From: Lytechinus pictus | Lineage: Eukaryota | Length of the DNA stretch: 64,000 nucleotides | Reading direction: 5' to 3' | NCBI RefSeq assembly: GCF_037042905.1 | Contig: NC_087250.1 | Coordinates: forward strand, 1,984,001-2,048,000 | Shown here: in pieces, positions 1 to 64,000 of the stretch | How the letters are laid out: each line of letters begins with the position of its first letter | Numbering within the stretch: the first letter of the stretch is position 1 | Made by a program: the position numbers and the translations under genes | Notes under the pieces: model-generated | Databases searched by the model: none | What the model was told of the DNA's origin: nothing | Seen by the model: only the letters and a program-made list of their open reading frames with translations

Positions 1-336
1 ATCAATCGCCTCATCAGCTCCATGAGACAGCGCTGTGAAGCCGTTATTGCTGCAGGAGGTGGTCACACTCGTTACTGAACTGCCTGAAAGACACTCAGAC
101 ATTCGTTTTTACCACTTCATGTCGGTAGCTGATACCCCTCGGGGCCCACTTTTCAGGATGTGCAGTGATGCGAGAGACATTGTGCAACAACTGAAACCAC
201 CCATGCGTGAAATTGATTACAGCGTGTTTAAGGACATTTAGGACAGTTGTACTGAGGTATTTCCAGAAATAAAACACCTTGTATAAAATCTTTATGTACG
301 TTTTAAAAAGTGGTCCTTAACTTTTTTTGAGTAGTG
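1..336 (+). mobile_element. 3' end of a Tc1-like DNA transposon (continues left of window)
   Basis: Frame 1, nt 1-78 reads INRLISSMRQRCEAVIAAGGGHTRY*, a typical Tc1 transposase C-terminus; ends ...CCTTAACTTTTTTTGAGTAGTG followed by TA (337-338). Confidence 0.85.
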
Positions 337-599
337 TATATCACAAGGTGGTTTTATGAACCAGTTTGGAAGATTGCTTCAACTGTTCTCATTACAGCTT
401 AAACTAGTTTCCGTTAAACTAGTTTCCATTAAACTAGTTTCCAGAAGGTAGTGAGAATGGTGTCACACTTAACTCTTTGTGAAACAACTCTCTGATGAAA
501 CTTACCATTTTGTTTAGCATTATCAAATGAAGGACCAGTAAACTGACCCGATTCATTTTGTTTTTTATGATCGAATGAAGGACCAGTGAACTGACCAGA

Positions 600-1033
600 T
601 CCAGTCGTAAGATATTTAGCAGATCGTTAAAATTAATGCTACTGGAAGAATATAATTAATTTGGGATGGTAAAATACTGCCTGAAAACAAATAATTCTAT
701 ATAAAGATTTTGTGAATAATTAAGATATTTTTTTCTTGTAAATAGTGTAAATATGTTCACTTAAAATTATCGAAATTTTCTGCAACATTAATAACTAGAA
801 TTAGTATTGAATTTGATGTACAATATTGAGATTTAGTTACATGTAGATTTATTGTTTAAACTACATGTATGATAATGATATTATTTGGGGCTAACCTCGA
901 TTAGCATCTTGCTATTATGTTAGCTCCAATTACCAAATGTTTTGTTTATACATGTATGTGATGTACTATTCCTTGTAATTGTACCTAACAGTGATATTTG
1001 GTAATAAATTCAATTCAATTCAATTCAATTCAA
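600..1033 (+). mobile_element. Probable 5'-truncated non-LTR retroelement 3' end inserted in the 49-bp array
   Basis: AT-rich segment with hairpin GGGGCTAAC...GTTAGCTCC (~887-928), then AATAAA and an (ATTCA)n tail; interrupts array copies. Confidence 0.5.
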
Positions 1034-4000
1034 TTTTGTTTTGTATGATAAAATGAAGGACCAATGAAAGTTACCCGCTTCATTTTGTTTTGTATGATCG
1101 TATGAAGGACCAATGAAACTTATACCCACTTCATTTTGTTTTGTATGATCGTATGAAGGACCAATGAAACTTACCTGCTTCATTTTGTTTTGTATGATCT
1201 TAAGAAGGACCAATGAAAGTTACCCGCTTCATTTTGTTTTGTATGATCGTACGAAGGACCAATGAAACTTACCCGCTTCATTTTGTTTTGTATGATCGTA
1301 CGAAGGACCAGTGAAACTTACCCGCTTCATTTTGTTTTGTATGATCGTACGAAGGACCAATGAAACTTACCCGCTTCATTTTGTTTTGTATGATCGTATG
1401 AAGGACCAATGAAAGTTACCCGCTTCATTTTGTTTTGTATGATCGTATGAAGGACCAATGAAACTTACCCGCTTCATTTTGTTTTGTATGATCTTAAGAA
1501 GGACCAATGAAAGTTACCAGCTTCATTTTGTTTTGTATGATCGTACGAAGGACCAATGAAACTTACCCGCTTCATTTTGTTTTGTATGATCTTAAGAAGG
1601 ACCAATGAAAGTTACCCGCTTCATTTTGTTTTGTATGATCGTACGAAGGACCAGTGAAACTTACCCGCTTCATTTTGTTTTGTATGATCGTACGAAGGAC
1701 CAATGAACTTAGCCGCTTCATTTTGTTTTGTATGATCTTAAGAAGGACCAATGAAACTTACCCGCTTCATTTTGTTTTGTATGATTAAGAAGGACCAATG
1801 AAACTTACCCGCTTCATTTTGTTTTGTATGATCGTACGAAGGACCAGTGAAACTTACCTGCTTCATTTTGTTTTGTATGATCGTACGAAGGACCAATGAA
1901 ACTTACCTGCTTCATTTTGTTTTGTATGATCTTAAGAAGGACCAATGAAACTTACCCGCTTCATTTTGTTTTGTATGATCTTAAGAAGGACCAATGAAAC
2001 TTACCCGCTTCATTTTGTTTTGTATGATCGTATGAAGGACCAATGAAACTTACCCGCTTCATTTTGTTTTGTATGATCGTACGAAGGACCAATGAACTTA
2101 GCCGCTTCATTTTGTTTTGTATGATCGTATGAAGGACCAATGAAACTTACCCGCTTCATTTTGTTTTGTATGATCTTAAGAAGGACCAGTGAAACTTACC
2201 CGCTTCATTTTGTTTTGTATGATCGTACGAAGGACCAATGAAACTTACCTGCTTCATTTTGTTTTGTATGATCTTAAGAAGGACCAATGAAAGTTACCAG
2301 CTTCATTTTGTTTTGTATGATCGTACGAAGGACCAATGAAAGTTACCCGCTTCATTTTGTTTTGTATGATCGTACGAAGGACCAGTGAAACTTACCCGCT
2401 TCATTTTGTTTTGTATGATCGTACGAAGGACCAGTGAAACTTACCCGCTTCATTTTGTTTTGTATGATCTTAAGAAGGACCAATGAAACTTACCCGCTTC
2501 ATTTTGTTTTGTATGATCGTACGAAGGACCAGTGAAACTTACCCGCTTCATTTTGTTTTGTATGATCGTACGAAGGACCAGTGAAACTTACCCGCTTCAT
2601 TTTGTTTTGTATGATCGTACGAAGGACCAGTGAAACTTACCCGCTTCATTTTGTTTTGTATGATCGTACGAAGGACCAGTGAAACTTACCCGCTTCATTT
2701 TGTTTTGTATGATCGTACGAAGGACCAGTGAAACTTACCCGCTTCATTTTGTTTTGTATGATCGTATGAAGGACCAATGAAACTTACCCGCTTCATTTTG
2801 TTTTGTATGATCGTACGAAGGACCAGTGAAACTTACCCGCTTCATTTTGTTTTGTATGATCGTACGAAGGACCAGTGAAACTTACCCGCTTCATTTTGTT
2901 TTGTATGATCGTATGAAGGACCAATGAAACTTACCCGCTTCATTTTGTTTTGTATGATCGTACGAAGGACCAATGAAACTTACCTGCTTCATTTTGTTTT
3001 GTATGATCGTACGAAGGACCAGTGAAACTTACCCGCTTCATTTTGTTTTGTATGATCGTATGAAGGACCAATGAAACTTACCCGCTTCATTTTGTTTTGT
3101 ATGATCGTACGAAGGACCAATGAAACTTACCTGCTTCATTTTGTTTTGTATGATCGTACGAAGGACCAGTGAAACTTACCCGCTTCATTTTGTTTTGTAT
3201 GATCGTACGAAGGACCAGTGAAACTTACCCGCTTCATTTTGTTTTGTATGATCGTATGAAGGACCAATGAAACTTACCCGCTTCATTTTGTTTTGTATGA
3301 TCGTACGAAGGACCAATGAAACTTACCCGCTTCATTTTGTTTTGTATGATCGTACGAAGGACCAGTGAAACTTACCCGCTTCATTTTGTTTTGTATGATC
3401 TTAAGAAGGACCAATGAAACTTACCTGCTTCATTTTGTTTTGTATGATCGTACGAAGGACCAATGAAACTTACCCGCTTCATTTTGTTTTGTATGATCGT
3501 ACGAAGGACCAGTGAAACTTACCCGCTTCATTTTGTTTTGTATGATCGTACGAAGGACCAGTGAAACTTACCCGCTTCATTTTGTTTTGTATGATCGTAC
3601 GAAGGACCAGTGAAACTTACCCGCTTCATTTTGTTTTGTATGATCGTACGAAGGACCAGTGAAACTTACCCGCTTCATTTTGTTTTGTATGATCGTATGA
3701 AGGACCAATGAAACTTACCCGCTTCATTTTGTTTTGTATGATCGTACGAAGGACCAATGAAACTTACCCGCTTCATTTTGTTTTGTATGATCGTACGAAG
3801 GACCAGTGAAACTTACCCGCTTCATTTTGTTTTGTATGATCGTATGAAGGACCAATGAAACTTACCCGCTTCATTTTGTTTTGTATGATCGTACGAAGGA
3901 CCAGTGAAACTTACCCGCTTCATTTTGTTTTGTATGATCGTATGAAGGACCAATGAAACTTACCCGCTTCATTTTGTTTTGTATGATCGTACGAAGGACC

Positions 4001-5370
4001 AGTGAAACTTACCCGCTTCATTTTGTTTTGTATGATCGTACGAAGGACCAGTGAAACTTACCCGCTTCATTTTGTTTTGTATGATCGTATGAAGGACCAA
4101 TGAAAGTTACCCGCTTCATTTTGTTTTGTATGATCTTAAGAAGGACCAATGAACTTAGCCGCTTCATTTTGTTTTGTATGATCGTACGAAGGACCAATGA
4201 AACTTACCCGCTTCATTTTGTTTTGTATGATCGTACGAAGGACCAGTGAAACTTACCTGCTTCATTTTGTTTTGTATGATCTTAAGAAGGACCAGTGAAA
4301 CTTACCCGCTTCATTTTGTTTTGTATGATCGTACGAAGGACCAGTGAAACTTACCCGCTTCATTTTGTTTTGTATGATCGTATGAAGGACCAATGAAACT
4401 TACCCGCTTCATTTTGTTTTGTATGATCGTACGAAGGACCAGTGAAACTTACCCGCTTCATTTTGTTTTGTATGATCGTATGAAGGACCAATGAAACTTA
4501 CCCGCTTCATTTTGTTTTGTATGATCGTACGAAGGACCAGTGAAACTTACCCGCTTCATTTTGTTTTGTATGATCGTACGAAGGACCAGTGAAACTTACC
4601 CGCTTCATTTTGTTTTGTATGATCGTACGAAGGACCAGTGAAACTTACCCGCTTCATTTTGTTTTGTATGATCGTACGAAGGACCAGTGAAACTTACCCG
4701 CTTCATTTTGTTTTGTATGATCTTAAGAAGGACCAGTGAAACTTACCCGCTTCATTTTGTTTTGTATGATCGTACGAAGGACCAATGAAACTTACCCGCT
4801 TCATTTTGTTTTGTATGATCGTACGAAGGACCAATGAACTTAGCCGCTTCATTTTGTTTTGTATGATCGTACGAAGGACCAGTGAAACTTACCTGCTTCA
4901 TTTTGTTTTGTATGATCGTACGAAGGACCAATGAAACTTACCCGCTTCATTTTGTTTTGTATGATCGTACGAAGGACCAGTGAAAGTTACCCGCTTCATT
5001 TTGTTTTGTATGATCGTACGAAGGACCAGTGAAAGTTACCCGCTTCATTTTGTTTTGTATGATCGTACGAAGGACCAGTGAAAGTTACCCGCTTCATTTT
5101 GTTTTGTATGATCGTACGAAGGACCAATGAAAGTTACCCGCTTCATTTTGTTTTGTATGATCGTACGAAGGACCAATGAAACTTACCTGCTTCATTTTGT
5201 TTTGTATGATCTTATGAAGGACCAATGAAACTTACCTGCTTCATTTTGTTTTGTATGATCGTATGAAGGACCAATGAAAGTTACCCGCTTCATTTTGTTT
5301 TGTATGATCGTACGAAGGACCAATGAAACTTACCTGCTTCATTTTGTTTTGTATGATCGTATGAAGGACC
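1033..5370 (-). repeat. 49-bp minisatellite, ~88 copies; unit = last 37 nt of exon 5334-5471 + first 12 nt of intron (contains the 5' splice site)
   Basis: Minus-strand unit GGTCCTTCGTACGATCATACAAAACAAAATGAAGCGG|GTAAGTTTCA(T/C)T; further degenerate copies at ~495-600. Confidence 0.97.
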
Positions 5371-5471
5371 GGTGGAAGGTGTCGCTGCTTCCCCCCTCCA
5401 TCTCACCCAATCAAAATCATCTCCATTAGAGTTCACCCATCCACACCAGCTGCTTTCGAAATCACAGTCAA
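5334..5471 (-). CDS. MAM O exon 1 (last exon in window)
   Basis: [45 protein letters not shown]; 138 nt, phase 1-1; donor GCAG|gtaagt. Confidence 0.9.
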
Positions 5472-8400
5472 CTACAAACAATTAAAGTAAGATAATTGTT
5501 ATTAATGGCCGAGTCAATTCCCTAATTGTATCTAGCAAAAGGCCGGAACAGGTACTCTGAATTTCACAATCAACTTACAAGTGTTAAGGCTCAAAAATTG
5601 TAATACTCATCCTTGCAGCAAGTTCACTAAATGTCATTAACTTTGGAATTCACAATCAACTGCCAAGTTTCAAGTTTAAGAAAGAAATGAAAAAGTTGAA
5701 GTTCTATCGAATGCTAAGTTCTCCCTGTCAAGTTCTCACTAATATAGAGTTCTCCTTAACATTCAGTTCTTCCTTATGTCAAATTCTTTCTAACGTAAAG
5801 TTCTTGCTATTTTCAAATTCACACAATCATCAAGTTCATTTATGTCAAATTCACCCTACGATTGAGTTCTCTCTATCTTCAACTGCACCCCTATGGTGAA
5901 GTTCTACCTCACATCAACTTCTTCTCTCAAGCTTACTCCACTGCCAGGTACATCTGTATTGCAAGTTCACTCAATGTCTGTATTAGCATCTCTCAAAATC
6001 ACAATAATTTATGAGAATTTAACAACAAATAATGAGAATTTATAAATAATTATCATAATTGAAGTTCCAAAAGGTAAAAAGCAGGTTCCCCTTAAATGGA
6101 CATACCCTCAATCTAATAGCGTCAAAATCTACTCTGTAACAATTAACTCCAAAGAATTTAAGGTTTAGAGAATATTCCAAAAATTAATTTAAAAAATAGT
6201 GAATAGAAAAGAAATAACAAATTGGCCTACTTTAAGATAATTTGCTCCTTTCATTCTTTTAAGGAAAAACTTTTCATAAAGAGTCTAAGGTTACTCACTA
6301 CATCGACCTGGTGTCATGGAAACCGAGTCTAAAGCAATATCACCTTCATCACCGTTGTAATAAGTACCAATGAATATCATCTCGTATCCGTTTTCAGTCA
6401 CCTCTACTTGCCCTGTTATCAGAAAAGTACATTTTTCATTCAATAATTGTATTGAAAAGTCCAAGTTTGATGGTAACATGAAGAGAGTGAATCTATGCTA
6501 GAGAATCAATATTCCTGTTTGCTGATGCATACATACAATTATGGATTAAAAAAGCATAAGCACAAATATGAAGAAAATTATGGAATTAATATCACATTTG
6601 AAGGTAACTCATTATAATGCAATAATTGATATTCATGTACATGTATAATATCTTGAACAGCACTAGCTTTAGACTTCTCATATGGCTCAAATCACCCGGG
6701 ATACAACAATATATTGTTACTGTAGTACCCACTAAGATAAGAAAAGATCAGATTAACTTTATCGACACCCTTTCTGGGTCTGAAAGTATAACCCACTAAA
6801 ATGATAAATAATGTTTTGTAAAAAAAATAGCAGAGAATACAATGATTGCCAAGAAACCAGATGTTTAGTACATGCTTCTAAGAATGTCATTTCTTTCAAA
6901 ATAAAGACTACAAATTCATTATGAGAAAGCTCACTTAATTTCTGCATGATTCATGAAAGGGCATATTTGTATGTATCAATACTGTCCTCATGAGTGTGGG
7001 CCAATGACAATAGTATCATTGGGTGATTTCAAGTTCAGTGTTGACCTTTTGGTGTTGGTGTTAGGTTAATTTTTACATGAGTACAACACTAAACATAAAA
7101 TGAAGATGGTCCTGAAAAGTCACTCACTGGTTGCTGAGATAACAATAATGTGATCTGGATCAGTTTTACAAACTCAGAATAGGTTTTGGAGCTAGGGGAA
7201 GCAATCCAAATTCCAACACTAACACCAACACCAACACCGGACTTGAAATCACCCAGTGTGTCTCTGAGCTACCTGGCTTCCACATCACATTTCATTGTGA
7301 CATTACGGCTAGTCATCATTAATACTCAACTCCTTTAAACCAAAATATAGAAAAAAATTCTTAACTCATGAATGCCGTATTTTTCTAAGTTAGTTCTGTT
7401 TTAGCATTTTTTTATGTTTACAACTGTTTGGGACTTGCCTTTGACAGGGCATTGGCCCTTGTCAAGTTCCACACATTTGTGTATCCTCTGTATTTTGTGT
7501 TATTCTATGTATAATCTGCCTATTTCATCATTTTAATTGTATGTATGGACTTTTTATGCAAATGTCATATAAAAATTGAATTGTAATACCAAGATTAAAC
7601 AATACTTAGCAACTCTTGTTAGCAGGATCTGGGATTTATCTAAGGGTGCAGGGGGAGGGGGCAGGGGACATGTTTATCTTACCTTCAATCCATTCATTGC
7701 CCTGGCTCCCATGGTATTGTGCTACGGTGATCTGAACAAAATCTTTGTTGCGGTACTACAGAGATATGAATAGGCAATACACATATATTTCATGAATTAA
7801 AGGGGAATCCAACCCAAATAAAAACTAACTTGTTTTTACAAGAAAGAGAAGAATCAGACAAGTTGATAGGTGAAAGTTTGAACAATATTGGACAAACAAC
7901 AAGAAAGTTATGAATTTTTAAAAGTTGTAAATATTGGTAATCACTATACCCATGGAGACTTCAAATTGGCCGCTTATGGGATGTCATAGTGATGTAAGGC
8001 AAGGACTACTCTTCTATGTACTCCAATACATATTATGGCTAAAATGTCATTTTTCCCAAAAGTTTTATTTCAAATTATATTTTCTTTCATAAGGACATAA
8101 AACAATATACTACCTGGGTTATATTTAGATTACTGCCCCAGGGGAATGGGTACTTAGGAGAAAACCACAAATCCCTGATAATAAAGTACATGGCCTATGG
8201 GAAAGTTGTCCTTGCCCCTTGTCATAATTTACTTACCCAGTCAAGATAAAATCACAATGTATTCTGAAGCAAAATATATAAATATATACAAAAAAGCATC
8301 TGATAAATCTTTCAATAGCTTTACCTGTTTATATCATTATAACATGTAATACACCAAACCCTATTTTTAGCATGTAGTATATTATGTTTCATATTATAAG

Positions 8401-11400
8401 AACGATGATGGCAATCACCTTTAAAAGAAGTGCTGTACCTGCCTTTCATTAGTTTAGACATTAACCCTTTGAACCCTGAATTATTAGGGGCGGTGGTGAC
8501 CTATACCCTGAATTATTTGCACAAATCGACCACTTGCACAAACTCCCATGATTCGAGATCCAACGGCATCTTCCCCCTGCTAGTACCCGGACCGAGCCGG
8601 CTGACGTTGTTTACCTTCTCGTAGACCTAGTCTACAAACAGAAATATCAACTTTAGTGTCTGTTTTGGGATCAAAATCACTGTTTTAACCAAAGTCAGAT
8701 ATACCAATTGCTTCCCCATAATAAACACGTGACTCACCGCGTATTACACCGTGTGTTACCGGACATACGACATGAGGAACCACAAAAAAAGGCATATTTG
8801 GGCCATTTTTTATGCTAAATCCTTCCAAAATCATTGCGAACCTTGACTGAAATTATCGACTAAATATTCCTACACGTACTAGAAAGATGACGTCATTTTG
8901 AAAAGATCACCTGACATTTAGCATCCATGTTTTGAAGTAACATGGCTGTAGGCCGGTATTCCGGCCTATCGGGTATTTGCGCGTTTACTGGTTGGCCAGT
9001 ATTCCGCCCTATCGGGTTCAAAGGGTTAAGAGTCGCTGCTATTTGTTAAAATCACATTAATTTAATAATTTTGGAAATTACATCTACACATTGTACACAA
9101 ATGAAACATTAAATAAAGTGAACACTGAAATACTCCAGTTTCAAAGATTTCAATAAATTGATAAAATACTGGCAATATCCAGAGAAGAAACAGGGCCCAA
9201 AATCTTAGCAAATTGATCATGGGGTTTATTTTTTAAGATCTTTCAAATATTTAATCACTCATAGAAATCAGCCCCATTACCAATAGCTAAACAGATGTGT
9301 TGGCTCAGTTGGTAGATCGTCCATCTTACAACTGGGAGGTTGGGAGTTCAAGCCCCGGTCGCATCAGACCAAAAGACGTTAAAGAAGGGAGTTGCTGTAA
9401 CCCTGTTTACGTTCAACGATTTGAGGGATAGAGATTTTATTTCAAGCGATAAAATATGGGTTTCCATACCAAGAAGAAAATTGAGTCTATTCCATTGTGT
9501 TGAAACATACAAAATACTTACTGCAACGGTAAAAGCTCCGGCATCTCGACCAAACATATGGTAGTAATACCTCCAACAGACCGTTTGGGTGGTTTCCATG
9601 GAAACATGAGGGCTTATAAGCTTTGCAGACTCGCCCAAACTATGTCTTCCAGATAACTCAGTGTACATGTAATGACCTGCAAAATATAAACCAAAGGAAA
9701 TATATAGAAAGAGACGGAACAATCAAAACTGTCATATACTGTACTGTATATCCTGAAGGAGTTGGTTCTCCAGAATAATTTGATACCATTTTCATATGGC
9801 ATATTTTTACGCTTAAATAATTGGGAGGTATTCTATGTTATGATGTGAAATTTTGATTTCCATCAAAGTAGGGCATGAATGCAATGAAAGAGTCCAAGTG
9901 TCCCTGAAGTCATAATTTGCTGTAAACATCATTGCAAAATACATTTTCAATCAAATAAATGGATTCAATACTAAAATGTGTTTATTAAACAATTATCAAC
10001 TTAACTTTTCAAAATATATTTTGCAATGGATTTTAGCACATTTAGTAAAACTAAGTGGTGGCAGAAACTAATCTGCTCTTAATCTCAACTTAAGAGAGCC
10101 TGACCTTACCAAAGCTTGTTCCGTATGTGACGTCAACAGAGGGTCCTGTGTATGAAGTGGGCGTGTCTCCAGACCAGAATGTCCAATCAAATTCATCGGT
10201 GATAGAGTCTTGAACGTAACCACAGATCTGTGGATCCTCAAACTCACAACTCAATGTTCCTATCAAATAAAAAACATGAAATAAAATCAACAATTTTTCC
10301 ACAATACAGATTTTGAAGAAAACAGAGTCTTCAGGCAAAATAAAAATTAATTACGAAAAATCCAACAAAGCAAGATTTTAATGTTTTATAATGCATATAT
10401 GTAAATTGTACTATTGCAAATATGATTCTCATAATCAAAACAAGTACAATTTGCATTTTTACATATGGGACAACTGAGGGAAATAAGAGAATTGAATTGA
10501 GTTGGATTGATATGAAAATCCAATAAACGGTGCACCAGATAATAATCTGCCAATCTGACCAAAATGAAACCAGTTCACAGAGTTGTTCTCATGTTTATCT
10601 ATTTTCTGCAGTGCTTGCATGTCTTTCTAACATAATATTCAACATGACTGTATCAAATGCTTTATACCTGTCAGAACTGAGCATAGCATTCTGAAATACT
10701 GTATGCCTCTAACTTTTTGTCAAGGTGCCCAAGATACCTACCAATTCAACATACATGCAGAATATATGTACAGTTAACAACAGAATTATTCATACCCCTA
10801 CTGAAATTTCAATGTTTCATGTTTTTCTGGAAAATGACAAGTGGATACAGAATATTTTGGCAGTAGTTGGATACCTTTACTTGAAAAGAAAAAATTCTGT
10901 ATGGGTTTTGTATAACCTCATTTGCATAACAAATATCGCACTGCTTTATTTGTATTTTGACTAGCTCAAAATTATTCATACCCTTTGTCAATAAAACTGT
11001 AAAGGCATTGTTAAATACTGTTTCACGTAAAATTAATCTGAACTGCATGGTCCTAAATGGTATCAGTGTCTGTGGTAAGGTGCAAAAATTGAGCTCTGAA
11101 AAAAATGTGCTTTAAAAACAACATTAAGTGCTTCAAAAGAGTAAAAATAGACAAGTGGCCAGAATGGCCCCGAACCACGATACTAATTTTCCCCATAGAC
11201 TACTCTGTTTATAGAAAAATGCACTGACTGCACCCTCGTCTTGAGGGTTTTCCACAGGATTTCAATGGGATTCGGGTCTGGGCTTTGGCTTGGCCATTGT
11301 AGCACCTCCACACTGATATCCTTAAATCATTATTTGACTGCCTTTGCAGTATGTTGAGGATCGTTGTTCTGTTGGAATGTCCAGTTGGGGTCGAGATGAA

Positions 11401-14400
11401 GATTTTCTGCAGACTACCTGATGTTGTCTTCCGGAATTTGGATGTACTGCTCCTTTTTCATGATGCCTTCTACTTTTACAAGATTGCCAAGCCCACTTGC
11501 AGAGAAACAGCCCCATAGCATGATGTTCCCACCACCACCAAACTTCACAGATGGCACAGTGTTCTTTGGGTTGAATGCATCGCTTTTCTTGCGCCAAACG
11601 AAGGAAACATCTTTGTGGCCAAAAAGTTCCACCTTTGTCTCATCTGTCCATAGAACTGATGACCAGAAATATTTATCCTTATCTCGGTGCTCTCTGGCAT
11701 ATGCAAGTCGAGCTTTACAATGCTTCTGAGTCAGGAGAAGGGTCTTCCATTGGGCGACAGCTGTGTAGTCCTTCCATGTGGAGTGTGCGGTGTATGGTCT
11801 GCAGTGAAACCTAGGTGCCCACCTGACCGAAGTTGTCCTGAAGAGACTTAACTGTTGTTCTAGGATTGCAAAGGGCCTCACGGCATACTTTCCTGGCCAC
11901 ACGAGGAGATATCTTCGACTGCCGCCTACGAGTGTCAACGTTTTACACTATTCTAAACTTCTTGTACTTTTGGACAATGGACTGTACAGTGGGGTACCGG
12001 TAATCTGAAGAGTTTGGAAATGGCTTTATAGTCTTTCCCATCTCTGTGGGCATTCACAATACTCATTGCGGAGGTCGTTGCAGGGTTCCTTAGTTTTCGC
12101 CATGATCATAACAGCTGAGGAAGATTCCATAATTGATTTTAACTTTATACTCTAGAACAATGGCATTCCATAACTCACCACCTTGGAAATTATTCAGACA
12201 GGCCAATACATCTTTGCATGTGAATAAAACAACATGCAGAAACATGCAGAAGGTCTGGAGCATGTGCATATCAGATTGATATGGCCAAATACCGTGCTTT
12301 AACAAAGGGTATGAATAATTTTGAGCTAGTCAAAATACAAATAAAGTTATTTCCTTTTTGTTATGCAAATGAGGTTATACAAAACCCATTCAGAATTTTT
12401 ACATTTCAGGTTAAGGTATCCAACTACGGCCAAAATATTCTGTGTCCATTTGTAGTTTTCCAGAAAAACATGAAATATTGAAATTTCAGTAGGGGTATGA
12501 ATAATTCTGTTGTTAACTGTATGTACGTTTTTATGAGATACACAGTATAGGAGTTCTTATTTCTTGGAGCATCATTGGTATACTTACTTTGGCAATCTCC
12601 TGAATACATGCTGATATCATCAATGGCTATATCACCCTCATAACCAGATACGACTCCTTGGAACACCAACTAATATACACATAGATATAGAAGAATGGGT
12701 CAAACTTAAATAAAATAGCCTTAACAAGTGGAATGACCCTGCCAGTCTCGCCTGCATTTCGTGATTCCATATAGCAGCCATGCTAATTTTAAAAACAGCT
12801 ATCAAATAATTATTCATTGACCCATAATGATCTTTGACCAAGATATAAGTTCAGTGATACTTGATTACCTTTATTTCCAAGTTTCATGAAATAGGTCCAT
12901 ATACTTTCTAAGTTATAATGACATTTCAAAAACTTAACCTTGGTTAAGATTTCGATATTGACATGGTCTAAGTTCACTGACCCTTAATGACCTTGGACCT
13001 TGGTCATGTGACCTGAAGCTCAGGCAGGATGTTTAGTAATACTTGTTTGCCCTTATATCCAGGTTTCATGAACTAGGTTCATATTCTAAGTTATGATGAC
13101 ATTTCAAAACTTTACCATTGGTTAAGATTTCAATGTTGTCAACGCTGCCACGGTTGGAAAAGCGATGCCTATAGTCTCGCTCTGCTATGCAGGCAAGACA
13201 AAAAATGGACATACTGAAGCTTTTCGAGTAAAATACCACAAATGAAAAGAATGCTAGAACAAAACAATATTTTGTTACATGCTAATGTGTCATGGTGTAG
13301 TGGTATTGCCTTGCAATCAAAGGGTCATTGGTTCAAATCCTCCTCCAGACTGTGATTTCCCATTGCAAGAAAAAGGTGCTGCACTCAACACAGGTGGTGT
13401 GAAACTATATTTTGACCACATCATCATGGAAATATCAGAATAGTAGGCCTAATGATTAGAAAGGTAAAAATTGCTTATGAATCGTTTGACTATTAAAACA
13501 ATTTACGACATACAGGAAAATAAATGTTGCCGACTCTAACTTGATTTCCAGATGGCTAAAGTTGCACCTACCCTGAACGACTCTGGTTCTCCAACGACTA
13601 GTGTCCCTGCCATCCACTGGTCACCCACTTGACCGCTCCGAGTCCACACAACTGACCCAATGTCTGATGGTTTAGCTGACTTACGAAGAGTGAGGACATT
13701 CAACGTCCCCACTTCACGTCCAAACATATGATACCAGAAATGAAGACATAGTCTTGTTGTGAGATCAATGAGTGGGCTGATGAGACGGGTTTCCATGTCT
13801 TGTAGATTAGGACTCGATGACTCCATGTACATATACCAACCCTCAGCTACAAGGAATTAGAAAAGTAAATCAAATGTTATCCTACGGATCTACATATAAC
13901 TTTACTAATGGAGCTGGCACACCTAAATTAGCCAGTGTATGCTGATATAACTGTAGGCCATAGCAAGCCATTCTTCATCCCATTTCTTGATGCAAAGAAT
14001 GACCTTTCTCTGACACAAATGATTCTTCATCAATTTGAATTGTTGGTATTCTCTGCTGTTAACAAATTGTTTTTTTAGATCATGCATGGTGGAATGCGTA
14101 ATATGAAAAAATGGGTATAAAGGGGAAAAGGGTTTGCCACACATTGGCATACATGTATGCTTGCTAATATGTACAGGTGTGACACCCCTTTTGGGTTCAA
14201 GTTAATCTGTTTTCATATAAATAAATATTTCATATCAATATCCAAGATTTATATTCATAAAAAAGGGAGTTACTTTGAAAAAATGTATTCAGATGAAATG
14301 TAAGTCAAAAGGAAATGCAAAAATGATTAAAAATTTCCAATTTGCATTATTCGAGAGGGATTTATCAAGAGAAAATTGTCCAAACAATGCGATTCTTTTT

Positions 14401-17400
14401 TCAGCAAGCAGAGCTACCTTTTTCCATTGTATGGGTATAGCCCATGAAAAATTAATTGACATGAAAAGTAAAAATAGATTTGTTGCCAATTTGAAGAATA
14501 AAAGGAGATCAAATGCTTAAAACAATTCCTTGTTACCGTATATATAGACTTACATGTCATGGTAGTATGATCATAGGTAGGTCCTGTGTTATCTGAAGGT
14601 GTCCTCCATTGGTTTCTCGTCCAATCGAAATCATCATCATCGGCTTGCTCATAGCCGCACATGTCATCTTCAAAATCACAATTAGCAACACTACTCTCTG
14701 CAAATCATATCGATAAATATTGTAATTGTATGTTATCTAATGGAAATGTGTTTGACAGGAAAGAAACTGGTGATTTTATATGAAAATCTATTTTTATCAG
14801 ATGCCTGATGAAAATAAAATATCTGAATGCTTTTTTTTTTTTATTTGATGTAAAAATTATTTCAAAAGCATGGCCTGGCCTGAATATTTCAGGATAAAAA
14901 TGTTCTCCAATCCCTAAATTTGAAAGATAAATGCTCTAAAGCTCCTCATACACCCCCTTCAAACTTTGATTGTCAAGGTAGAATAAATAAATAACTACAT
15001 TAGAAAACAATGAACAGATGAAAAGAGTGTACAAAATAATCAATTTATAAATAAATGAATGAATGAATAAATAAAGACATGAAAAATAGAATAATGGATA
15101 AAGAAACAGATAATTATAAATGAATACATAACAAATATCACACGAGGAAAGAGGAATATCTCACCATTACAGAGTCCCCCCTCAGCAAGCATGGTATCAT
15201 CAAGAGCTATACTGCCATCATCATCATCATCATACAGAGCTTCTATGATGATTCTATATACATCAGGATTTGAGAGTGAGACCAGGCCTTGGACCCAACG
15301 ATCACCTAGGTTCACAGACCGGGTCCAAGTGAGGTCCTTCACATAGTTAGACTGGTCCTCGGTGTAAAGATTCAAAGTCTTATTACCTGAAAAAAATTAT
15401 TGGGTGACATATAAGAAAGTTATAAAAACTGAAATAATATTTGGCATTATAAAGAAAGTCACGATAGAAAGTAAAGTTGTTTGCAAACATATTGATCAAT
15501 ATCCAAATCTTATGACAGGCCTAAAACAGATTTATTTTCTGACTAATACAATACGTCAAACCCTCGATTGGAAGACGATCTCGGCTCAGTACCTGAACTG
15601 CAAGCATTTAGATTTAAGCGGATTTGGCACCTAAAGAAATCACATTCATTATTATCATTAATATCATTACTATTATTATTATCCAAATACCCCATTTGAA
15701 GATCCAAGATATTCCATTTCCAAGCACTATCAACCCTGCATAATGGCCCGAAAATTTACAAAAGTAGTTCTGAATTTGAGTTTATACAGAATTAATGAAA
15801 TAACTACATATGTACTTAACCTGAAGGGTAACTTTAATAGAAAGAATAAATAAAATAAATTTTTTTCATCATGCTAACTAAGGTAATAGGGCAAAATTAG
15901 CATTAAGTATTTAAATCAAATTACATTAAAGCTTTGCTAATGAATGCTTAGATCATAGTAAATGACATTAATCTAGTGTCTGAGGACAAAACCATGCATT
16001 CTTTACTGGAGTCTCTCCCAATATGCATGCCACATGAAGCATAACTAAAGCATAAAATCTACACAAATCATTGTTTCAAAGAAATTTAAAACCACTACGA
16101 TGATTTGGGCAAATAATGAAGATTTATCAATAGCACCAGTTTTTATCACTGGACTATGAGGAAACAAGTAAAAGTTAGATCTATCCATTGATGCGAGCCA
16201 TGATGGAATTTTATACATCTTTTTGTAAGTTAAGCAATACTTCACTACAAATAAAGGCCAGTCCTTGGATGCTAAATCCAGGAATTAAAAAAACGAATTA
16301 CGCAATGAAAAGTATAATTTTTTTCCGGTATTACTTTTACATGTATCTCTTTCTACTCACATTCTACATGTATGTGTTTGCTACGATTGACAATAACAGA
16401 AAACTGTGGAACTGTCTTCTAAAGAAGTTCTATACCTCCAGAGAATTTAAAAATCATGTAAATCATCTTTGGCATTAGCAACACTACTAACAATAAATGC
16501 ATGAAATACCTTTTGGAACAGTTATTCAAAAGGTAGCAAATATCAGATGTCTGAGCACATCCCATCCAATCTAATTGTCAATCGATATAGTACCTTGTTC
16601 TTTCCGGTAACAGAAACTAATCGACAAGAAAAGTGATGTATATATTAAGAAGATAGGGATGTGGATCTTTGTTATATCATGAAGTACAGTTCCTAATATT
16701 GGTTACCTGCTGATATTAGGAACTGTACAACTCTTTACCGGTTTAAAGTACAATGTAAAAGATATCTCTTTGATAATCTGGGTAAAATATAGTATAGAAA
16801 GTGTAATTGTTCTATAAAACTATGAGTTATCACTTAGCTAGCCAGCCTAGTCGTGTATGTGCGTGTGAGAATGTGTAAGTGTTGCATATTTGTTTTTGCT
16901 TATCTCTGTTTTTTTTCCATACATATCTGTATTTTATTCTTCTTATGTACAGCATGTTCCTTCATTGTTTACATCTCATTTATTGTAGGGCCCCACTCAC
17001 AAGCTCTGCTTTTTAGGGGTCCTCAAAAACCTCTCATATCTTTTTGTATTATCTGTTATTGATTTGTACTTATATATCTGGGTTTTTTTTAATAACTTTT
17101 AACCTGAACTTGAACTTGATAAAGCAAGTTAATCTCAAATCATGACTGGTGAATAGAACTAGTCAATAGTATCAGTCATTAGTCAAATTAATTACCCTGT
17201 TTGAATAAATGACTGGTCATGTGATACTTTGCAACCAATCATAAGTTATTAAAGGAGAATGAAACTCTTGGAGCAAGTTAGCTTTTGTGAAAGAAGAAAA
17301 ATCAAAGAATAAGATCAACAAAAGTTTGAGTAAAATAGGACTAGCAATAGAAGAGTTATGAGCATTTGAATGTCGAGATCACTAATGCTATGGAGATCCT

Positions 17401-20400
17401 CCCATTGGCAATGCGACCAAGATCTATGTCACAGATGAACAACTCTCCCCTTTTGGACACTGAAAATATACCCCAAAACATCTCTTTTTGCTCATTCTAA
17501 TCATATGACAAACGATTCATCAATGATATAATGTTGTGAAACCTCTGTACTTGTCCTCTCATAAAGAGAACACCTCACCTTGTGATAGACTCTATAAAAG
17601 TGAGAATATAAGTGAAATTAGTACTAAAGTAATGAGGGAGTTGTACGTGTGTGACATCACAGATCTTGGTTGCATTGCCAATGGGAGGATCTACATGGCA
17701 TTAGTGATCTCAATATTCAAATGCTCATAACTTTCTTATTATTCATTCAATCTTCCTCAAACTTTCAACAATATGTTTCTTTGATTTTTCTCTTTGTTAT
17801 GGATTCAGCTGGTTTCAAGGGTTTCATTCTCCTTTAAAGGAATTTGAACCTACCCGGACCATTCATATGAATCCAGAATGAGAAGCAAGAATCCCCAGCT
17901 TGATAAACCTCACTCAATAGCCATGCCTTCTCACCAGCCGCAAAAACAACTGAGTCAGTGTACAAGAAGGAACCTGTAAACGCGATCAAAACAATCTTAA
18001 TACCCAATTCAATCTATTAAGTGAAGAATTATAAAAATACAAAATAACATATATGTAGTAACACATATAAAGTACAATAAGATATTGGTTTGGCTCCTAA
18101 AGAAGCAGGGATCTGCTGATAAGCAGGCCTTTGGAACAAGAAAACATACAAACAAAAATGTAAAAGCATGAGATAAATATACACATACACATGCATGCTA
18201 AGCCCAAAGGGCGTAAATAGAGAACTTAATAGCAAAGAATGATAACATTCCCAAGAAAATGCCCCTATGCCCCAATTATATGAGAAGTGCACCCTCTTCT
18301 TTGGGCAAAAATGTTTTTTTCAATCAGGTGAATTGTATATTAAATATCTCCTATATGAAATTCTGGATCCACCTAAGAGAGCACGAGATCTGTAACTTAC
18401 CCAACATTGCCCCTAAGGTGTGGTCCTTGACTGGACCTGTTCCACCACCGGTAGAAGCCCCATTGAGTCTCACCCAATCCTCATCGTCACCAGATACATC
18501 ATTCATCCAACTACAGTAATCCTTCTCAAAGTCACAGGAACCTACAACAAAACATAACTAGACTGTTAACCCATTTACTGCTTAAAGGACAAGTCCACCC
18601 CAACAGAAAGTTGATTTGAATAAAGAGAGAAAAATCCAAAAAGCATAACACTAAAAATTTCATCAAAATCGGATGTACAGTAAAATAAGAAAGTTACGAC
18701 ATTTTAAAGTTTTGCTTAATTTCACAAAACAGTTATATGCACATCCTGGTGGATATGCAAATGAGGAGACTGATGACGTCATCCACTCACTATTTCTTTT
18801 GTAGTTTATTATATGAAATAGGAAATATTCTATTTTTCTCAACATTATCAGGGAAACAACGATTAATTCCTCCCTGAACATGTGGAATGAGCATTGTTTA
18901 ATACTATATGATTCCGTCAAGTTGGTCTATATAAAAATGAAATATCGTACAAAAGAAATAGTGAGTGAGGGACATCATCATCTTCTCATTTGAATTGTTT
19001 AAACCTGATTAAAATCACTGTTTTGTGAAAAATAAGCAAAACTTTAAAATGTCATAAATTTCTTATTCTTCATCGGATTTTGATGAAATTTTTAGCGTTT
19101 TGCTAGTTTGATTTTTCTCTATTTATTCCAATCAACATTTTTCTGGGGTGGACTTGACCTTTAATTAATGCAACCCCCATAGGTTTCAAACAGTGATAAC
19201 CTGGTTCCAGCATAACATTTTATCTCAAAGCACAGTAATTCTTCTCAAAGCTACATGAACCTACAACAAAACATACACATTGTATAAGATCTCTAAGCTG
19301 TTAACCCTTTGATTACTTAATTCTACAACCGCCATAGGTTTTGTACAGGGATTACCTGGTTCCAGTACGCAATGGGGTAAAACCTTTTATTCAAAATGTA
19401 ACATTTTTAAGGACAGTGTAAGCTTGAGATGAGAATCCCGATGTAAGTGGTAACCTTCTTTTGCCTAGAAGGAATTCTTGACAGGACTTTGGAGACTGTT
19501 TTTAGACAATATGATGCTACCACTTTTGGCATAATTTCTAAAATACACCTTTTCTGAGCTGCCCTCAAAATGTTTAATTTTGACAGGGTTTCTTTTAAAG
19601 GAGTTAAACAGATGTTCAATTCCTTTACTCTCAGGGTTACAGCTGCGGTATGTCCTTTGAAAAGACAATTTACCCCCGGGGGGGCACTCACATATATTGG
19701 TGGTACGGGGACGTGCTGCTTTGATGAACCCCTTTTTCAGACTCCATTTTCAGTTCCCTAGATACTCCGAATGACAAAAGTTACGTTCAGAAGCTGCGTA
19801 CCCCGTTCTCAAGACCCTTGTTACAAAACATTTCAGTTCCCAAGCCGTCTAAATTGTCCGGCGCGAGCATCGCAAAGCTGGCAGCAGACGCACGGCTTCA
19901 TAATTATTTCCTCCATACCACGGTGCAATGCACACTAGCGCCCACATGCACAGCGCTACTGCGCACCACAGTAAGTTCCGGATCCCACTCCGTATAGACC
20001 TGTTTTTTATACCGTTTTGTATATTTTCATTTTCCAAGGCCCCATATAATTACCCTGGTTGTCAGTTCCTCAGACCCCCATTTCAGGGTTTCATGAAGCA
20101 CACCCCCATCAAAATATAATTTGAGTGCCCCCCCCCTTTTACCCTCTTCACCTAGGTAATAAATAGGTACCTGGTGGGAGCAAAAGAGTCATCAGATTCT
20201 TGGAAAAAAAGAGAATGGCCTGAATGGTCCTCTCACAGACAGAAAAGTAAACCATACCTTTACCTGTGGAACACTGAATATTCTATTAGTTTACATAAAT
20301 GAAACACATAAAATGCAACACTAAAGAGTAATCATAAATGATATGTTTTGAACAATACTTTTATCATTCCTGCAGAAAGTACAGCTTACCCCTGGGTGCA

Positions 20401-23400
20401 CAAGGCTGCTCTTCAACTTTGAAATCATCAATAGCCAGCTCAGAATTAGGGTCATTCCCAACATCACCTACCACAGCAATCTGAGAATAAAGGATGACAT
20501 CACAAAATGAGTAATAAAGACATTTCTGCTTTGAACCTATGAATGGATCCAGTATTGAATGATTAGTGGTATTTGATGGTTATCAGCGTAATATACAAAG
20601 TGCATCATTGTTGAGTACTGCAGGGATTCTAATGAAATAATTGTAAGGCACTATACAAATAAGATTGATTATTGAATAAAGAGATTTTCACAAATCAATT
20701 AAGAGCCAGCTATGATATAGCTTGAAAGAAAACATGTTAGATGGGTAGCAAAAGTGGAATGATACCTGAAATTGAGACTTTGATTTGAGAGTGACTGATG
20801 CTTTCCACCAGTTGTCCCCTTCATTCACACCGGTTGAACTCCAATAAGGACCTTCAAGGTTTCCATCTATCCTTTCATACACACGGAGTCTACCCACATC
20901 GCTCTCTCCGTGGATGTGATACCAGAAAGAAAAACAATCTCCTGTAGCCGTAGCAGAGTATGTGGGACTGAGCAAGGTTGCAAAGTCTCCCGGAACCCGT
21001 GGAATCCCTTGGTTGGCATATATCAGGTATCCTGACACAGGAAACAGAGGATTTATACTGTTTATGTAGAGGTATGACAACTTTTTAAAGATTTAGATAT
21101 CAAATTGGGGTGGGGGTTGCAAGACAGTTATTTGATTTCAATTTCAAATGAATTGTAACCGATAGATGAAGTAGGACTATATTACAAAATAATTTCATAC
21201 CCTAATGTAGAGAACATACAGATGTGTGATTATTTGTTACATGGAAAGAAAGACCTATGGGTTATACATGTGATTTCATAATTATTTTCCACTTTGCAGC
21301 ATCCAAGTGAGTCTCCTTATGAAATTAATAGTAACTATTCTTTATATGTTTAAAAATTATGCTCAATGAAATAATAATGATGATCAATACTTTTCATCCA
21401 AAAATTTTTTGGTGGTTTGCAATTATGCAATATAGGACCACCAATGTGGTTTTTATATTCAACACAAGAGGATAGAGCAAAGATCTAGTGCTACGGTGCT
21501 AAATCATGTATTATTTACACCTCAGGATAAATACATTATTTTTCGTTGTATATGATGTATATATGTATAATAATACAACTAATTGGAAATTTATGGAAAA
21601 TCTATTTATGTATTACCGATTTGTACGATACTACTGTAAATATATATTTTTACATGTATGTTATCATTGTATATATTGTTAATGTCAAGTGAATGAAATT
21701 TGTTAAAAAATTCAAATTCAATTCACAGATGCTGTCAAGCAATGGTCTTCTAGAGCATGACTATGCTCAAATATAGGCCTACTCTCGTGCAGTACACAAA
21801 AACTATTTCTTTTCCATAGGAATCCAACAGGAGGTTTCCATTGCTAATTTTCCATTTCATACTAGGTAAGACAGAGGGGATGCAGAAAAGTGACAAAATG
21901 TTTTTTATAATGGGATTCCTGTAACAACTCTTCACTGCGTCTTTCACACAGCCAAATTGTGTTGTCAATTATGATCTGCTAGTATTCAGTGATGAAAAAA
22001 TGCATGGAGGTTTCCTGGGGAAAATTGTCACCCTGTCTTTTTTGTAAGATGCTGTAGGCAGCTTGTAAACTTTCCACTGGGATCACACAAGTGATATTCC
22101 ATTTACCAATCCTCACATTTCGTCACAGACAAAATTATAGAGAATCTGGGAAAGCCGCTATGAAAAGATGTACAGAGCCTTTGTAGTAAGATTCTTGATA
22201 AAAGACATAGCACAAACTTGGACAAATGACATCATTTAGACCACAGTAAAATGAGAGATGAGAAATGGTGGCAGCGGTGGGATTATTAGAGCAGTAAAGC
22301 ATTAGTGAGGTCACTTACCAGATGGAACACCATTGGTATGGTCCCCAAGATCTAGTCGTAAGGAAGAGGCTGTGTTTCTAGACCAGTCAAACATATCATA
22401 TAAGATCTCATTCGTCCAACCACACATTAAGTTTGACTCGAATCCACAAGTTTCTAGCAGAGTGAGAGACAATAAGTGTTTATTTTCATTACAGTTCTAC
22501 TTTAATCAATTCTGAGAATTGGTAGCATGCACTTGGCTTATTTGCTAATGTCAATCAATGCGACTCTGATATACTGCCAACAATAGCTTTGTCATTTAAC
22601 AAGAATTCTCCCTCAGTGTATTTACTTTCATCATGATCAAATGATGGATGGTTATGAAGGAGAAATACCAAACATGAAGCTTGCTAAAAAGGCCTAACAA
22701 TAAGTGGCTTTGACTCTTGGTCAGAGACATAAGGGGGTTATTAATTCACAAAAAATCGAAAACGACTTGTATCGTACCTTAACCTTTCAGCGAAAAACTT
22801 GTCTGCATGTGATCCTAAATTAATTCATGAAAAATACTTACTAATAGGTGGGCATGATCCGTTATGATATTTAATCTCATCGATAGCAATATCACTGTAT
22901 ATAGAACCACCTCGTACTGCTTCAAAAATAAGCTGTAAAAGGAAATGAGAACAAGAAGAAACTATAATTTTTGACAATTTGGTTTATATGAATTTGAAAA
23001 ATTTCGCCTAAAAAAAAGAAATCATGTCATATTGGATAGCATAGTGTGCCCTGGGCTTGAATCCTCAAAACCTACATGTATTCTTTCAGGTGATCATTTC
23101 TGTCAGAGTCACCCAAATCCTGCACAATAACAATTCTTCTAATATTATTTGTCTACCCTATGGTTTGGTGTTGACCAAACAATAAAATATGGAGTAAAAT
23201 GCATAATCTAATACTTAACAAACCGTATCAACCTTTTAAATTATGTAAAGACGGAGTAAAAAATCGGTAAAAAAAGAGAAAAAATTGCATCAATATATTA
23301 AATAAAAGTCAAAAAGCCGAAAGCAAGCATCCTTTAATTCGTAGACCTTTATAAAATGGACAGAGTGTTAACAATGAAGGAGATGGTTACACTTATCATG

Positions 23401-26400
23401 ATGGAGATTATAATATCAGTGATAGCTGATGAATTTGAATAAATATTGAAGAGGGATTATAATATCAGTGGTAGCTGATGAATTTGAAGAAATACTGAAG
23501 AGAGATTATAATATCAGTGATAGCTGATGAATTTGAAGAAATACTGAAGAGAGATTATAATATCAGTGGTAGCTGATGAATTTGAAGAAATACTGAAGAG
23601 GGTAACATGATAATGGTAAATGAATCATTTTCTCTGCCATTAGAATAATTACACACACTTGTTACCTTTTTAACAGTTCAAATGCCTTTGGCTACAGCTT
23701 AGGCATTTCAGAATAGTCCCAAGTGCAGTGACACAACCTTTGCTCTATGGTTTTTATTTTGTTTAAGATGTAGGGTTAGGATTATAGGGTTGCAAAAGGG
23801 TTTTATGTCAGGTATAAACCTATTGAGGCACGGAGGCCCCCCTCAACATTTTGTGCAATATTTTTGATGCGCAAATTGTTTTTATCATGCCAGTCGCAGA
23901 CTTTTCATTTTAACATCTTGCGCATCTTTTGAGACCAAATTCATGATGCCCGGTTACACGGTTCCAAATTACGCAACATTTTGTAAGTGCAGGTCAGACA
24001 TGAAATTACTAAAAAACATGATCTTGTGTCAAAGTCAAATTAAATTGTGCTTTCAACCAAAACTCATAAAAGTATGATTATGTTTAGTATTACTGGTCTA
24101 AATTAATTTATTTTTTGCATTGGTTTATGATCTTAAAAGAGTACCCAACAAGGTTAATTGAAAAAAAAACAATGAAAAACAAAAGGCCCAAAAAACAAGG
24201 AAATATATATAAGAAATTGCCAAAAAAAGAAAAGAAATTGATCTCACATCGCAATTTTGTTCATGTACACCAAAGATTAGGACATTTGGAGCTTTATTCA
24301 GGAAATTAGATTTGATGAACACATTTTGAAAGCCGAGATCTCAAGGGGTGCCTTGCAGGCTCCCCGGCAATGATCCCCCAAAATAAAATAAAATCCCCCT
24401 GGCCTACATAAGGTTAAGGTTAGGTTTAGGGTAGGGTTTAGTGTTAAATCCAGAGTGAAGTTAGTTATTTCATTAGTGTGTGTAATTTATAGCCGAGCAA
24501 TTGCAAATATCATGGAACCCAAAGTGCACTTCATCCTTGACATTCTTACAAATGCTCTCAATGATGTACTATTTATATACTCACCCTATAGAAACCAACT
24601 CCTGGTTCTATACCAATGTTGACCTGAGCAACATACCAGTTATTACCCTGATCAGATCCACCTCTTTTCAAAATCATTTCTGTCTCATTCAAGTCGGTCC
24701 TCTCTATGTACACATATAAATTTCCCATGTCTGCACCAAACATGTGATAGTAGAATTCAAGACAGGTTTCCGTGTAGTCAGCAGACTCGTGTTCCAGAGG
24801 AGATAAGAGACGAGCCTTGGAGCCTGGAAGCACCATATCAGCTTCAGCATACACGTACCACCCTACAAAAAATTAAATAAATCATGACCATATTGATAAT
24901 GATAATGCAAACCATGTTTTATCAGTTTATTTCCAGTTCGCCTAATGCCAATTTGTCCCATTGCCAACTCCTCTACTCCCATTTGGTCTACCATCAGTTT
25001 GTCCACTATCCACATGGTCTAATTACAAATTTGTCTACTCACTATTTTGTCTAACCAGTTGGTCCAATATTCATTTAGTCAATACACCATTTGGTCTAAT
25101 TGGACTAAGTGAAAAATGAATGAAATATATATCAGACCAACTGGTCATGAGACAAAATGGTCATAGATGAAATGGTGACTAGACAAAGCAATGATTGGAC
25201 CAAATGGTTTTGGATTAAATGGACAAATATTAGACGAAATGTTGATGGACAGAATGGCATTAGACTAAATATATAATGTTTTCTTGCACTAGAGTGAAGA
25301 CAACCTATGACTTTGTTGGTTTCAGGCTAGAAAAATTAATAACAGAGGAACCACATCAGCTTCATTATCAAGGTAACATAATAAAGAAATCAAATCAATC
25401 AGGAAGATAGTGTTCATACAAACAAAAATTATGAGATACAAAAAAACCTTTAAAATGTGTATAAGGTTTGTAAATAAATTGTGAAGAGGGAGTCCTACTC
25501 GCTCAACTCCCCCGGAACAGTAAGTCATTGATCATCAGGTAGACTGTCATTAGTCGTAATGATATCGCGCTAGTTTGCAGTAGATATTCTCACAACATGA
25601 TGATCTTGAGCTTGGCATAATATCTACATCAAAAACCTTCATGTCCAAGTTTGATTTACATAGCCAAACATAACCATAACCCTGGTCCATTTGCAATAAG
25701 AAAGTCCTCGCTCCCAAACTGAACCCTGAAATGGTAAATGGTGGTAATTTTTTCCTAATTGCTTAGAAAGCATGAATGCTTGTAAGCAAGCAACCAGAGG
25801 ATCAACAGCTTAAGGTCCTCTCCAAGGACCTGTTAGTGAGGACTTATGCCTTACCAAATGGTACTACCGCACCAAGTGGGAATCAAGCCAGTGTCACCGC
25901 AGTCCAGGACCCCCGCTCTACTGACTGAGCTATTGCACGTTTTCTTACCTTGTGAAGAGAGAATCCCACTCGCTCTACTCCCCAGGACAGTAAGTCATTG
26001 ATCATCAGGTAGACTGTCATTAGTTGTAATGATATCGCGCTAGTTTGCAGTAGATATTCTCACAAAATGGCAATCTTGAGCTTGGCCCAAGATTTACACA
26101 AAAAACTTTCACGATCTAGTTTGCTGTCTACATAGCCAAACGTAAACATAAACCTATATATAGTTCATGTGCAATAAGAAAGTCCCTAATCCAGTCCCTA
26201 ATTCAGTCCCTACACAGCAAAAACTGTGGTGTTAACCAGTGTACATAGAGGACCACACCGGTTATTTTACACCGGTGTTAAATTTGTGGTGTTAGTTTTA
26301 CACCTATAAGTGTTATTACAACACCTATGGTTGTTACATTTACACTCTTTGGTATTATGTTCAATCTCTAGGGTGTTATTTTAACACCTCAGGGTGTGGT

Positions 26401-29400
26401 CCTCTATTAACAACAATTGGTGTCAGTTTTAACACCACAGTTTTTACAGTGTAATTCCCTAACTGAATCCTTGTTTCTGACCTGTTTCTGAGTTTGGATC
26501 TGAACTTGGACCAGTTCCATTTGTTCCAGTCGCTTTAGTCCACAATGTCCACTGGTAATCATCAGTAAGATCTTGATTCCAGTAACAAAATGTCTTCTCA
26601 AAATTACAGTCAAGTAGGCTATTAGTAGATCCTGGCAAGGCACTTGCAGGGTTCACTAAAGGGGGAAAAATATGAGTTCAGGTTAACTGCAAGTGGAAAG
26701 TTCTTTTAACAGAAGACAATATTGTCTTTGCCACTTACATGTAATTGTCAAAACCTAATCAAGTTTCAAATTTGAAATTGCTTGGTCTTAATGCTTTCAT
26801 TTTCAAACATTCATAAGTAACTTGTTCATTGTCTGATTTCCTTCAAGCCTTCATGATTTCGTTGGTGTTATTTCCTACTTCCACAATTTTAGTTATTAGC
26901 AAGGTTGGATTCCCCTTTCTGCTGATAATCAAAATTGTTTAAAAAGGCAGGATGGGCACAAAAAAAATAAAACAAAATGTATTTTTAATTCTTATATCAA
27001 TTCAAAATATTTCTGTTTTTGTAATAACATTGGTACTTTATTATATTATGCCCTTCACCCTGTGATCTGTTAAGGGTAGTACATGTATGTACACATATGC
27101 AGCAATAACATTGAAGTTCAGGCATTTTGTCAATTAAATTTTATCCACCAGATTCAGTTTCTCTGATTTCTTTAACATAAAGCTAATCAGAGAACAATTT
27201 TCGATAGCTGATTACATTGACCACAATGAACAATCCAACATTAAAATCAATTCGATCATGAAAGTTCATTTGTGTTGGTTGAAAATAAGGAAAAGTTGAA
27301 CTTTTGTTCTCAACACATAGAGAAAAATTTGATGCCGTCATCACTGAGGAAGATTGCAGTTAGCAGCCAAAATTTGTTGAGGTAATCCTTTAGATTTTTA
27401 TTTGTGTGTTGAGAACAGAAGTTCAACTTTTCCGTATTTATATATCAATCATATAAACAATCACCAAAATTTGTGTTACAGAACCCTGTAAATAATATAA
27501 TTAGTGGGCACATCATGGTCTGACTTTCGCCTCTCAAACAGAGGGTCGTGGTTTCAAATCCTAGCCATGGCGTGTTTTCCTTTAGCAAGAAATTTATCCG
27601 CTCTATGCTGCACTTGACTCTGGTGAGGTGAATGGGTACCCTGCAGGAATTTCTCCTTGAATGCATGAAAGCTGAAAGGCAGCTTGAGCTAAAGCCGGGG
27701 TAATAATAATAACAATGCGCCTCAGAATATATTGTTTCTAGATAGATTACCCTATACAAATGCCTATATGAATGCATGCAAAGGGGCTTTGTACATGGAT
27801 GTTTGACATGTACATCCCAAATTCAGGCCAAATCATCTCAGATCACACACACTACAGTAATGCATATTCTGTGATGTCACTATCATGATATCCAGCAAAC
27901 TAGCCCTTTTTAAATGAAGAAGGCATATAATTACCATCCAATCCAATCCAATGGTCATTTTGATACAGCACAATTTCCTTTCAGTTACAAAGCCCAGTGC
28001 ACACACTACTCAGAATGGTCAGCTTAGTCCATGCAATTCATTGTCCTTTTCAGCAAAGTAGAAGTGATTTAATGGCTTTCTTGAATGATTCAACAGAGGA
28101 AGCTGTCATCACAGTAGCAATGACGTGATTCCATAGCTTTGCAGCAACCACAGGGAAGGATTTTTCACCTTCTTGTCTCTTAGAAAAGCGCTGAATAATA
28201 ATAATAATATAGAGTATTTCTACAGCGCCAAATCCACATTGATTATGTGCTCAAGGCGCCAAAATATACTTGGTATACTATTATTACCCCGGCTATAGCT
28301 GAGCGGCCATATAGGCACTAAAGCATTCAAGGAATAAATCCTACCGGGTACCCATTCACCTCACCTGGGTCGAGTGCAGCACAATGTGGATAAATTTCTT
28401 GCCGAAGGAAATTACGCCATGGCTGGGATTCGAACCCACGACCCTCTGTTTCAAAGTCCGAAGACTAATCCACTGTGCCACAACGCTCCAGATTGATGAA
28501 GATAATGCAATTATTACCTTTACAAAGAAGCAAATATGTTTGAATGTTTGAAACAAACATGACTGAGTTTGAACTTACAGTTACAATTTCCGTTTAAGAT
28601 GTTGAGGTCATCTACAGCAATATTGGAATATGAAGTTGAACCAAGAACTGCTACAAGGAATAACTAAAATGATAAACACAAAAAATATTAAATCACTTTT
28701 AGTGAAAAATATTTAAATAAATGTGTTGACTGTGCAATAAATCTGATGGTAAATTTCTCAGGAGGTTAGTACATTGATTTTAAATTTTATTGGTGTGTTG
28801 GTTGAGTTGGTAGACCATCTATTCTGTTCTACATTTATGTACCAACTCAAATACACTAACCAAACTACGACTACAACTGCATACGTGCGGGCTGAGTTAT
28901 ATTTATAAAAAAAAAGGTGTAACAACAATTATCAGCTAGTCTCCAATGGGCTAAAAATATAAATGCTTTATAAATAATATATTAATTGATAGAGCCTAGA
29001 AACTATTCCATAAAGTATATATTCTACTGCGCTTTATAGGACTCATAAAATACTTATTAATTAAATAGATGTGTTTTGAGCTTTGATTTAAAGTTGTTTA
29101 CGGATGGTGATTTCCTAACTTCCGGGGGTAAGCTATTCCAGAGCTCGGGGGCTACACAAGCAAAGCTTGATCACCTAGCGTTACTTTTGTTTTGAAGGAT
29201 GGAATCTGTAAAAGCAGAGGATCAGTTGAACTGCCCAAATTGTAACCATGATTACTGGTTTTATACCTCAATAATTCTGTAATTATCTCATCCTTCCCCT
29301 TCATCATACAATGACTTTACTTAATTGACTCCCTTGGGAGGCCTTTCTCTAATTTTCGCTGTATGGTTTGGGATCAAACTAACGTGATCAATCTAATTGA

Positions 29401-32400
29401 AATTAACTGGTACAGAAGCTTTCCTTGTCACTCCTGGGCAGTCTGTATAGTCGGGTTTGTCTCTAGTACACAAAGCTATCCATTTCTTGTCTCCATTGCG
29501 TGGTGTCCACAGACAGATTTGACTGAATTACATGAACCTATCCATAAAGACTACCAGCTCATAAAAACCCTTTCCATTGTTTCTGTTTGGGGGGAATATT
29601 CAGCGTAGAAAGATATCCTTTGGGGATAACCTTTACAGACAGGTTCCTCTTGGGAAGTCGTTCTAGACAGGTTTCACAGTATGCTAAATATCAAAACTTA
29701 CATCATCAACCTGATTAAAATTAACAGGTACCGAAGCTTGCTTCCATTCGGTAGATGACTGACTTTGCTGGCCCTCCAGCATCCAAACCAGGTCCCGATT
29801 GGCTAGGTCTGAGGCTTGGGACGTATAGACCAGGAGCTGACCCATGTTCATACCGTACATCATGTACCAGAACTGAAGACATTTAACTCCAGTCAGTGAC
29901 GGGGCACCAAGCATTAGGTGTGCCTGAAGACCGATGGCAGCAGGAATTAAAGAGTCGACTAAAAGGTAGTGGCCTGCATGGAACAATGTATCAATGATCA
30001 TCAATATCACCACCATGTCAGCAGTACATGTAGGCATGATCTTCACTTTTAGTATTATCAATGGATAAAAGATGTTGAGAAAAATTCAGAGTAGGGTCTT
30101 GATATTGACTTCAAATATCAAATTGTTTCTTTTGGAATATCTTTGGGAAATAATTAATCAAACAGGTTTATAATTTATAAGCACTGATTCAAGTTAGTAA
30201 ACAAACTTAAAGGTAAAATAAAATGAAATAATATACACATGAATAAATTTAAATAAACAGTTATCACTGAAACATCAAATTGTTAACACTATTTTTTCCT
30301 GATCATCATCTTCGTGGGAATTATAAATGAACAGCCAAATCTCAATATGGCATTCAGAATTAATAACAATTATTGAAGTAGTGATATTCCTCTATCCTGT
30401 GATATTCCTCTATCCTTATAATGAAATAAGTGCACTTATCTTTCACTAAACTTGCTACCAATATTGCAGTCATCATCATGAATGTCACCACTACCAACAT
30501 TATTATAATCATCATCACTACCATCACCAACCTCCTCCTCCTCATCATTATCATTTTTCCCACCACCATCATCACAGCTACCAACACCATCACTATCATC
30601 ATCATCATTTTTACCACCACTATCATCACTGCTACCAACACCATCACTATCATCATTATCATTTTTACCACCACCATCATCACTGCTACCAACACCATCA
30701 CTATCATCATCATCATTTTTACCACCACTATCATCACTGCTACCAACACCATCACTATCATCATCATCATTTTTACCACCACCATCATCACTGCTACCAA
30801 CACCATCACTATCATCATCATCATTTTTATCACCACCATCATCACTGCTACCAACACAATCACTATCATCATCATCATTTTTACCACCACTATCATCACT
30901 GCTACCAACACCAACACTATCACCATCATCATTTTTACCACCACCATCATCACTGCTACCAACACAATCACTATCATCATCATCATTTTTACCACCACCA
31001 TCATCACTGCTACCAACACCATCACTATCACCATCATCATTTTTATCACCACCATCATCACTGCTACCAACACCATCACTATCATCATCATCATCATTTT
31101 TATCACCACCATCATCACTGCTATCAACACCATCACTATCACCATCATCATTTTTACCACCACCATCATCACTGCTACCAACACCATCACTATCATCATC
31201 ATCATTTTTATCACCACCATCATCACTGCTACCAACACCATCACTATCATCATCATCATTTTTACCACCACCATCATCACTGCTACCAACACAATCACTA
31301 TCATCATCATCATTTTTACCACCACAACCATCATCACTGCTACCGACACCATCACTATCACCATCATCATTTTTACCACCACCATCATCACTGCTACCAA
31401 CACAATCACTATCATCATCATCATTTTTACCACCACCATCATCACTGCTACCAACACCATCACTATCACCATCATCATTTTTATCACCACCATCATCACT
31501 GCTACCAACACCATCACTATCACCATCATCATTTTTACCACCACCATTATCACTGCTACCAACACCGACACCATCATCATTTTTACCACCACCATCATCA
31601 CTGCTACCAACACCATCACTATCACCATCATCATTTTTACCACCACCATCATCACTGCTACCAACACCATCACTATCATCATCATCATTTTTACCACCAC
31701 CATCATCACCGCTACCAACACCGACACCATCACTATCATCATCATCTTGTAGAGGTATTACCTGCTTCTCCTAGAGTGTGGTCAACGGTTGGACCTGACT
31801 GACCAGCAGAGCCCTGCTGTGTTATCCAATCTAGATCATCTCTATCAATATTCACCCATGGACAGCTTCCACTTTCAAAATCACAATCACCTACAGATTC
31901 AGAATAGAGATTGACACCACATATTAAAGGTGATTTTGCTTCAATATAATGTTCTTGATAAAAATACACATGCATCCTCATATATGCTCATGGTCAAACT
32001 GTATGCCTTCAAAATGCCAGATAAATAATACACTATATAATGTGGCACACCAAATTTCTAACATTCTCAAATAATTAATGACCTCTCTTAATTCTGATCT
32101 TTGACCTTGCGACCTTAGCATCTAATTGGATCATCACTTACAAATGCACAAATGAAACTGGTTTAAAGTCCACCACTAAAATGGTTCTTTCGTTATTGCA
32201 AGGAATATGTTATTTGAGTTGCACTTAAATGCAATCCTTTCTGGAATGAGGAAATTTACCCTTTTTTTAGTTTACTTTAGACCGACAGCAACATGAAATA
32301 TTCAGGGTCTTTTTTTCTGGGGGGGGGGTCTCAAAGTGATTTTTTTTATTCACAAAACTAGTCATTTAAAGTAATTTAAAGTAAGTTATGTGGGTTTTAC

Positions 32401-35400
32401 TTGCCTAGACCATGGCAGACTTCATTAGAAATGGTAACATCATCAATAGCTATATCACTCATGTCTCCAGAACCCCTAATGGCTTCAAAGACAACTCTGA
32501 AAGTGAGGGCGCTAGACAGGCTGACCTCTCCCATGTACCAGTGATCACTCAGGTCTTCTGTACCCTGAGTCCACAAGGGTGTGCTTACTTCTTGGTTACC
32601 CTGGAGGAGTAAGTGATTGATGAATCATTAGGTAAGCTCATTTTTATTTCAGGAGCTTTTGCAGAAAAAAGAGCTGCTTCATTATATAAAAGGGAGTGGG
32701 GGACACTGCATGAAATTGCAACCGTAAGTCTTTCAATTGCTTGCTTGTCTGCTTCTTTTAACAGAAAAGAAATATTCTCTTGGTTTACTTTGTTTTATTA
32801 TTCCTAAAACCAGCAGCCAGGATTATCTAGCCATCCATATCATGATTACTTGACCAACCTTTGCCCATTTGGTACCATAGCACACACATTATGGCAATAT
32901 ACATGTAGCAATTACCACTATGGCAGTACAATAGCACACACTCACAATAACACTAACATAACAATACACTCACCATAACACTAAAATAACAGACACACAC
33001 ACACTATGTAAATATAATCTCATTCACTCAATCAAAAACTAACATAACACACCGCCACTATGACAGTACAATAACACACACTCACACAACACTAAAAAAC
33101 CACACACTCAATATGACAGTCCAAAGATACACAAACAACACTAAAATACCACACACTCACACAACATTAAAATACCACACTCTATGACAGTCCAATAACA
33201 CACACACACAACACTAATATTACACACACTTACACAACATTAAAATACTACAAACTAATTATGACAGTCCAATAACATACACTCACATTACACTAAGATA
33301 ACACACACTCATGGTTACAATAAAATAACACACCTCCACTATGACAGTAAAATAACACACACTCACATAATATCACACACCCCCACTATGACAGTAAAAT
33401 AACACACACTCATGGTTACACTAAAATAAATAAAACAATTGCACACTCTTAATGCCGGAATAGCAAACACACTCACCTCTTTTAGACGGATGTTGAGTGT
33501 TCCCATTTCTGTCCCAAACATATGATAATAGAATGACACACAATACTCTGTCTGATCGGTATCATGAATGATCTCTCTTGATTGTAGTCTAGCTCGATCT
33601 CCCTCTAATCTCTCATAGGCACTGGCATACACATAGTGTCCTGTAGAAAGAAATAGTAAATTGCCAATAGGTCTACAGCTGATATGTCTGTTTTCTGTTT
33701 GGTATAATTGCACATGGAGTATAAGCCTACATGCTACCTAGTACATTTACCAATTTTCTTTAATTTCCAGTTAGGCTTATTCATAACTTCCAAAGAAAGC
33801 GTATTTCACTGGAAGGGAGGGACCTGTTTACTTGTAAATTCTTCTTCTTCATCCTATCTTCAACACTTTTTTCCACAATCAACAAACATTACTTGAGAAA
33901 AAACTTACGTAAATTAGGGAAAAAATATTGATTGTGCTAAAACAATGGTTTCAGACACTACCTTTTCTAGTAGTAATAATAACAATGTCAATAATGTGCA
34001 CAGGCTATGAATAAATGCAATATTTTCATTTTCAAGAGTTGGGGGGAAGGCGTGTCCATTATAATTCCATAAGCATAAATTACAATATTCTGAAAATTAG
34101 GGTTGAAAATACCAAAGATCAATTTTGCACAGCCAATATTGTGAGTGTAATTTGTCTTATTTTCTTATTCACATCTATATGTAACTATGTTTGGACATAC
34201 CAAATATATCATATTGAATCTTGAATATAACTTTCTACAATTCACAATGAAAATACAGTTCAAGACAAATCTAATTTAAATTCTATCGTATGCATTTGCA
34301 ATCTTTAACACATGTCATATCCATATTTATTTATGTTTAGATGACCAAAATAGATTAATTTAGACATAATTATTTTTATGTAGTAAAAAAAAAATCATTT
34401 CATATCTGCCACACAATGAATGTTTTAGGACATTTTGTGTTGTGGAGGGTTGTGGCCCAGTAGATTAGTCTCTGGACTTTGAAACAGAGGGGTGTGGGTT
34501 CGAATCCCAGCCATGGCGTAATTTCCTTCAGCAAGAAATTTATCCACATTGTGCTGCACTCGACCCAGGTGAGGAGAATGGGTATCCGGTAGGATTTTTC
34601 CTTGAACGCTTTAGCGCCTATTAATATGGCGGCTCAGCTACAGCCGGGGTAATAATATGATACCAAGTATCAAAGGGCAGTTGAGTATATGCACATAGTA
34701 ACTGTGCTCTATAAATGGACATATTATTATTATTATTTCGTATAATCTAGTAAAGAATTCTGATAGTGATATACAGCCACATTTTGGTGGGTTCGCCAAA
34801 ACTCAAGACGTTTTAAGTGAATTATTTTCAATTTGTAATCACGCAACGCGACTTTGAAAAAAGGTTCCTTCATAAACTCATATATCTCAAAAATACAGTT
34901 AATGTCTTTGTAATAGGCTTACCAGAGCTAGTTCCGTATGTTACATCTACAGAAGGTCCTGTGTACAATGTAGGTGTTGGTCCGTTGAACCATGTCCAAT
35001 CATACTCATCATCAAAGTCTTGTTTAAAAGTACAGATGTCAGGGTTTTCAAACGTGCAGGTTTCACTCACTGTAAATTGAAATACAATTTAATAGTTAAA
35101 ATGATAGGAGCAATTTACCTACTAGAACAGATTATTTCACTGTGTATTGAAAAATCCATATTTTTTTATTGTTCGAAATAGACACCAGGATTGAAATACT
35201 CTGAAAATTTGTTTTGCCCAATTGATCGTGGGCCCGGCAGCCGCTGCGCAGCGCCAGAATGATGAGGCTTTATCCCCTTAATTGTTGAACGCCAAACAGG
35301 GTAGCAGCAACTCCCATCTTTTAACGTCTTTTGATCTGACGTGGCCAAGGTTTGAACCCACGACCTTCCCGTTGTGAGACAGAAGCTCTACCAACTGAGC

Positions 35401-38400
35401 CAAAATACCAGTTGAAAAACATTTTCAATTAGCTATATGTACTATAAGAGATGAACTGATAAGTTATTGATATGGTAAACATCAGCCCAAACTTTTTGTT
35501 CTCATTTCAAATTATGGTCAATTCAGTGGGCTGAAATTAGATTAATATCCAAAAATAGATAAATGCATTCTAAAATTAATTCTAATGTGGCTCCTTATAA
35601 AATCTAAATCAGATTAAATATTTCTTAGATGCATATGGGACCAGACACAGATTTAAGGAGTTGCTCAAAAATATTGCTTCCTCTGTCATTATTTTTCAGG
35701 GAAAAGGTGACCGACACTTTTTTTACACAAGAAAAAAAAAATCATTTTCTAACAGAAATAAAATACTTTTTTTTTTAAAGGTCACAACTAATAAAGCATG
35801 AACCTGAGATACAAGACTTAATTTGGAAGTGAAAACATCCCTCATATAAAATCATTCCAAAACCCCAGAACTAAATCTATTCATATCCAATGATAAATAG
35901 AAACTAAAATAAAGCATAAAAGATGGACATATGAAATACCTTCTTACAAGAAAAATAAAAAGATACATATTATCATTCGTATAGTATGAAGGTCAAGTCT
36001 ACCCCAGGAAAATGCTGACTTGAATAAATAGATAAAAATCAAACTAGCACAGTTCTGAAAATTTCATCAAAATCGGATGTAAAATAAGTAAGTTTTGACA
36101 TTTTTTACGTTTCACTTATTTTTAACAAAACAGTGATATGCACAAATAGGTGAGTCGATGAGGTCCATCACTCACTATTTCTTTTGTTTTCTATTGTTTG
36201 AATTATACAATATTTCATTTTTTATAGATTTGACAATAAGGACCAACTTGACTGAACCATATAGTATTGAACAATGCTAATTTTATATGTTCAGTGAGCA
36301 ATTAGCCGTTGTATCACTTGACAATGAGGAGAAAATTAGAATATTTCATATAATAAAATACATTCAAAAGAAATAGAGAGTGGATGATGTCATAGTCTCT
36401 TCATTTGCATACCAGCCAGGATGTGCATATAAATTTTTTTCGAAATTAACCGAAGCTTTAAAATGTCATAACTTTCTTATTTTACATCCGAGTTTGACGA
36501 AATTTTCAGTGCTATGCTTGTTGGATTTTTCTCTTTTTATTCATATCAACTTTTTGTTGGGGTGGAGTTTTCCTTAAGACATCTTACTTGGGCAGTATCC
36601 AGGTTGTATATCAATGTCATCCAGAGCCATATCACTCTGTTGTCCTGACCCAGTCAGTCCTTCAAAAACAATCTAAAATAATGGGAAATATGACAAAATT
36701 TTGATTAAGGATCTCCTGTCCATACAAGATTAGTCTGTATTGGAACTCACAACAGCAGGCATATTCATTCTGGAAAACTGGGCATTCGATTATGTGGGTA
36801 TTAAACCAATTTAAATGGAGACAAAACAGTAATTAGACCTAATCAATAGTAGACAAAAGCATTGAGCACATAAATACATATGAGTAGTAGAGAGACTCTC
36901 TACTACTCATCATCTCTACTCGCCGACTCAAGCCAGCATCTCCTCATCAGCTCTACTACTCAAGCTGTTCTCAACTCATCAAACTTTCCTGGTTTACAGT
37001 CCTTTTCAGGACTACTCTCAAGAAAGAATACTCTACTCTCAAATCTCCACTTTCTCGCCTATCCATTTCTTCTCTTCTTCTATCCACTGTTTCTATAACA
37101 CTCCACATGGTGTACCGTAAACCACATCAGCAATTGTACATACCACCATGCAAACCTTCAAACAACACCTACATCAGTGTAATAAACTGACTAAATGGAA
37201 ATTAGACCAATTTGACAGAGTGAACCCTAACCACCGACACGCACCTTGTAGTTGGCCTTAGGGGCATACTGGACCTGTGCTTCAAACCATTGATCTGCCA
37301 AAGAACCTTCTCTAGTCCACAAAGGTTGGCCTAGAGCTGTTCCCTCCTTACCGTAGACATTCAGGTCACCCATGGTGGATCCCCACATGTGATACCAGAA
37401 TGTAACGCATGAGATCATGGTACTGGGGAAAAGGCGTGATTCTAGGCGATGTCTCCTATTAACAAAGAAACCCTCGGTGTATATGTATGATCCTAAAGCT
37501 GCAAGAAAGAGAAAGATAGGGGATAAAGGTCGTAGATCATCATATCACATGCTGACGAGACATGATGGAAAGCTACATAGTTACAACCACATGAATAAAT
37601 CTGCATGTATTATCAGTATTTAATATGTTAATTTATATTATGATATTAAGTGTGTCTTTACGTATTGTATGCTTCATCTCATTGTAGCCACTTAACTCCA
37701 ATAATGTACACCTTATATTTTTCCATTCAAATCTAGGTATGATGATAGACATTTTCATTGTTACACTCACATTCACACACACACACTCGTCTCTCTCTTG
37801 CTCATGATCTTCCCACTTTTCCTCCTCTTGCTCACTACCTCTCTTTTCATTTTTCCTCCCTTCCGTGCTACTTTCTGGTTAGTCAGAACTCATTGTTTTT
37901 ATGTTGTTTGGCCGCGTGTATTTTCCATTTTGGTTTATCATCATGGAGATGCATGTCAAAATTTAATACATATGGCCCCAACATGATCAACAAGATTTCT
38001 ATGTGTTTTGCTGTTTATTATGATGAATATGTAGAATTTGAGCTTTTTAGTTTGATGTTCAATGTATGCTTATGTAAATTTTTGTAAAGGGTTATGCCAT
38101 TTGGCTTATAATTGTGACAAACCAGTAAATACAGAACTGTTATCATTTCAGATAGGTTAATGATGCTGCTTTCATATGTTAGAAGGCCATTTCTAAGAAG
38201 TAAGCCTGTCTGACCCATTATAAGGGACCTTCCTGAAATTCATTATGTCTGTTTTCTAGTTCCAACTCCTCTTGTGTGATCATATGAAGAGCCTGATAAG
38301 AATGATAAACAATATTGGAATGTAGGAACTTCCCTGTGTGACACCATATCTTACCATCCCTCTCCTGTGAGAGGAGTTGGAACTAGAAACCAGATATAGA

Positions 38401-41400
38401 AGGATGCCCTGCTCTTAATTTACCATGGCTTGAATGAAGAGATCATGAAATGAAGTCAATATGGACCAGACATGTGAAGACTCCCATGTCATGCACTCTT
38501 CCATCAAAATCTCATTCTAATGCCTGTATCACAGTTTTTCCTAATATACATTATATGCAATGCCCGGTAATCTCATGCCAAATGACAGTACGCTACCAAC
38601 AATCTCATGCCTTACTTGTCTTTCAACTTGGCATCTCTAACAGAGAAGTAAATTGGGGTTGGGCATCAAAGGGTTGAATATTTTCTGACATTGCCCAATA
38701 GTGAGTTCAAAGTATAAATCCTGGCATAACCCTTGTTTTCTTAGAAAAACAAATAAATCAACCTACCCCATTAACCCTAAAAAGACTGGGGGGCTGATTC
38801 AGCCCCCCCCCCTCGACATTTTTCGCGATAAATATGTAATGCGAAAAGCTGGCGCCGCGCCGTTCCATGACTATTTTTTTTCAAGTCTTGCGCAACTTTT
38901 GAGACCAAATTTGCGACGCCCGGGTACGTGGTTCCGAAATTACGCATTGTAAGTGCATGTCGACCCGAAATTGCTCAAAAACGTGAATTTGAGTACAAAT
39001 CCAATGCAAATTGTGTTTTTAGCCAAAATTCATAAATGTATCATTATTTTCAATTTTACTAATCAAACTCAATTAATTTCATCTTGTTTGTGGTCAAAAT
39101 AAAGTAGGGGACGATTTCCATTGAAAAAAAATAAAAAACAAAAAGTCAAAAAACATAGAAATACATAAGAAATTTAAAAAAAAATGAAATACATAAGAAA
39201 AGAATTGTGATATTGAATTTATTTTAAAGTACATTTGATCAGAATCCCTCAAAGAGTCTGTGAATAAAAAATTAGCAGTTTAGAGGCCTTATTTAGTTAA
39301 CTAGAGCAAATCTTTGATTTTACGCATAAATTAGCATAATTAATGAATTATGAGATTTTTCTGAAAATTTGATCCTACAGTCTTGGAGATTATGCCATGG
39401 GTAATACACGTGCCAATTTTCGTCACGATCGCGCAGTCGACGGCCGAGATCATAGGGGGGGCTGAATCAGCCCCCCCCCCCAGTCTTCTTAGGCATCGAA
39501 ATAGCCCAGTCTATTTAGGGTTAACTGTGTGTAAATGTTCCAATAACATATCTAATACAAAAAAATCCTGAAAATAGTAAAATTCCATTTCAATTCATTA
39601 TTTCTTTGTTAAACTTTCCTACCAAGATTGTATAAACTTTGCCAAGGCAGTGGTAAAAAGTATGATGAACAATATTGGAATGTAGGAACTTCCATGTGGG
39701 ACACCATATCTTATCATCTCCTCTTGTGTGATCATATGATGGACCTGATAAGAATGATAAACAATACTGGAGAGTAGGAACTTCCCTGTGGAACGCCATA
39801 TCTTACCATCTCCTCTTGTGTGATCATATGATGGGCCTGTGCCAGACGTTGAGGTTGAGCCCTGTCCTCTTCTCCAGTCAAAATCATCATCAGTGGACTG
39901 GACAAAGTCACATGTATCGCTTTCAAAGTCACAGCTTTGCGTCCCAGATGCTACAATGAAATAAAACAAAAGTCTGAAGGATTGTTGCAAAGTTCAAGTG
40001 TAATCAAATGTTCCCCAAATCAAATATAATAGGACATTGCAAGAGAGTTGAGAATTATGGTGGAGTAAAAATCAATTGAAGTACTTGCTTTTGATGTAAG
40101 TAATAAAAGTTTCTTGCTAAAAGTTGCTATGTCCCCATAAGTGTTGGGCATCTTAAAATTCAAAATAATTTCAAAGCAGCTTTTCTCTCCCAAATTGGTC
40201 AACCCGAGGATTAAAAGGGGAGACACACACTGAATAGGATGTCTGCTAAAAACTGGGCAGAAAGGGGATCAGATTTGAGTTGATGCACCAGAAACATGCA
40301 CTCTGTATTCACATTTCAATGAACCAACCTATTTTGTTTTGTATACCAAATAAAACTTCAACATTATTTGGTGTCTTAAACTCAGCGTCCTATATCAAGG
40401 CATTCTTCAGCATTCAATTTCAACGAGTGAATTCACATTGTCATTCCATGAAGTAATTGGGTTTCAAAGTCTCGCTGAAATGCTTAGTTTGGTGACGGAG
40501 GTAATATATATGTAAAGCATATACTAGTCCAATCTATTAGGTACTAAGTAAACACAGAGTATTCTCAGTATGGTGGTACAGTTGTATAAAATCCAATAAG
40601 ATGTACAGTTTTTACAACTTTGAAGCATATGATTATTATTTCAAATAGATTTCTCTTACTTAATCTTTGCAATGTGCAATATCGTTTTTTTTCATAAAAA
40701 GCCGGATAACGCAGCAAACATATAATAGTCATGTCATGATAAAGGCACCATGTCATGTGTGTTGTATATGAATGTTTACTTACGTGGTGGAGAAGTTGGA
40801 GGTGCTGGCGTTGTAGTTGGAACAACAGCTGCTTCTGGAGGATAGGCTAAAAATTTATCAAATAAAAAAACATTTGATATGATCACTGAAGGCATACACA
40901 TTAGTGTGACATCACATATGAACTTAATTTCTCAGTGTCTAATGTTACTGCTCAATGCAAAGAAATATTCATGTTTCATCACTTGTTGGAAAGTATTTTA
41001 TTTTATTACAGTGGATATCTGCACAATACAAATACAGATGACACAACATTTGCTCCTGCAACAATTGCTCTGGGCTTAATTTTTAAGATGTATGATTAGG
41101 ATTAGGGTTGCATTAAGGTTATGTTAGGTTTAGGGTTAGGTTTATTAGGGTAGGGTCTAGTGTTAAAACCAAGGTTGAAGGTCATTTGATTAGTATGTGG
41201 TATTTAGGGTGGAGCAATTGTTGTCGGAGCAAATGCCATGGAACACAAATACATGTATGAAATGCATGTATTCATTATCAATATTTTTTTCTCTTTTTTG
41301 CTTATAAATACTGGCCATTTTCATATAAGCATTTCACTATGTTTTCTTGAGCTGCTTGATTTTAATAGGTTTGCAATAAACATCATTGGCCCCAATGACA

Positions 41401-44400
41401 AAATTTGGTCAATCTATCTTGATACATTCAGGGTCCTTGTGTTGTTTCAAATACTGACTTCTTCATGAAAAGGGAGATTTCACTTATTATTGATTGCGAT
41501 TATTTATACACTAACTGCGTAAACGGGAAATATCATTTATTATCATATTGTATCATATGATATCATATCATATATCGATCAAATGAAGTTGGAGATATCT
41601 ATGACTATCACATTGGGCTCTTATTTACACTGTTTGAGAAGATGAAGAGGGGGTTATAACTTACTATCGCACTCTCCAGGAATGAGCTGGATATCATCCA
41701 GTGCAATGTCACTCAAATCACTTGATCCAACGATTCCCCAGAACTCCATCTTATAAATGATAATCATAAGATAATAGGATTAGTGTGAATACTTTGAATG
41801 AAGGCACAAGTATAAGTTTGTGTTCATTAGCTCTGTCCATATTTAATCAAATCTGAATAGATAATAATGACAATCTTATGAAGATAATAATAGTACAGTT
41901 CTTAATAGATGCATAACACCTAGAGGTCTCTATGCATGAGGAAAGCGGGAAATGTGGTTAGAATTGTAGATTTGAAAATTCAACATTAAATTGCATTTTA
42001 AACATCAAAGAATATTAGATTGAACCTAACTTAGTACGCAAAGAGGTGGGGTTTTAATTGTACTTTGAATTTCTCATTACAAGCTGGGTAATATATTTCG
42101 TATATTCAGTGGGAGAGAATTCCTTTGTGCTTACTTCAAATTTTTTTTCAAATTTTTGTGTCCTGATTCGAATATTTATACCACAAGTTATCTTTCTTGA
42201 GAACAATATGAACTGTATAAATTGACTACCGTATCAGAAAATTTTCGTCACTTGATAAAGAGTTGCAGCGGCACTCGAAAGCTCGTAAACTTGTAAGCTA
42301 GTGAACACTTTTTACGAGAGTGATCACGAATTTCCTAGAAAGCTAGTGAACACTTTTTGCGAGAGTGATCACAAATTTCCTTGTTGACCATAGTAGATTG
42401 CAAGACAAATGAATACCCTCTAGCGATTATTTCATTCCGCAATAATGAACCTATTTAGTAATATGAACTGTTTTGCTGCTTTACTACAAAGGTGATAATT
42501 GAATACATGAATACATGCAAAATGTTATCATTACTATGCAAATTGTTAAAGTTTGTCAAATTATAGATAATCATCACATCATAAAATATTTCATTATATA
42601 AAAGATACAGAAGAGGACATTCTAAATATCTAAAGAATATTGCCGGATAGTTTAGGTGCGGTATGGTATTACGACCAAACACTATATAAAGATTGATCTA
42701 TTTATTACAAAATTAAGAATTGATTACCACATTCTATATTAACAGTGGTTTTGGACCAAAAAAATAGTCCTGGTACACCATTCCTGTATGCAACAGAGAA
42801 ATATTTCCAAGTACCTTGACTTTATCTTGAGCATCACTGTATTGTATCTTGCCTTGCTTCCAGACTGTATTATCATTATTTTGTTCTCCCTTGAGACTCC
42901 ATACCGTCTCTTCTAAACCAGCCTCAGTTCTGTATAAGAAAAAAAGAAATGACATATTTATCCACAAATATTACACAGTGTAAAACACTTTTCTTCCACA
43001 CATATACATACTATTATCACTGTCCCATGAATAAAGCAAGTCTGTTTTTTTTTCTTCAAAATTGACTCTTTTCTCAATTTGGGATATTTTCTGAGAATGC
43101 TTTACAGAATGCTGATGGAATTGGAGTTGCATCTTCACCAGCTTCTAAAATAAACACATTTCAAAAGCAAGTAACTCTACACATTTCTATATAAAACAAA
43201 GACATATTTTCTCCATCTACTTAGACACTTATTCCTCACTAAGAGTTGCTTCCTCTTGTCATTGGAGGGCAGAATACCCATTTTGGTGCTCTGATGCAGC
43301 TTTGCAAAGTGTATACAAACTTTCTCAACAGGAATTACACTGAGTGTATTGCAGCAGCTCTTCTGCATTCCAAAATGTTTTGTTTAGGCTGAAATTAAAG
43401 GATTAGCCAGGAAATGATGCTTAGTACAATTTCTACAGAGAGAAACGATTCATACTTTTGTTGCTGAGTTATTGATTCAAGTACTCTACGAAACGCAAAT
43501 CGATCATTTGGTTAAATTTTAATTCATCACAAAATGTTTTTAACCAACTGAAAAAAAAGATATGCGAAATATCAATTAATCAATGTGTAACTGAATAAAT
43601 CATTATTTAATTTTTAAACATTATTACATGATCCATGGGCAAAACAAGGCAGATTAGACAATCTTTTCACCAATAATATGAGCCCTGAAATTACATCATG
43701 TAAAAGTCCAACCTAGCTGGATGAGCCTACCCAAAACTTCATAGGGTTGGTTGCAAGAAACGTATACGCATTGATGGCAAAAAGAGTTTATAATAATTTA
43801 TGTTACGAGATGAAAACCCAGCAAGAACTTTGAAATTGATTGGAACACTTATGTTTTAACACCTTAAATTAACTTGTGATCAATTTGCCACTTTTATGAA
43901 AGACCAATTAATCCGTTGCGAACTGGAACCGGGTAATACCTGTACAAAGTCTATGGGAATTACAGAATTAAACGGGTTAAGACTCACTTCAGCAGTCTCA
44001 GTTCACCAATATCTTGACCATGCATCATATACCAAAACGAGAAGCAGGTATGAGTTCTGGTAACGAGGGATACAGTTGAACTGATCTTAGCAATGTCTCC
44101 TGGCCGACTGGGAAAACTACCATCAATGTAGATATAGAAGCCTGTCAGAGTATAGAAATAAACCACTAATAGTGAATGAGAAATAGAAATGTTTAACCAA
44201 TATCCAATGCCAAAGCGATTTGCTACCGCGATTGAATTCTTTTCTTGAATGATATCAATATGTGAGTTTATAATATAATGATAATTACATGCAATCCACT
44301 CTTTTGATCTTGTCCTTCTCTTTTCTATTTACCATTGATCATTTCCTCTTAATGGAAATGTTCAAGACCTGGTCTTAGAAAAACAAAAAAATAAACCACT

Positions 44401-44775
44401 ACTATCTGATAACATGGTAGTCCACAAATTTTTACGGCCCTCCTCCCTTCCCTAAGTAACTCTTTTTTCTTAACCGTACTTACACTGTACCTACATTTGA
44501 TAGTGTTGTTTGACCACTCTGTGGTGGTTTAGTTGAACTACAAGATTGCTTTTTTGTCATCTCAGGTTGAATTGTACAATTTCTAGAATTTATCCCATTT
44601 TCTCTCTATTTGTACTCCACCTGTTTCTCCCCCTTTTCTTTCCTGTATCTGATAGTCTTGTGTGATCATTTAGAGGACCAGCTTGTGGTGTAGTACAGTA
44701 CTACCAGATTGTCTTTGTCAGTCAAGTTGATCTCTACCGTCAGCAGCATTAGCATTTTCCTTCTATCACCCCTCC

Positions 44776-44809
<34 letters not shown>

Positions 44810-47800
44810 GTCTGTTATTTTTATCTTATAGTGCCTTAACCATACCAACCTGTATCTGAGAGTGTTGTGTGATCATTTAGAGGACCAGTTTGTGGTGTAG
44901 TACAGTACTACCAGATTGTCTTTGTCAGTCAAGTTGATCTCTACCGTCAGCAGCATTAGCATTTTCCTTCTATCACCCCTCCCTCTCTCTCTCTCTGTCT
45001 GTTATTTTTATCTTATAGTGCCTTAACCATACCAACCTGTATCTGAGAGTGTTGTGTGATCATTTAGAGGACCAGTTTGTGGTGTAGTAGTACTTCCTGA
45101 TTGTCTTTGCCAGTCAAGTTGATCTCTACCGTTGGCAGCATTAACCCACCCACAGAAATCAGACTCAAAATCACAATCCTCTGAAATATAATAAAAAAAT
45201 AAATATCATAATGTTGGCAAGGCACCGTGAAAAGAGTCAGAGCTACATCTTTCAGGCAGGTTTCTACAAATATTAAGTCATCACTAAAATTCAACATGGC
45301 ATAGGAAAGGTGAATGCAGGAAAAGTAACTGTTAAAGAAACAAACTTCACATTGCACATTTATAGCAAGACGTACTGCCAAGGGAAGTTGAACAGAATTT
45401 TGTAAACTTACCCACTAATTAAGTTAAGAGGTACAAATGTTAATCATGCCTTTTTCTAAATAGGCACAACTATTAAGATCATATATTTTCATGGTATGAT
45501 GAATAATGTATAAATCATCTTCACAACAGTCTATTCCATAAACTGCACTATTTTGTTCAAACAAACCTGTTTTTCACATAATTCATGAGCAACATAAAAA
45601 TCCCAAACACAAAGGAAAGCTTGTTCAAGTGGGAGTAAGATCCAATAAACTTTTTTGATTAAGGGATGGACAAGAGGCCATAACAGATATTTGAATTTAA
45701 TAAAAGGATCAACACAAGCTTTCGGCCATAATGTACAAACAAATTTGTGGAATATGTATATATATATATATATATATATAGATATATAAACTTTGTTGGA
45801 ACTATAACGCATTACCTCTTTGTCTCTTTTATCTCATCTGTGTCCAACACACGGAATGTAATATCGTTATATATATTATCTACATATATATATGCAAGAG
45901 GTTGGAGAATGTTACCCCAACATACAATATATGAGCATTATCCACTCCACATAGCAATCATAATTTAATATCGATCCTAGAATAGAATTCAATTTCACAA
46001 TCAAGAAAGTTGTTTCATTCAGAAGGTTCAGCTAGTCCCTCCAACATAAAGCTTATCAATTAATCATGGACTCCCTTGCATTGACACATACATGCAATGT
46101 ATTGTTAAAATGAATATGTGCAATCGATTGCTATTTTTGTGATACTGGCCCCTGAAATGATTTCCCCAGACTGCAAAAGAAACAAAAAGGAAACGTACCA
46201 CAACTTGTTCTTGTCATTGTTATCTCATCAATCGCTATATCTCTCTGGAGACCACTGCCGAGTAATCCATCAAACACCAGATCATATTCTGGTAGACTGA
46301 TTTGAACAGCGCCCTCGTGCCATTTGTTCCCTTGATCATATAGATGATTTGTGAGGAATTCGTACCTGTTATTACCATAGAGGGCCTACAGCAATACACA
46401 TCGAAGATGTACAAAAAAGATTTGATTTTATTGATTTGATTTATTGATTTCCGTTTCACAATTGTACATAATTATAATATAACATAACAAGGTCGAAAAT
46501 ACTGCAAGACATAATAAAATATATATAACATAATCTTAGATTTAAGGAACACAATTCAATAAATAAAGTTACCTAAGATGACATTTGTATTTAAAAGTAA
46601 AATGGAGGGTCTTGCCGAAAAAAGGCAAAGCTTGTACAAAAGGCAAGCCCCTAACTTAGTTTCATTACAAAATTACAACAAAAAAATATTGGGTCGCAAT
46701 GATATATAGAACTTTTGTTTAAAAATAAATACAAACAATTTATGTGTACTTTACAAAAAAAGTAACTGATTGATCGTGTGAGAAATATTTTGTTTTATAA
46801 CATTAGGGAGAGAGGGGGGAGGTGAGGTGGAGAAGAGAGGAGGGACAGAAAAGTGCAGTGTACATTACGTAGAAAGAACGCTATAAGATATAATATGATA
46901 TTATAAGGAAATGAAATATGATAACAATAATTTTTTTTTTTTTTTTATTCCAGAGAAGAAAAAAAACTTTGTCATTATATGTCTGTATATAGCCATATTA
47001 TTTGGTATCCACAAAGTAAAATTCATAAATATTATTCTTATACTTCATACTGTCTAATTTCGAAATATTAAAATAAAAATAAAAATTAATTTTTTTTTTA
47101 CACCAGACTTCTTGTCAGTCCCACATTTTATGCTTGAGTGAACCTCAAACTTCCATCATTGTTTTCTCATTACTCTTGGAAGCTCTCACTGAATAAATTA
47201 CTTGTATGGCTTAGTTGATAACATTTGACAAGTTATTTATCATTTTAAAGCTTGGGATGTTCTTTTTCACGCTCTATTAATTTCTTTAAAAAATCTTTTT
47301 GGGTGATTTGTTAGTTTTGAGTTTGCAGGTCACAAATTGAATCAAGTTTCATGCTCACCCCTAATTCTAAAACATAGACATCATCTCCATACATATGATA
47401 GTTATATCTCCAGCAATGGACCTCATCTGGGTTATTAATGGAGATGTGTGGTGATATTAATCTAGCTCTATTGGATGCGGTTCCCTCCGATCCAATGTAC
47501 AGATAATGCCCTGTGGATGAAACACATAACATTTTATCTCAACTTTAAATTAAGATTTTATCAATAATAACGTGAACATGTGTAATGCGCCGGTATCAGT
47601 CTTAAAAAGATGATAAAGGCACAACAAAGAAAAGAAAAGAAAAGAAGAAGAAAATAAAAATAAAAACTAAAAAGAGGGAACAACAGTAATTACTTGTTCA
47701 GTTCACAGCCCACTTGATACTCAAATCATTTAAATCTGCCTGGAAATAATAACTTGAATAGTTTGCCTCACCATTGATAGATTAGGAATTATCACAACAA

Positions 47801-50800
47801 ACATACAGTAAGGAAACATTTTTCTTCAGATTATGATAAAAACTTTTTTCTTTGATTTTTTAAATTTCCAATGTACTCTGTTTTGTATGACATATGAAGA
47901 ATGGAATAAGTGCAATGAATTTAATTTAATTCAAATCTGGAATAGGGCTCTATAGGTTCCAGGGGAAAAACAGCTGTTGCCAATTTGAAGAATATAAATG
48001 ATTTACCAGCTTGTGTTCCATAAGTTACATCAAATGATGGTCCAGTGTTAGGTGTAGGTGTTGATCCTTGCCAGTAGATCCAATCGATGTCATCATCACT
48101 ACTATCTTGTAAATAACCACATAGGAATGGATCCTCAAAATCACAACCTGGTGTTCCTGGAGAAAAAAAATCAAAACTAGTAAATAAATAATAATAATAG
48201 TTGTTAATATTTCAATAGTGCCATTTCCTCGAGGTACAAGCGATTTGAGTTGCCATCCCAGCTAGACAGCATAGAGTAATTATCTGTCTAATTCCAATAC
48301 ACGCCTGATGGGGATACTACACTGGGTAGGTTGTTCATATTTTGCTAGAACTATCAAGACATGGGGTAAATTATGATAATGATTAACAAAATTTACAAAG
48401 TGTCCTTATCAAACAATTATTAGAGACTCATGGCACTGTAGAAAAATAAATATTAGTGGTCTCCCATCATTCCACTTCCTTATTCTTTGTTTAATACTGC
48501 TTTTCATTAAATTGTAAATCCTTCATTTGTATCTATATGTAATTTATATAACTTTGTATTTTGTTTTAATGGAAATGAAATAAAGAATAGAATTGAATTG
48601 TTATTATGCTAACACTGTTTGTGAAAACTAGAACCTTTTATTGATAGTTTGTTTGTACATACCTGGACAGTACCCGTGAATCATTGAGATGTCATCTAAA
48701 GATATATCACCAGTAAAAGCACTACCAACTCGTCCTTCAAATACAACCTATAGTCAAACAGAATCACAAAGAATTACAAAGCCAACTGATACTATGCTGC
48801 TGTACTTTGGCAAAAGGAAGCAAGTTACATAAGTAACATTTGTTGTTAATGAGCAATGTGTGTTCGTATTCTACACAGGCGTCAATGCAATTTAACAGCA
48901 TTTTTTCTTCAATATCTTTCCATAGAACGATAATTTCTTTCCTAAATTTTGCCTGAACATGCAGCATACAAAGGGTGTTTCAGAAACAACAATAACTCAA
49001 TTTTGACTTGTGTCACTGGCTTCCTTTTGCCAAAGTTTGGCATGATAAGACCTGCCACTATTGGATTTTGGAAATACTATGGATAATAATATTCTGCCTT
49101 CACAGAGGGCTTTTTATACAATATCTGTCAAAATGTTAATCTGAACAGGTGACTGATTGAAACACAAAGACAGTTTCGACCAACTTCAAAAAATTGTTTA
49201 TCAATTTCGTTAACAAGTTTTCACTCGAATATTGTAATTCTTTATTGTTTGTTCAATTACCTAAAGAGGTTGGTGAAACTATGATCCCCTAAGTGACACA
49301 AATGCGACCATTATCCTTGAGGGCTGCACCCCTTAAGAAAATAGTCGCAATCCGGAGTCACTTTTGGAACCATAGTTTCCAACCACCTAATCCGGCGGCT
49401 GTCCATATTTGTTCAATACGTCAGGAGAGCTATATATTTGTGGTTCATGTGGTTTAGTGGTTAGAGCATTGGACTCATGATTTGAAAGGTTTTCAGTTCA
49501 GATCCCAGCTCTGCCATTATCTCCACTTTAACCAAAAAAGGTCCAAGAGTAATTTCTGTTGTCTAGAACGGTCAGCCACTATGACTAATTAACCTAGGTG
49601 TAAATATGTTTCATATGTAATTGGTTATATTTACCAGCTTGGCGTTGATGCAGCAGAAAGCTGCTTTGCCGAGTTCCTATGAGAGTTACCTCAACATAAT
49701 ATTTTTTGGGGGTTAAAATTTTGTCAAATTTCTGCTTGTCTAACTTAGAAACAGCTTTATGAAATGTAGGAGTTAGAATTACACTTTATCCTTTATACCA
49801 AACAATTGTATAATATTCTTTTAACAAAACTCTGGCTAATTACCTGGTAAGGCACAGCTTCAGCAACACTTATCTGTGCTTCAATCCATTGATCTGCTCT
49901 ATCACCTTGTGTTGTCCATACTAGATCACCAACATAGCTATCATTTGCATCATTCCTTCTTAAATAGATATTTAAAGTTTCTAGTGAGGCACCAAACATA
50001 TGGTACCATAGAATGAGGCATTGTTGTGATGTAACGGGTTGGAGCGGGGTGAGAATACGGGCAATGTCACCAGTTGACTGGGAGGACGTATCAATGTAAA
50101 TGTACCAGCCTATGAGAGAAAGATACAAAACAATATGAGAAAGAAACAGGTGTATTAAATGCATCTTTTGATTAGAGTCCAGTAACCACATCTCTCAACA
50201 AAATCTAAGTGAACATTTCAAAAACATTTCAAACTTTACAAAAAAATTATTCTTGTAATTTCAGTAAATCATTAAACACTATGAAATTGGCAATGGGATG
50301 AAAATAGTAAAATCACTGTTTGAAAATGAAAACCTGATGTTTATTTTTTATATTTGGTATATTCACTGCAAGTCATTAAAATGTGGATATGTAATTTAAA
50401 TCACTAAAAGTTTTATTCCTCCCTGAACATGTGGTATTACCATTGTTTTAACATTTTATGGTTCAGTCAAGTTCATCATTATTGTCAATTCTGTAAAAAT
50501 TGAACAATTTTTCAATTCAAACAATAAAAAAAACAAAAGAAATAGTGAGTGACATCATCGACTCATTCTTTACAACTTGATTTCTTTACACCTACATGTA
50601 TCTTTGGCTCTCTTCCAATGTAGTCTGTGACTTTCTGTATATGTCCAATCTCCTTAAATTGCTAATTTCATAATCATTTTAAAGGAACCTGCAGACCTTA
50701 CAAGCTCTGCTTTTTATGCAGGTTCCTTCATATTTCACTTTCATTTACTGTCACAATCTTCTGTATTCTATGTTATAATCAAATGTATTTCTTGTATTGT

Positions 50801-53800
50801 GTTGATGTTATTTATTCTTTGAAGTATGAGAATAAAATTCATATCAAAGTAGTGATAAAAGGATTGAATGTCTCACCTGTACCATCTCCCAGCGTATGAT
50901 CAATCTTAGGATACTTATCATCAGGTTGAGATGTGCCTTGTATTCTTCTCCAATCAAAATCTTCACTGTCATCTTGGGAATAGTCACACCAATCATCTTC
51001 AAAATCACAGTTGACAGGACTAGTGTCTGGAAAATTGGAACATAACATAAAACTTAAAAACTGATTGTCAGTATTACATTGTCATCAATGAAGATTAAAG
51101 GAATGGTGTACGAGGTGATGGAGATGCTGTATGGAAGACGAACATGGTATCTGAGCTAAATTGAAATGGAAAATTGAGGACAGAGAGAGAGAGTGTGTGA
51201 AGTTGATGGATAGGAAGAAGAGTAATGAATAGATGCAGTTGTTGGGTTTGGAAGCAGTGAACCTGTTGGCAAAGGTGAATGGGATACGGTGGTATGGGCA
51301 CGTGCTGAGAAGAGCATGTTTTAAGAAGGGCTTTTAAGTTTGAGGTGGGTTGTTTGAAAAAGAGGGGACGGCCGAAGAAGACATGGAAGTTGCAAGAGGG
51401 AGGAGGGTAGGAGGGTTGAGTCGAGGATGGAAGACGCCCTGAATGAGGCAAAGTGGAGAGAGAGTAAGGGCCATTGTGAGGTGAATCCAGCTGCCCTCAT
51501 TTACAGGAAGAAACAGGATTTAAAACTTTTGGTAATGATGGTAATGATCAATGCAATGTATCTTCAAATTTGTTCTATGTACATTGATAAGTTTTTTTTG
51601 TTACAGGACTAAGGTTGGTGCTTTGTAATATTATTTCTAAGTTGTGTGAGACATTTTGTGAGACTGGAACATGTCCCTTTGTGCTGATCATTTACATAGA
51701 AATGTATCATTTAGCATTAAACACATCACAAGCCATCTAATGTCATGTTAACTTTACAAACAGCATTATGAAAGAGCCCTCAGAATGTGTAAATGGCATA
51801 ACACATATTACAACAATTATGAAAAATTCAAAGTCAAGGGTAAAGTCTTCATATTCAATTGCTTTAACTTCACTTGCTAACATAATAATACATATCCTGT
51901 GAATATGTCTATATCTTAAAACCATAAAAATATATTTGACCTAAGCAAAATTTGATTTAGAAGATGTAAATAACACATATTTTGCAGCATCTGATCTGAG
52001 AATTACTTCCATTCAGGCAAATATTTGACTTCAAGAAGGTCAATTTATGCAAATAACTCACATTATTTTGTTGCTGTTTAGGCCAATGAACATACAATAA
52101 TCCTTGGTAAATCACAAACATTTTATAGTTAATAAAAACAACCTGCATTTTACACTAGATAAAAATACAATTGAGGCATATACTCTCACCATTGCAGGTC
52201 TGATCAGGCAAGAAGAATGCATCATCAATAGCAATATCACCGGTAGAACCCGTCCCAACGACGCCCTCGAAGATAATACTAAATGCAGTAACCTGGTTCA
52301 GGTTGATTTGACCTTTGACCCATTGGTTGCCTTGGTTACCTGTCATGTTCCACTCCAATCCTCTGATTTCACTAACCAGATCTTCAGCATATACATTCAG
52401 CTCTCCTATATCTGAATATTTCAAAAGGAAAATCAATACTTTTTTTTTCATTTTAAACGAAGCCAATCACAGTACAGCCAGCAACAGTACATAGTGAATC
52501 TAGTCTAACTATTTCAGACTTTGCATTATGCACTATGCAAATTGCAAAAAACTAGGGTCTGTGCCCGCAGACTATTGAACTAATGCTCACTTCTGATTGG
52601 TTGGAAATGAAGTAATGTTTCAGTTATGTTTGATTGCAATTTTTCTTGCAAAGGACTCCTTGAGATCTTATTCTTGCCTGCACTCAATGTCCACTCCAGG
52701 GCGATTGTTGAAATGAGAATTAGATTTACTTACGTTCACCATACATGTGATAGCAGAATTGAAAGCAGCCACCCTGGGGAGGAGGTTGTGACTCACTGAC
52801 AGACCATGCCTCACAGCCAATGCTTTACTGGTGCAATGCATGCACAACCTCCCCTCCAGGGAGATACAGTGCCGGCCGCAGGAAACGTCACGCCCGAGCA
52901 CGCAAACACCCTAGGGGGCTTTTGCGTCTAACCGAGGGTATTCAAGGGGAGCCCCCTAGGGTGTTTAGCCGCGCCCGCAGTTTCCTGCGTGCTATATAAT
53001 ATTCGCCGCGCCCGCACTTATCCTCGGGTACCCTAGGGTACGTACATTGCATTATGTTTACGTGTGCATATACTTTGGTTATGTTGTGATAGACCATTAT
53101 ATTTTTAAACTAGCGTGATCAGAATCTATTCTAGATTTTTTTTTTTTTAGATGTTGTTTGTTTTGTTTTCTTTCATTTTTTTCATTTCTGTTTTCCCTTT
53201 TAATTCTTTTCCCTTTAATATTCCCTCTTTCCTTTCTTCCTTCCTTCATGTTTTCTTCTGTCTTTGTTTCTTTCAAATAATGAAGGAATTCTTTTTCTTT
53301 CTTTCTTTCTTTCTCTTTTCCTCCATTTTTCTTACTTTTCTCTTTTCTCTCCTTATGTTTTTTCTTTCACACATTTATTCATCTTCCCTTCCTTTATTTT
53401 AATTCTTTCTTTCTTTATTCATTTCAAGTAATGACGGAAACTGTTATCTGTCTTTTATTCTTTCTTTCATCCTTTTATTCAAACTTTTTTCCTTTTAATT
53501 TTTCCTTATTTTTTTCTTTCCTCTCAATTCATTTCTTGTTTCCTCAATTTTTTTTCTCTTTTGTTTCTTCCGCTCACCCTCCCTCCCCCTTTCTTAATAT
53601 ATTTTGTTAACAAGTCTAACATTGTGTAGCCTTTTTGTTGATTTTTTGGCCTGGCTCGGTCGATCCGATGGTACATAGTGCTTTGTCGATTGTCCCGTAT
53701 TTAATTTTGTGAAATCTGGTAACCCTTGCTGGAACATCGAATTTATTGTTTTTCATTTACCGCAATGAATCTAATCAATTAATCTAATTTGATGCATTAG

Positions 53801-56800
53801 GTAAACTTTTTTTCCTTACGCCTTACGTGGGAGGCATACATGTATCATACAAACTTGTTTAAAAATATAGGACACAATTGTGATTTAATGTCATGGAGAT
53901 CAATTCTTTATCTTTTGTGATAAGTTTTTTTTCTCTCTCTCCATACGTACCCATTCCTCTCCCTTCAGCGTGAACTTTACACCTAATCCCATCTCCTTAT
54001 TACGAACAGTGTAAGAACTAGAAAACATTTGAAACATTCTTCCTTGAGTTTTAACGGGGTGCACAGGGTGGAATCAGGAAAGAAGAAAGAAAGGCATATC
54101 AACAACAAAAAATAGTTAAAATAGACAAAAGACATTAATAAGCAGACTTGATTTTTTTTTTGTAAATCAAAATTGACAAGTTATTAACAGAGTGAATGTT
54201 AACAAACATTAATGACAAACTTAAAATAAAACAGAATTATGAATATCAAGGGCATTTGCGAATTATCATTATGTTAAAACAAACGTGCGGTCAATATTGG
54301 GATCGTCAATTCGTTGACATGGTTGATAAAACCCTAATAAAGGGAATGAAAGGTACGTGAAAACGAATACTAGTATAACCAAGATCTTACAAAGTAGACG
54401 TGCAAAAAGCGAACACCAGCAAAACTGGTTGTGCTCATCGATTTGTTATTTGGTTCTTTTGTTATTGTCAACAGTCTGGTAGAGTCTTGCTCCCCGCCCA
54501 CACCTTTGATCTCCTTTGATCACATCCGCTTCCCAATTTATGACAGGATGTTCATAGAAATGGGGGGGGGGGTTAATTTGTTGATGCGTTAACAACAATA
54601 AATGAGGATGTTCTGTTCATTTCGGTTCAAATCGGGTCTCTAAAACCCTCACCCTATAAAAAGTATAAATTTACCTAAATGTAACAGATGGAACAGATTT
54701 ATCTTTTTGCTAAAACATCTGATTACATTACCTGCACTCTATTGCGGTTTTTAAGTTACATTGGTAGATATTCGAATTGGGAAGAGATGAAAGTGGTGGA
54801 AATAATAAATGAGAAGAAGGAAGAAATATACTTTGTTATATGAATTGGAAATGATAAAACCAAGTCACAACTTGGTATAATACAGAATTCAGTGTTATAT
54901 GGCAGCTAAAAATAATAATACATGACATTTGTAAAGCGCACTTTCCATCTTGATTGGATGCTCAATGCGCTTCAGAGCTGCAAAGCAACAAAAGCTATTT
55001 ACATAATGTAACTATTTCAAAAAATTCTAGCGCATTTAGCTTCAATGTTTAAACACATACCCTAGTAAAAGTATGTTTTCGAAAGCTACTATGACGTAGT
55101 GTGTGGAATGGGTACTTAACAAGTTAATTATCACTTTCCGACAAAGCAAGAATGGAGCAGCTATACAGACCATTCTATTCTTTTGTTAAGAGTTTTGGTG
55201 GGTGCTCACGCAAACGCTAACTATCAAACCTAACAATTCTTTTGGGGGAACAAAGGAGTCAGTCAAGCCAAGTTAAAGAATGAAAGCCCCGTCCCGGTTC
55301 ACCTTTATATAGTCGAAAATCCTTTTAATCATCACGCGTGAGCATTACTGAGTAAAACAAGTTTCATAACTAAGTACTGCAGAACTATATGGTATACATA
55401 TTACCATGAAACAATAAGCCCCCTCTATTTTCTCTTTCTCCCCTTTCCCCTTCGTTTCTTCGCTCCCTTCTGCTTCTCTCACTTTTTCTATTTCCTTCTC
55501 ATTTTCCCTCCATCCCTTCCTATTTGCCTTTTCTTTCATTTGTCTTTCTTCTTTCTTGAAGGAGCGGATGTAAATTCGGGACAAGTTTTTAATTGATGCA
55601 ACGAGAGCAGGAAATTGTGAGCATGGTGAGAGAAAATAATTACAAGATTGAGCGCAAGAATGTTCAATACTTGTCATCAGCGTAAAAATGGGCAGATGCG
55701 AGTTACTAACGTATTTTCTGACATGAAAATCTGGACAAATTCCCAAATTTTTCTTCCCACTTTCTCTCTTTTTCTCTACTTTTTCTTAAGTCCCACTTCT
55801 ATTGTCCCCTGTACTTCTTACCTTTTCCTGCGCCCTTTCTTCTCTTCCCCTTTTCGCTTTTTTACTCCATTTTATTATGTCTCCCTTCTTCATTTTATTT
55901 AATTTCCCCCTCCTTATCATTCTCTCTTTCTCATTCTGTCCTTCCTTTTCTTCCTTTGTCTCTTCTTCTTCCCTTCGATTTTCAATCTATTTTCCTTTTC
56001 TCCTTTTCCCTCTTTTCTTTCTGCCTCACCTTCCCTTTTTTATCCCCTCTGTTTTCTTCTCCATTTCACCTTTTCCTTATTTCTTTTCTTTACCCCCTCT
56101 CCCTCTTTCTCCTCTTCGCCCCCCCCCCCTATTTTCTCTTTCTGCACTTTCCCCTTCTCTCACTTTTTCTTTTTCCTTCTCGTCTTCAATCCATCCCTTC
56201 ATTTTCGCCTTTTCTTTCATTTTTGCTTTCTTCTTCTCCCTTTTATCTGCATCTCGTAGATCCGCGCCTGAAAGGCATGTCAGGGTAAATAAAAAAGGAT
56301 GACCATGTAGGGAAAGAATAGAGTAGATGGTTCTAGGACGACCTCTGGAATGTAGGGTCAACATCGACAAATACCTGCTCCTTTGTCAGAAACTCATTTA
56401 CGATCACGACTAACCATGTCAGTGAATGAAATAACGGACACCACGGGAGAATATTCATATACATGTATAGGAAAGGAACCCAAAACTTTGTAATTTTCAT
56501 AACAGATTTTATCCACGATAAATTATCGAAAACTTATGCTTGATATGAGATAAAAATCACATGCAGTCTTGAACGAATGTGTCAAATCAGACCTCCTCTT
56601 TCGACCAAGAATGCCCGGCCGAACATACTAGGGAAACACCCTAGGATAGACGCGGGCACTATCCTCGGGCGCTCCCCTAGGGCACTCATGTCCTAGGGGA
56701 GCGGACGCGGGCGTCTTCCCTCGTCCGCTCCCCTCAAATGTCCGCTACGGGCTACCGCGTTCGCCCTAGGGGGCACTGTGACGTTTCCCGCGGCCGGCAC

Positions 56801-59800
56801 TGTACAAAGTGAAAAACAGATTTACTTACGTTCACCATACATGTGATACCAGAATTGAAAACAGCCACCCTGGGTAGGAGGTTGTGGTTCACTGACAAAC
56901 CATGCTCTACGACCCTCAGCCTCGAAGCCTACAGGGAACAGCATGTACCATCCTATATACACACAAAGAATGAAACAGACAAAGAACAATATAAATCATA
57001 TCAATTAAGACATATGACAAACAATTTTTGTTGAGGGCGTTGCATGGTTCAAAGTCTTATTCGCCATAAGGCCAAGGTTTTAATACCACAGCAGCACTTG
57101 CAAATCATGTTGCCAACACAAAATTTGGATATCAGTAAAAATTTATGTTATTTATGCGTTTTCTTAGCTAATTAATCTCGTTAAATCTACCAATTTTATT
57201 TTAATAATTTAGTCATGCTAATTTATGCATGTATTTAGAATTGGGTGTTAACCTGTAGCCCCTGAAGTAAATGCTTCTATCTAGAGACCCTTTTATGGAA
57301 TTTCTATCAAATATACATTAAACATAATTGTTGGAATTAAAATTTGCCACATTGCCTAATTCACCTTTAATAAAGACGAAAATACAATTACAACAACGTG
57401 ATTGAATCAATATACCTTGGTATCTTCCGGTGGTATGGTCCACATCTGGTCCTGTGTTACTGGTATCAGTACCTCCTTGGTTTCTATACCAATTCAAATC
57501 ATCACCACCGTACACATTATCCCATAGACACGTATCATCTTCAAAGTCACAGAAACCTTCAGGGAAAAAAGAAAAGAAAAAAAATATACACATAAACTAA
57601 ACATACCATCCCCTCAGTGGTTTCCTAATTCTAAATAAAACTTTATTTATTCAAAAATAAAATACTGGTTTCATTTATTTGTTTTGTTTCGTTTATATAT
57701 CATGAATTTTTTCTCTCTGCATGTTTGTTCACAATACATGTATATGATTGCAGTCAATATCTAAAGGGGAGTTCTTGCGATGGGATAAAAAAAATCCTTC
57801 AAAATTTTATACACATTTAGATGTATCAACTCTACTTCACTACTGTTTCTTTAAATATCATACATAGTATATGCCTGAAAACTTTTGAGATTCTGGACTA
57901 TAAGATTCATATTGGGCATAATATGCCTATGTTCAAACTCAACTATCTTTCAATGTGAATGTGAACAGTATTGGTTTCCCTAAAATAACATCATTAATTC
58001 CTTACATTGGCAATGCTAGGAACATCACCGTTAACAAATGCATACTGGCCCATGTTAAGTGTTTAACTCCAAAAATGCTCCCTAACCAATGTTTATTTGT
58101 ATCTGATACATGAGTCATAAACTGTAAAATGAAAAATGCCGCCAAGAAACTAAAACTGGAGCAAATAAAACAACAAATGCTAAGTTAAGACTGTGTTTTT
58201 CAGAATGTTAAAAAAGTGTTAAAAATATTTGCTGGGAAGCATTTCATGACAATAAATATTCAATAATCTTCACTCACTGATTATTATAGGCAACTGAAAG
58301 CCTAGCATCTGATTGGATAAGGGCGCAATAGTCAGTGAAAACCATTGACTAAATGCTCCCACTTTGACCTACCTTGTGCCACGCATGGCCCTATTTCTAG
58401 ATTGATATCATCAATTGCAATTTCTCCATCTTCACCATCTAAAGTGGGTCCAATCACAGCCTCAAAAGCAACCTGAAAATCAGAAGAAAATCAGAAATTT
58501 ATGATTTTATTAACAAATAAAATATACTGTTGGCAATCTCACCTTCAATTACAAAGGTCAATCAAGCAGCTGTCACTTTGGTACATTGATCAAACAATTG
58601 ATGATTTTATCACTTATTATTGATCAATGCAACAATCATTATTAACTAATGTAATTCTTCTGGCAGTTTCATCTGCATTACAAAATTCCATGAACACAAG
58701 ATTGTTCACTTAGTAACATTGATCAAGTATTATTAATTTTTTTCTTTCTCATTTACTCTTTGAATATGTAATTTGATCATCCAAGACCAACCAGGGTGAA
58801 ACAAAATCGGAATTCATTACAATGTCAAGATTGCTCATCTCTTATACTGAAAGGAGCAGACTTTCATGTCACTCTCTCACCACTTGAGTTCAAACTGATG
58901 AAAGTCATATTATTATTATTATCATACCAGGACCATCTAGCTGCTGAAGAGCATTATTTTTCAAGGGACAAGATTACTCAACTTTTACCAAGAGAGTAGA
59001 ACAAGCCTTCAGTGTCATTGGATGATTTCAAGTTTTGTGTTGGCGTTGGTACAATGTTAGTGTTGGTTTTAGGAGTAAAAGTTGGATTGTGTTTTCAATT
59101 AACACCCCTTGTGAGTAAATAAAAATGATCAAACTCCCATCACTGATAGTTCTATGCATTTTGAGATATGTTTCATGACCAGTGACATATTAAGTTTGGT
59201 GCTATGCTGCATAAAAAGTGTCTTGAAACCAAAAGGTCAACATAAAACAACACACCCTCTACTAATGCACTCCACATCATCGGCCTGGGATCATCCTGGA
59301 ACTGCTGAAGAGGATTATTTGTCAAGGTACAAGATTACTTGATTCTTACCTTGAATGTTGAAGTAGCCTTCAGTGTGACCCTATCCATCATCCAATCATT
59401 GAAGAGTCCACCAGGTTGTGTCTCCCAGTACGGTCCTATCAAGGTATTACCATCATGTTCCTAAACCTTCAGAGTTCTCAATCCTTTATGGTGATACCAG
59501 AAAGTCTTACCTTGAAAGAAGAAGTAGCCTTCAGTGTGACCCTATCAATCATCCAATCATTGAAGAGTCCACCAGGTTGTGTCTCCCAGTACGGTCCTAT
59601 CAAGGTATTACCAACACGCTCCCAGACCCTCAGAGTACTCAATCCTTTATGGTGATACCAGAAAGTCTTACCTTGAAAGAAGAAGTAGCCTTCAGTGTGA
59701 CCCTATCCATCATCCAATCATTGAAGAGTCCACCAGGTTGTGTCTCCCAGTACGGTCCTATCAAGGTATTACCAACACGCTCCCAGACCCTGAGAGTACT

Positions 59801-62800
59801 CAATCCTTTATGGTGATACCAGAAAGTCTTACCTTGAATGTTGAAGTAGCCTTCAGTGTGACCCTATCCATCATCCAATCATTGAAGAGTCCACCAGGTT
59901 GTGTCTCCCAGTATGGTCCTATCAAGGTATTACCAACACGCTCCCAGACCCTGAGAGTGCTCAATTCTTTATGGTGATACCAGAAAGTCTTACCTTGAAA
60001 GAAGAAGTAGCCTTCAGTGTGACCCTATCCATCATCCAATCATTGAAGAGTCCACCAGGTTGTGTCTCCCAGTACGGTCCTATCAAGGTATTACCAACAC
60101 GTTCCCACACCCTGAGAGTGCTCAATCCTTTATGATGATACCAGAAAGTCATACAGTCACCCTCAGACGTTGCGGGGATATCTTTGGAGTACAGGATTGC
60201 TCGATCTTCTTCACTAACCATCTCAGAGTGGTTTGCATAGATGAAGTAACCTTTGAATGGTAGAAATGCAATGTTTTGATGATCATTGCTAGGTAGGTTG
60301 GCAACGTACTCAAAAAGCAATTGATTATCAGTGCATATTTTTATTATAAATGCTTTTGAGGCATATTCATTAAATTAGCACATCAATGATATGGTTCTCA
60401 TCCAGCAACCAGCGAGCAAACCTAAGAAAAGTTTACTTTCAACCAAGTATGGTTTATTCACTGATCCTAGCAGGCAATAGGGTGAACTAGATTCAGTTTA
60501 AAAATATAAAAATTGGAATTTAGAAGGTAATACATTTAACATACTGGTTCATGACTTTTAACTAAGCCATGACATACCACAAATACATTTATAATGGTCG
60601 AATATGTTCAAGATCACAACTAAAATTCTAATATTACACACTATACATTGATATGACAAAGAGAGTACAGATAATGGGAGGAAAAAGGGAGGACAAAATG
60701 GAGGACAAAATGTAAAATTGCAAAACATAAACATTTTTTTTCCATTGCATCAATTGTAACCACTGTAGATTAGTATTTTGTGTTAATCGTCTTTTTGTGA
60801 GTTTGTTTTATCTTCTGTTCGTGTTGTAGTGGTGTTTTTTATGTCATACTTTTGGTTATGTTAATACATTAAAATGTCATATTTTTGGGGTTGCGCTATA
60901 CCCCGGTTATGCCGCCAGGACGACAGTGAACCGACAGGTATTACCGTACCTCTTTTTCTTTTTCGGTTTAATGGATCGTCCTGTCGGCAGGACTAGGGTA
61001 CAAGTTATTTGTAAATTATTCTGAGTACACAGTTTTTTTTAGGATATGTTGTATGTACTTATACACAGTTTGTATCAATGTTCTGTTTGATTGAAGTGCA
61101 ACCATATGTTTTGTATACTTTGATTGTTTTTGTGACGAATAAAAACTGCAAAGATAAAAAAAAAAATGGAGGACAAGATAAGAGACTTCTGAGACGGTGG
61201 CTCACCATTAGGTGTTCCAAGGCTGTGATCAGGAAGATTCATTCCCGGTCGAGGATAGTCAAACCCTGTACCTCTTGACCAATCAAAATCATCTAGGACA
61301 GTCTCCTGCATCCAACCGCACATATCATAACGGAAGTCACATTTCCCTTCAGATTGAACAAAAGAAAAAGTATTTAACTATCACAAATACATAATGAAAA
61401 CTTATTTAATCTCTCATTTACAGTTTAATATTGTGTTTATTCAGGAGAATTCAAATTCTATCCTTGTTTTATTTTCCTTGAAGCGCCATGAGCACCGAAA
61501 GGTGGACCTCTGCACTATATAAGTAGCCACCATTATTATTATTATTTATAATTACTAGTCATTTAGAACAGTTTCATGTATAAAACCACACATGTTATTT
61601 TGAAAGTTAAATTCCCAATGAGATTGAACGATGGGGATTCTGACATTGCAATGCATAATGAATTTGATACAACTTTATTATGTGTGGGCGCGTCTTGGTT
61701 TAGTGGTTCTGACTCTCCCCTTTAAAACAGAGGGTCATGGGTTTAAATCCTAGCCGTGGCGTGTTTTCCTTCAGCAACAAATTTATCCACATTGTGCTGC
61801 ACTCGACCCAGCAGAGGTGAATGGGTACCCGGCAGGATTATTTCCTTGAATGCACTGAGCGCCGGTGATGGCAGCTCGAGCTAAAGCCGGGGTAATAATA
61901 GCAGTGCTTTGTATCCTAAGGCAAAAAGCGCTTTTTAAATCCAGCTAGTATTATTATTACTATTGAGATGAAAAAAATTAGGAAAAGAATAACCACACAT
62001 TAATAATCACACATTAATAACCAAACATAACAGAGAAAGATAAGTCCGGGATATAAATTATTATTTTCAATGCAGGACAGTAGTATAATATAATTTTTTT
62101 TACCCATATTTTATATAAATGTGATAAGGCTTACTTGTTGCTGGGCAGGGTCCAAGGTAGGCTGTGATATCATCGATTGCCATGTCACTGAAAATATTAT
62201 CACCAATCGTCCCTTCTATTTGGAACTAAGACAAAACAAGAGAAAAACATACATAAACTCTGAGATTTTAACATTATTCTCAGATCAGTCAAGATATTGC
62301 CACATATTGCTCCTTCTGTTTAAATCAATACTCGACAAATCACCAAGCAAACAGTGAGAAATTGTGAAACACCACATCATTTACAACTGAAAATATGCTT
62401 CAAAAGTTACTCAAAAATATGAAAGAATTTGAACAATTTTCATTCTAGTTTATTGTTATTCTATCACAAAAATAGGATAATCATATCAAAACAGGAGCAT
62501 AAAATTTGTAAAAGTTCAAATTATTTGCTCCTTATTCATAATGGTGTGGATGCCTACAGATTAACAGGGAGGGGGGTTATGCTGTTTCATATTTGCAAGA
62601 GAAAACAAGAAATAAATGTAGCATTCAAGGGGTTTCAAGAACAAAAATTAAAAGAGCCAAGAGGGAAATGTCCTACCCTGTAAATAATATTAGCATAAAA
62701 AAATATTGAAAATAAGCTAAAAGTAATGTCATGTAAATTATAGTACCTCAAAAAGATCCTTAGGTGGGTAAAAGTCAATGTTTGCAATCTGCCAGAAATC

Positions 62801-63844
62801 TCCTGTATTCCCTTCTCTCATCCACAATGTCCCTCCATCTGAATTGTCATTCTCACCCCTCCATTTGATTTTGAGTGAGCCCATATTCTCCCCATTCAGG
62901 TTATACCACATCTGGAGGCATATGACGGGTTCGGTCCTTCCATCTTGCACGGGGGAGATCAACCTTGCACTTTCATAGTAATGATTCCCAGACTGGGTAT
63001 ACAAGTAGTATCCTGTATATTCAATAAGGTCAAAGGTCAACTTGGTTAATAAGTCTGAGAATGAATCACTTACAAGATGTTCCATGAAACTTTGTTTTCC
63101 TAACGAGGGGGCCTGAAACACAAAGCTTAGCAATGATCGTAAAACATTGTTCTACAATTAATTGCATGTACCACAATGAATTATCAATCGTGAAAATCAA
63201 GCGTATGATTAATACCTCACCTTTGTGCTACGAGACCCTGGTGGGTGTTTCCTAAAGCTTTTCATAAAGTTATGCATGCACCCTCTCTGCACCAGATATC
63301 ATATTTTCATAGGTGCTATGTCAGCTATATATGTAGCAATATATCTCTTCGTACAAGAAGGGTCTCCAAACATGCTTAACTTAATACAGAGGTGTGAGTG
63401 GTCACAAATATAACGATCTGGAAAAAGCCAAAGAGTATTGAGAAAGTTTAAAATAGAAAGAGCTCCCATACTTTTTTTTACAGAGGAGAGCCAAAAATAA
63501 GCTGAAATTAAACTGAAAATAAAAATTAAAAAAATTTTAAATCAGCTAAAACTCTTGAACTGTCACACCCCAGTTGATAACAACTTCATGAAACAGCCAA
63601 TTTGTATGTCAAATGAATGAGAAAGAAGAGAGAGAGAGAGAGAATGAAAACATGGAAATAACTTATTTACCCGTTCCACTGGTATGATCTTGACTAGGAC
63701 CTGTTCCCCAACCACTGTCACCTGATCGACCACGCCTCCAATCAAAGTCATCTGATTGGTCATCAGTCCATGAACATATGTCATCCTCAAAGTCACATGA
63801 CAGGGGTTTGAATGTGTAGTCAGGTGATGCCTCAGGTGGATAGA
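5334..63844 (-). CDS. Multi-exon gene (partial; 46 exons in window) encoding a very long tandem MAM-domain protein, MALRD1/apical endosomal glycoprotein-like; 14 complete MAM domains (A-N) plus start of a 15th (O)
   Basis: Repeated MAM motifs CDFE..C.W...DD.DW...G.T..TGP..DHT / G.Y.Y...ARL.SP...C..FWYHM.G..G.L / W...G..W...FEG..G...DIAIDD...G.C. All exons bounded by AG and GT (one GC) with matching phases; summed length 7185 nt, open throughout. Confidence 0.93.
6299..6412 (-). CDS. MAM N exon 4
   Basis: [38 protein letters not shown]; 114 nt, phase 1-1. Confidence 0.88.
7017..7258. mobile_element. Small inverted-repeat element (MITE-like)
   Basis: CATTGGGTGATTTCAAGTTCAGTGTTG ... CAACACCGGACTTGAAATCACCCAGTG; related left end at ~59015. 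Confidence 0.6.
7683..7755 (-). CDS. MAM N exon 3
   Basis: [24 protein letters not shown]; 73 nt, phase 0-1; tctctgtag| and G|gtaaga; not in the ORF track. Confidence 0.85.
7801..8240. mobile_element. Truncated TTAA-target non-autonomous element (Kolobok-like)
   Basis: Starts TTAA|AGGGGAATCCAACCC and resembles the other TTAA|AGG elements; no right TIR seen. Confidence 0.5.
8465..9025. mobile_element. piggyBac-type MITE
   Basis: TTAA|CCCTTTGAACCC ... GGGTTCAAAGGG|TTAA; non-coding. Confidence 0.85.
9292..9435 (+). mobile_element. tRNA-derived SINE (truncated)
   Basis: A-box TGGCTCAGTTGG and B-box GAGTTCAAGCC; body matches the minus-strand copy at 35225-35405. Confidence 0.75.
9522..9676 (-). 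CDS. MAM N exon 2
   Basis: [24 protein letters not shown]...[19 protein letters not shown]; 155 nt, phase 1-0. Confidence 0.9.
10110..10259 (-). CDS. MAM N exon 1
   Basis: [49 protein letters not shown]; 150 nt, phase 1-1. Confidence 0.9.
10771..12519 (-). mobile_element. Tc1-family (IR/DR type) DNA transposon, defective
   Basis: TA|CAGTTAACAACAGAATTATTCATACCCC ... GGGGTATGAATAATTCTGTTGTTAACTG|TA; ~220-bp TIRs with an inner repeat of AATTATTCATACCC. Confidence 0.95.
11228..12103 (-). pseudogene. Tc1 DD34E transposase pseudogene
   Basis: MAKTKE start; [38 protein letters not shown] (second catalytic D changed to N), [12 protein letters not shown]; frameshifts and stops. Confidence 0.9.
12588..12669 (-). 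CDS. MAM M exon 3
   Basis: [27 protein letters not shown]; 82 nt, phase 0-1. Confidence 0.9.
12722..13205. mobile_element. Non-autonomous element, possibly Helentron/HINE-like
   Basis: Subterminal IR GTCTCGCCTGCA ... TGCAGGCAAGAC followed by an A-run; two internal ~180-bp direct repeats (GACC...TTGGTTAAGATTTC). Confidence 0.45.
13572..13846 (-). CDS. MAM M exon 2
   Basis: [12 protein letters not shown]...RLISP...[18 protein letters not shown]...ESFR; 275 nt, phase 1-0. Confidence 0.9.
14554..14697 (-). CDS. MAM M exon 1
   Basis: [47 protein letters not shown]; 144 nt, phase 1-1. Confidence 0.9.
15165..15386 (-). CDS. MAM L exon 3
   Basis: [12 protein letters not shown]...[11 protein letters not shown]...[17 protein letters not shown]; 222 nt, phase 1-1. 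Confidence 0.9.
17253..17833. mobile_element. TTAA-target MITE (Kolobok-like) with long internal palindrome
   Basis: TTAA|AGGAGAATGAAAC ... GTTTCATTCTCCT|TTAA; internal arms inverted; ends 20 nt from the donor of exon 17854-17973. Confidence 0.85.
17854..17973 (-). CDS. MAM L exon 2
   Basis: [40 protein letters not shown]; 120 nt, phase 1-1. Confidence 0.9.
18401..18541 (-). CDS. MAM L exon 1
   Basis: [47 protein letters not shown]; 141 nt, phase 1-1. Confidence 0.9.
18586..19160. mobile_element. TTAA-target MITE (Kolobok-like)
   Basis: TTAA|AGGACAAGTCCACCCCA ... TGGGGTGGACTTGACCT|TTAA; same family at 35990-36574 and a fragment at ~50410-50570. Confidence 0.85.
19675..20135. mobile_element. 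MITE with G/C-run termini
   Basis: GGGGGGGCACTCA ... TGAGTGCCCCCCC inverted ends; GC-richer non-coding interior. Confidence 0.6.
20390..20480 (-). CDS. MAM K exon 3
   Basis: [30 protein letters not shown]; 91 nt, phase 0-1. Confidence 0.88.
20766..21031 (-). CDS. MAM K exon 2
   Basis: GYLIYANQG...[12 protein letters not shown]...[12 protein letters not shown]...KSQFQ; 266 nt, phase 1-0. Confidence 0.9.
22319..22453 (-). CDS. MAM K exon 1
   Basis: [44 protein letters not shown]; 135 nt, phase 1-1. Confidence 0.88.
22842..22932 (-). CDS. MAM J exon 3
   Basis: [30 protein letters not shown]; 91 nt, phase 0-1. Confidence 0.9.
23404..23601. repeat. Intronic 49-bp tandem repeat, 4 copies
   Basis: GAGATTATAATATCAGTGATAGCTGATGAATTTGAAGAAATACTGAAGA x4; unrelated to the exon-derived 49-mer. 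Confidence 0.9.
23815..24416. mobile_element. Degenerate piggyBac-type MITE related to 38775-39520
   Basis: Shares CTTGCGCA...TTTTGAGACCAAATT...ATTACGCA core with 38775-39520; ends ...AGG|TTAA. Confidence 0.6.
24585..24862 (-). CDS. MAM J exon 2
   Basis: [22 protein letters not shown]...[16 protein letters not shown]...GFYR; 278 nt, phase 1-0. Confidence 0.9.
25490..26185. repeat. ~210-bp intronic direct duplication separated by a tRNA-derived SINE (~25730-25937, minus strand)
   Basis: CAGTAAGTCATTGATCATCAGGTAGACTGTCATTAGT... at ~25518 and ~25988. Confidence 0.8.
26213..26451. mobile_element. TA-target Tc1/mariner-type MITE
   Basis: TA|CACAGCAAAAACTGTGGTGTTAA ... TTAACACCACAGTTTTTACAGTG|TA. 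Confidence 0.85.
26482..26655 (-). CDS. MAM J exon 1 (linker + N-terminal part)
   Basis: [38 protein letters not shown]...[11 protein letters not shown]; 174 nt, phase 1-1. Confidence 0.88.
27505..27770 (+). mobile_element. tRNA-derived SINE
   Basis: AAACAGAGGGTCGTGG..TC(G/A)AATCC.AGCCATGGCG...GCAAGAAATTTATCC...TGCTGCACT...AATGGGTACC...GCCGGGGTAATAAT core shared with other copies. Confidence 0.8.
28195..28490 (-). mobile_element. tRNA-derived SINE (same family), near full length
   Basis: Reverse complement of the 34444-34736 copy; B-box GGTTCGAATCC; (TTA)n tail. Confidence 0.85.
28579..28663 (-). CDS. MAM I exon 3
   Basis: [28 protein letters not shown]; 85 nt, phase 0-1. Confidence 0.87.
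28960..29225 (-). mobile_element. L2/CR1-group LINE 3' fragment
   Basis: Minus strand reads [34 protein letters not shown], a typical ORF2 C-terminus. Confidence 0.8.
29702..29973 (-). CDS. MAM I exon 2
   Basis: [11 protein letters not shown]...[16 protein letters not shown]...VWMLEGQQ...VDD; 272 nt, phase 1-0. Confidence 0.9.
30480..31745. repeat. Intronic ~54-bp (ATC/ACC-rich) minisatellite, ~22 copies
   Basis: Unit ATCACTGCTACCAACACCATCACTATCATCATCATCATTTTTACCACCACCATC; begins 16 nt from the donor at 31762. Confidence 0.93.
31762..31890 (-). CDS. MAM I exon 1
   Basis: [43 protein letters not shown]; 129 nt, phase 1-1. Confidence 0.9.
32405..32600 (-). CDS. MAM H exon 3 (ends at a GC donor)
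   Basis: [65 protein letters not shown]; 196 nt, phase 0-1; donor CTAG|gcaagt. Confidence 0.87.
32870..33440. repeat. Degenerate CA-rich tandem repeat next to the donor at 33477
   Basis: Recurrent CACTATGACAGT.CAATAACACACACTCAC / CACTAAAATA units. Confidence 0.8.
33477..33640 (-). CDS. MAM H exon 2
   Basis: [21 protein letters not shown]...[22 protein letters not shown]; 164 nt, phase 1-0. Confidence 0.9.
34444..34736 (+). mobile_element. tRNA-derived SINE, near full length
   Basis: A-box GTGGCCCAGTAG, B-box GGTTCGAATCC, conserved core, (TAT)n tail. Confidence 0.85.
34923..35069 (-). CDS. MAM H exon 1
   Basis: [48 protein letters not shown]; 147 nt, phase 1-1. Confidence 0.9.
35225..35405 (-). 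mobile_element. tRNA-derived SINE (family of 9292-9435)
   Basis: Minus strand TGGCTCAGTTGGTAGAGC...GGGTTCAAACC...CAGATCAAAAGACGTTAAA. Confidence 0.8.
35990..36574. mobile_element. Kolobok-like MITE (family of 18586-19160)
   Basis: AGGTCAAGTCTACCCCA ... TGGGGTGGAGTTTTCC-TTAA; interior homologous to 18586-19160. Confidence 0.8.
36588..36672 (-). CDS. MAM G exon 3
   Basis: [28 protein letters not shown]; 85 nt, phase 0-1. Confidence 0.9.
37245..37492 (-). CDS. MAM G exon 2
   Basis: [23 protein letters not shown]...[19 protein letters not shown]...ANYK; 248 nt, phase 1-0. Confidence 0.9.
38775..39520. mobile_element. piggyBac-type MITE
   Basis: TTAA|CCCTAAAAAGACTGGG ... CCCAGTCTATTTAGGG|TTAA; subterminal palindromes GGGGCTGATTCAGCCCC. 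Confidence 0.88.
39655..39839 (-). repeat. 92-bp tandem duplication spanning the donor of exon 39807-39950
   Basis: [10 protein letters not shown] codons + ~60 nt of intron repeated; donor mutated GT to AT in the intronic copy; third copy at 38266-38360. Confidence 0.9.
39807..39950 (-). CDS. MAM G exon 1
   Basis: [47 protein letters not shown]; 144 nt, phase 1-1. Confidence 0.9.
40784..40846 (-). CDS. Pro/Thr-rich inter-domain linker exon
   Basis: [20 protein letters not shown]; 63 nt, phase 1-1; ttttag| and |gtaagt; shares YPPEA with the linker in exon 63671-63844. Confidence 0.85.
41665..41749 (-). CDS. MAM F exon 4
   Basis: [28 protein letters not shown]; 85 nt, phase 0-1. Confidence 0.87.
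42815..42929 (-). CDS. MAM F exon 3
   Basis: [38 protein letters not shown]; 115 nt, phase 2-0. Confidence 0.87.
43988..44141 (-). CDS. MAM F exon 2
   Basis: [22 protein letters not shown]...[19 protein letters not shown]; 154 nt, phase 1-2. Confidence 0.9.
44642..45141 (-). repeat. ~187-207-bp tandem triplication spanning the donor of exon 45037-45180
   Basis: Last ~105 nt of the exon + intron start (including a CT microsatellite) repeated; copies carry TGG to TGA and an insertion. Confidence 0.92.
45037..45180 (-). CDS. MAM F exon 1
   Basis: [47 protein letters not shown]; 144 nt, phase 1-1. Confidence 0.9.
46199..46385 (-). CDS. MAM E exon 3
   Basis: [62 protein letters not shown]; 187 nt, phase 0-1. 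Confidence 0.88.
47359..47510 (-). CDS. MAM E exon 2
   Basis: [22 protein letters not shown]...[19 protein letters not shown]; 152 nt, phase 1-0. Confidence 0.9.
48007..48156 (-). CDS. MAM E exon 1
   Basis: [49 protein letters not shown]; 150 nt, phase 1-1. Confidence 0.9.
48663..48747 (-). CDS. MAM D exon 3
   Basis: [28 protein letters not shown]; 85 nt, phase 0-1. Confidence 0.9.
49448..49700 (+). mobile_element. Degenerate tRNA-derived SINE
   Basis: GTGGTTTAGTGGTTAGAGCATTGGACTC...GTTCAGATCCC tRNA-like head. Confidence 0.55.
49844..50109 (-). CDS. MAM D exon 2
   Basis: [22 protein letters not shown]...[10 protein letters not shown]...VPYQ; 266 nt, phase 1-0. Confidence 0.9.
50877..51026 (-). 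CDS. MAM D exon 1
   Basis: [27 protein letters not shown]...IDHTLGDGT; 150 nt, phase 1-1. Confidence 0.9.
51097..51545 (+). mobile_element. RTE-clade LINE 3' fragment
   Basis: Degenerate RWYGHVLRR...[10 protein letters not shown] motif; short (GTAATGAT)n-like tail. Confidence 0.75.
52190..52411 (-). CDS. MAM C exon 3
   Basis: [30 protein letters not shown]...[27 protein letters not shown]; 222 nt, phase 1-1. Confidence 0.9.
52722..52809 (-). repeat. Partial duplicate of the 3' end and donor of exon 56830-56952
   Basis: [25 protein letters not shown]|gtaagtaaatct versus exon [25 protein letters not shown]|gtaagtaaatct. Confidence 0.92.
52867..56802. mobile_element. 3.9-kb non-autonomous TIR transposon (TA target, Tc1/mariner-like ends)
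   Basis: TA|CAGTGCCGGCCGCAGGAAACGTCAC ... GTGACGTTTCCCGCGGCCGGCACTG|TA (25 bp, 1 mismatch); subterminal CCCTAGG and GCGCCCGC motifs; no transposase ORF. Confidence 0.88.
56830..56952 (-). CDS. MAM C exon 2
   Basis: [41 protein letters not shown]; 123 nt, phase 1-1; not in the ORF track. Confidence 0.9.
57416..57556 (-). CDS. MAM C exon 1
   Basis: [47 protein letters not shown]; 141 nt, phase 1-1. Confidence 0.9.
58373..58472 (-). CDS. MAM B exon 3
   Basis: [33 protein letters not shown]; 100 nt, phase 0-1. Confidence 0.9.
59345..60150 (-). repeat. 161-bp tandem repeat x5 spanning the donor of exon 59994-60250
   Basis: AAG|GTAAG junctions at 59994, 59833, 59672, 59511 and 59350; older degenerate junction copy at ~58925-59020. 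Confidence 0.96.
59994..60250 (-). CDS. MAM B exon 2
   Basis: GYFIYANHS...[31 protein letters not shown]...KATSSFK; 257 nt, phase 1-0; donor AAG|gtaag. Confidence 0.9.
61206..61346 (-). CDS. MAM B exon 1
   Basis: [27 protein letters not shown]...PDHSLGTPN; 141 nt, phase 1-1. Confidence 0.88.
61685..61963 (+). mobile_element. tRNA-derived SINE (family of 34444-34736)
   Basis: Same core and (TAT)n tail. Confidence 0.83.
62135..62225 (-). CDS. MAM A exon 3
   Basis: [30 protein letters not shown]; 91 nt, phase 0-1. Confidence 0.9.
62747..63012 (-). CDS. MAM A exon 2
   Basis: [21 protein letters not shown]...[16 protein letters not shown]...DLFE; 266 nt, phase 1-0. Confidence 0.9.
63671..63844 (-). 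CDS. MAM A exon 1 (linker + N-terminal part)
   Basis: [57 protein letters not shown]; catag| acceptor, |gtaaa donor; 174 nt, phase 1-1. Confidence 0.9.
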
Positions 63845-64000
63845 CTATGAATAATCAATGGACAAAGTCACATGACAGGGGTTTGAATGTGTAGTCAGGT
63901 GATGCCTCAGGTGGATAGACTATGAATAATCAATGGACAAAGTCACATGACAGGGGTTTGAATGTGTAGTCAGGTGATGCCTCAGGTGGATAGACTATGA
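63788..64000 (-). repeat. 75-bp tandem repeat (>=3 copies, runs off window) spanning the acceptor of exon 63671-63844
   Basis: CATAG|TCTATCCACCTGAG... junctions at 63844, 63919 and 63994; copies identical. Confidence 0.95.

Follow-up and report, generated by a model that had tools for sequence, protein, structure and literature searches.

Tandem duplications straddling splice junctions of a multi-MAM-domain gene in Lytechinus pictus

A multi-MAM-domain gene and its exon map

We analyzed a 64,000-nucleotide window of the Lytechinus pictus genome (G000:C6:1984001-2048000, from an 812-Mb assembly). The minus strand of the window carries a giant multi-MAM-domain gene of ~15 MAM units with ~3 exons each. 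The MAM motifs follow one another in a regular order within stop-free segments: CDFE...DFDW...TGPxxDHT, then GxYxY...FWYHMxG, then GDIAIDD. When a 106-residue exon is used as a query, thousands of multi-MAM proteins are matched. An ortholog fragment of the MALRD1-like type, P0033 (XP_011672769.1, named at its source 'MAM and LDL-receptor class A domain-containing protein 1-like'), aligns exon by exon from 24743 down to 10093, with 60–89% identity overall and at least 70% identity in most exons.

The gene model was built from the MAM motifs, the exon map provided by P0033, tblastn searches with 150 MAM proteins, and joints in RNA. These sources give 43–46 exons in the window, corresponding to 86–92 junctions, which agrees with the figure of about 92 proposed in a first-pass annotation of this DNA. 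In window coordinates, MAM exons on the same strand extend from ~-65.5 kb to +114.4 kb, a locus of 180 kb, and the gene has one splice junction per ~620 bp. A remnant of a Tc1/mariner-type transposase is found on the minus strand inside an intron at 11186–11947.

Seven junctions are of particular concern here, and they were located in different ways. RNA joints give the exact position of the junctions at 59994 and 63844, and the ortholog map fixes the one at 18541. Those at 5334, 39807, 45037, and 56830 were placed by MAM homology, frame closure, and GT/AG signals. For the A-exon ending at 5334, the next exon is found in the left flank at a distance of ~7 kb downstream (window coordinate ~-1667), with a reading frame that agrees with the proximal donor (G|GT).

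Duplications at seven exon-intron junctions

Arrays were detected with TRF, and interrupted duplicates and displaced copies were added by self-blastn. The first-pass annotation had placed duplicated units over the donors at 5334, 39807, 45037, 56830, and 59994 and over the acceptors at 18541 and 63844. TRF, self-blastn, and inspection of the sequence recover a duplication at each of these seven sites, and the description of recurrent decoy splice-site arrays, with copies that keep intact sites, is right. Five of the duplications are tandem arrays without interruption (49, 92, 187, 161, and 75 bp), while in the other two the copies are parted by a transposon insertion (Table 1). The units include the authentic junctions, and the decoys are mostly intact. 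The seven units are unrelated to each other and sit at non-homologous exons.

Table 1. Duplications, neighboring elements, and control arrays at the MAM locus, with straddling arrays found elsewhere. Positions are window coordinates unless a handle beginning with L is given.
Position	Strand	Feature	Evidence	Remark
506–600	-	Two degenerate 48-bp copies of the 49-bp unit, ~85% identical	TRF, self-blastn	Same intron, 430 bp past the array
1033–5370	-	49-bp minisatellite, x88.6, 95% matches	TRF	
5334–5470	-	MAM A-exon		Its 3' end seeded the 49-bp array
12849–13138		Local duplication		Non-straddling control
18513–18556	-	Exon-proximal copy of ~150-bp duplication	Self-blastn, ortholog map	Authentic acceptor; MAM A-exon from 18541
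18585–19152	.	MITE-like insertion		Parts the two acceptor copies; relatives at 35989–36566
19232–19275	-	Upstream decoy copy of 18541 acceptor and exon start, 91% identical		Acceptor intact (19256)
23404–23600	.	Intronic 49-bp x4 array	TRF, self-blastn	Non-straddling control
25479–26155		Local duplication		Non-straddling control
30542–31742		Local duplication		Non-straddling control
32915–33429		Local duplication		Non-straddling control
38263–38370	-	Third 92-bp copy, displaced, 88% identical	Self-blastn	1.4 kb deeper in intron
39658–39839	-	92-bp x2 duplication over donor after 39807	TRF, self-blastn	Unit of 30 nt exon and 62 nt intron
42295–42381		Local duplication		Non-straddling control
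44642–45143	-	187–207-bp duplication, 2.4 copies, over donor CAG|GTTGGT after 45037	TRF, self-blastn	
52722–52809	-	Distal copy of ~158-bp unit, 93% identical		Donor intact (52730); ~270 bp upstream of next exon
52870–56805	.	DNA transposon, ~3.9 kb, terminal inverted repeats (cagtgccggccgcgggaaacgtcac...), TA duplication	Sequence, alignment	Parts the two ~158-bp copies
56818–56905	-	Exon-proximal copy of ~158-bp duplication	Self-blastn, sequence	
58941–59015	-	Degenerate partial copy (81% identical) of distal end of 161-bp array and intron beyond	Self-blastn	
59344–60154	-	161-bp x5.0 array over donor after 59994	TRF	
63788–64000 (in window)	-	75-bp array, 3.1 identical copies	TRF (x2.8, 100%)	Ends at 64016, just past the window
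L011 3287–3516		76 bp x3, A-exon donor		Straddler, left flank
L012 426–658		174 bp x2, B-exon acceptor		Straddler, left flank
L017 6721–7181		66 bp x7, B-exon acceptor		Straddler, left flank
L051 20075–20426		118 bp x3, MAM A-exon acceptor		Straddler, other animal assembly (GCA_964355755.1)

The largest array is the 49-bp minisatellite. In its unit, 38 nt from the 3' end of a MAM A-exon are followed by 11 nt of intron that include the donor GTAAGT, and the authentic donor lies directly after 5334. The donor reads GGTAAGT in 70 of 88 units, GTAACT in 13, and GGCTAAGT in four. In the 92-bp duplication the donor of the second copy has changed from GT to AT. The duplication at 45037 is called by TRF at 44792–45143 (x1.9), and self-blastn adds a third copy of 187/207 bp from 44642. 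Its unit contains ~105 nt of exon and ~90 nt of intron, and the donor is kept in copy 2 and lost in copy 3. The intron after 45037 starts with gttggtatgg, which when read through gives GWYG (window 45026–45040) and resembles the GWYxY start of the B-exons that follow. This may be the trace of an old junction shift or may be a coincidence.

In the ~158-bp unit, the terminal part of a MAM B-exon (coding ...FWYHMYGER) is followed by the GTAAGT donor that comes after 56830 and by ~24 nt of intron. The interior of the transposon that lies between its two copies is rich in CT-type low-complexity sequence and includes small tandem repeats. The 161-bp unit is composed almost entirely of exon, with 157 nt of a MAM B-exon followed by GTAA(GA), or 4–6 nt of intron, and AAG|GTAAGA is present in all four intronic copies. 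Variants within this array are distributed by copy, with TCAACATTCAAG common to copies 2 and 5 and TCTTCTTTCAAG common to copies 1, 3, and 4. This sharing suggests that the array grew through duplication of blocks of several units, not unit by unit. On the acceptor side, the 75-bp unit combines 57 nt from the start of an A-exon with the 18 nt of intron before it, which include the acceptor (...ttcatag). Its three acceptors are identical, and the authentic one is at 63844.

The anatomy of the units proposed in the first-pass annotation stands in part. Each unit does contain an exon edge and a splice site, but the addition of only a little intron is not general, as the intron share ranges from 4/161 to 62/92. 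The copies always extend into the intron, as had been noted, and this is the mere geometry of any tandem duplication that straddles a junction. The most distal copies were further said to be the most degenerate. The edges of the arrays are indeed diverged; however, in the 49-bp array the center is most uniform and both edges are more variable, and in the 161-bp array divergence is greater in copy 2 than in copies 3 and 4. Greater divergence at the edges than at the center is a generic feature of arrays.

Splicing at a non-proximal site soon leads to a stop codon, as the same annotation had traced. A TGA is met at about codon 17 past the junction of the 49-bp array, a stop at codon 13 for the 161-bp array, an in-frame TGA for the 75-bp array, and a stop after 13 codons from the decoy of 18541. 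Reading through the junction at 45037 meets a TAA at codon 5. A stop is therefore found within ~17 codons at each junction where read-through was traced.

Spliced contigs of the MAM gene are present in two transcript runs from different studies (X11 and X12). These contigs join 59994 to 58472, skipping the four 161-bp decoys, and contig pieces in two runs start the A-exon exactly at 63844, the exon-proximal acceptor. Three further introns are supported by contigs. In the transcript contigs of the two studies, where minor isoforms are hidden, no decoy takes part in a joint, and 59401–59800 is without depth. Two raw RNA runs (X14 and X15) place almost no reads on the exons of the gene. At two of the seven, the 161-bp array on the donor side and the 75-bp array on the acceptor side, splicing uses the authentic site next to the exon, with pseudo-site use that is minor at most.

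Dispersed repeats are found in introns at 61400–62000 and 63000–63600, with an RNA depth of thousands in the contig runs and 50–200 reads in the raw runs. They show many loose ends and variants, and further copies occur at 27516–27708 and 34477–34657. This looks like an abundant expressed repeat family that is separate from the expression of the host gene.

Placement of duplications relative to junctions

Seven duplicated junctions among about 92 had seemed high in the first-pass annotation, and a duplication process targeted to junctions had been proposed from this count. For the placement test, we listed every local direct duplication, defined as a TRF period of at least 25 or a blastn pair within 6 kb. 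In the null simulation each unit was placed uniformly on the collapsed gene, and only viable outcomes were retained, namely units that are intronic or that straddle one junction. The window (~52 kb when collapsed) has 13 families, and seven of these are straddlers, compared with 2.1 expected (P=0.0013). This window was chosen from several hundred windows of this genome because the count looked high.

The picture is different in samples that were not chosen in this way. In the flanks of the same locus (115 kb), where the exon annotation is less complete than in the window, there are 27 families with three straddlers versus 2.1 expected (P=0.36). The 11 arrays in 90 kb from 27 further MAM loci of this genome include no straddlers versus ~0.9 expected. 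In two other animal assemblies, MAM genes spanning 144 kb have 17 arrays, of which one is a straddler versus ~2 expected. Summed over these independent samples, which are small, four straddlers are seen versus ~5 expected. Pooling over the 180-kb locus gives 10 straddlers versus 4.2 expected, a ratio of ~2 (P=0.005). A modest real enrichment, up to ~2-fold, is possible but not established. The excess is thus confined to the window that was picked for it, and the flanks, the 27 MAM loci, and the two other assemblies give no support to the proposed junction-targeted process. The alternative offered in the same annotation, a filter that tolerates only straddling duplications, is contradicted by the purely intronic duplications, which make up 6 of 13 families in the window and 24 of 27 in the flanks.

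With 13 families in the 52 kb of the window and 27 in the 115 kb of the flanks, local duplications are about equally dense in both, at ~one family per 4 kb. Given one junction per ~620 bp, a unit of 50–200 bp straddles a junction with a probability of 0.06–0.26. The ten straddlers of the locus comprise six donors and four acceptors, and no single site type is favored. The junction has no set place in the unit, and the exon share ranges from 0.18 to 0.98. The intron parts of the units measure 4–6, 11, 18, ~24–33, 34, 62, 62, and ~90 nt, and there is no fixed relation between breakpoint and splice site. The 118-bp array in GCA_964355755.1 indicates that junction-straddling arrays are not special to this genome.

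Several arrays that at first seemed to overlap exons were rejected as straddlers. The array at -46976 adjoins an acceptor and is without exon sequence, and the array at -12147 begins 25 nt past a donor and is intronic. The array at 30542–31742 begins 15 nt past a donor, and its GAT/GGT-rich unit holds no copy of the exon end. Arrays in L037 and L023 and a 45-bp array in L050 were intronic on inspection. Low-complexity arrays rich in GAT/GGT are found 15–20 nt past the donors of MAM exons both at 30542–31742 and in the flank at 82200–82505 (window coordinates, L006). The flank array follows a possible GC-AG donor (AAG|GCAAGT).

Origin of the arrays and known parallels

We consider it likely that the arrays are ordinary minisatellites and short tandem duplications, placed essentially at random in a duplication-rich and exon-dense gene, and that the straddlers among them are tolerated. 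Duplications would arise, perhaps by replication slippage or unequal exchange, at essentially random positions where such events are frequent. If a duplication straddles a junction, the exon and its own splice site would stay intact, and the additional copies would lie in the intron. The spliceosome would keep to the exon-proximal site, probably through 5'-to-3' scanning and/or exon definition, and the copies would leave with the intron. Because they are removed in this way, a straddling duplication would be tolerated and could expand, and the decoys may be near-neutral. Under exon definition, the acceptor nearest the exon's own donor is chosen, and the choice of the proximal acceptor at 63844 appears to fit this rule.

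Two other origins for the copies were rejected. Long target-site duplications made by transposons do not account for them: the inserted elements have their own short TA/terminal-repeat ends inside the spacer, and five of the arrays are free of inserts. Recombination between paralogous MAM exons is contradicted by copies that are local and 88–100% identical and by units that are mutually unrelated.

Mutation directed to exon-intron boundaries, either by transcription- or splicing-coupled breakage and repair or by RNA-templated copying of unspliced pre-mRNA, would account for the excess in the window (7 versus 2.1, P=0.0013) and for that in the whole locus (10 versus 4.2). However, we regard it as quite improbable, as the unselected samples are without excess (3 versus 2.1, 0 versus 0.9, and 1 versus ~2). 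A uniform 3.3-fold enrichment predicts ~10 straddlers in the flanks and 27 loci, where three are seen. In addition, both donors and acceptors are hit, and the distance between breakpoint and junction varies from 4 to more than 90 nt. The units hold intron sequence beyond the splice site, which makes a cleaved splicing intermediate impossible as the template. Finally, ~one family per 4 kb combined with 1–2 junctions per kb leads to many chance cases per megabase of genes. A real but moderate (~2–3-fold) bias of the genome toward straddling duplications, visible in this gene and due to transcription- or splicing-linked mutation or to selection for decoys, is unlikely. A mild real excess could also come from persistence and detection, if purifying selection on the exon copy anchors an array and slows the decay of similarity, so that it is detectable for longer. 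The pooled ratio of ~2 for the locus (10 versus 4.2) is an effect of the size that such a bias can give, but the ratio in the independent samples is ~1, and the straddlers of the window are no older than the intronic duplications (88–100% versus 76–95% identity), which makes this explanation improbable as well.

It is also conceivable that the arrays are kept by selection, with decoy 5' or 3' splice sites that bind U1 or U2AF and either tune output through NMD or shield a long intron from premature cleavage. The consensus is retained in the 49-bp array (GGTAAGT in 70 of 88 units), the 161-bp array (four of four), and the 75-bp array (three identical acceptors), and use of a decoy soon meets a stop. 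However, youth and homogenization of the arrays (88–100% identity) explain the intact sites equally well, and variation in the 49-bp array is neither concentrated on the donor core nor kept out of it. Some decoys are dead, such as the second 92-bp copy and the third 187-bp copy, and the transcript contigs are without any decoy joint. Unrelated units at non-homologous exons are, moreover, what accidents would give. We therefore think a selected function for the decoys very unlikely. Mis-joined or over-expanded repeats in the assembly could be suspected from the complete identity of the three 75-bp copies, and all copy numbers are assembly figures. An artifact is nevertheless extremely improbable given internal variation that is structured (two or three types of unit in a non-random order, degeneration at the edges), the transposons between copies, and the degenerate outlying copies. 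Another assembly (L051) has an array of this kind, and the flanking exons and introns are backed by RNA.

Minisatellites that span exon-intron boundaries have already been described in single genes of humans (PMC1557585). One of them, the F7 intron 7 VNTR, is a 37-bp minisatellite of 5–9 units, each with 4 nt of exon, and its first unit lies over the donor of exon 7 (Borensztajn et al. 2006, PMC1557585). Its pseudo-sites are functional yet silent, and the upstream-most donor is picked by a 5'-to-3' search (PMC1557585). The same paper also cites boundary-spanning minisatellites of 10–26 units in IFI6 (6-16) intron 2, CBS intron 13, LMNB2, and PDGF intron 4, with use of the authentic donor only in LMNB2 and PDGF and additional use of the first two pseudo-sites in IFI6 and CBS (PMC1557585).

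The arrays in the MAM gene belong to the F7 IVS7 type. They are head-to-tail arrays in which the first unit holds the authentic exon-intron boundary and the splice site, a donor in F7, is reiterated in the intron. According to the contigs, the 161-bp array uses the upstream-most donor only, as in F7. Unlike F7, the units here hold 14–157 nt of exon, one array has ~88 units, and seven duplications are found in one gene. Arrays are also present here on the acceptor side, which the F7 model does not cover. Intronic units that reiterate a splice donor are likewise reported for IFI6, CBS, LMNB2, and PDGF (cited in PMC1557585). As described there, these are single human loci where some units add in-frame or tolerated sequence, whereas use of the decoys in the MAM gene leads to a premature stop.

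Boundary-spanning minisatellites are natural experiments in splice-site choice, as identical sites compete and position alone differs. The seven cases described here lie in one expressed gene, on both the donor and the acceptor side, and include a row of ~70 consensus donors. With such a panel, the scanning rule of the upstream-most donor and its acceptor counterpart could be tested outside mammals by ordinary RNA-seq. On present evidence the arrays do not reveal a new mutational mechanism, and their value is as a useful natural test set for splicing.

A different outcome of tandem duplication is invoked in the Rogers model, in which an exon segment containing AGGT is reportedly duplicated in tandem to create a new intron with its ends in the two copies. 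As in that model, the copies made by tandem duplication in the MAM gene bring additional splice signals, and their removal by splicing leaves the mRNA as it was. Unlike in that model, the introns here are old, with junction positions common to the paralogous MAM units and P0033, and the partner splice site lies outside the duplication.

What the first reader, a model, noticed from the sequence alone, without database searches (positions are those of the whole stretch)
1033..5370. 4.3-kb array of ~88 near-perfect 5' splice sites behind one exon
Seen: each 49-bp unit re-creates [13 protein letters not shown]|GTAAGT. Most copies keep GTAAGT; a minority have GTAACT or GCTAAGT. Read-through gives ...[17 protein letters not shown], so only the first donor is productive. 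Degenerate copies at 495-600 (donor at 505/506 followed by unique intron) probably mark the original intron start. Inference: an extreme case of proximal donor choice by exon definition, or a U1 snRNP sink; use of any downstream donor would give a truncated, NMD-targeted MAM transcript.
Basis: partly seen in the sequence, partly recalled or inferred. Interest (0 to 1): 0.8.

Follow-up and report, generated by a model that had tools for sequence, protein, structure and literature searches.

The report
Splice-donor minisatellite in urchin MAM gene
One intron of a giant sea-urchin MAM-domain gene starts with 88 tandem copies of the preceding exon's tail plus its splice signal; the array is real and unusually large, but it belongs to a known kind of repeat in which the first, genuine signal is normally the one used.

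Summary
Window 1033-5370 is a 49-bp minisatellite of 88.6 units on the coding (minus) strand. Each unit is the last 36 nt of a MAM-domain exon (5471-5334) plus the first 13 nt of its intron. Seventy units keep G|GTAAGT (12 match CAG|GTAAGT at 9/9, 58 at 8/9). Thirteen have GTAACT and five have a broken donor. Using any donor after the first would include a TGA stop.

The sister species Lytechinus variegatus has the same array at the same junction, with 48-bp units and only 11 copies. Its gene model joins ...KQNEAG directly to the next exon, which is the first-donor junction. The exon shows 4 synonymous and 1 non-synonymous change between the species, so it is still under purifying selection.

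This is a known class: human F7, IFI6, CBS, LMNB2 and PDGFA junction minisatellites, and amphioxus "mirages". The scan already noted at least four others elsewhere in this genome, and this gene alone carries at least five. My best reading is a fast-evolving, probably neutral VNTR with silent pseudo-donors; the "U1 sink" idea has no support. The residual interest lies in the record copy number, pseudo-donors stronger than the gene's real donors, and an excess of arrays at exon boundaries.

The parts
5334..5471 (-). MAM-domain 'A' exon (138 nt, phase 1/1) encoding [45 protein letters not shown]+G. Its last 36 nt are the exonic part of the repeat unit.
   Evidence: Pfam MAM PF00629 profile positions 1-45, E 3e-8. 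Best-scoring A exon in the window's own profile map, E 1e-24. Peptide present in L. pictus model P0262 and, with one substitution, in L. variegatus model P0259. 5/138 nt differ from L. variegatus, 4 of them synonymous.
5328..5336 (-). Authentic 5' splice site CAG|GTAAGT (cut between 5334 and 5333), a 9/9 match to the U1-complementary consensus.
   Evidence: Sequence. It is the strongest candidate donor in the window: other exons score 5-8 of 9, mean 6.4, even taking the best nearby GT.
1033..5370 (-). 49-bp minisatellite, 88.6 units. Unit = GTCCTTCRTACGATCATACAAAACAAAATGAAGCRG | GTAAGTTTCAYTG (36 nt exon tail + 13 nt intron head). 23 unit variants; the centre is homogenised, and weak or broken donors cluster at both ends.
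   Evidence: TRF; unit listing and donor census; variant map PwPPwwwwSPoSSS...SwSwSwSSSwP?w?. No copy elsewhere in the window except 506-600. No Rfam family.
1007..1035 (.). (AATTC)n microsatellite abutting the truncated last unit of the array.
   Evidence: TRF; sequence.
601..1006 (.). AT-rich spacer of about 400 bp between the young 49-bp array and the old 48-bp units. It is lineage-specific, with no counterpart in the L. variegatus intron.
   Evidence: No BLAST match in L001 or elsewhere in the window.
506..600 (-). Two diverged 48-bp units, remnants of the ancestral 48-bp array, ending in G|GTAAGT at 506/505.
   Evidence: TRF period 48, 2 copies, 85%. They align column by column with the last two L. 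variegatus units.
459..505 (-). Start of the unique intron sequence, orthologous to the sequence that follows the L. variegatus array.
   Evidence: BLASTN: window 507-459 versus L001 36711-36759, 86% over 49 nt, E 9e-12; alignment A1.
6300..6420 (-). Preceding 'C' exon, the end of the previous MAM domain (...[18 protein letters not shown]).
   Evidence: Pfam MAM positions 119-158; matches P0259/P0262/P0256.
39658..39839 (-). Sister case: 92 bp x 2 duplication of another A-exon tail plus donor. The second donor is mutated GT->AT.
   Evidence: TRF; sequence. The orthologous array in L. variegatus is 91 bp x 4.4.
44593..45143 (-). Sister case: 187 bp x 3 duplication of an A-exon tail plus donor.
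   Evidence: TRF; sequence; repeated HSPs at the orthologous L. variegatus site.
59344..60154 (-). Sister case: 161 bp x 5 (154 nt of a B-exon tail + GTAAGAC).
   Evidence: TRF; sequence. The orthologous array in L. variegatus is 149 bp x 2.7.
63788..64000 (-). Sister case at a 3' splice site: 75 bp x >=2.8 (acceptor plus start of an A exon), cut by the window edge.
   Evidence: TRF; sequence. The orthologous array in L. variegatus is 75 bp x 3.5.

Best explanation
This is a junction-anchored intronic minisatellite, of the type called a 'mirage' in amphioxus and exemplified by the F7 intron 7 VNTR in humans.

Proposed history:
1. Before L. pictus and L. variegatus split, a 48-bp segment spanning the last ~35 nt of a MAM-domain exon and the first ~13 nt of its intron was tandemly duplicated.
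2. The array has since evolved by slippage, unequal exchange and conversion.
3. In the L. pictus lineage a variant with one extra base (49 bp) expanded to about 88 copies next to the exon. Two old 48-bp units were stranded behind a lineage-specific spacer.

Proposed behaviour: each unit carries a copy of the 5' splice site, but the spliceosome uses the first, authentic donor (CAG|GTAAGT at 5334/5333). The reason is either that it is transcribed and committed first, or that it pairs with the upstream acceptor across a 138-nt exon. The other sites stay silent as pseudo-sites inside an intron of more than 5.3 kb. Occasional use of a later donor would add 49n nt containing a TGA and would probably be removed by nonsense-mediated decay. 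The array itself is most likely a neutral or slightly costly by-product, not a device.

Shown: the anatomy; the orthology and the copy-number and period change; the stop codon after any later donor; purifying selection on the exon.

Inferred: which donor is used; NMD of mis-spliced products; neutrality.
For: - Structure of the array and its derivation from the exon/intron junction.
- MAM exon identity.
- Orthologous array in L. variegatus at the same junction: 48 bp x 11, with orthologous distal flank.
- Species-specific unit variants fixed across each array, meaning concerted evolution. Diverged, donor-weakened units at both array edges with a homogenised centre. The globin paper describes the same turnover signature for mirages (PMC3087553).
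- The L. variegatus model P0259 reads ...KQNEAG|YYLLFDTS... into a B exon 1.65 kb downstream. The L. pictus model P0262 also leaves the exon after KQNEAG.
- The exon has 4 synonymous and 1 non-synonymous change at 96.4% identity, against 90% identity in the adjacent intron. So the exon has remained functional for as long as the array has existed.
- Experimental precedent: in F7 minigenes only the most upstream functional donor is used, regardless of repeat number (1-12 units), and in LMNB2 and PDGFA only the authentic donor is used (PMC1557585). Amphioxus mirages do not disturb splicing (PMC3087553, PMC3902484).
- Four more junction arrays in the same gene, and at least four in other genes of this genome, behave alike.
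Against: - No transcript evidence was reachable. The gene models may rest on homology and ORF preservation rather than on reads, and P0262 is chimeric downstream of this exon.
- In F7, pseudo-sites that match the consensus perfectly did compete, being used at 70-90%. Here 11 downstream sites are perfect and 58 are 8/9, stronger than any other donor of the gene. Some leakage is therefore plausible.
- In IFI6 and CBS the two nearest pseudo-sites are used as well.
- An old S. purpuratus model (P0256) joins the preceding C exon directly to the following B exon, with no A exon. Exon skipping, which is in frame at 138 nt, is therefore not excluded.
- The copy number rests on one assembly.
Confidence: 0.75

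Rival explanations
1. The array is a functional element. One version is a bank of U1 snRNP binding sites that strengthens definition of the 138-nt exon or protects the long intron from premature cleavage and polyadenylation (telescripting). Another is a rheostat that diverts part of the transcripts to PTC-containing, NMD-degraded products and so tunes expression.
For: An array has been kept at this junction in two species. 70 of 88 units keep a strong donor, stronger than the gene's real donors. The 48->49 nt period change turns an in-frame decoy (L. variegatus: the second donor would add 16 residues) into a stop-containing one. U1-dependent telescripting and unproductive splicing are established phenomena (own knowledge, not tested here).
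Against: Copy number differs 8-fold and the period differs between sister species. Donors decay at both array edges, as in neutral minisatellite turnover. High unit identity is explained by recent homogenisation, so it needs no selection. The same kind of array occurs at many unrelated junctions of this gene and genome, with 2-36 copies. In F7, adding or removing units had no effect on splicing. As a cell-wide 'sink', 88 sites on one pre-mRNA are negligible against the abundance of U1 (own knowledge).
Confidence: 0.1
2. The array has disabled this exon. The donors compete so strongly that the exon is skipped (in frame) or mis-spliced, so this MAM domain is defective or dying in L. pictus.
For: The S. 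purpuratus model P0256 lacks the orthologous A exon. Perfect pseudo-sites compete in F7 minigenes. The exon is symmetric (phase 1/1), so skipping would keep the frame.
Against: The exon ORF is intact and is the best match to the A-exon profile in the window. 4 of its 5 substitutions against L. variegatus are synonymous, and it is more conserved than the flanking intron. Both Lytechinus models include it. P0256 is an old model with obvious duplication artefacts.
Confidence: 0.07
3. The copy number (88) is an assembly artefact. A shorter real array was inflated, or haplotypes were concatenated.
For: Minisatellites are hard to assemble. The L. pictus protein model in nr looks as if it was built on an assembly that broke at this point. 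No reads are available here.
Against: 23 unit variants occur in a non-periodic order with edge-to-centre structure, which is not what a collapsed or duplicated assembly produces. An independent assembly of the sister species has an array at the same place, plus a 36-copy array two introns on. There are no N runs in the window.
Confidence: 0.08

Closest known systems
Human F7 intron 7 37-bp VNTR (Borensztajn et al. 2006, PMC1557585)
   Same: The first unit spans the exon/intron boundary. The authentic donor is followed by identical pseudo-donors. Copy number is polymorphic. Only the most upstream donor is used.
   Different: F7 has 5-9 units against 88. The F7 unit holds 4 exon nt + 33 intron nt, against 36 + 13 here. 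F7 donors are weak (TGG|GTGGGT, consensus value 74), while here they are perfect or near-perfect. In the F7 system, perfect pseudo-sites did compete.
Human IFI6 (6-16), CBS intron 13, LMNB2 and PDGFA junction minisatellites (as summarised in PMC1557585)
   Same: Minisatellites that reiterate the exon/intron junction: 25 pseudo-sites (IFI6), 15-20 units (CBS), 10-15 x 100 bp (LMNB2), 16-18 x 81 bp (PDGFA).
   Different: All are smaller. In IFI6 and CBS the two nearest pseudo-sites are used and give isoforms. Here any such use would meet a stop codon.
Amphioxus 'mirages' (Canestro et al. 2002, cited in PMC3087553; also PMC3902484)
   Same: Minisatellite-like tandem duplications of exon/intron boundaries in an invertebrate deuterostome, at both 5' and 3' boundaries. 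They occur several per genome, are length-unstable, show concerted evolution with divergent edge units, and do not disturb normal splicing. Their mechanism of origin is unknown.
   Different: Reported mirages have a few units (for example 3-6 in the globin gene BflGb6), against 88 here. I found no echinoderm report in the searchable library.
Other junction minisatellites noted by this scan in the same genome (VPS13 x13, a transporter gene ~35 x 42 bp, an R3HDM-type gene, a kringle gene)
   Same: Same design (exon tail plus donor, repeated into the intron) and same organism.
   Different: This is the largest so far. It is one of at least five in a single gene, and here an orthologous array in a second species was examined.

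Membership tests
Junction-anchored minisatellite ('mirage' / F7-type VNTR) | Head-to-tail tandem repeats with a minisatellite-sized unit | tested here: met
   TRF: period 49, 88.6 copies, 95% matches.
Junction-anchored minisatellite ('mirage' / F7-type VNTR) | The first unit spans a genuine exon/intron boundary (unit = exon tail + intron head) | tested here: met
   The exon is a MAM A exon present in orthologue and conspecific protein models that end it at KQNEAG. The unit is 36 nt of exon plus 13 nt of intron.
Junction-anchored minisatellite ('mirage' / F7-type VNTR) | Units reiterate the splice signal | tested here: met
   70 units with G|GTAAGT, 13 with GTAACT, 5 broken.
Junction-anchored minisatellite ('mirage' / F7-type VNTR) | Length instability and concerted evolution | tested here: met
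   88 x 49 bp in L. pictus against 11 x 48 bp in L. variegatus at the orthologous site. Species-specific variants are fixed across units, and edge units are divergent. Polymorphism within the species could not be tested.
Junction-anchored minisatellite ('mirage' / F7-type VNTR) | Normal splicing uses the authentic site and the copies are silent | tested here: inconclusive
   Only indirect evidence: gene models P0259 and P0262 use the first-donor junction, and the exon is under purifying selection. No RNA data were reachable.
MAM domain (PF00629) exon of a MALRD1-like multi-MAM protein | Significant match to the Pfam MAM profile, within a regular A-B-C exon series | tested here: met
   34.1 bits (cut-off 26.4), profile positions 1-45. 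About 16 MAM units lie in A-B-C order on the minus strand. Relatives are named 'MAM and LDL-receptor class A domain-containing protein 1/2-like'.
Recursive splice site (ratchet point) array | A 3' splice site (polypyrimidine tract + AG) directly abutting the GTAAGT | tested here: not met
   The sequence upstream of each donor is purine-rich (ACAAAACAAAATGAAGCRG|GT) and has no pyrimidine tract.
Dispersed satellite or transposon-derived array | Copies of the unit at other loci | tested here: not met
   The only other matches in the window are the old units at 506-600. In L. variegatus the unit occurs only at the orthologous junction. A genome-wide search was not possible.
Structured or known RNA gene cluster (snoRNA/miRNA) in an intron | Match to an RNA family or a distinctive conserved fold | tested here: not met
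   No Rfam match at E<=1. There is only a short AU-rich hairpin of -5 to -8 kcal/mol, equally present in authentic and pseudo sites and in both species.
U1 snRNP sink / telescripting element | Measurable U1 occupancy, with an effect on polyadenylation or U1 availability | not testable with these tools
   Sequence complementarity to U1 is high, but occupancy and effect need experiments.

The most novel reading that the evidence does not exclude
Junction-anchored minisatellites are not random accidents in sea urchins. In this gene, tandem arrays with units of 40 bp or more include an exon boundary far more often than random placement predicts: 5 of 9 in the window against 1.2 expected, and 8 of 17 with the first L. 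variegatus locus against 1.7 expected. Seven of the eight are donors, and all five testable ones have persisted since before the two Lytechinus species split. That would imply either a mutational mechanism tied to 5' splice-site sequence or co-transcriptional splicing, or preferential retention because the selected first unit keeps re-seeding the array. The 88-copy array, whose decoys are stronger than every real donor of the gene, would then be a natural stress test of first-come donor commitment.
Probability: 0.25. Interest if true: 0.6.

Novelty: new member of a known kind. Interest (0 to 1): 0.35.

Why it matters
By itself the array is a large example of a described kind of repeat, so it does not change what is known about splicing. 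It is still useful in three ways.

1. It is an extreme natural substrate for the old question of how one 5' splice site is chosen among identical competitors. There are 70 strong sites, 12 of them perfect, at a fixed 49-nt spacing, in a species that can be injected and made transgenic. The sister species supplies an 11-copy, in-frame version as a built-in control.

2. Together with the other cases in this gene and genome, it extends amphioxus-type "mirages" to echinoderms. It also gives a measurable excess at exon boundaries, mostly donors, for a phenomenon whose mechanism of origin the literature calls unclear.

3. There is a practical point. Such arrays coincide with broken or chimeric gene models: the L. 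pictus nr model and the split L. variegatus models. Annotators of urchin genomes should expect them.

Tried and rejected
1. I searched the 90%-identity protein collection with the exon's 63-aa open frame, hoping for genomic or transcript fragments of this species. It returned nothing.

2. I tried three routes to this locus's own annotated product: a representative search with the exon, a long relative P0002 limited to its best word-sharing region, and P0256 region 672-920. No protein is 100% identical to the window. The closest are L. pictus nr models at about 93-100% per exon, of which P0262 covers the exon but is chimeric downstream.

3. I tried to fetch the S. purpuratus locus through P0088 and P0256. 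Neither product is on record, so the age of the array beyond Lytechinus and the apparent absence of the A exon in P0256 remain open.

4. I tested whether weak donors are concentrated next to the exon, as selection against proximal decoys would predict. Five of the first 7 pseudo-sites are weak (hypergeometric P 0.005), but the distal end shows the same enrichment. I attribute the pattern to edge divergence, not selection.

5. I tested whether a local RNA hairpin masks the pseudo-donors. The hairpin exists but is the same at the authentic site and in L. variegatus, so I rejected it as an explanation.

6. Rfam scan of 1-6600 found no family.

7. Recursive splicing is rejected because there is no pyrimidine tract before the donors.

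8. The 54-bp array at 30542-31742 looked like another junction case, but it begins 14 nt inside the intron and is not derived from the junction.

9. The original mirage paper (PMC117041) is not held, so it is cited only through PMC3087553.

10. A search for papers on competing or duplicated 5' splice sites found nothing with my terms.
Full report
OBSERVATION. Tandem Repeats Finder reports one array at 1033-5370: period 49, 88.6 copies, 95% matches, score 7769. It also reports a separate two-copy, 48-bp array at 506-600. The window contains no N. On the minus strand I obtained 88 anchored units: 81 of 49 nt, four of 48, one of 47, one of 51, and a truncated last one. The donor census is 58 CGG|GTAAGT, 12 CAG|GTAAGT, 11 CGG|GTAACT, 2 CTG|GTAACT, 4 GGCTAAGT (GT lost) and 1 GTATAAGT. 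I correct only the exon limits: the acceptor AG is at 5473-5472 and the exon runs 5471-5334 (138 nt, phase 1 at both ends).

GENE CONTEXT. The whole window is one gene on the minus strand. The open frame through the exon matches Pfam MAM (PF00629) at profile positions 1-45, E 3e-8. Neighbouring frames match positions 41-131 and 119/131-158. Profiles built from the window's own copies map about 16 MAM units in regular A-B-C exon order. The exon of interest is the best-scoring A exon (E 1e-24). Relatives in the databases are giant 'MAM and LDL-receptor class A domain-containing protein 1/2-like' proteins of many invertebrates. L. pictus proteins from nr match the window's exons at about 93-100%. 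L. variegatus proteins match at about 87-100%, and S. purpuratus at 65-89% in collinear order. The rest of this MAM domain (B and C exons) lies beyond the left edge of the window.

ANATOMY. The unit is GTCCTTCRTACGATCATACAAAACAAAATGAAGCRG | GTAAGTTTCAYTG, that is 36 nt of exon tail plus 13 nt of intron head. Because 49 is not a multiple of 3, read-through changes frame and meets TGA 41-43 nt after the first donor (...[19 protein letters not shown]). Every later donor is therefore behind a stop. There are 23 unit variants. The donor map along the array is PwPPwwwwSPoSSSSSSSSSSSPSowSSS...SSSwwPSSoSSSPPSSoSwSwSwSSSwP?w? (P perfect, S 8/9, w GTAACT, o GT lost). The centre is homogeneous and both edges are divergent. 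The array ends in mid-unit against an (AATTC)n run (1007-1035). It is followed by about 400 bp of AT-rich sequence with no match elsewhere. Next come the two 48-bp units (600-506), which end in CAAAATG|GTAAGTTTCAT, and then unique intron. The + strand at 1-77 reads like the C-terminus of a Tc1-type transposase (from reading the sequence; not tested).

ORTHOLOGUE. The representative search returned a short S. purpuratus model (P0088) collinear with window 24.7-10.1 kb. Its cluster led to P0256, and a search with P0256 found the L. variegatus model P0259. P0259 contains ...[71 protein letters not shown].... Its genomic locus (L001, GCA_018143015.1 CM031020.1) shows:
- the same exon at 36096-36233;
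- 11 units of 48 bp at 36194-36720, all with GGTAAGT;
- then unique intron;
- the B exon at 37882, giving an intron of 1.65 kb.
The last L. variegatus units and the following intron align with window 600-459 (86% over the unique 49 nt, E 9e-12). In L. variegatus the 48-nt period keeps read-through open. The second donor would add 16 residues in frame, and a 47-nt third unit then shifts the frame.

SELECTION AND DONOR STRENGTH. The exon differs from its L. variegatus orthologue at 5 of 138 positions: 4 synonymous and 1 N->H. The adjacent intron is 90% identical and six other exons average 94.7%. The exon has therefore stayed under purifying selection with the array behind it, which argues that productive splicing works. 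The authentic L. pictus donor is CAG|GTAAGT, where L. variegatus has CGG|GTAAGT (a synonymous A/G at position -2). Candidate donors of 40 other exons match the 9-nt consensus at 5-8 positions (mean 6.4, none 9/9) even when the best nearby GT is chosen. So the pseudo-donors are stronger than the gene's ordinary donors.

NOT A ONE-OFF. The same gene carries four more boundary-spanning duplications in the window:
- 92 bp x 2 (second donor GT->AT);
- 187 bp x 3;
- 161 bp x 5 (154 nt of exon + GTAAGAC);
- 75 bp x >=2.8 at an acceptor.
All four have orthologous arrays in L. variegatus with other copy numbers or periods: 91 x 4.4, about 3 copies, 149 x 2.7 and 75 x 3.5. L. variegatus also has 47 bp x 36 (exon tail + GTGAGTTCACATC) two introns downstream of the array studied here, 87 bp x 2.9, and 156 bp x 2.8. 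Among TRF arrays with units of at least 40 bp, 5 of 9 in the window include an exon boundary against 1.18 expected from random placement of one unit (P 0.002). In L001 it is 3 of 8 against 0.53 (P 0.012), and combined it is 8 of 17 against 1.7 (P 6e-5). Three caveats apply. The locus was chosen after the fact, one pair is orthologous, and the exon maps come from tblastn. Seven of the eight are donors. Two of four arrays that do not touch a junction are shared between the species, against five of five junction arrays, which is too few to compare. Earlier notes of this scan describe the same design in at least four other genes of this genome.

WHAT IS KNOWN. Borensztajn et al. 2006 (PMC1557585) describe the class:
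- F7 intron 7: 37 bp x 5-9;
- IFI6/6-16: 25 pseudo-sites, the two nearest also used;
- CBS intron 13: 15-20 units, two pseudo-sites used;
- LMNB2: 100 bp x 10-15;
- PDGFA: 81 bp x 16-18.
In F7 minigenes the most upstream functional donor is always chosen, independent of unit number (1-12), and pseudo-sites compete only when they match the consensus perfectly. In amphioxus such boundary duplications are called 'mirages'. They occur at 5' and 3' boundaries of several genes, are unstable, show concerted evolution with divergent edge units, do not disturb splicing, and have no known mechanism of origin (PMC3087553, PMC3902484). I found no echinoderm report.

MECHANISM. My best reading (0.75) is a neutral or slightly costly junction minisatellite whose first donor is used, with the later copies as silent pseudo-sites. 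Rare use of a later copy would give a stop-containing transcript that is expected to be degraded. That expectation is an inference from the general rule that a stop well upstream of the last exon junction triggers NMD.

The rivals are:
- a functional U1-recruiting or unproductive-splicing element (0.10), weakened by the unconserved copy number and period, the edge decay, and the many sister arrays;
- an exon crippled by its decoys (0.07), weakened by the substitution pattern;
- inflated copy number from assembly (0.08, not exclusive of the main reading).
A cell-wide 'U1 sink' is implausible on abundance grounds (own knowledge). Rfam, RNA folding and a recursive-splicing reading gave nothing.

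VERDICT. This is a new and very large member of a known kind. What remains interesting is the size and strength of the decoy array, the two-species natural experiment (49 nt x 88 with a stop versus 48 nt x 11 in frame), and the apparent excess of such arrays at splice donors in sea-urchin genes.

Noticed in passing
L001:39128-40823 (L. variegatus): A second large donor-carrying minisatellite two introns downstream of the orthologous array. It is 47 bp x 36, and each unit is the exon tail ...CAAGGTCAGATACCATTCAAAGGGAGTAACATG plus GTGAGTTCACATC. The gene model uses the first donor. The L. pictus counterpart lies outside the window.
   Followed up: partly
window 39658-39839: 92-bp x 2 duplication of an A-exon tail plus donor. 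The second copy's donor is GT->AT, so the decoy is dead. L. variegatus has 4.4 copies at the same site.
   Followed up: partly
window 59344-60154 and 63788-64000: 161-bp x 5 copies of a B-exon tail plus GTAAGAC, and 75-bp x >=2.8 copies of a 3' splice site plus the start of an A exon. Both are shared with L. variegatus at other copy numbers or periods (149 x 2.7; 75 x 3.5).
   Followed up: partly
window 52732-52821 versus 56828-56980; L002:32483-32917: A diverged extra copy of the B-exon end (…[14 protein letters not shown]) lies 4 kb downstream of the real B exon in L. pictus. At the orthologous place L. variegatus has a compact 156-bp x 2.8 array of exon end plus GTAAGT. The L. pictus copies may have been separated by an insertion.
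   Followed up: no
P0256 residues 780-800 (S. purpuratus, old model): The model joins ...[10 protein letters not shown] directly to GHYLLFDTS..., so it has no counterpart of the A exon that precedes the array. This could be real skipping or loss, or an assembly gap. The model also contains obvious duplicated segments.
   Followed up: partly
P0262 residues 546-633 (L. pictus nr model): The model joins this exon (KQNEAG) to a B exon nearly identical to window 56953-56828, which lies upstream in the gene. That join is impossible on this assembly, so the model is probably chimeric and comes from an older assembly that broke at the array.
   Followed up: partly
L001 and L002 called genes: In L. variegatus, what looks like one giant multi-MAM gene is annotated as a head-to-tail series of separate models on one strand (451, 957, 593, 1545 and 1077 aa). 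At least one break (L001 1481-3001) contains a tandem array next to a donor.
   Followed up: no
window 30542-31742: 54-bp x 22 array (GGTGGTGGTAAAAATGATGATGA...) that begins 14 nt after an A-exon donor but is not derived from the junction. It is shared with L. variegatus (51 bp x 6).
   Followed up: partly
window 1-400 (+) and 11183-11938 (-): Tc1/mariner-type transposon remnants inside introns. 1-77 reads ...RLISSMRQRCEAVIAAGGGHTRY*. The ORF at 11414-11938 has a weak HTH_Tnp_Tc3_2 hit (E 0.004).
   Followed up: no
window 1033-5370, each unit: In the sense RNA each donor sits in the loop of a short hairpin (AAUGAAGC/GUUUCAUU, -5 to -8 kcal/mol). The hairpin is the same at the authentic site, and a comparable one exists in L. 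variegatus, so it does not discriminate between sites.
   Followed up: yes
window 23404-23600 and 42207-42469: Two purely intronic arrays or insertions are L. pictus-specific. 49 bp x 4 is single-copy in L. variegatus, and the segment holding the 45-bp x 1.9 repeat is absent there.
   Followed up: partly

What the first reader, a model, noticed from the sequence alone, without database searches (positions are those of the whole stretch)
59345..60150. Intronic 161-bp copies differ from the exon mainly at synonymous sites: a possible archive of exon alleles
Seen: relative to the exon, the copies carry CAT>CAC, AGC>AGT, CTC>CTG, GTG>GTC, GAA>GAG, CCG>CCA and TCT>TCA (all synonymous, most shared between copies). 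Two end types occur: KATSSFK at 59994, 59672 and 59511; KATSTFK at 59833 and 59350. Other non-synonymous changes (GGA>GAA, ATG>ATT, a TAG in the distal copy) are private to single copies. Neutral intronic decay should not prefer third positions. Inference: these variants arose while the sequence was coding, so the array was fed from different exon alleles by unequal exchange or conversion, and could feed variants back into the exon.
Basis: partly seen in the sequence, partly recalled or inferred. Interest (0 to 1): 0.78.

Follow-up and report, generated by a model that had tools for sequence, protein, structure and literature searches.

The report
Exon-end copies repeated inside an intron
The last 154 bases of a sea-urchin MAM-domain exon plus its splice signal are repeated five times in a row; this is a known kind of repeat, and the mostly silent differences between the copies are real but modest and best explained by ordinary reshuffling between gene variants, not by a purposeful store of variants.

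Summary
The array is real: 5 × 161 bp at 59344-60154. It lies on the minus strand of a multi-MAM-domain gene. Each unit holds the last ~154 nt of exon 59994-60250 plus the donor AAG|GTAAGA. RNA-derived contigs from two runs splice from the first donor (59994) to 58472, so four units are intronic. Reading on past the first donor meets a stop after 11 codons.

The formal count is 15 variable sites (codon positions 1/2/3 = 1/5/9, p = 0.03), or at least 17 events (9 silent, 8 not; p = 0.003-0.015). Three silent sites separate only the exon from the copies. Without them the excess is not significant.

The third-position bias recurs in three other boundary-spanning arrays of this window (1/0/8, p about 0.001-0.008). 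The exon unit also looks chimeric: its four differences from unit 3 all lie in its first third.

This is a "mirage" minisatellite, known from amphioxus and human F7. This scan has already found many on other DNA of the same genome. Exchange with exon alleles by unequal crossover is plausible. An "archive" function is not supported: the copies carry a stop, and indels in other individuals. Interest is low to moderate.

The parts
59994..60250 (-). Middle exon of one MAM domain, 257 nt, starting in phase 1 and ending in phase 0. Its last 154-155 nt form unit 1 of the array.
   Evidence: Pfam MAM, E = 3e-9. RNA-like contigs of runs X5 and X8 join 61204>60250 and 59994>58472 with GT..AG ends on the minus strand. 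Translation.
59994..60154 (-). Unit 1, the expressed copy. It ends KATSSFK and is followed by the donor that is actually used, AAG|GTAAGA.
59833..59993 (-). Unit 2, intronic. It starts with the used donor GTAAGAC. Private changes are GGA>GAA and CCG>CCA (a CpG site). End type STFK (TCA ACA). Identical pseudo-donor.
59672..59832 (-). Unit 3, intronic. It differs from the exon unit only at columns 20, 35, 47 and 53, all silent third positions. End type SSFK.
59511..59671 (-). Unit 4, intronic. It carries CTC>CTG and a private ATG>ATT. End type SSFK.
59350..59510 (-). Unit 5, the distal intronic unit. It has a cluster of seven changes in columns 35-58 (59453-59476), including TGG>TAG. End type STFK. 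Its donor copy is AAG|GTAAGAATC.
   Evidence: No other source for the changed patch exists in the window.
58473..59993 (-). The intron, 1521 nt. Its first 644 nt are units 2-5.
   Evidence: Joint 'skips 1521, CT..AC' in two runs.
58373..58472 (-). Next exon, the end of the same MAM domain (VAFEAVIG...IAIDDI...C). The acceptor is confirmed by RNA. The 3' end is inferred from G|GTAGGT.
58941..59015 (-). Older relic copy, 81% identical to 59302-59376, made of the last ~27 nt of the exon plus ~48 nt of the following intron. It reads TCT ACT where the units read TCT TCT or TCA ACA.

Best explanation
This is a 'mirage' minisatellite, a tandem duplication that straddles an exon-intron boundary.

Shown:
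- A 161-bp segment, made of the last ~154 nt of a MAM-domain exon plus the first ~7 nt of the intron with its GTAAGA donor, has been amplified to five units.
- The first unit is the real exon end, and its donor is the one spliced.
- The other four units lie in the intron and are removed with it. Using any of their donors would add 161 nt per unit and run into a stop.

Inferred:
- The array turns over like any minisatellite, by unequal crossover or conversion between misaligned units. In this very polymorphic species that often happens between different haplotypes.
- Such exchanges move exon-allele sequence into the intronic slots and replace the 3' part of the exon unit with array sequence.
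- Purifying selection acts only on whatever sits in the exon slot.
- Together with silent substitutions fixed on the exon lineage itself, this leaves differences between units enriched at third codon positions. Private changes acquired in the intron (missense, stop, indels) look neutral.
- The array has no role as a store of alleles. It is a tolerated by-product and, if anything, a mutational hazard for the exon.
For: - Structure.
- MAM exon.
- First donor used in RNA-like contigs of two runs, with no joint from any other donor reported.
- All five donors are identical, and reading through gives a stop after 5-11 codons.
- Silent or third-position excess in this array.
- Replication in three other boundary-spanning arrays of the window, at 1033-5370, 39658-39839 and 44792-45143.
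- Exon-versus-unit-3 differences confined to the 5' third (about (45/153)^4 = 0.0075), and four-gamete incompatibilities among columns 41, 53 and 152-155.
- Exon contigs of other individuals differ from the window by 2.3-3.2% (14 of 326 letters in the one that also covers 66 nt of intron). The three shown sites are all silent third positions, so exon alleles differ about as much as unit 1 differs from unit 3.
- Units in other individuals carry deletions of 8 and 12 nt, consistent with neutral decay in the intron.
- In the 49-bp array an exon-type unit sits at intronic position 3, which shows that exon-type sequence does get copied into such arrays.
- The class and its concerted evolution are described for amphioxus (PMC3087553). 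Use of the first donor is described for human F7 (PMC1557585).
Against: - Numbers are small. The excess in this array alone loses significance once the three sites private to the exon are set aside.
- The direction of the silent changes could not be established, because no sister-species DNA was readable.
- The pooling of arrays was decided after seeing the data.
- In the 187-bp array the intronic half of the unit shows no substitutions while the exonic half shows five. A pure allele-capture model does not predict this.
- Several third-position changes are not silent (ATG>ATT, AGC>AGA, TGG>TGA, TAC>TAA), so selection cannot be the whole story.
- Short-read contigs cannot give copy number or unit order in other individuals.
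Confidence: 0.55

Rival explanations
1. The duplication is simple, with no later exchange. The array arose once or in a few steps. The exon then accumulated only silent changes under purifying selection while the copies decayed neutrally. The rest of the third-position excess is chance.
For: Columns 20, 47 and 53 separate essentially only the exon from the copies. Without them the silent excess is not significant. Private changes in units 2, 4 and 5 look neutral.
Against: Under this model only about 37% of exon-versus-copy differences should be silent. Units 1 and 3 differ at 4 of 4 silent sites (p about 0.02). The bias also recurs in three other arrays even against the 0.44 null (p = 0.008). 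The model does not explain the 5' clustering of the exon's differences or the four-gamete incompatibilities.
Confidence: 0.33
2. The array is a functional archive. The intronic copies are kept as a reservoir that is copied into the exon to diversify the protein, like pseudogene donor arrays in antigen or immunoglobulin diversification.
For: There are two end types (SSFK and STFK), and the units have mosaic relationships.
Against: Nearly all shared variants are silent, so transferring them would not diversify the protein. The copies carry a stop and missense changes, and indels in other individuals. Dozens of unrelated housekeeping genes in this genome carry the same kind of array. The exon polymorphisms shown for other individuals are not stored in the array.
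Confidence: 0.03
3. The units are alternative exon ends, used through alternative or mutually exclusive splicing.
For: All five donors are identical. A weak donor (AGG|GTGACT) upstream of the repeat, joined to the pyrimidine-rich AAG at a unit's end, would stay in frame. This is my reading of the sequence and is not supported by RNA.
Against: 161 is not a multiple of 3. Using a later donor reads into a stop within 11 codons. The hypothetical in-frame route would remove the conserved cysteine of the MAM motif. RNA-like contigs of two runs show only the collinear exon with the first donor.
Confidence: 0.03
4. The array is an assembly artefact: a collapsed or expanded repeat, or a mix of two haplotypes.
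For: The species is highly heterozygous. Contigs of other runs are short and show different junctions.
Against: Independent runs hold a unit-to-unit junction (X2, 59594-59774) and unit-to-intron junctions (X1, X2), so an array exists in other individuals too. The five units are individually distinguishable.
Confidence: 0.04

Closest known systems
'Mirage' minisatellites of amphioxus (Adh3; globin genes BflGb6 and BflGb9), as described in PMC3087553
   Same: They are tandem duplications that span an exon-intron boundary. Their units are 150-160 bp long and occur in 3-6 copies, and the copies carry splice signals. Regular splicing is not disturbed. Copy number differs between haplotypes, the units evolve in concert, and the boundary units are excluded from homogenisation.
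   Different: The phylum is different (an echinoderm, according to earlier scan notes). Codon-position bias among the copies was not described in what I read of that paper (a term search for 'mirage' and 'minisatellite'). Here the bias is present and recurs in several arrays of one gene.
Human F7 intron 7 37-bp VNTR (PMC1557585)
   Same: The first repeat element spans the exon-intron boundary, so the true donor is followed by identical pseudo-donors that stay silent. The most upstream donor is chosen.
   Different: The F7 unit is 37 bp with little exon sequence. Here 154 of the 161 bp are coding sequence, which is why codon-position analysis is possible. No splicing experiments exist for this locus.
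Other boundary-spanning arrays in the same genome, noted earlier in this scan (VPS13, BRCA2, GRB14, FARP, DDX19, Vps34; also the 88-copy array at 1033-5370 of this window)
   Same: The construction is the same and the genuine splice site is used. The FARP case was also reported with a modest excess of silent differences.
   Different: Those are unchecked AI notes on other DNA. Only the arrays inside this window were re-measured here.
Pseudogene donor arrays for templated diversification (for example chicken immunoglobulin pseudo-V genes), from general knowledge
   Same: Silent partial copies lie next to an expressed copy, with possible conversion between them.
   Different: Those arrays store amino-acid diversity and transfer is directed. 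Here the shared variants are silent, the copies decay, and no directionality is seen.

Membership tests
Mirage (exon-intron boundary-spanning) minisatellite | Head-to-tail tandem repeat of minisatellite size | tested here: met
   Period 161, 5.0 copies, 95% matches, no indels. Gap-free alignment.
Mirage (exon-intron boundary-spanning) minisatellite | The unit contains an exon end together with its splice site, and one terminal unit is the real exon boundary | tested here: met
   The RNA joint 59994>58472 coincides with the end of unit 1. Every unit ends in AAG|GTAAGA.
Mirage (exon-intron boundary-spanning) minisatellite | The authentic site is used and the repeated sites stay silent | tested here: met
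   Only the first-donor joint is reported, in the RNA-like contigs of runs X5 and X8. Contigs drop rare forms, and products of later donors would be targets of nonsense-mediated decay, so low-level use is not excluded.
Mirage (exon-intron boundary-spanning) minisatellite | Length or structure polymorphism between haplotypes, with concerted evolution | tested here: inconclusive
   Other individuals show a terminal junction 12 nt shorter and an internal unit with an 8-nt deletion. Short contigs cannot count the units. The mosaic relationships among units fit concerted evolution.
Mutually exclusive or alternative exon array | Each copy has its own acceptor and donor and keeps the reading frame | tested here: not met
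   161 nt is not a multiple of 3. Reading through gives a stop within 11 codons. Unit 5 has an internal TAG.
Templated diversification archive (donor pseudogene array) | Stored copies differ from the expressed copy at amino-acid level, and those variants appear in expressed alleles | tested here: not met
   The shared variants are silent except for S/T at one residue. The exon variants shown for other individuals (60051, 60087, 60099) are not in the array. The variant table was truncated, so the reverse check is incomplete.
MAM domain (PF00629) coding exon | Significant match to the Pfam MAM profile | tested here: met
   Exon: 37.4 bits, E = 3e-9, above the cutoff of 26.4. The open frame through an intronic unit matches only weakly at 18.3 bits.

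The most novel reading that the evidence does not exclude
In this highly polymorphic urchin, boundary-spanning arrays are in steady two-way exchange with their coding exon. Selection on the single exon slot then shapes the whole intronic array. The signature is third-position bias, seen in all four informative arrays of this gene. The arrays would be a readable record of past exon alleles and a recurrent source of chimeric exon alleles, and the exchange rate could be measured from population long reads.
Probability: 0.4. Interest if true: 0.5.

Novelty: new member of a known kind. Interest (0 to 1): 0.33.

Why it matters
On its own this is one more tolerated splice-donor minisatellite. Its use is as a natural experiment.
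- It offers five identical donors, of which the cell picks the first.
- Because 154 of the 161 bases are coding sequence, one can ask whether intronic copies evolve independently of the exon or in concert with it.
- If the third-position bias holds genome-wide, it would show that selection on an exon can reach into neighbouring non-coding copies through recombination. It would also give a way to estimate exchange rates in minisatellites.

Tried and rejected
- Word-index protein search with the open frame across the exon. It found one relative, P0001, but its contig's DNA could not be fetched. No nucleotide outgroup was obtained.
- Scan of JGI metagenome contigs for the exon peptide. It found nothing.
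- Read laying. It gave the splice joints and some variants, but its variant table was cut ('114 more not shown').
- Rfam search on 58000-61500. No RNA family matched.
- Plus-strand open frames through the array. No Pfam family matched.
- Search for a donor of unit 5's changed patch. None exists in the window.
- CpG decay as the cause of the bias. It explains the 49-bp array, where all three variable exonic sites are in CpGs. In the 161-bp array it explains only column 80, and it explains none of the 187-bp array's changes.
- A first attempt to cut the 49-bp array with fixed register or fuzzy regex failed. It was replaced by a register-tracking cut.
- The exhaustive representative-protein search was not run.
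Exons were searched one by one by reference.
Full report
**What is there.** Tandem Repeats Finder reports one array at 59344-60154 with period 161, 5.0 copies, 95% matches and no indels. A self-comparison finds only this array plus one older 75-bp match, 59302-59376 against 58941-59015 at 81% identity. The five units align without gaps at 97% mean column identity. The window has no N and is 36% G+C.

**The gene.** Open frames on the minus strand across the whole window carry MAM-domain motifs in a recurring three-exon pattern.
- The frame through the array is a MAM match: the exon scores 37.4 bits, E = 3e-9.
- RNA-like contigs of runs X5 and X8 fix the exon borders. They join 61204 to 60250, and 59994 to 58472, and both skipped stretches have GT..AG ends on the minus strand.
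- The exon is therefore 59994-60250: 257 nt, starting in phase 1 and ending in phase 0, with the last residues ...KATSSFK.
- The next exon starts at 58472 with VAFEAVIG...IAIDDI.
- Unit 1 of the array is the last ~154 nt of this exon. Units 2-5 each begin with GTAAGAC, the start of the intron, and then repeat the exon end.
- All five copies keep the donor AAG|GTAAGA.

**Splicing.**
- Only the first donor is seen joined to the next exon, in both runs.
- Reading past the first donor meets a stop after 11 codons. Each added unit is 161 nt, which is not a multiple of three. Use of a later donor would therefore give a truncated product, probably degraded.
- Contigs drop rare forms, so low-level use is not excluded.
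- Choice of the most upstream of several identical donors is the behaviour shown experimentally for the human F7 intron 7 repeat (PMC1557585).

- All the listed silent changes, both end types and the three listed private changes are present.
- The list omitted four non-synonymous changes of unit 5 (AGC>AGA, AGG>AAG, CGT>CAT, GTT>GAT) and its GTC>GTT.
- These sit with the TAG in a cluster of seven changes within 24 nt (columns 35-58). All seven go to A or T, four of them G>A.
- No other sequence in the window could have donated this patch.

**Formal test in this array.**
- A random mutation of this coding stretch is silent with probability 0.21 with no transition bias, rising to 0.26 at a four-fold bias.
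- The junction column is left out. That leaves 15 variable sites, at codon positions 1/2/3 = 1/5/9 (p = 0.031 against one third).
- At least 17 events are needed, 9 silent and 8 not (p = 0.003-0.015).
- If the two clusters are each counted once, 6 of 10 events are silent (p = 0.008-0.023).
- At three silent sites (columns 20, 47, 53) essentially only the exon differs from the copies.
- These three could be ordinary silent substitutions on the selected exon lineage. Without them the remainder is 6:8 (p = 0.05-0.12), or 3:4 collapsed (p = 0.16-0.26).
- The excess is real but modest, and a trivial cause covers part of it.

**Is the trivial cause enough?**
- Suppose one lineage accepts only silent changes and the other accepts everything. 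Then about 37% of exon-versus-copy differences should be silent, and about 44% should fall at third positions (my calculation from the figures).
- Units 1 and 3 differ at four sites, all silent, which gives 0.37^4, about 0.02.
- I then looked at the other arrays of this window that straddle MAM exon ends:
  - 49 bp × about 88 at 1033-5370
  - 92 bp × 2 at 39658-39839
  - 187 bp × 1.9 at 44792-45143
- Their variable exonic sites fall at positions 1/2/3 = 1/0/8. This gives p = 0.001 against one third and 0.008 against 0.44.
- Pooled with the present array the count is 17 of 24 at third positions (p = 2e-4, or 0.007 against 0.44).
- CpG decay explains the three sites of the 49-bp array, which are all in CpGs. 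It explains only one site of the 161-bp array and none of the 187-bp array.
- Caveats: the pooling was decided after seeing the data, the events are few, and some third-position changes are not silent (ATG>ATT, AGC>AGA, TGG>TGA, TAC>TAA).

**Signs of exchange between exon and array.**
- The four differences between units 1 and 3 all lie in columns 9-53, with none in columns 54-161. The chance of this is about (45/153)^4 = 0.0075.
- Unequal crossover between a misaligned exon unit and an intronic unit replaces the 3' part of the exon unit and leaves its 5' part with its own haplotype. That is the pattern observed.
- The informative columns 41, 53 and 152-155 are pairwise incompatible in a four-gamete test. 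Column 53 in unit 5 may be a parallel change inside its mutation cluster.
- The relic copy at 58941-59015 reads TCT ACT where the units read TCT TCT or TCA ACA.
- Taken as an outgroup, the relic makes the SSFK type one amino-acid change from the ancestor, and the STFK type two silent changes from it.
- In the 49-bp array an exon-type unit sits at intronic position 3.

**Other individuals.**
- Exon contigs of runs X1, X2 and X8 differ from the window at 60051 (X1 only), 60087 and 60099. These are GGA>GGG, ACC>ACT and CGT>CGC, all silent.
- Exon divergence between the window and contigs that lie within the exon is 2.3-3.2% per base (6 of 257, 7 of 218). X1's 326-nt contig, which also covers 66 nt of intron, differs at 14 letters. 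This is about as much as unit 1 differs from unit 3 (4 of 154).
- None of these three exon variants is present in any unit of the array.
- A contig of X2 spans a unit-to-unit junction and has an 8-nt deletion.
- Contigs of X1 and X2 join a unit to the downstream intron with 12 nt missing, which removes that unit's donor.
- So an array exists in other individuals, and its intronic units decay by indels.
- The variant table was truncated. Whether array-type letters occur in other exons remains untested.

**Interpretation.**
- The object is a 'mirage' minisatellite. The class is described in amphioxus, with very similar unit sizes (150-160 bp), copy numbers (3-6), undisturbed splicing, differences between haplotypes and concerted evolution (PMC3087553).
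- Earlier notes of this scan report many such arrays on other DNA of the same genome. They name the genome Lytechinus pictus, which I did not verify. One of those arrays also has a modest silent bias.
- The most likely account of the bias combines two things: silent substitution on the exon lineage, and the ordinary unequal exchange of a minisatellite between divergent haplotypes, with selection acting only on the exon slot.
- It does not support a role as an archive. The shared variants are silent, the copies decay, and the same construction occurs in many unrelated genes.

**Both strands and other features.** Open frames on the plus strand through the array have no Pfam match. No Rfam family reaches its threshold in 58000-61500.

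**A relative.**
- The word-index search found one protein, P0001: 172 aa, 76% identical, from an ENA assembly.
- It is an open frame in which the same exon part is duplicated in frame, with a run of VC residues at the junction that fits a (GT)n tract.
- Its junction differs from the one here, which suggests an independent duplication.
- Such elongated frames are the ones a gene caller would report, so this find is biased towards duplicated loci.
- Its DNA could not be fetched.

**Not done.**
- The exhaustive representative-protein search was left unused.
- A scan of metagenome contigs found nothing.

Noticed in passing
window 1033-5370, 39658-39839, 44792-45143, 59344-60154, 63788-64000: Five of about twelve distinct tandem arrays in this 64-kb window straddle exon-intron boundaries of the MAM gene: four on the donor side and one on the acceptor side. 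This is far more than the small share of the sequence that lies at such boundaries would predict.
   Followed up: partly
window 1062-5370 (minus strand): The 49-bp array has 37 exonic nt plus GTAAGTTTCATT per unit. Among about 88 units the only variable exonic columns are 9, 12 and 36. All three are third positions and all lie in CpGs. TCT is linked with TAA as one unit type. An exon-type unit sits at intronic position 3. Already noted by the scan as s1-313800.
   Followed up: partly
window 44792-45143 (minus strand): In the 187-bp duplication of a MAM first-exon end, the exonic half differs at 5 sites (4 at third positions, including TGG>TGA) plus a 2-nt insertion. The intronic half shows no substitutions, only a change in length of a (GA)n tract. 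This is the opposite of what simple neutral decay predicts.
   Followed up: partly
protein P0001 (ENA ERZ26222911, 21-kb contig): A relative of this exon, 76% identical, also has the same exon part duplicated, here in frame, with a run of VC residues at the junction that fits a (GT)n tract. The same contig holds a 181-aa MAM open frame that may be another such case.
   Followed up: partly
window 59453-59476 (unit 5, columns 35-58): Seven substitutions cluster within 24 nt, all going to A or T, four of them G>A. The remaining 100 nt of the unit match the consensus. This looks like one clustered mutation event. No donor sequence exists in the window.
   Followed up: partly
window about 60725-61272: Contig depth in two DNA runs is 30-100 times that of the flanks (1300-5900 against about 25-80). 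This indicates a high-copy repeat in the intron upstream of the exon.
   Followed up: no
window 11186-11947 (minus strand): Open frames here resemble a Tc1/mariner-type transposase (for example '...[12 protein letters not shown]...'), lying inside an intron of the MAM gene. This was recognised by eye only.
   Followed up: no
window 23404-23600: A 49-bp × 4 array. On the minus strand each unit ends in a pyrimidine tract plus CAG, and the array runs into an open frame. It may be another acceptor-side boundary array, but no domain was recognised.
   Followed up: no
window 30542-31742: A 54-bp × 22 array (18 codons per unit, rich in Asp, Gly, Ser and His when read on the minus strand). Whether it is coding was not examined.
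   Followed up: no
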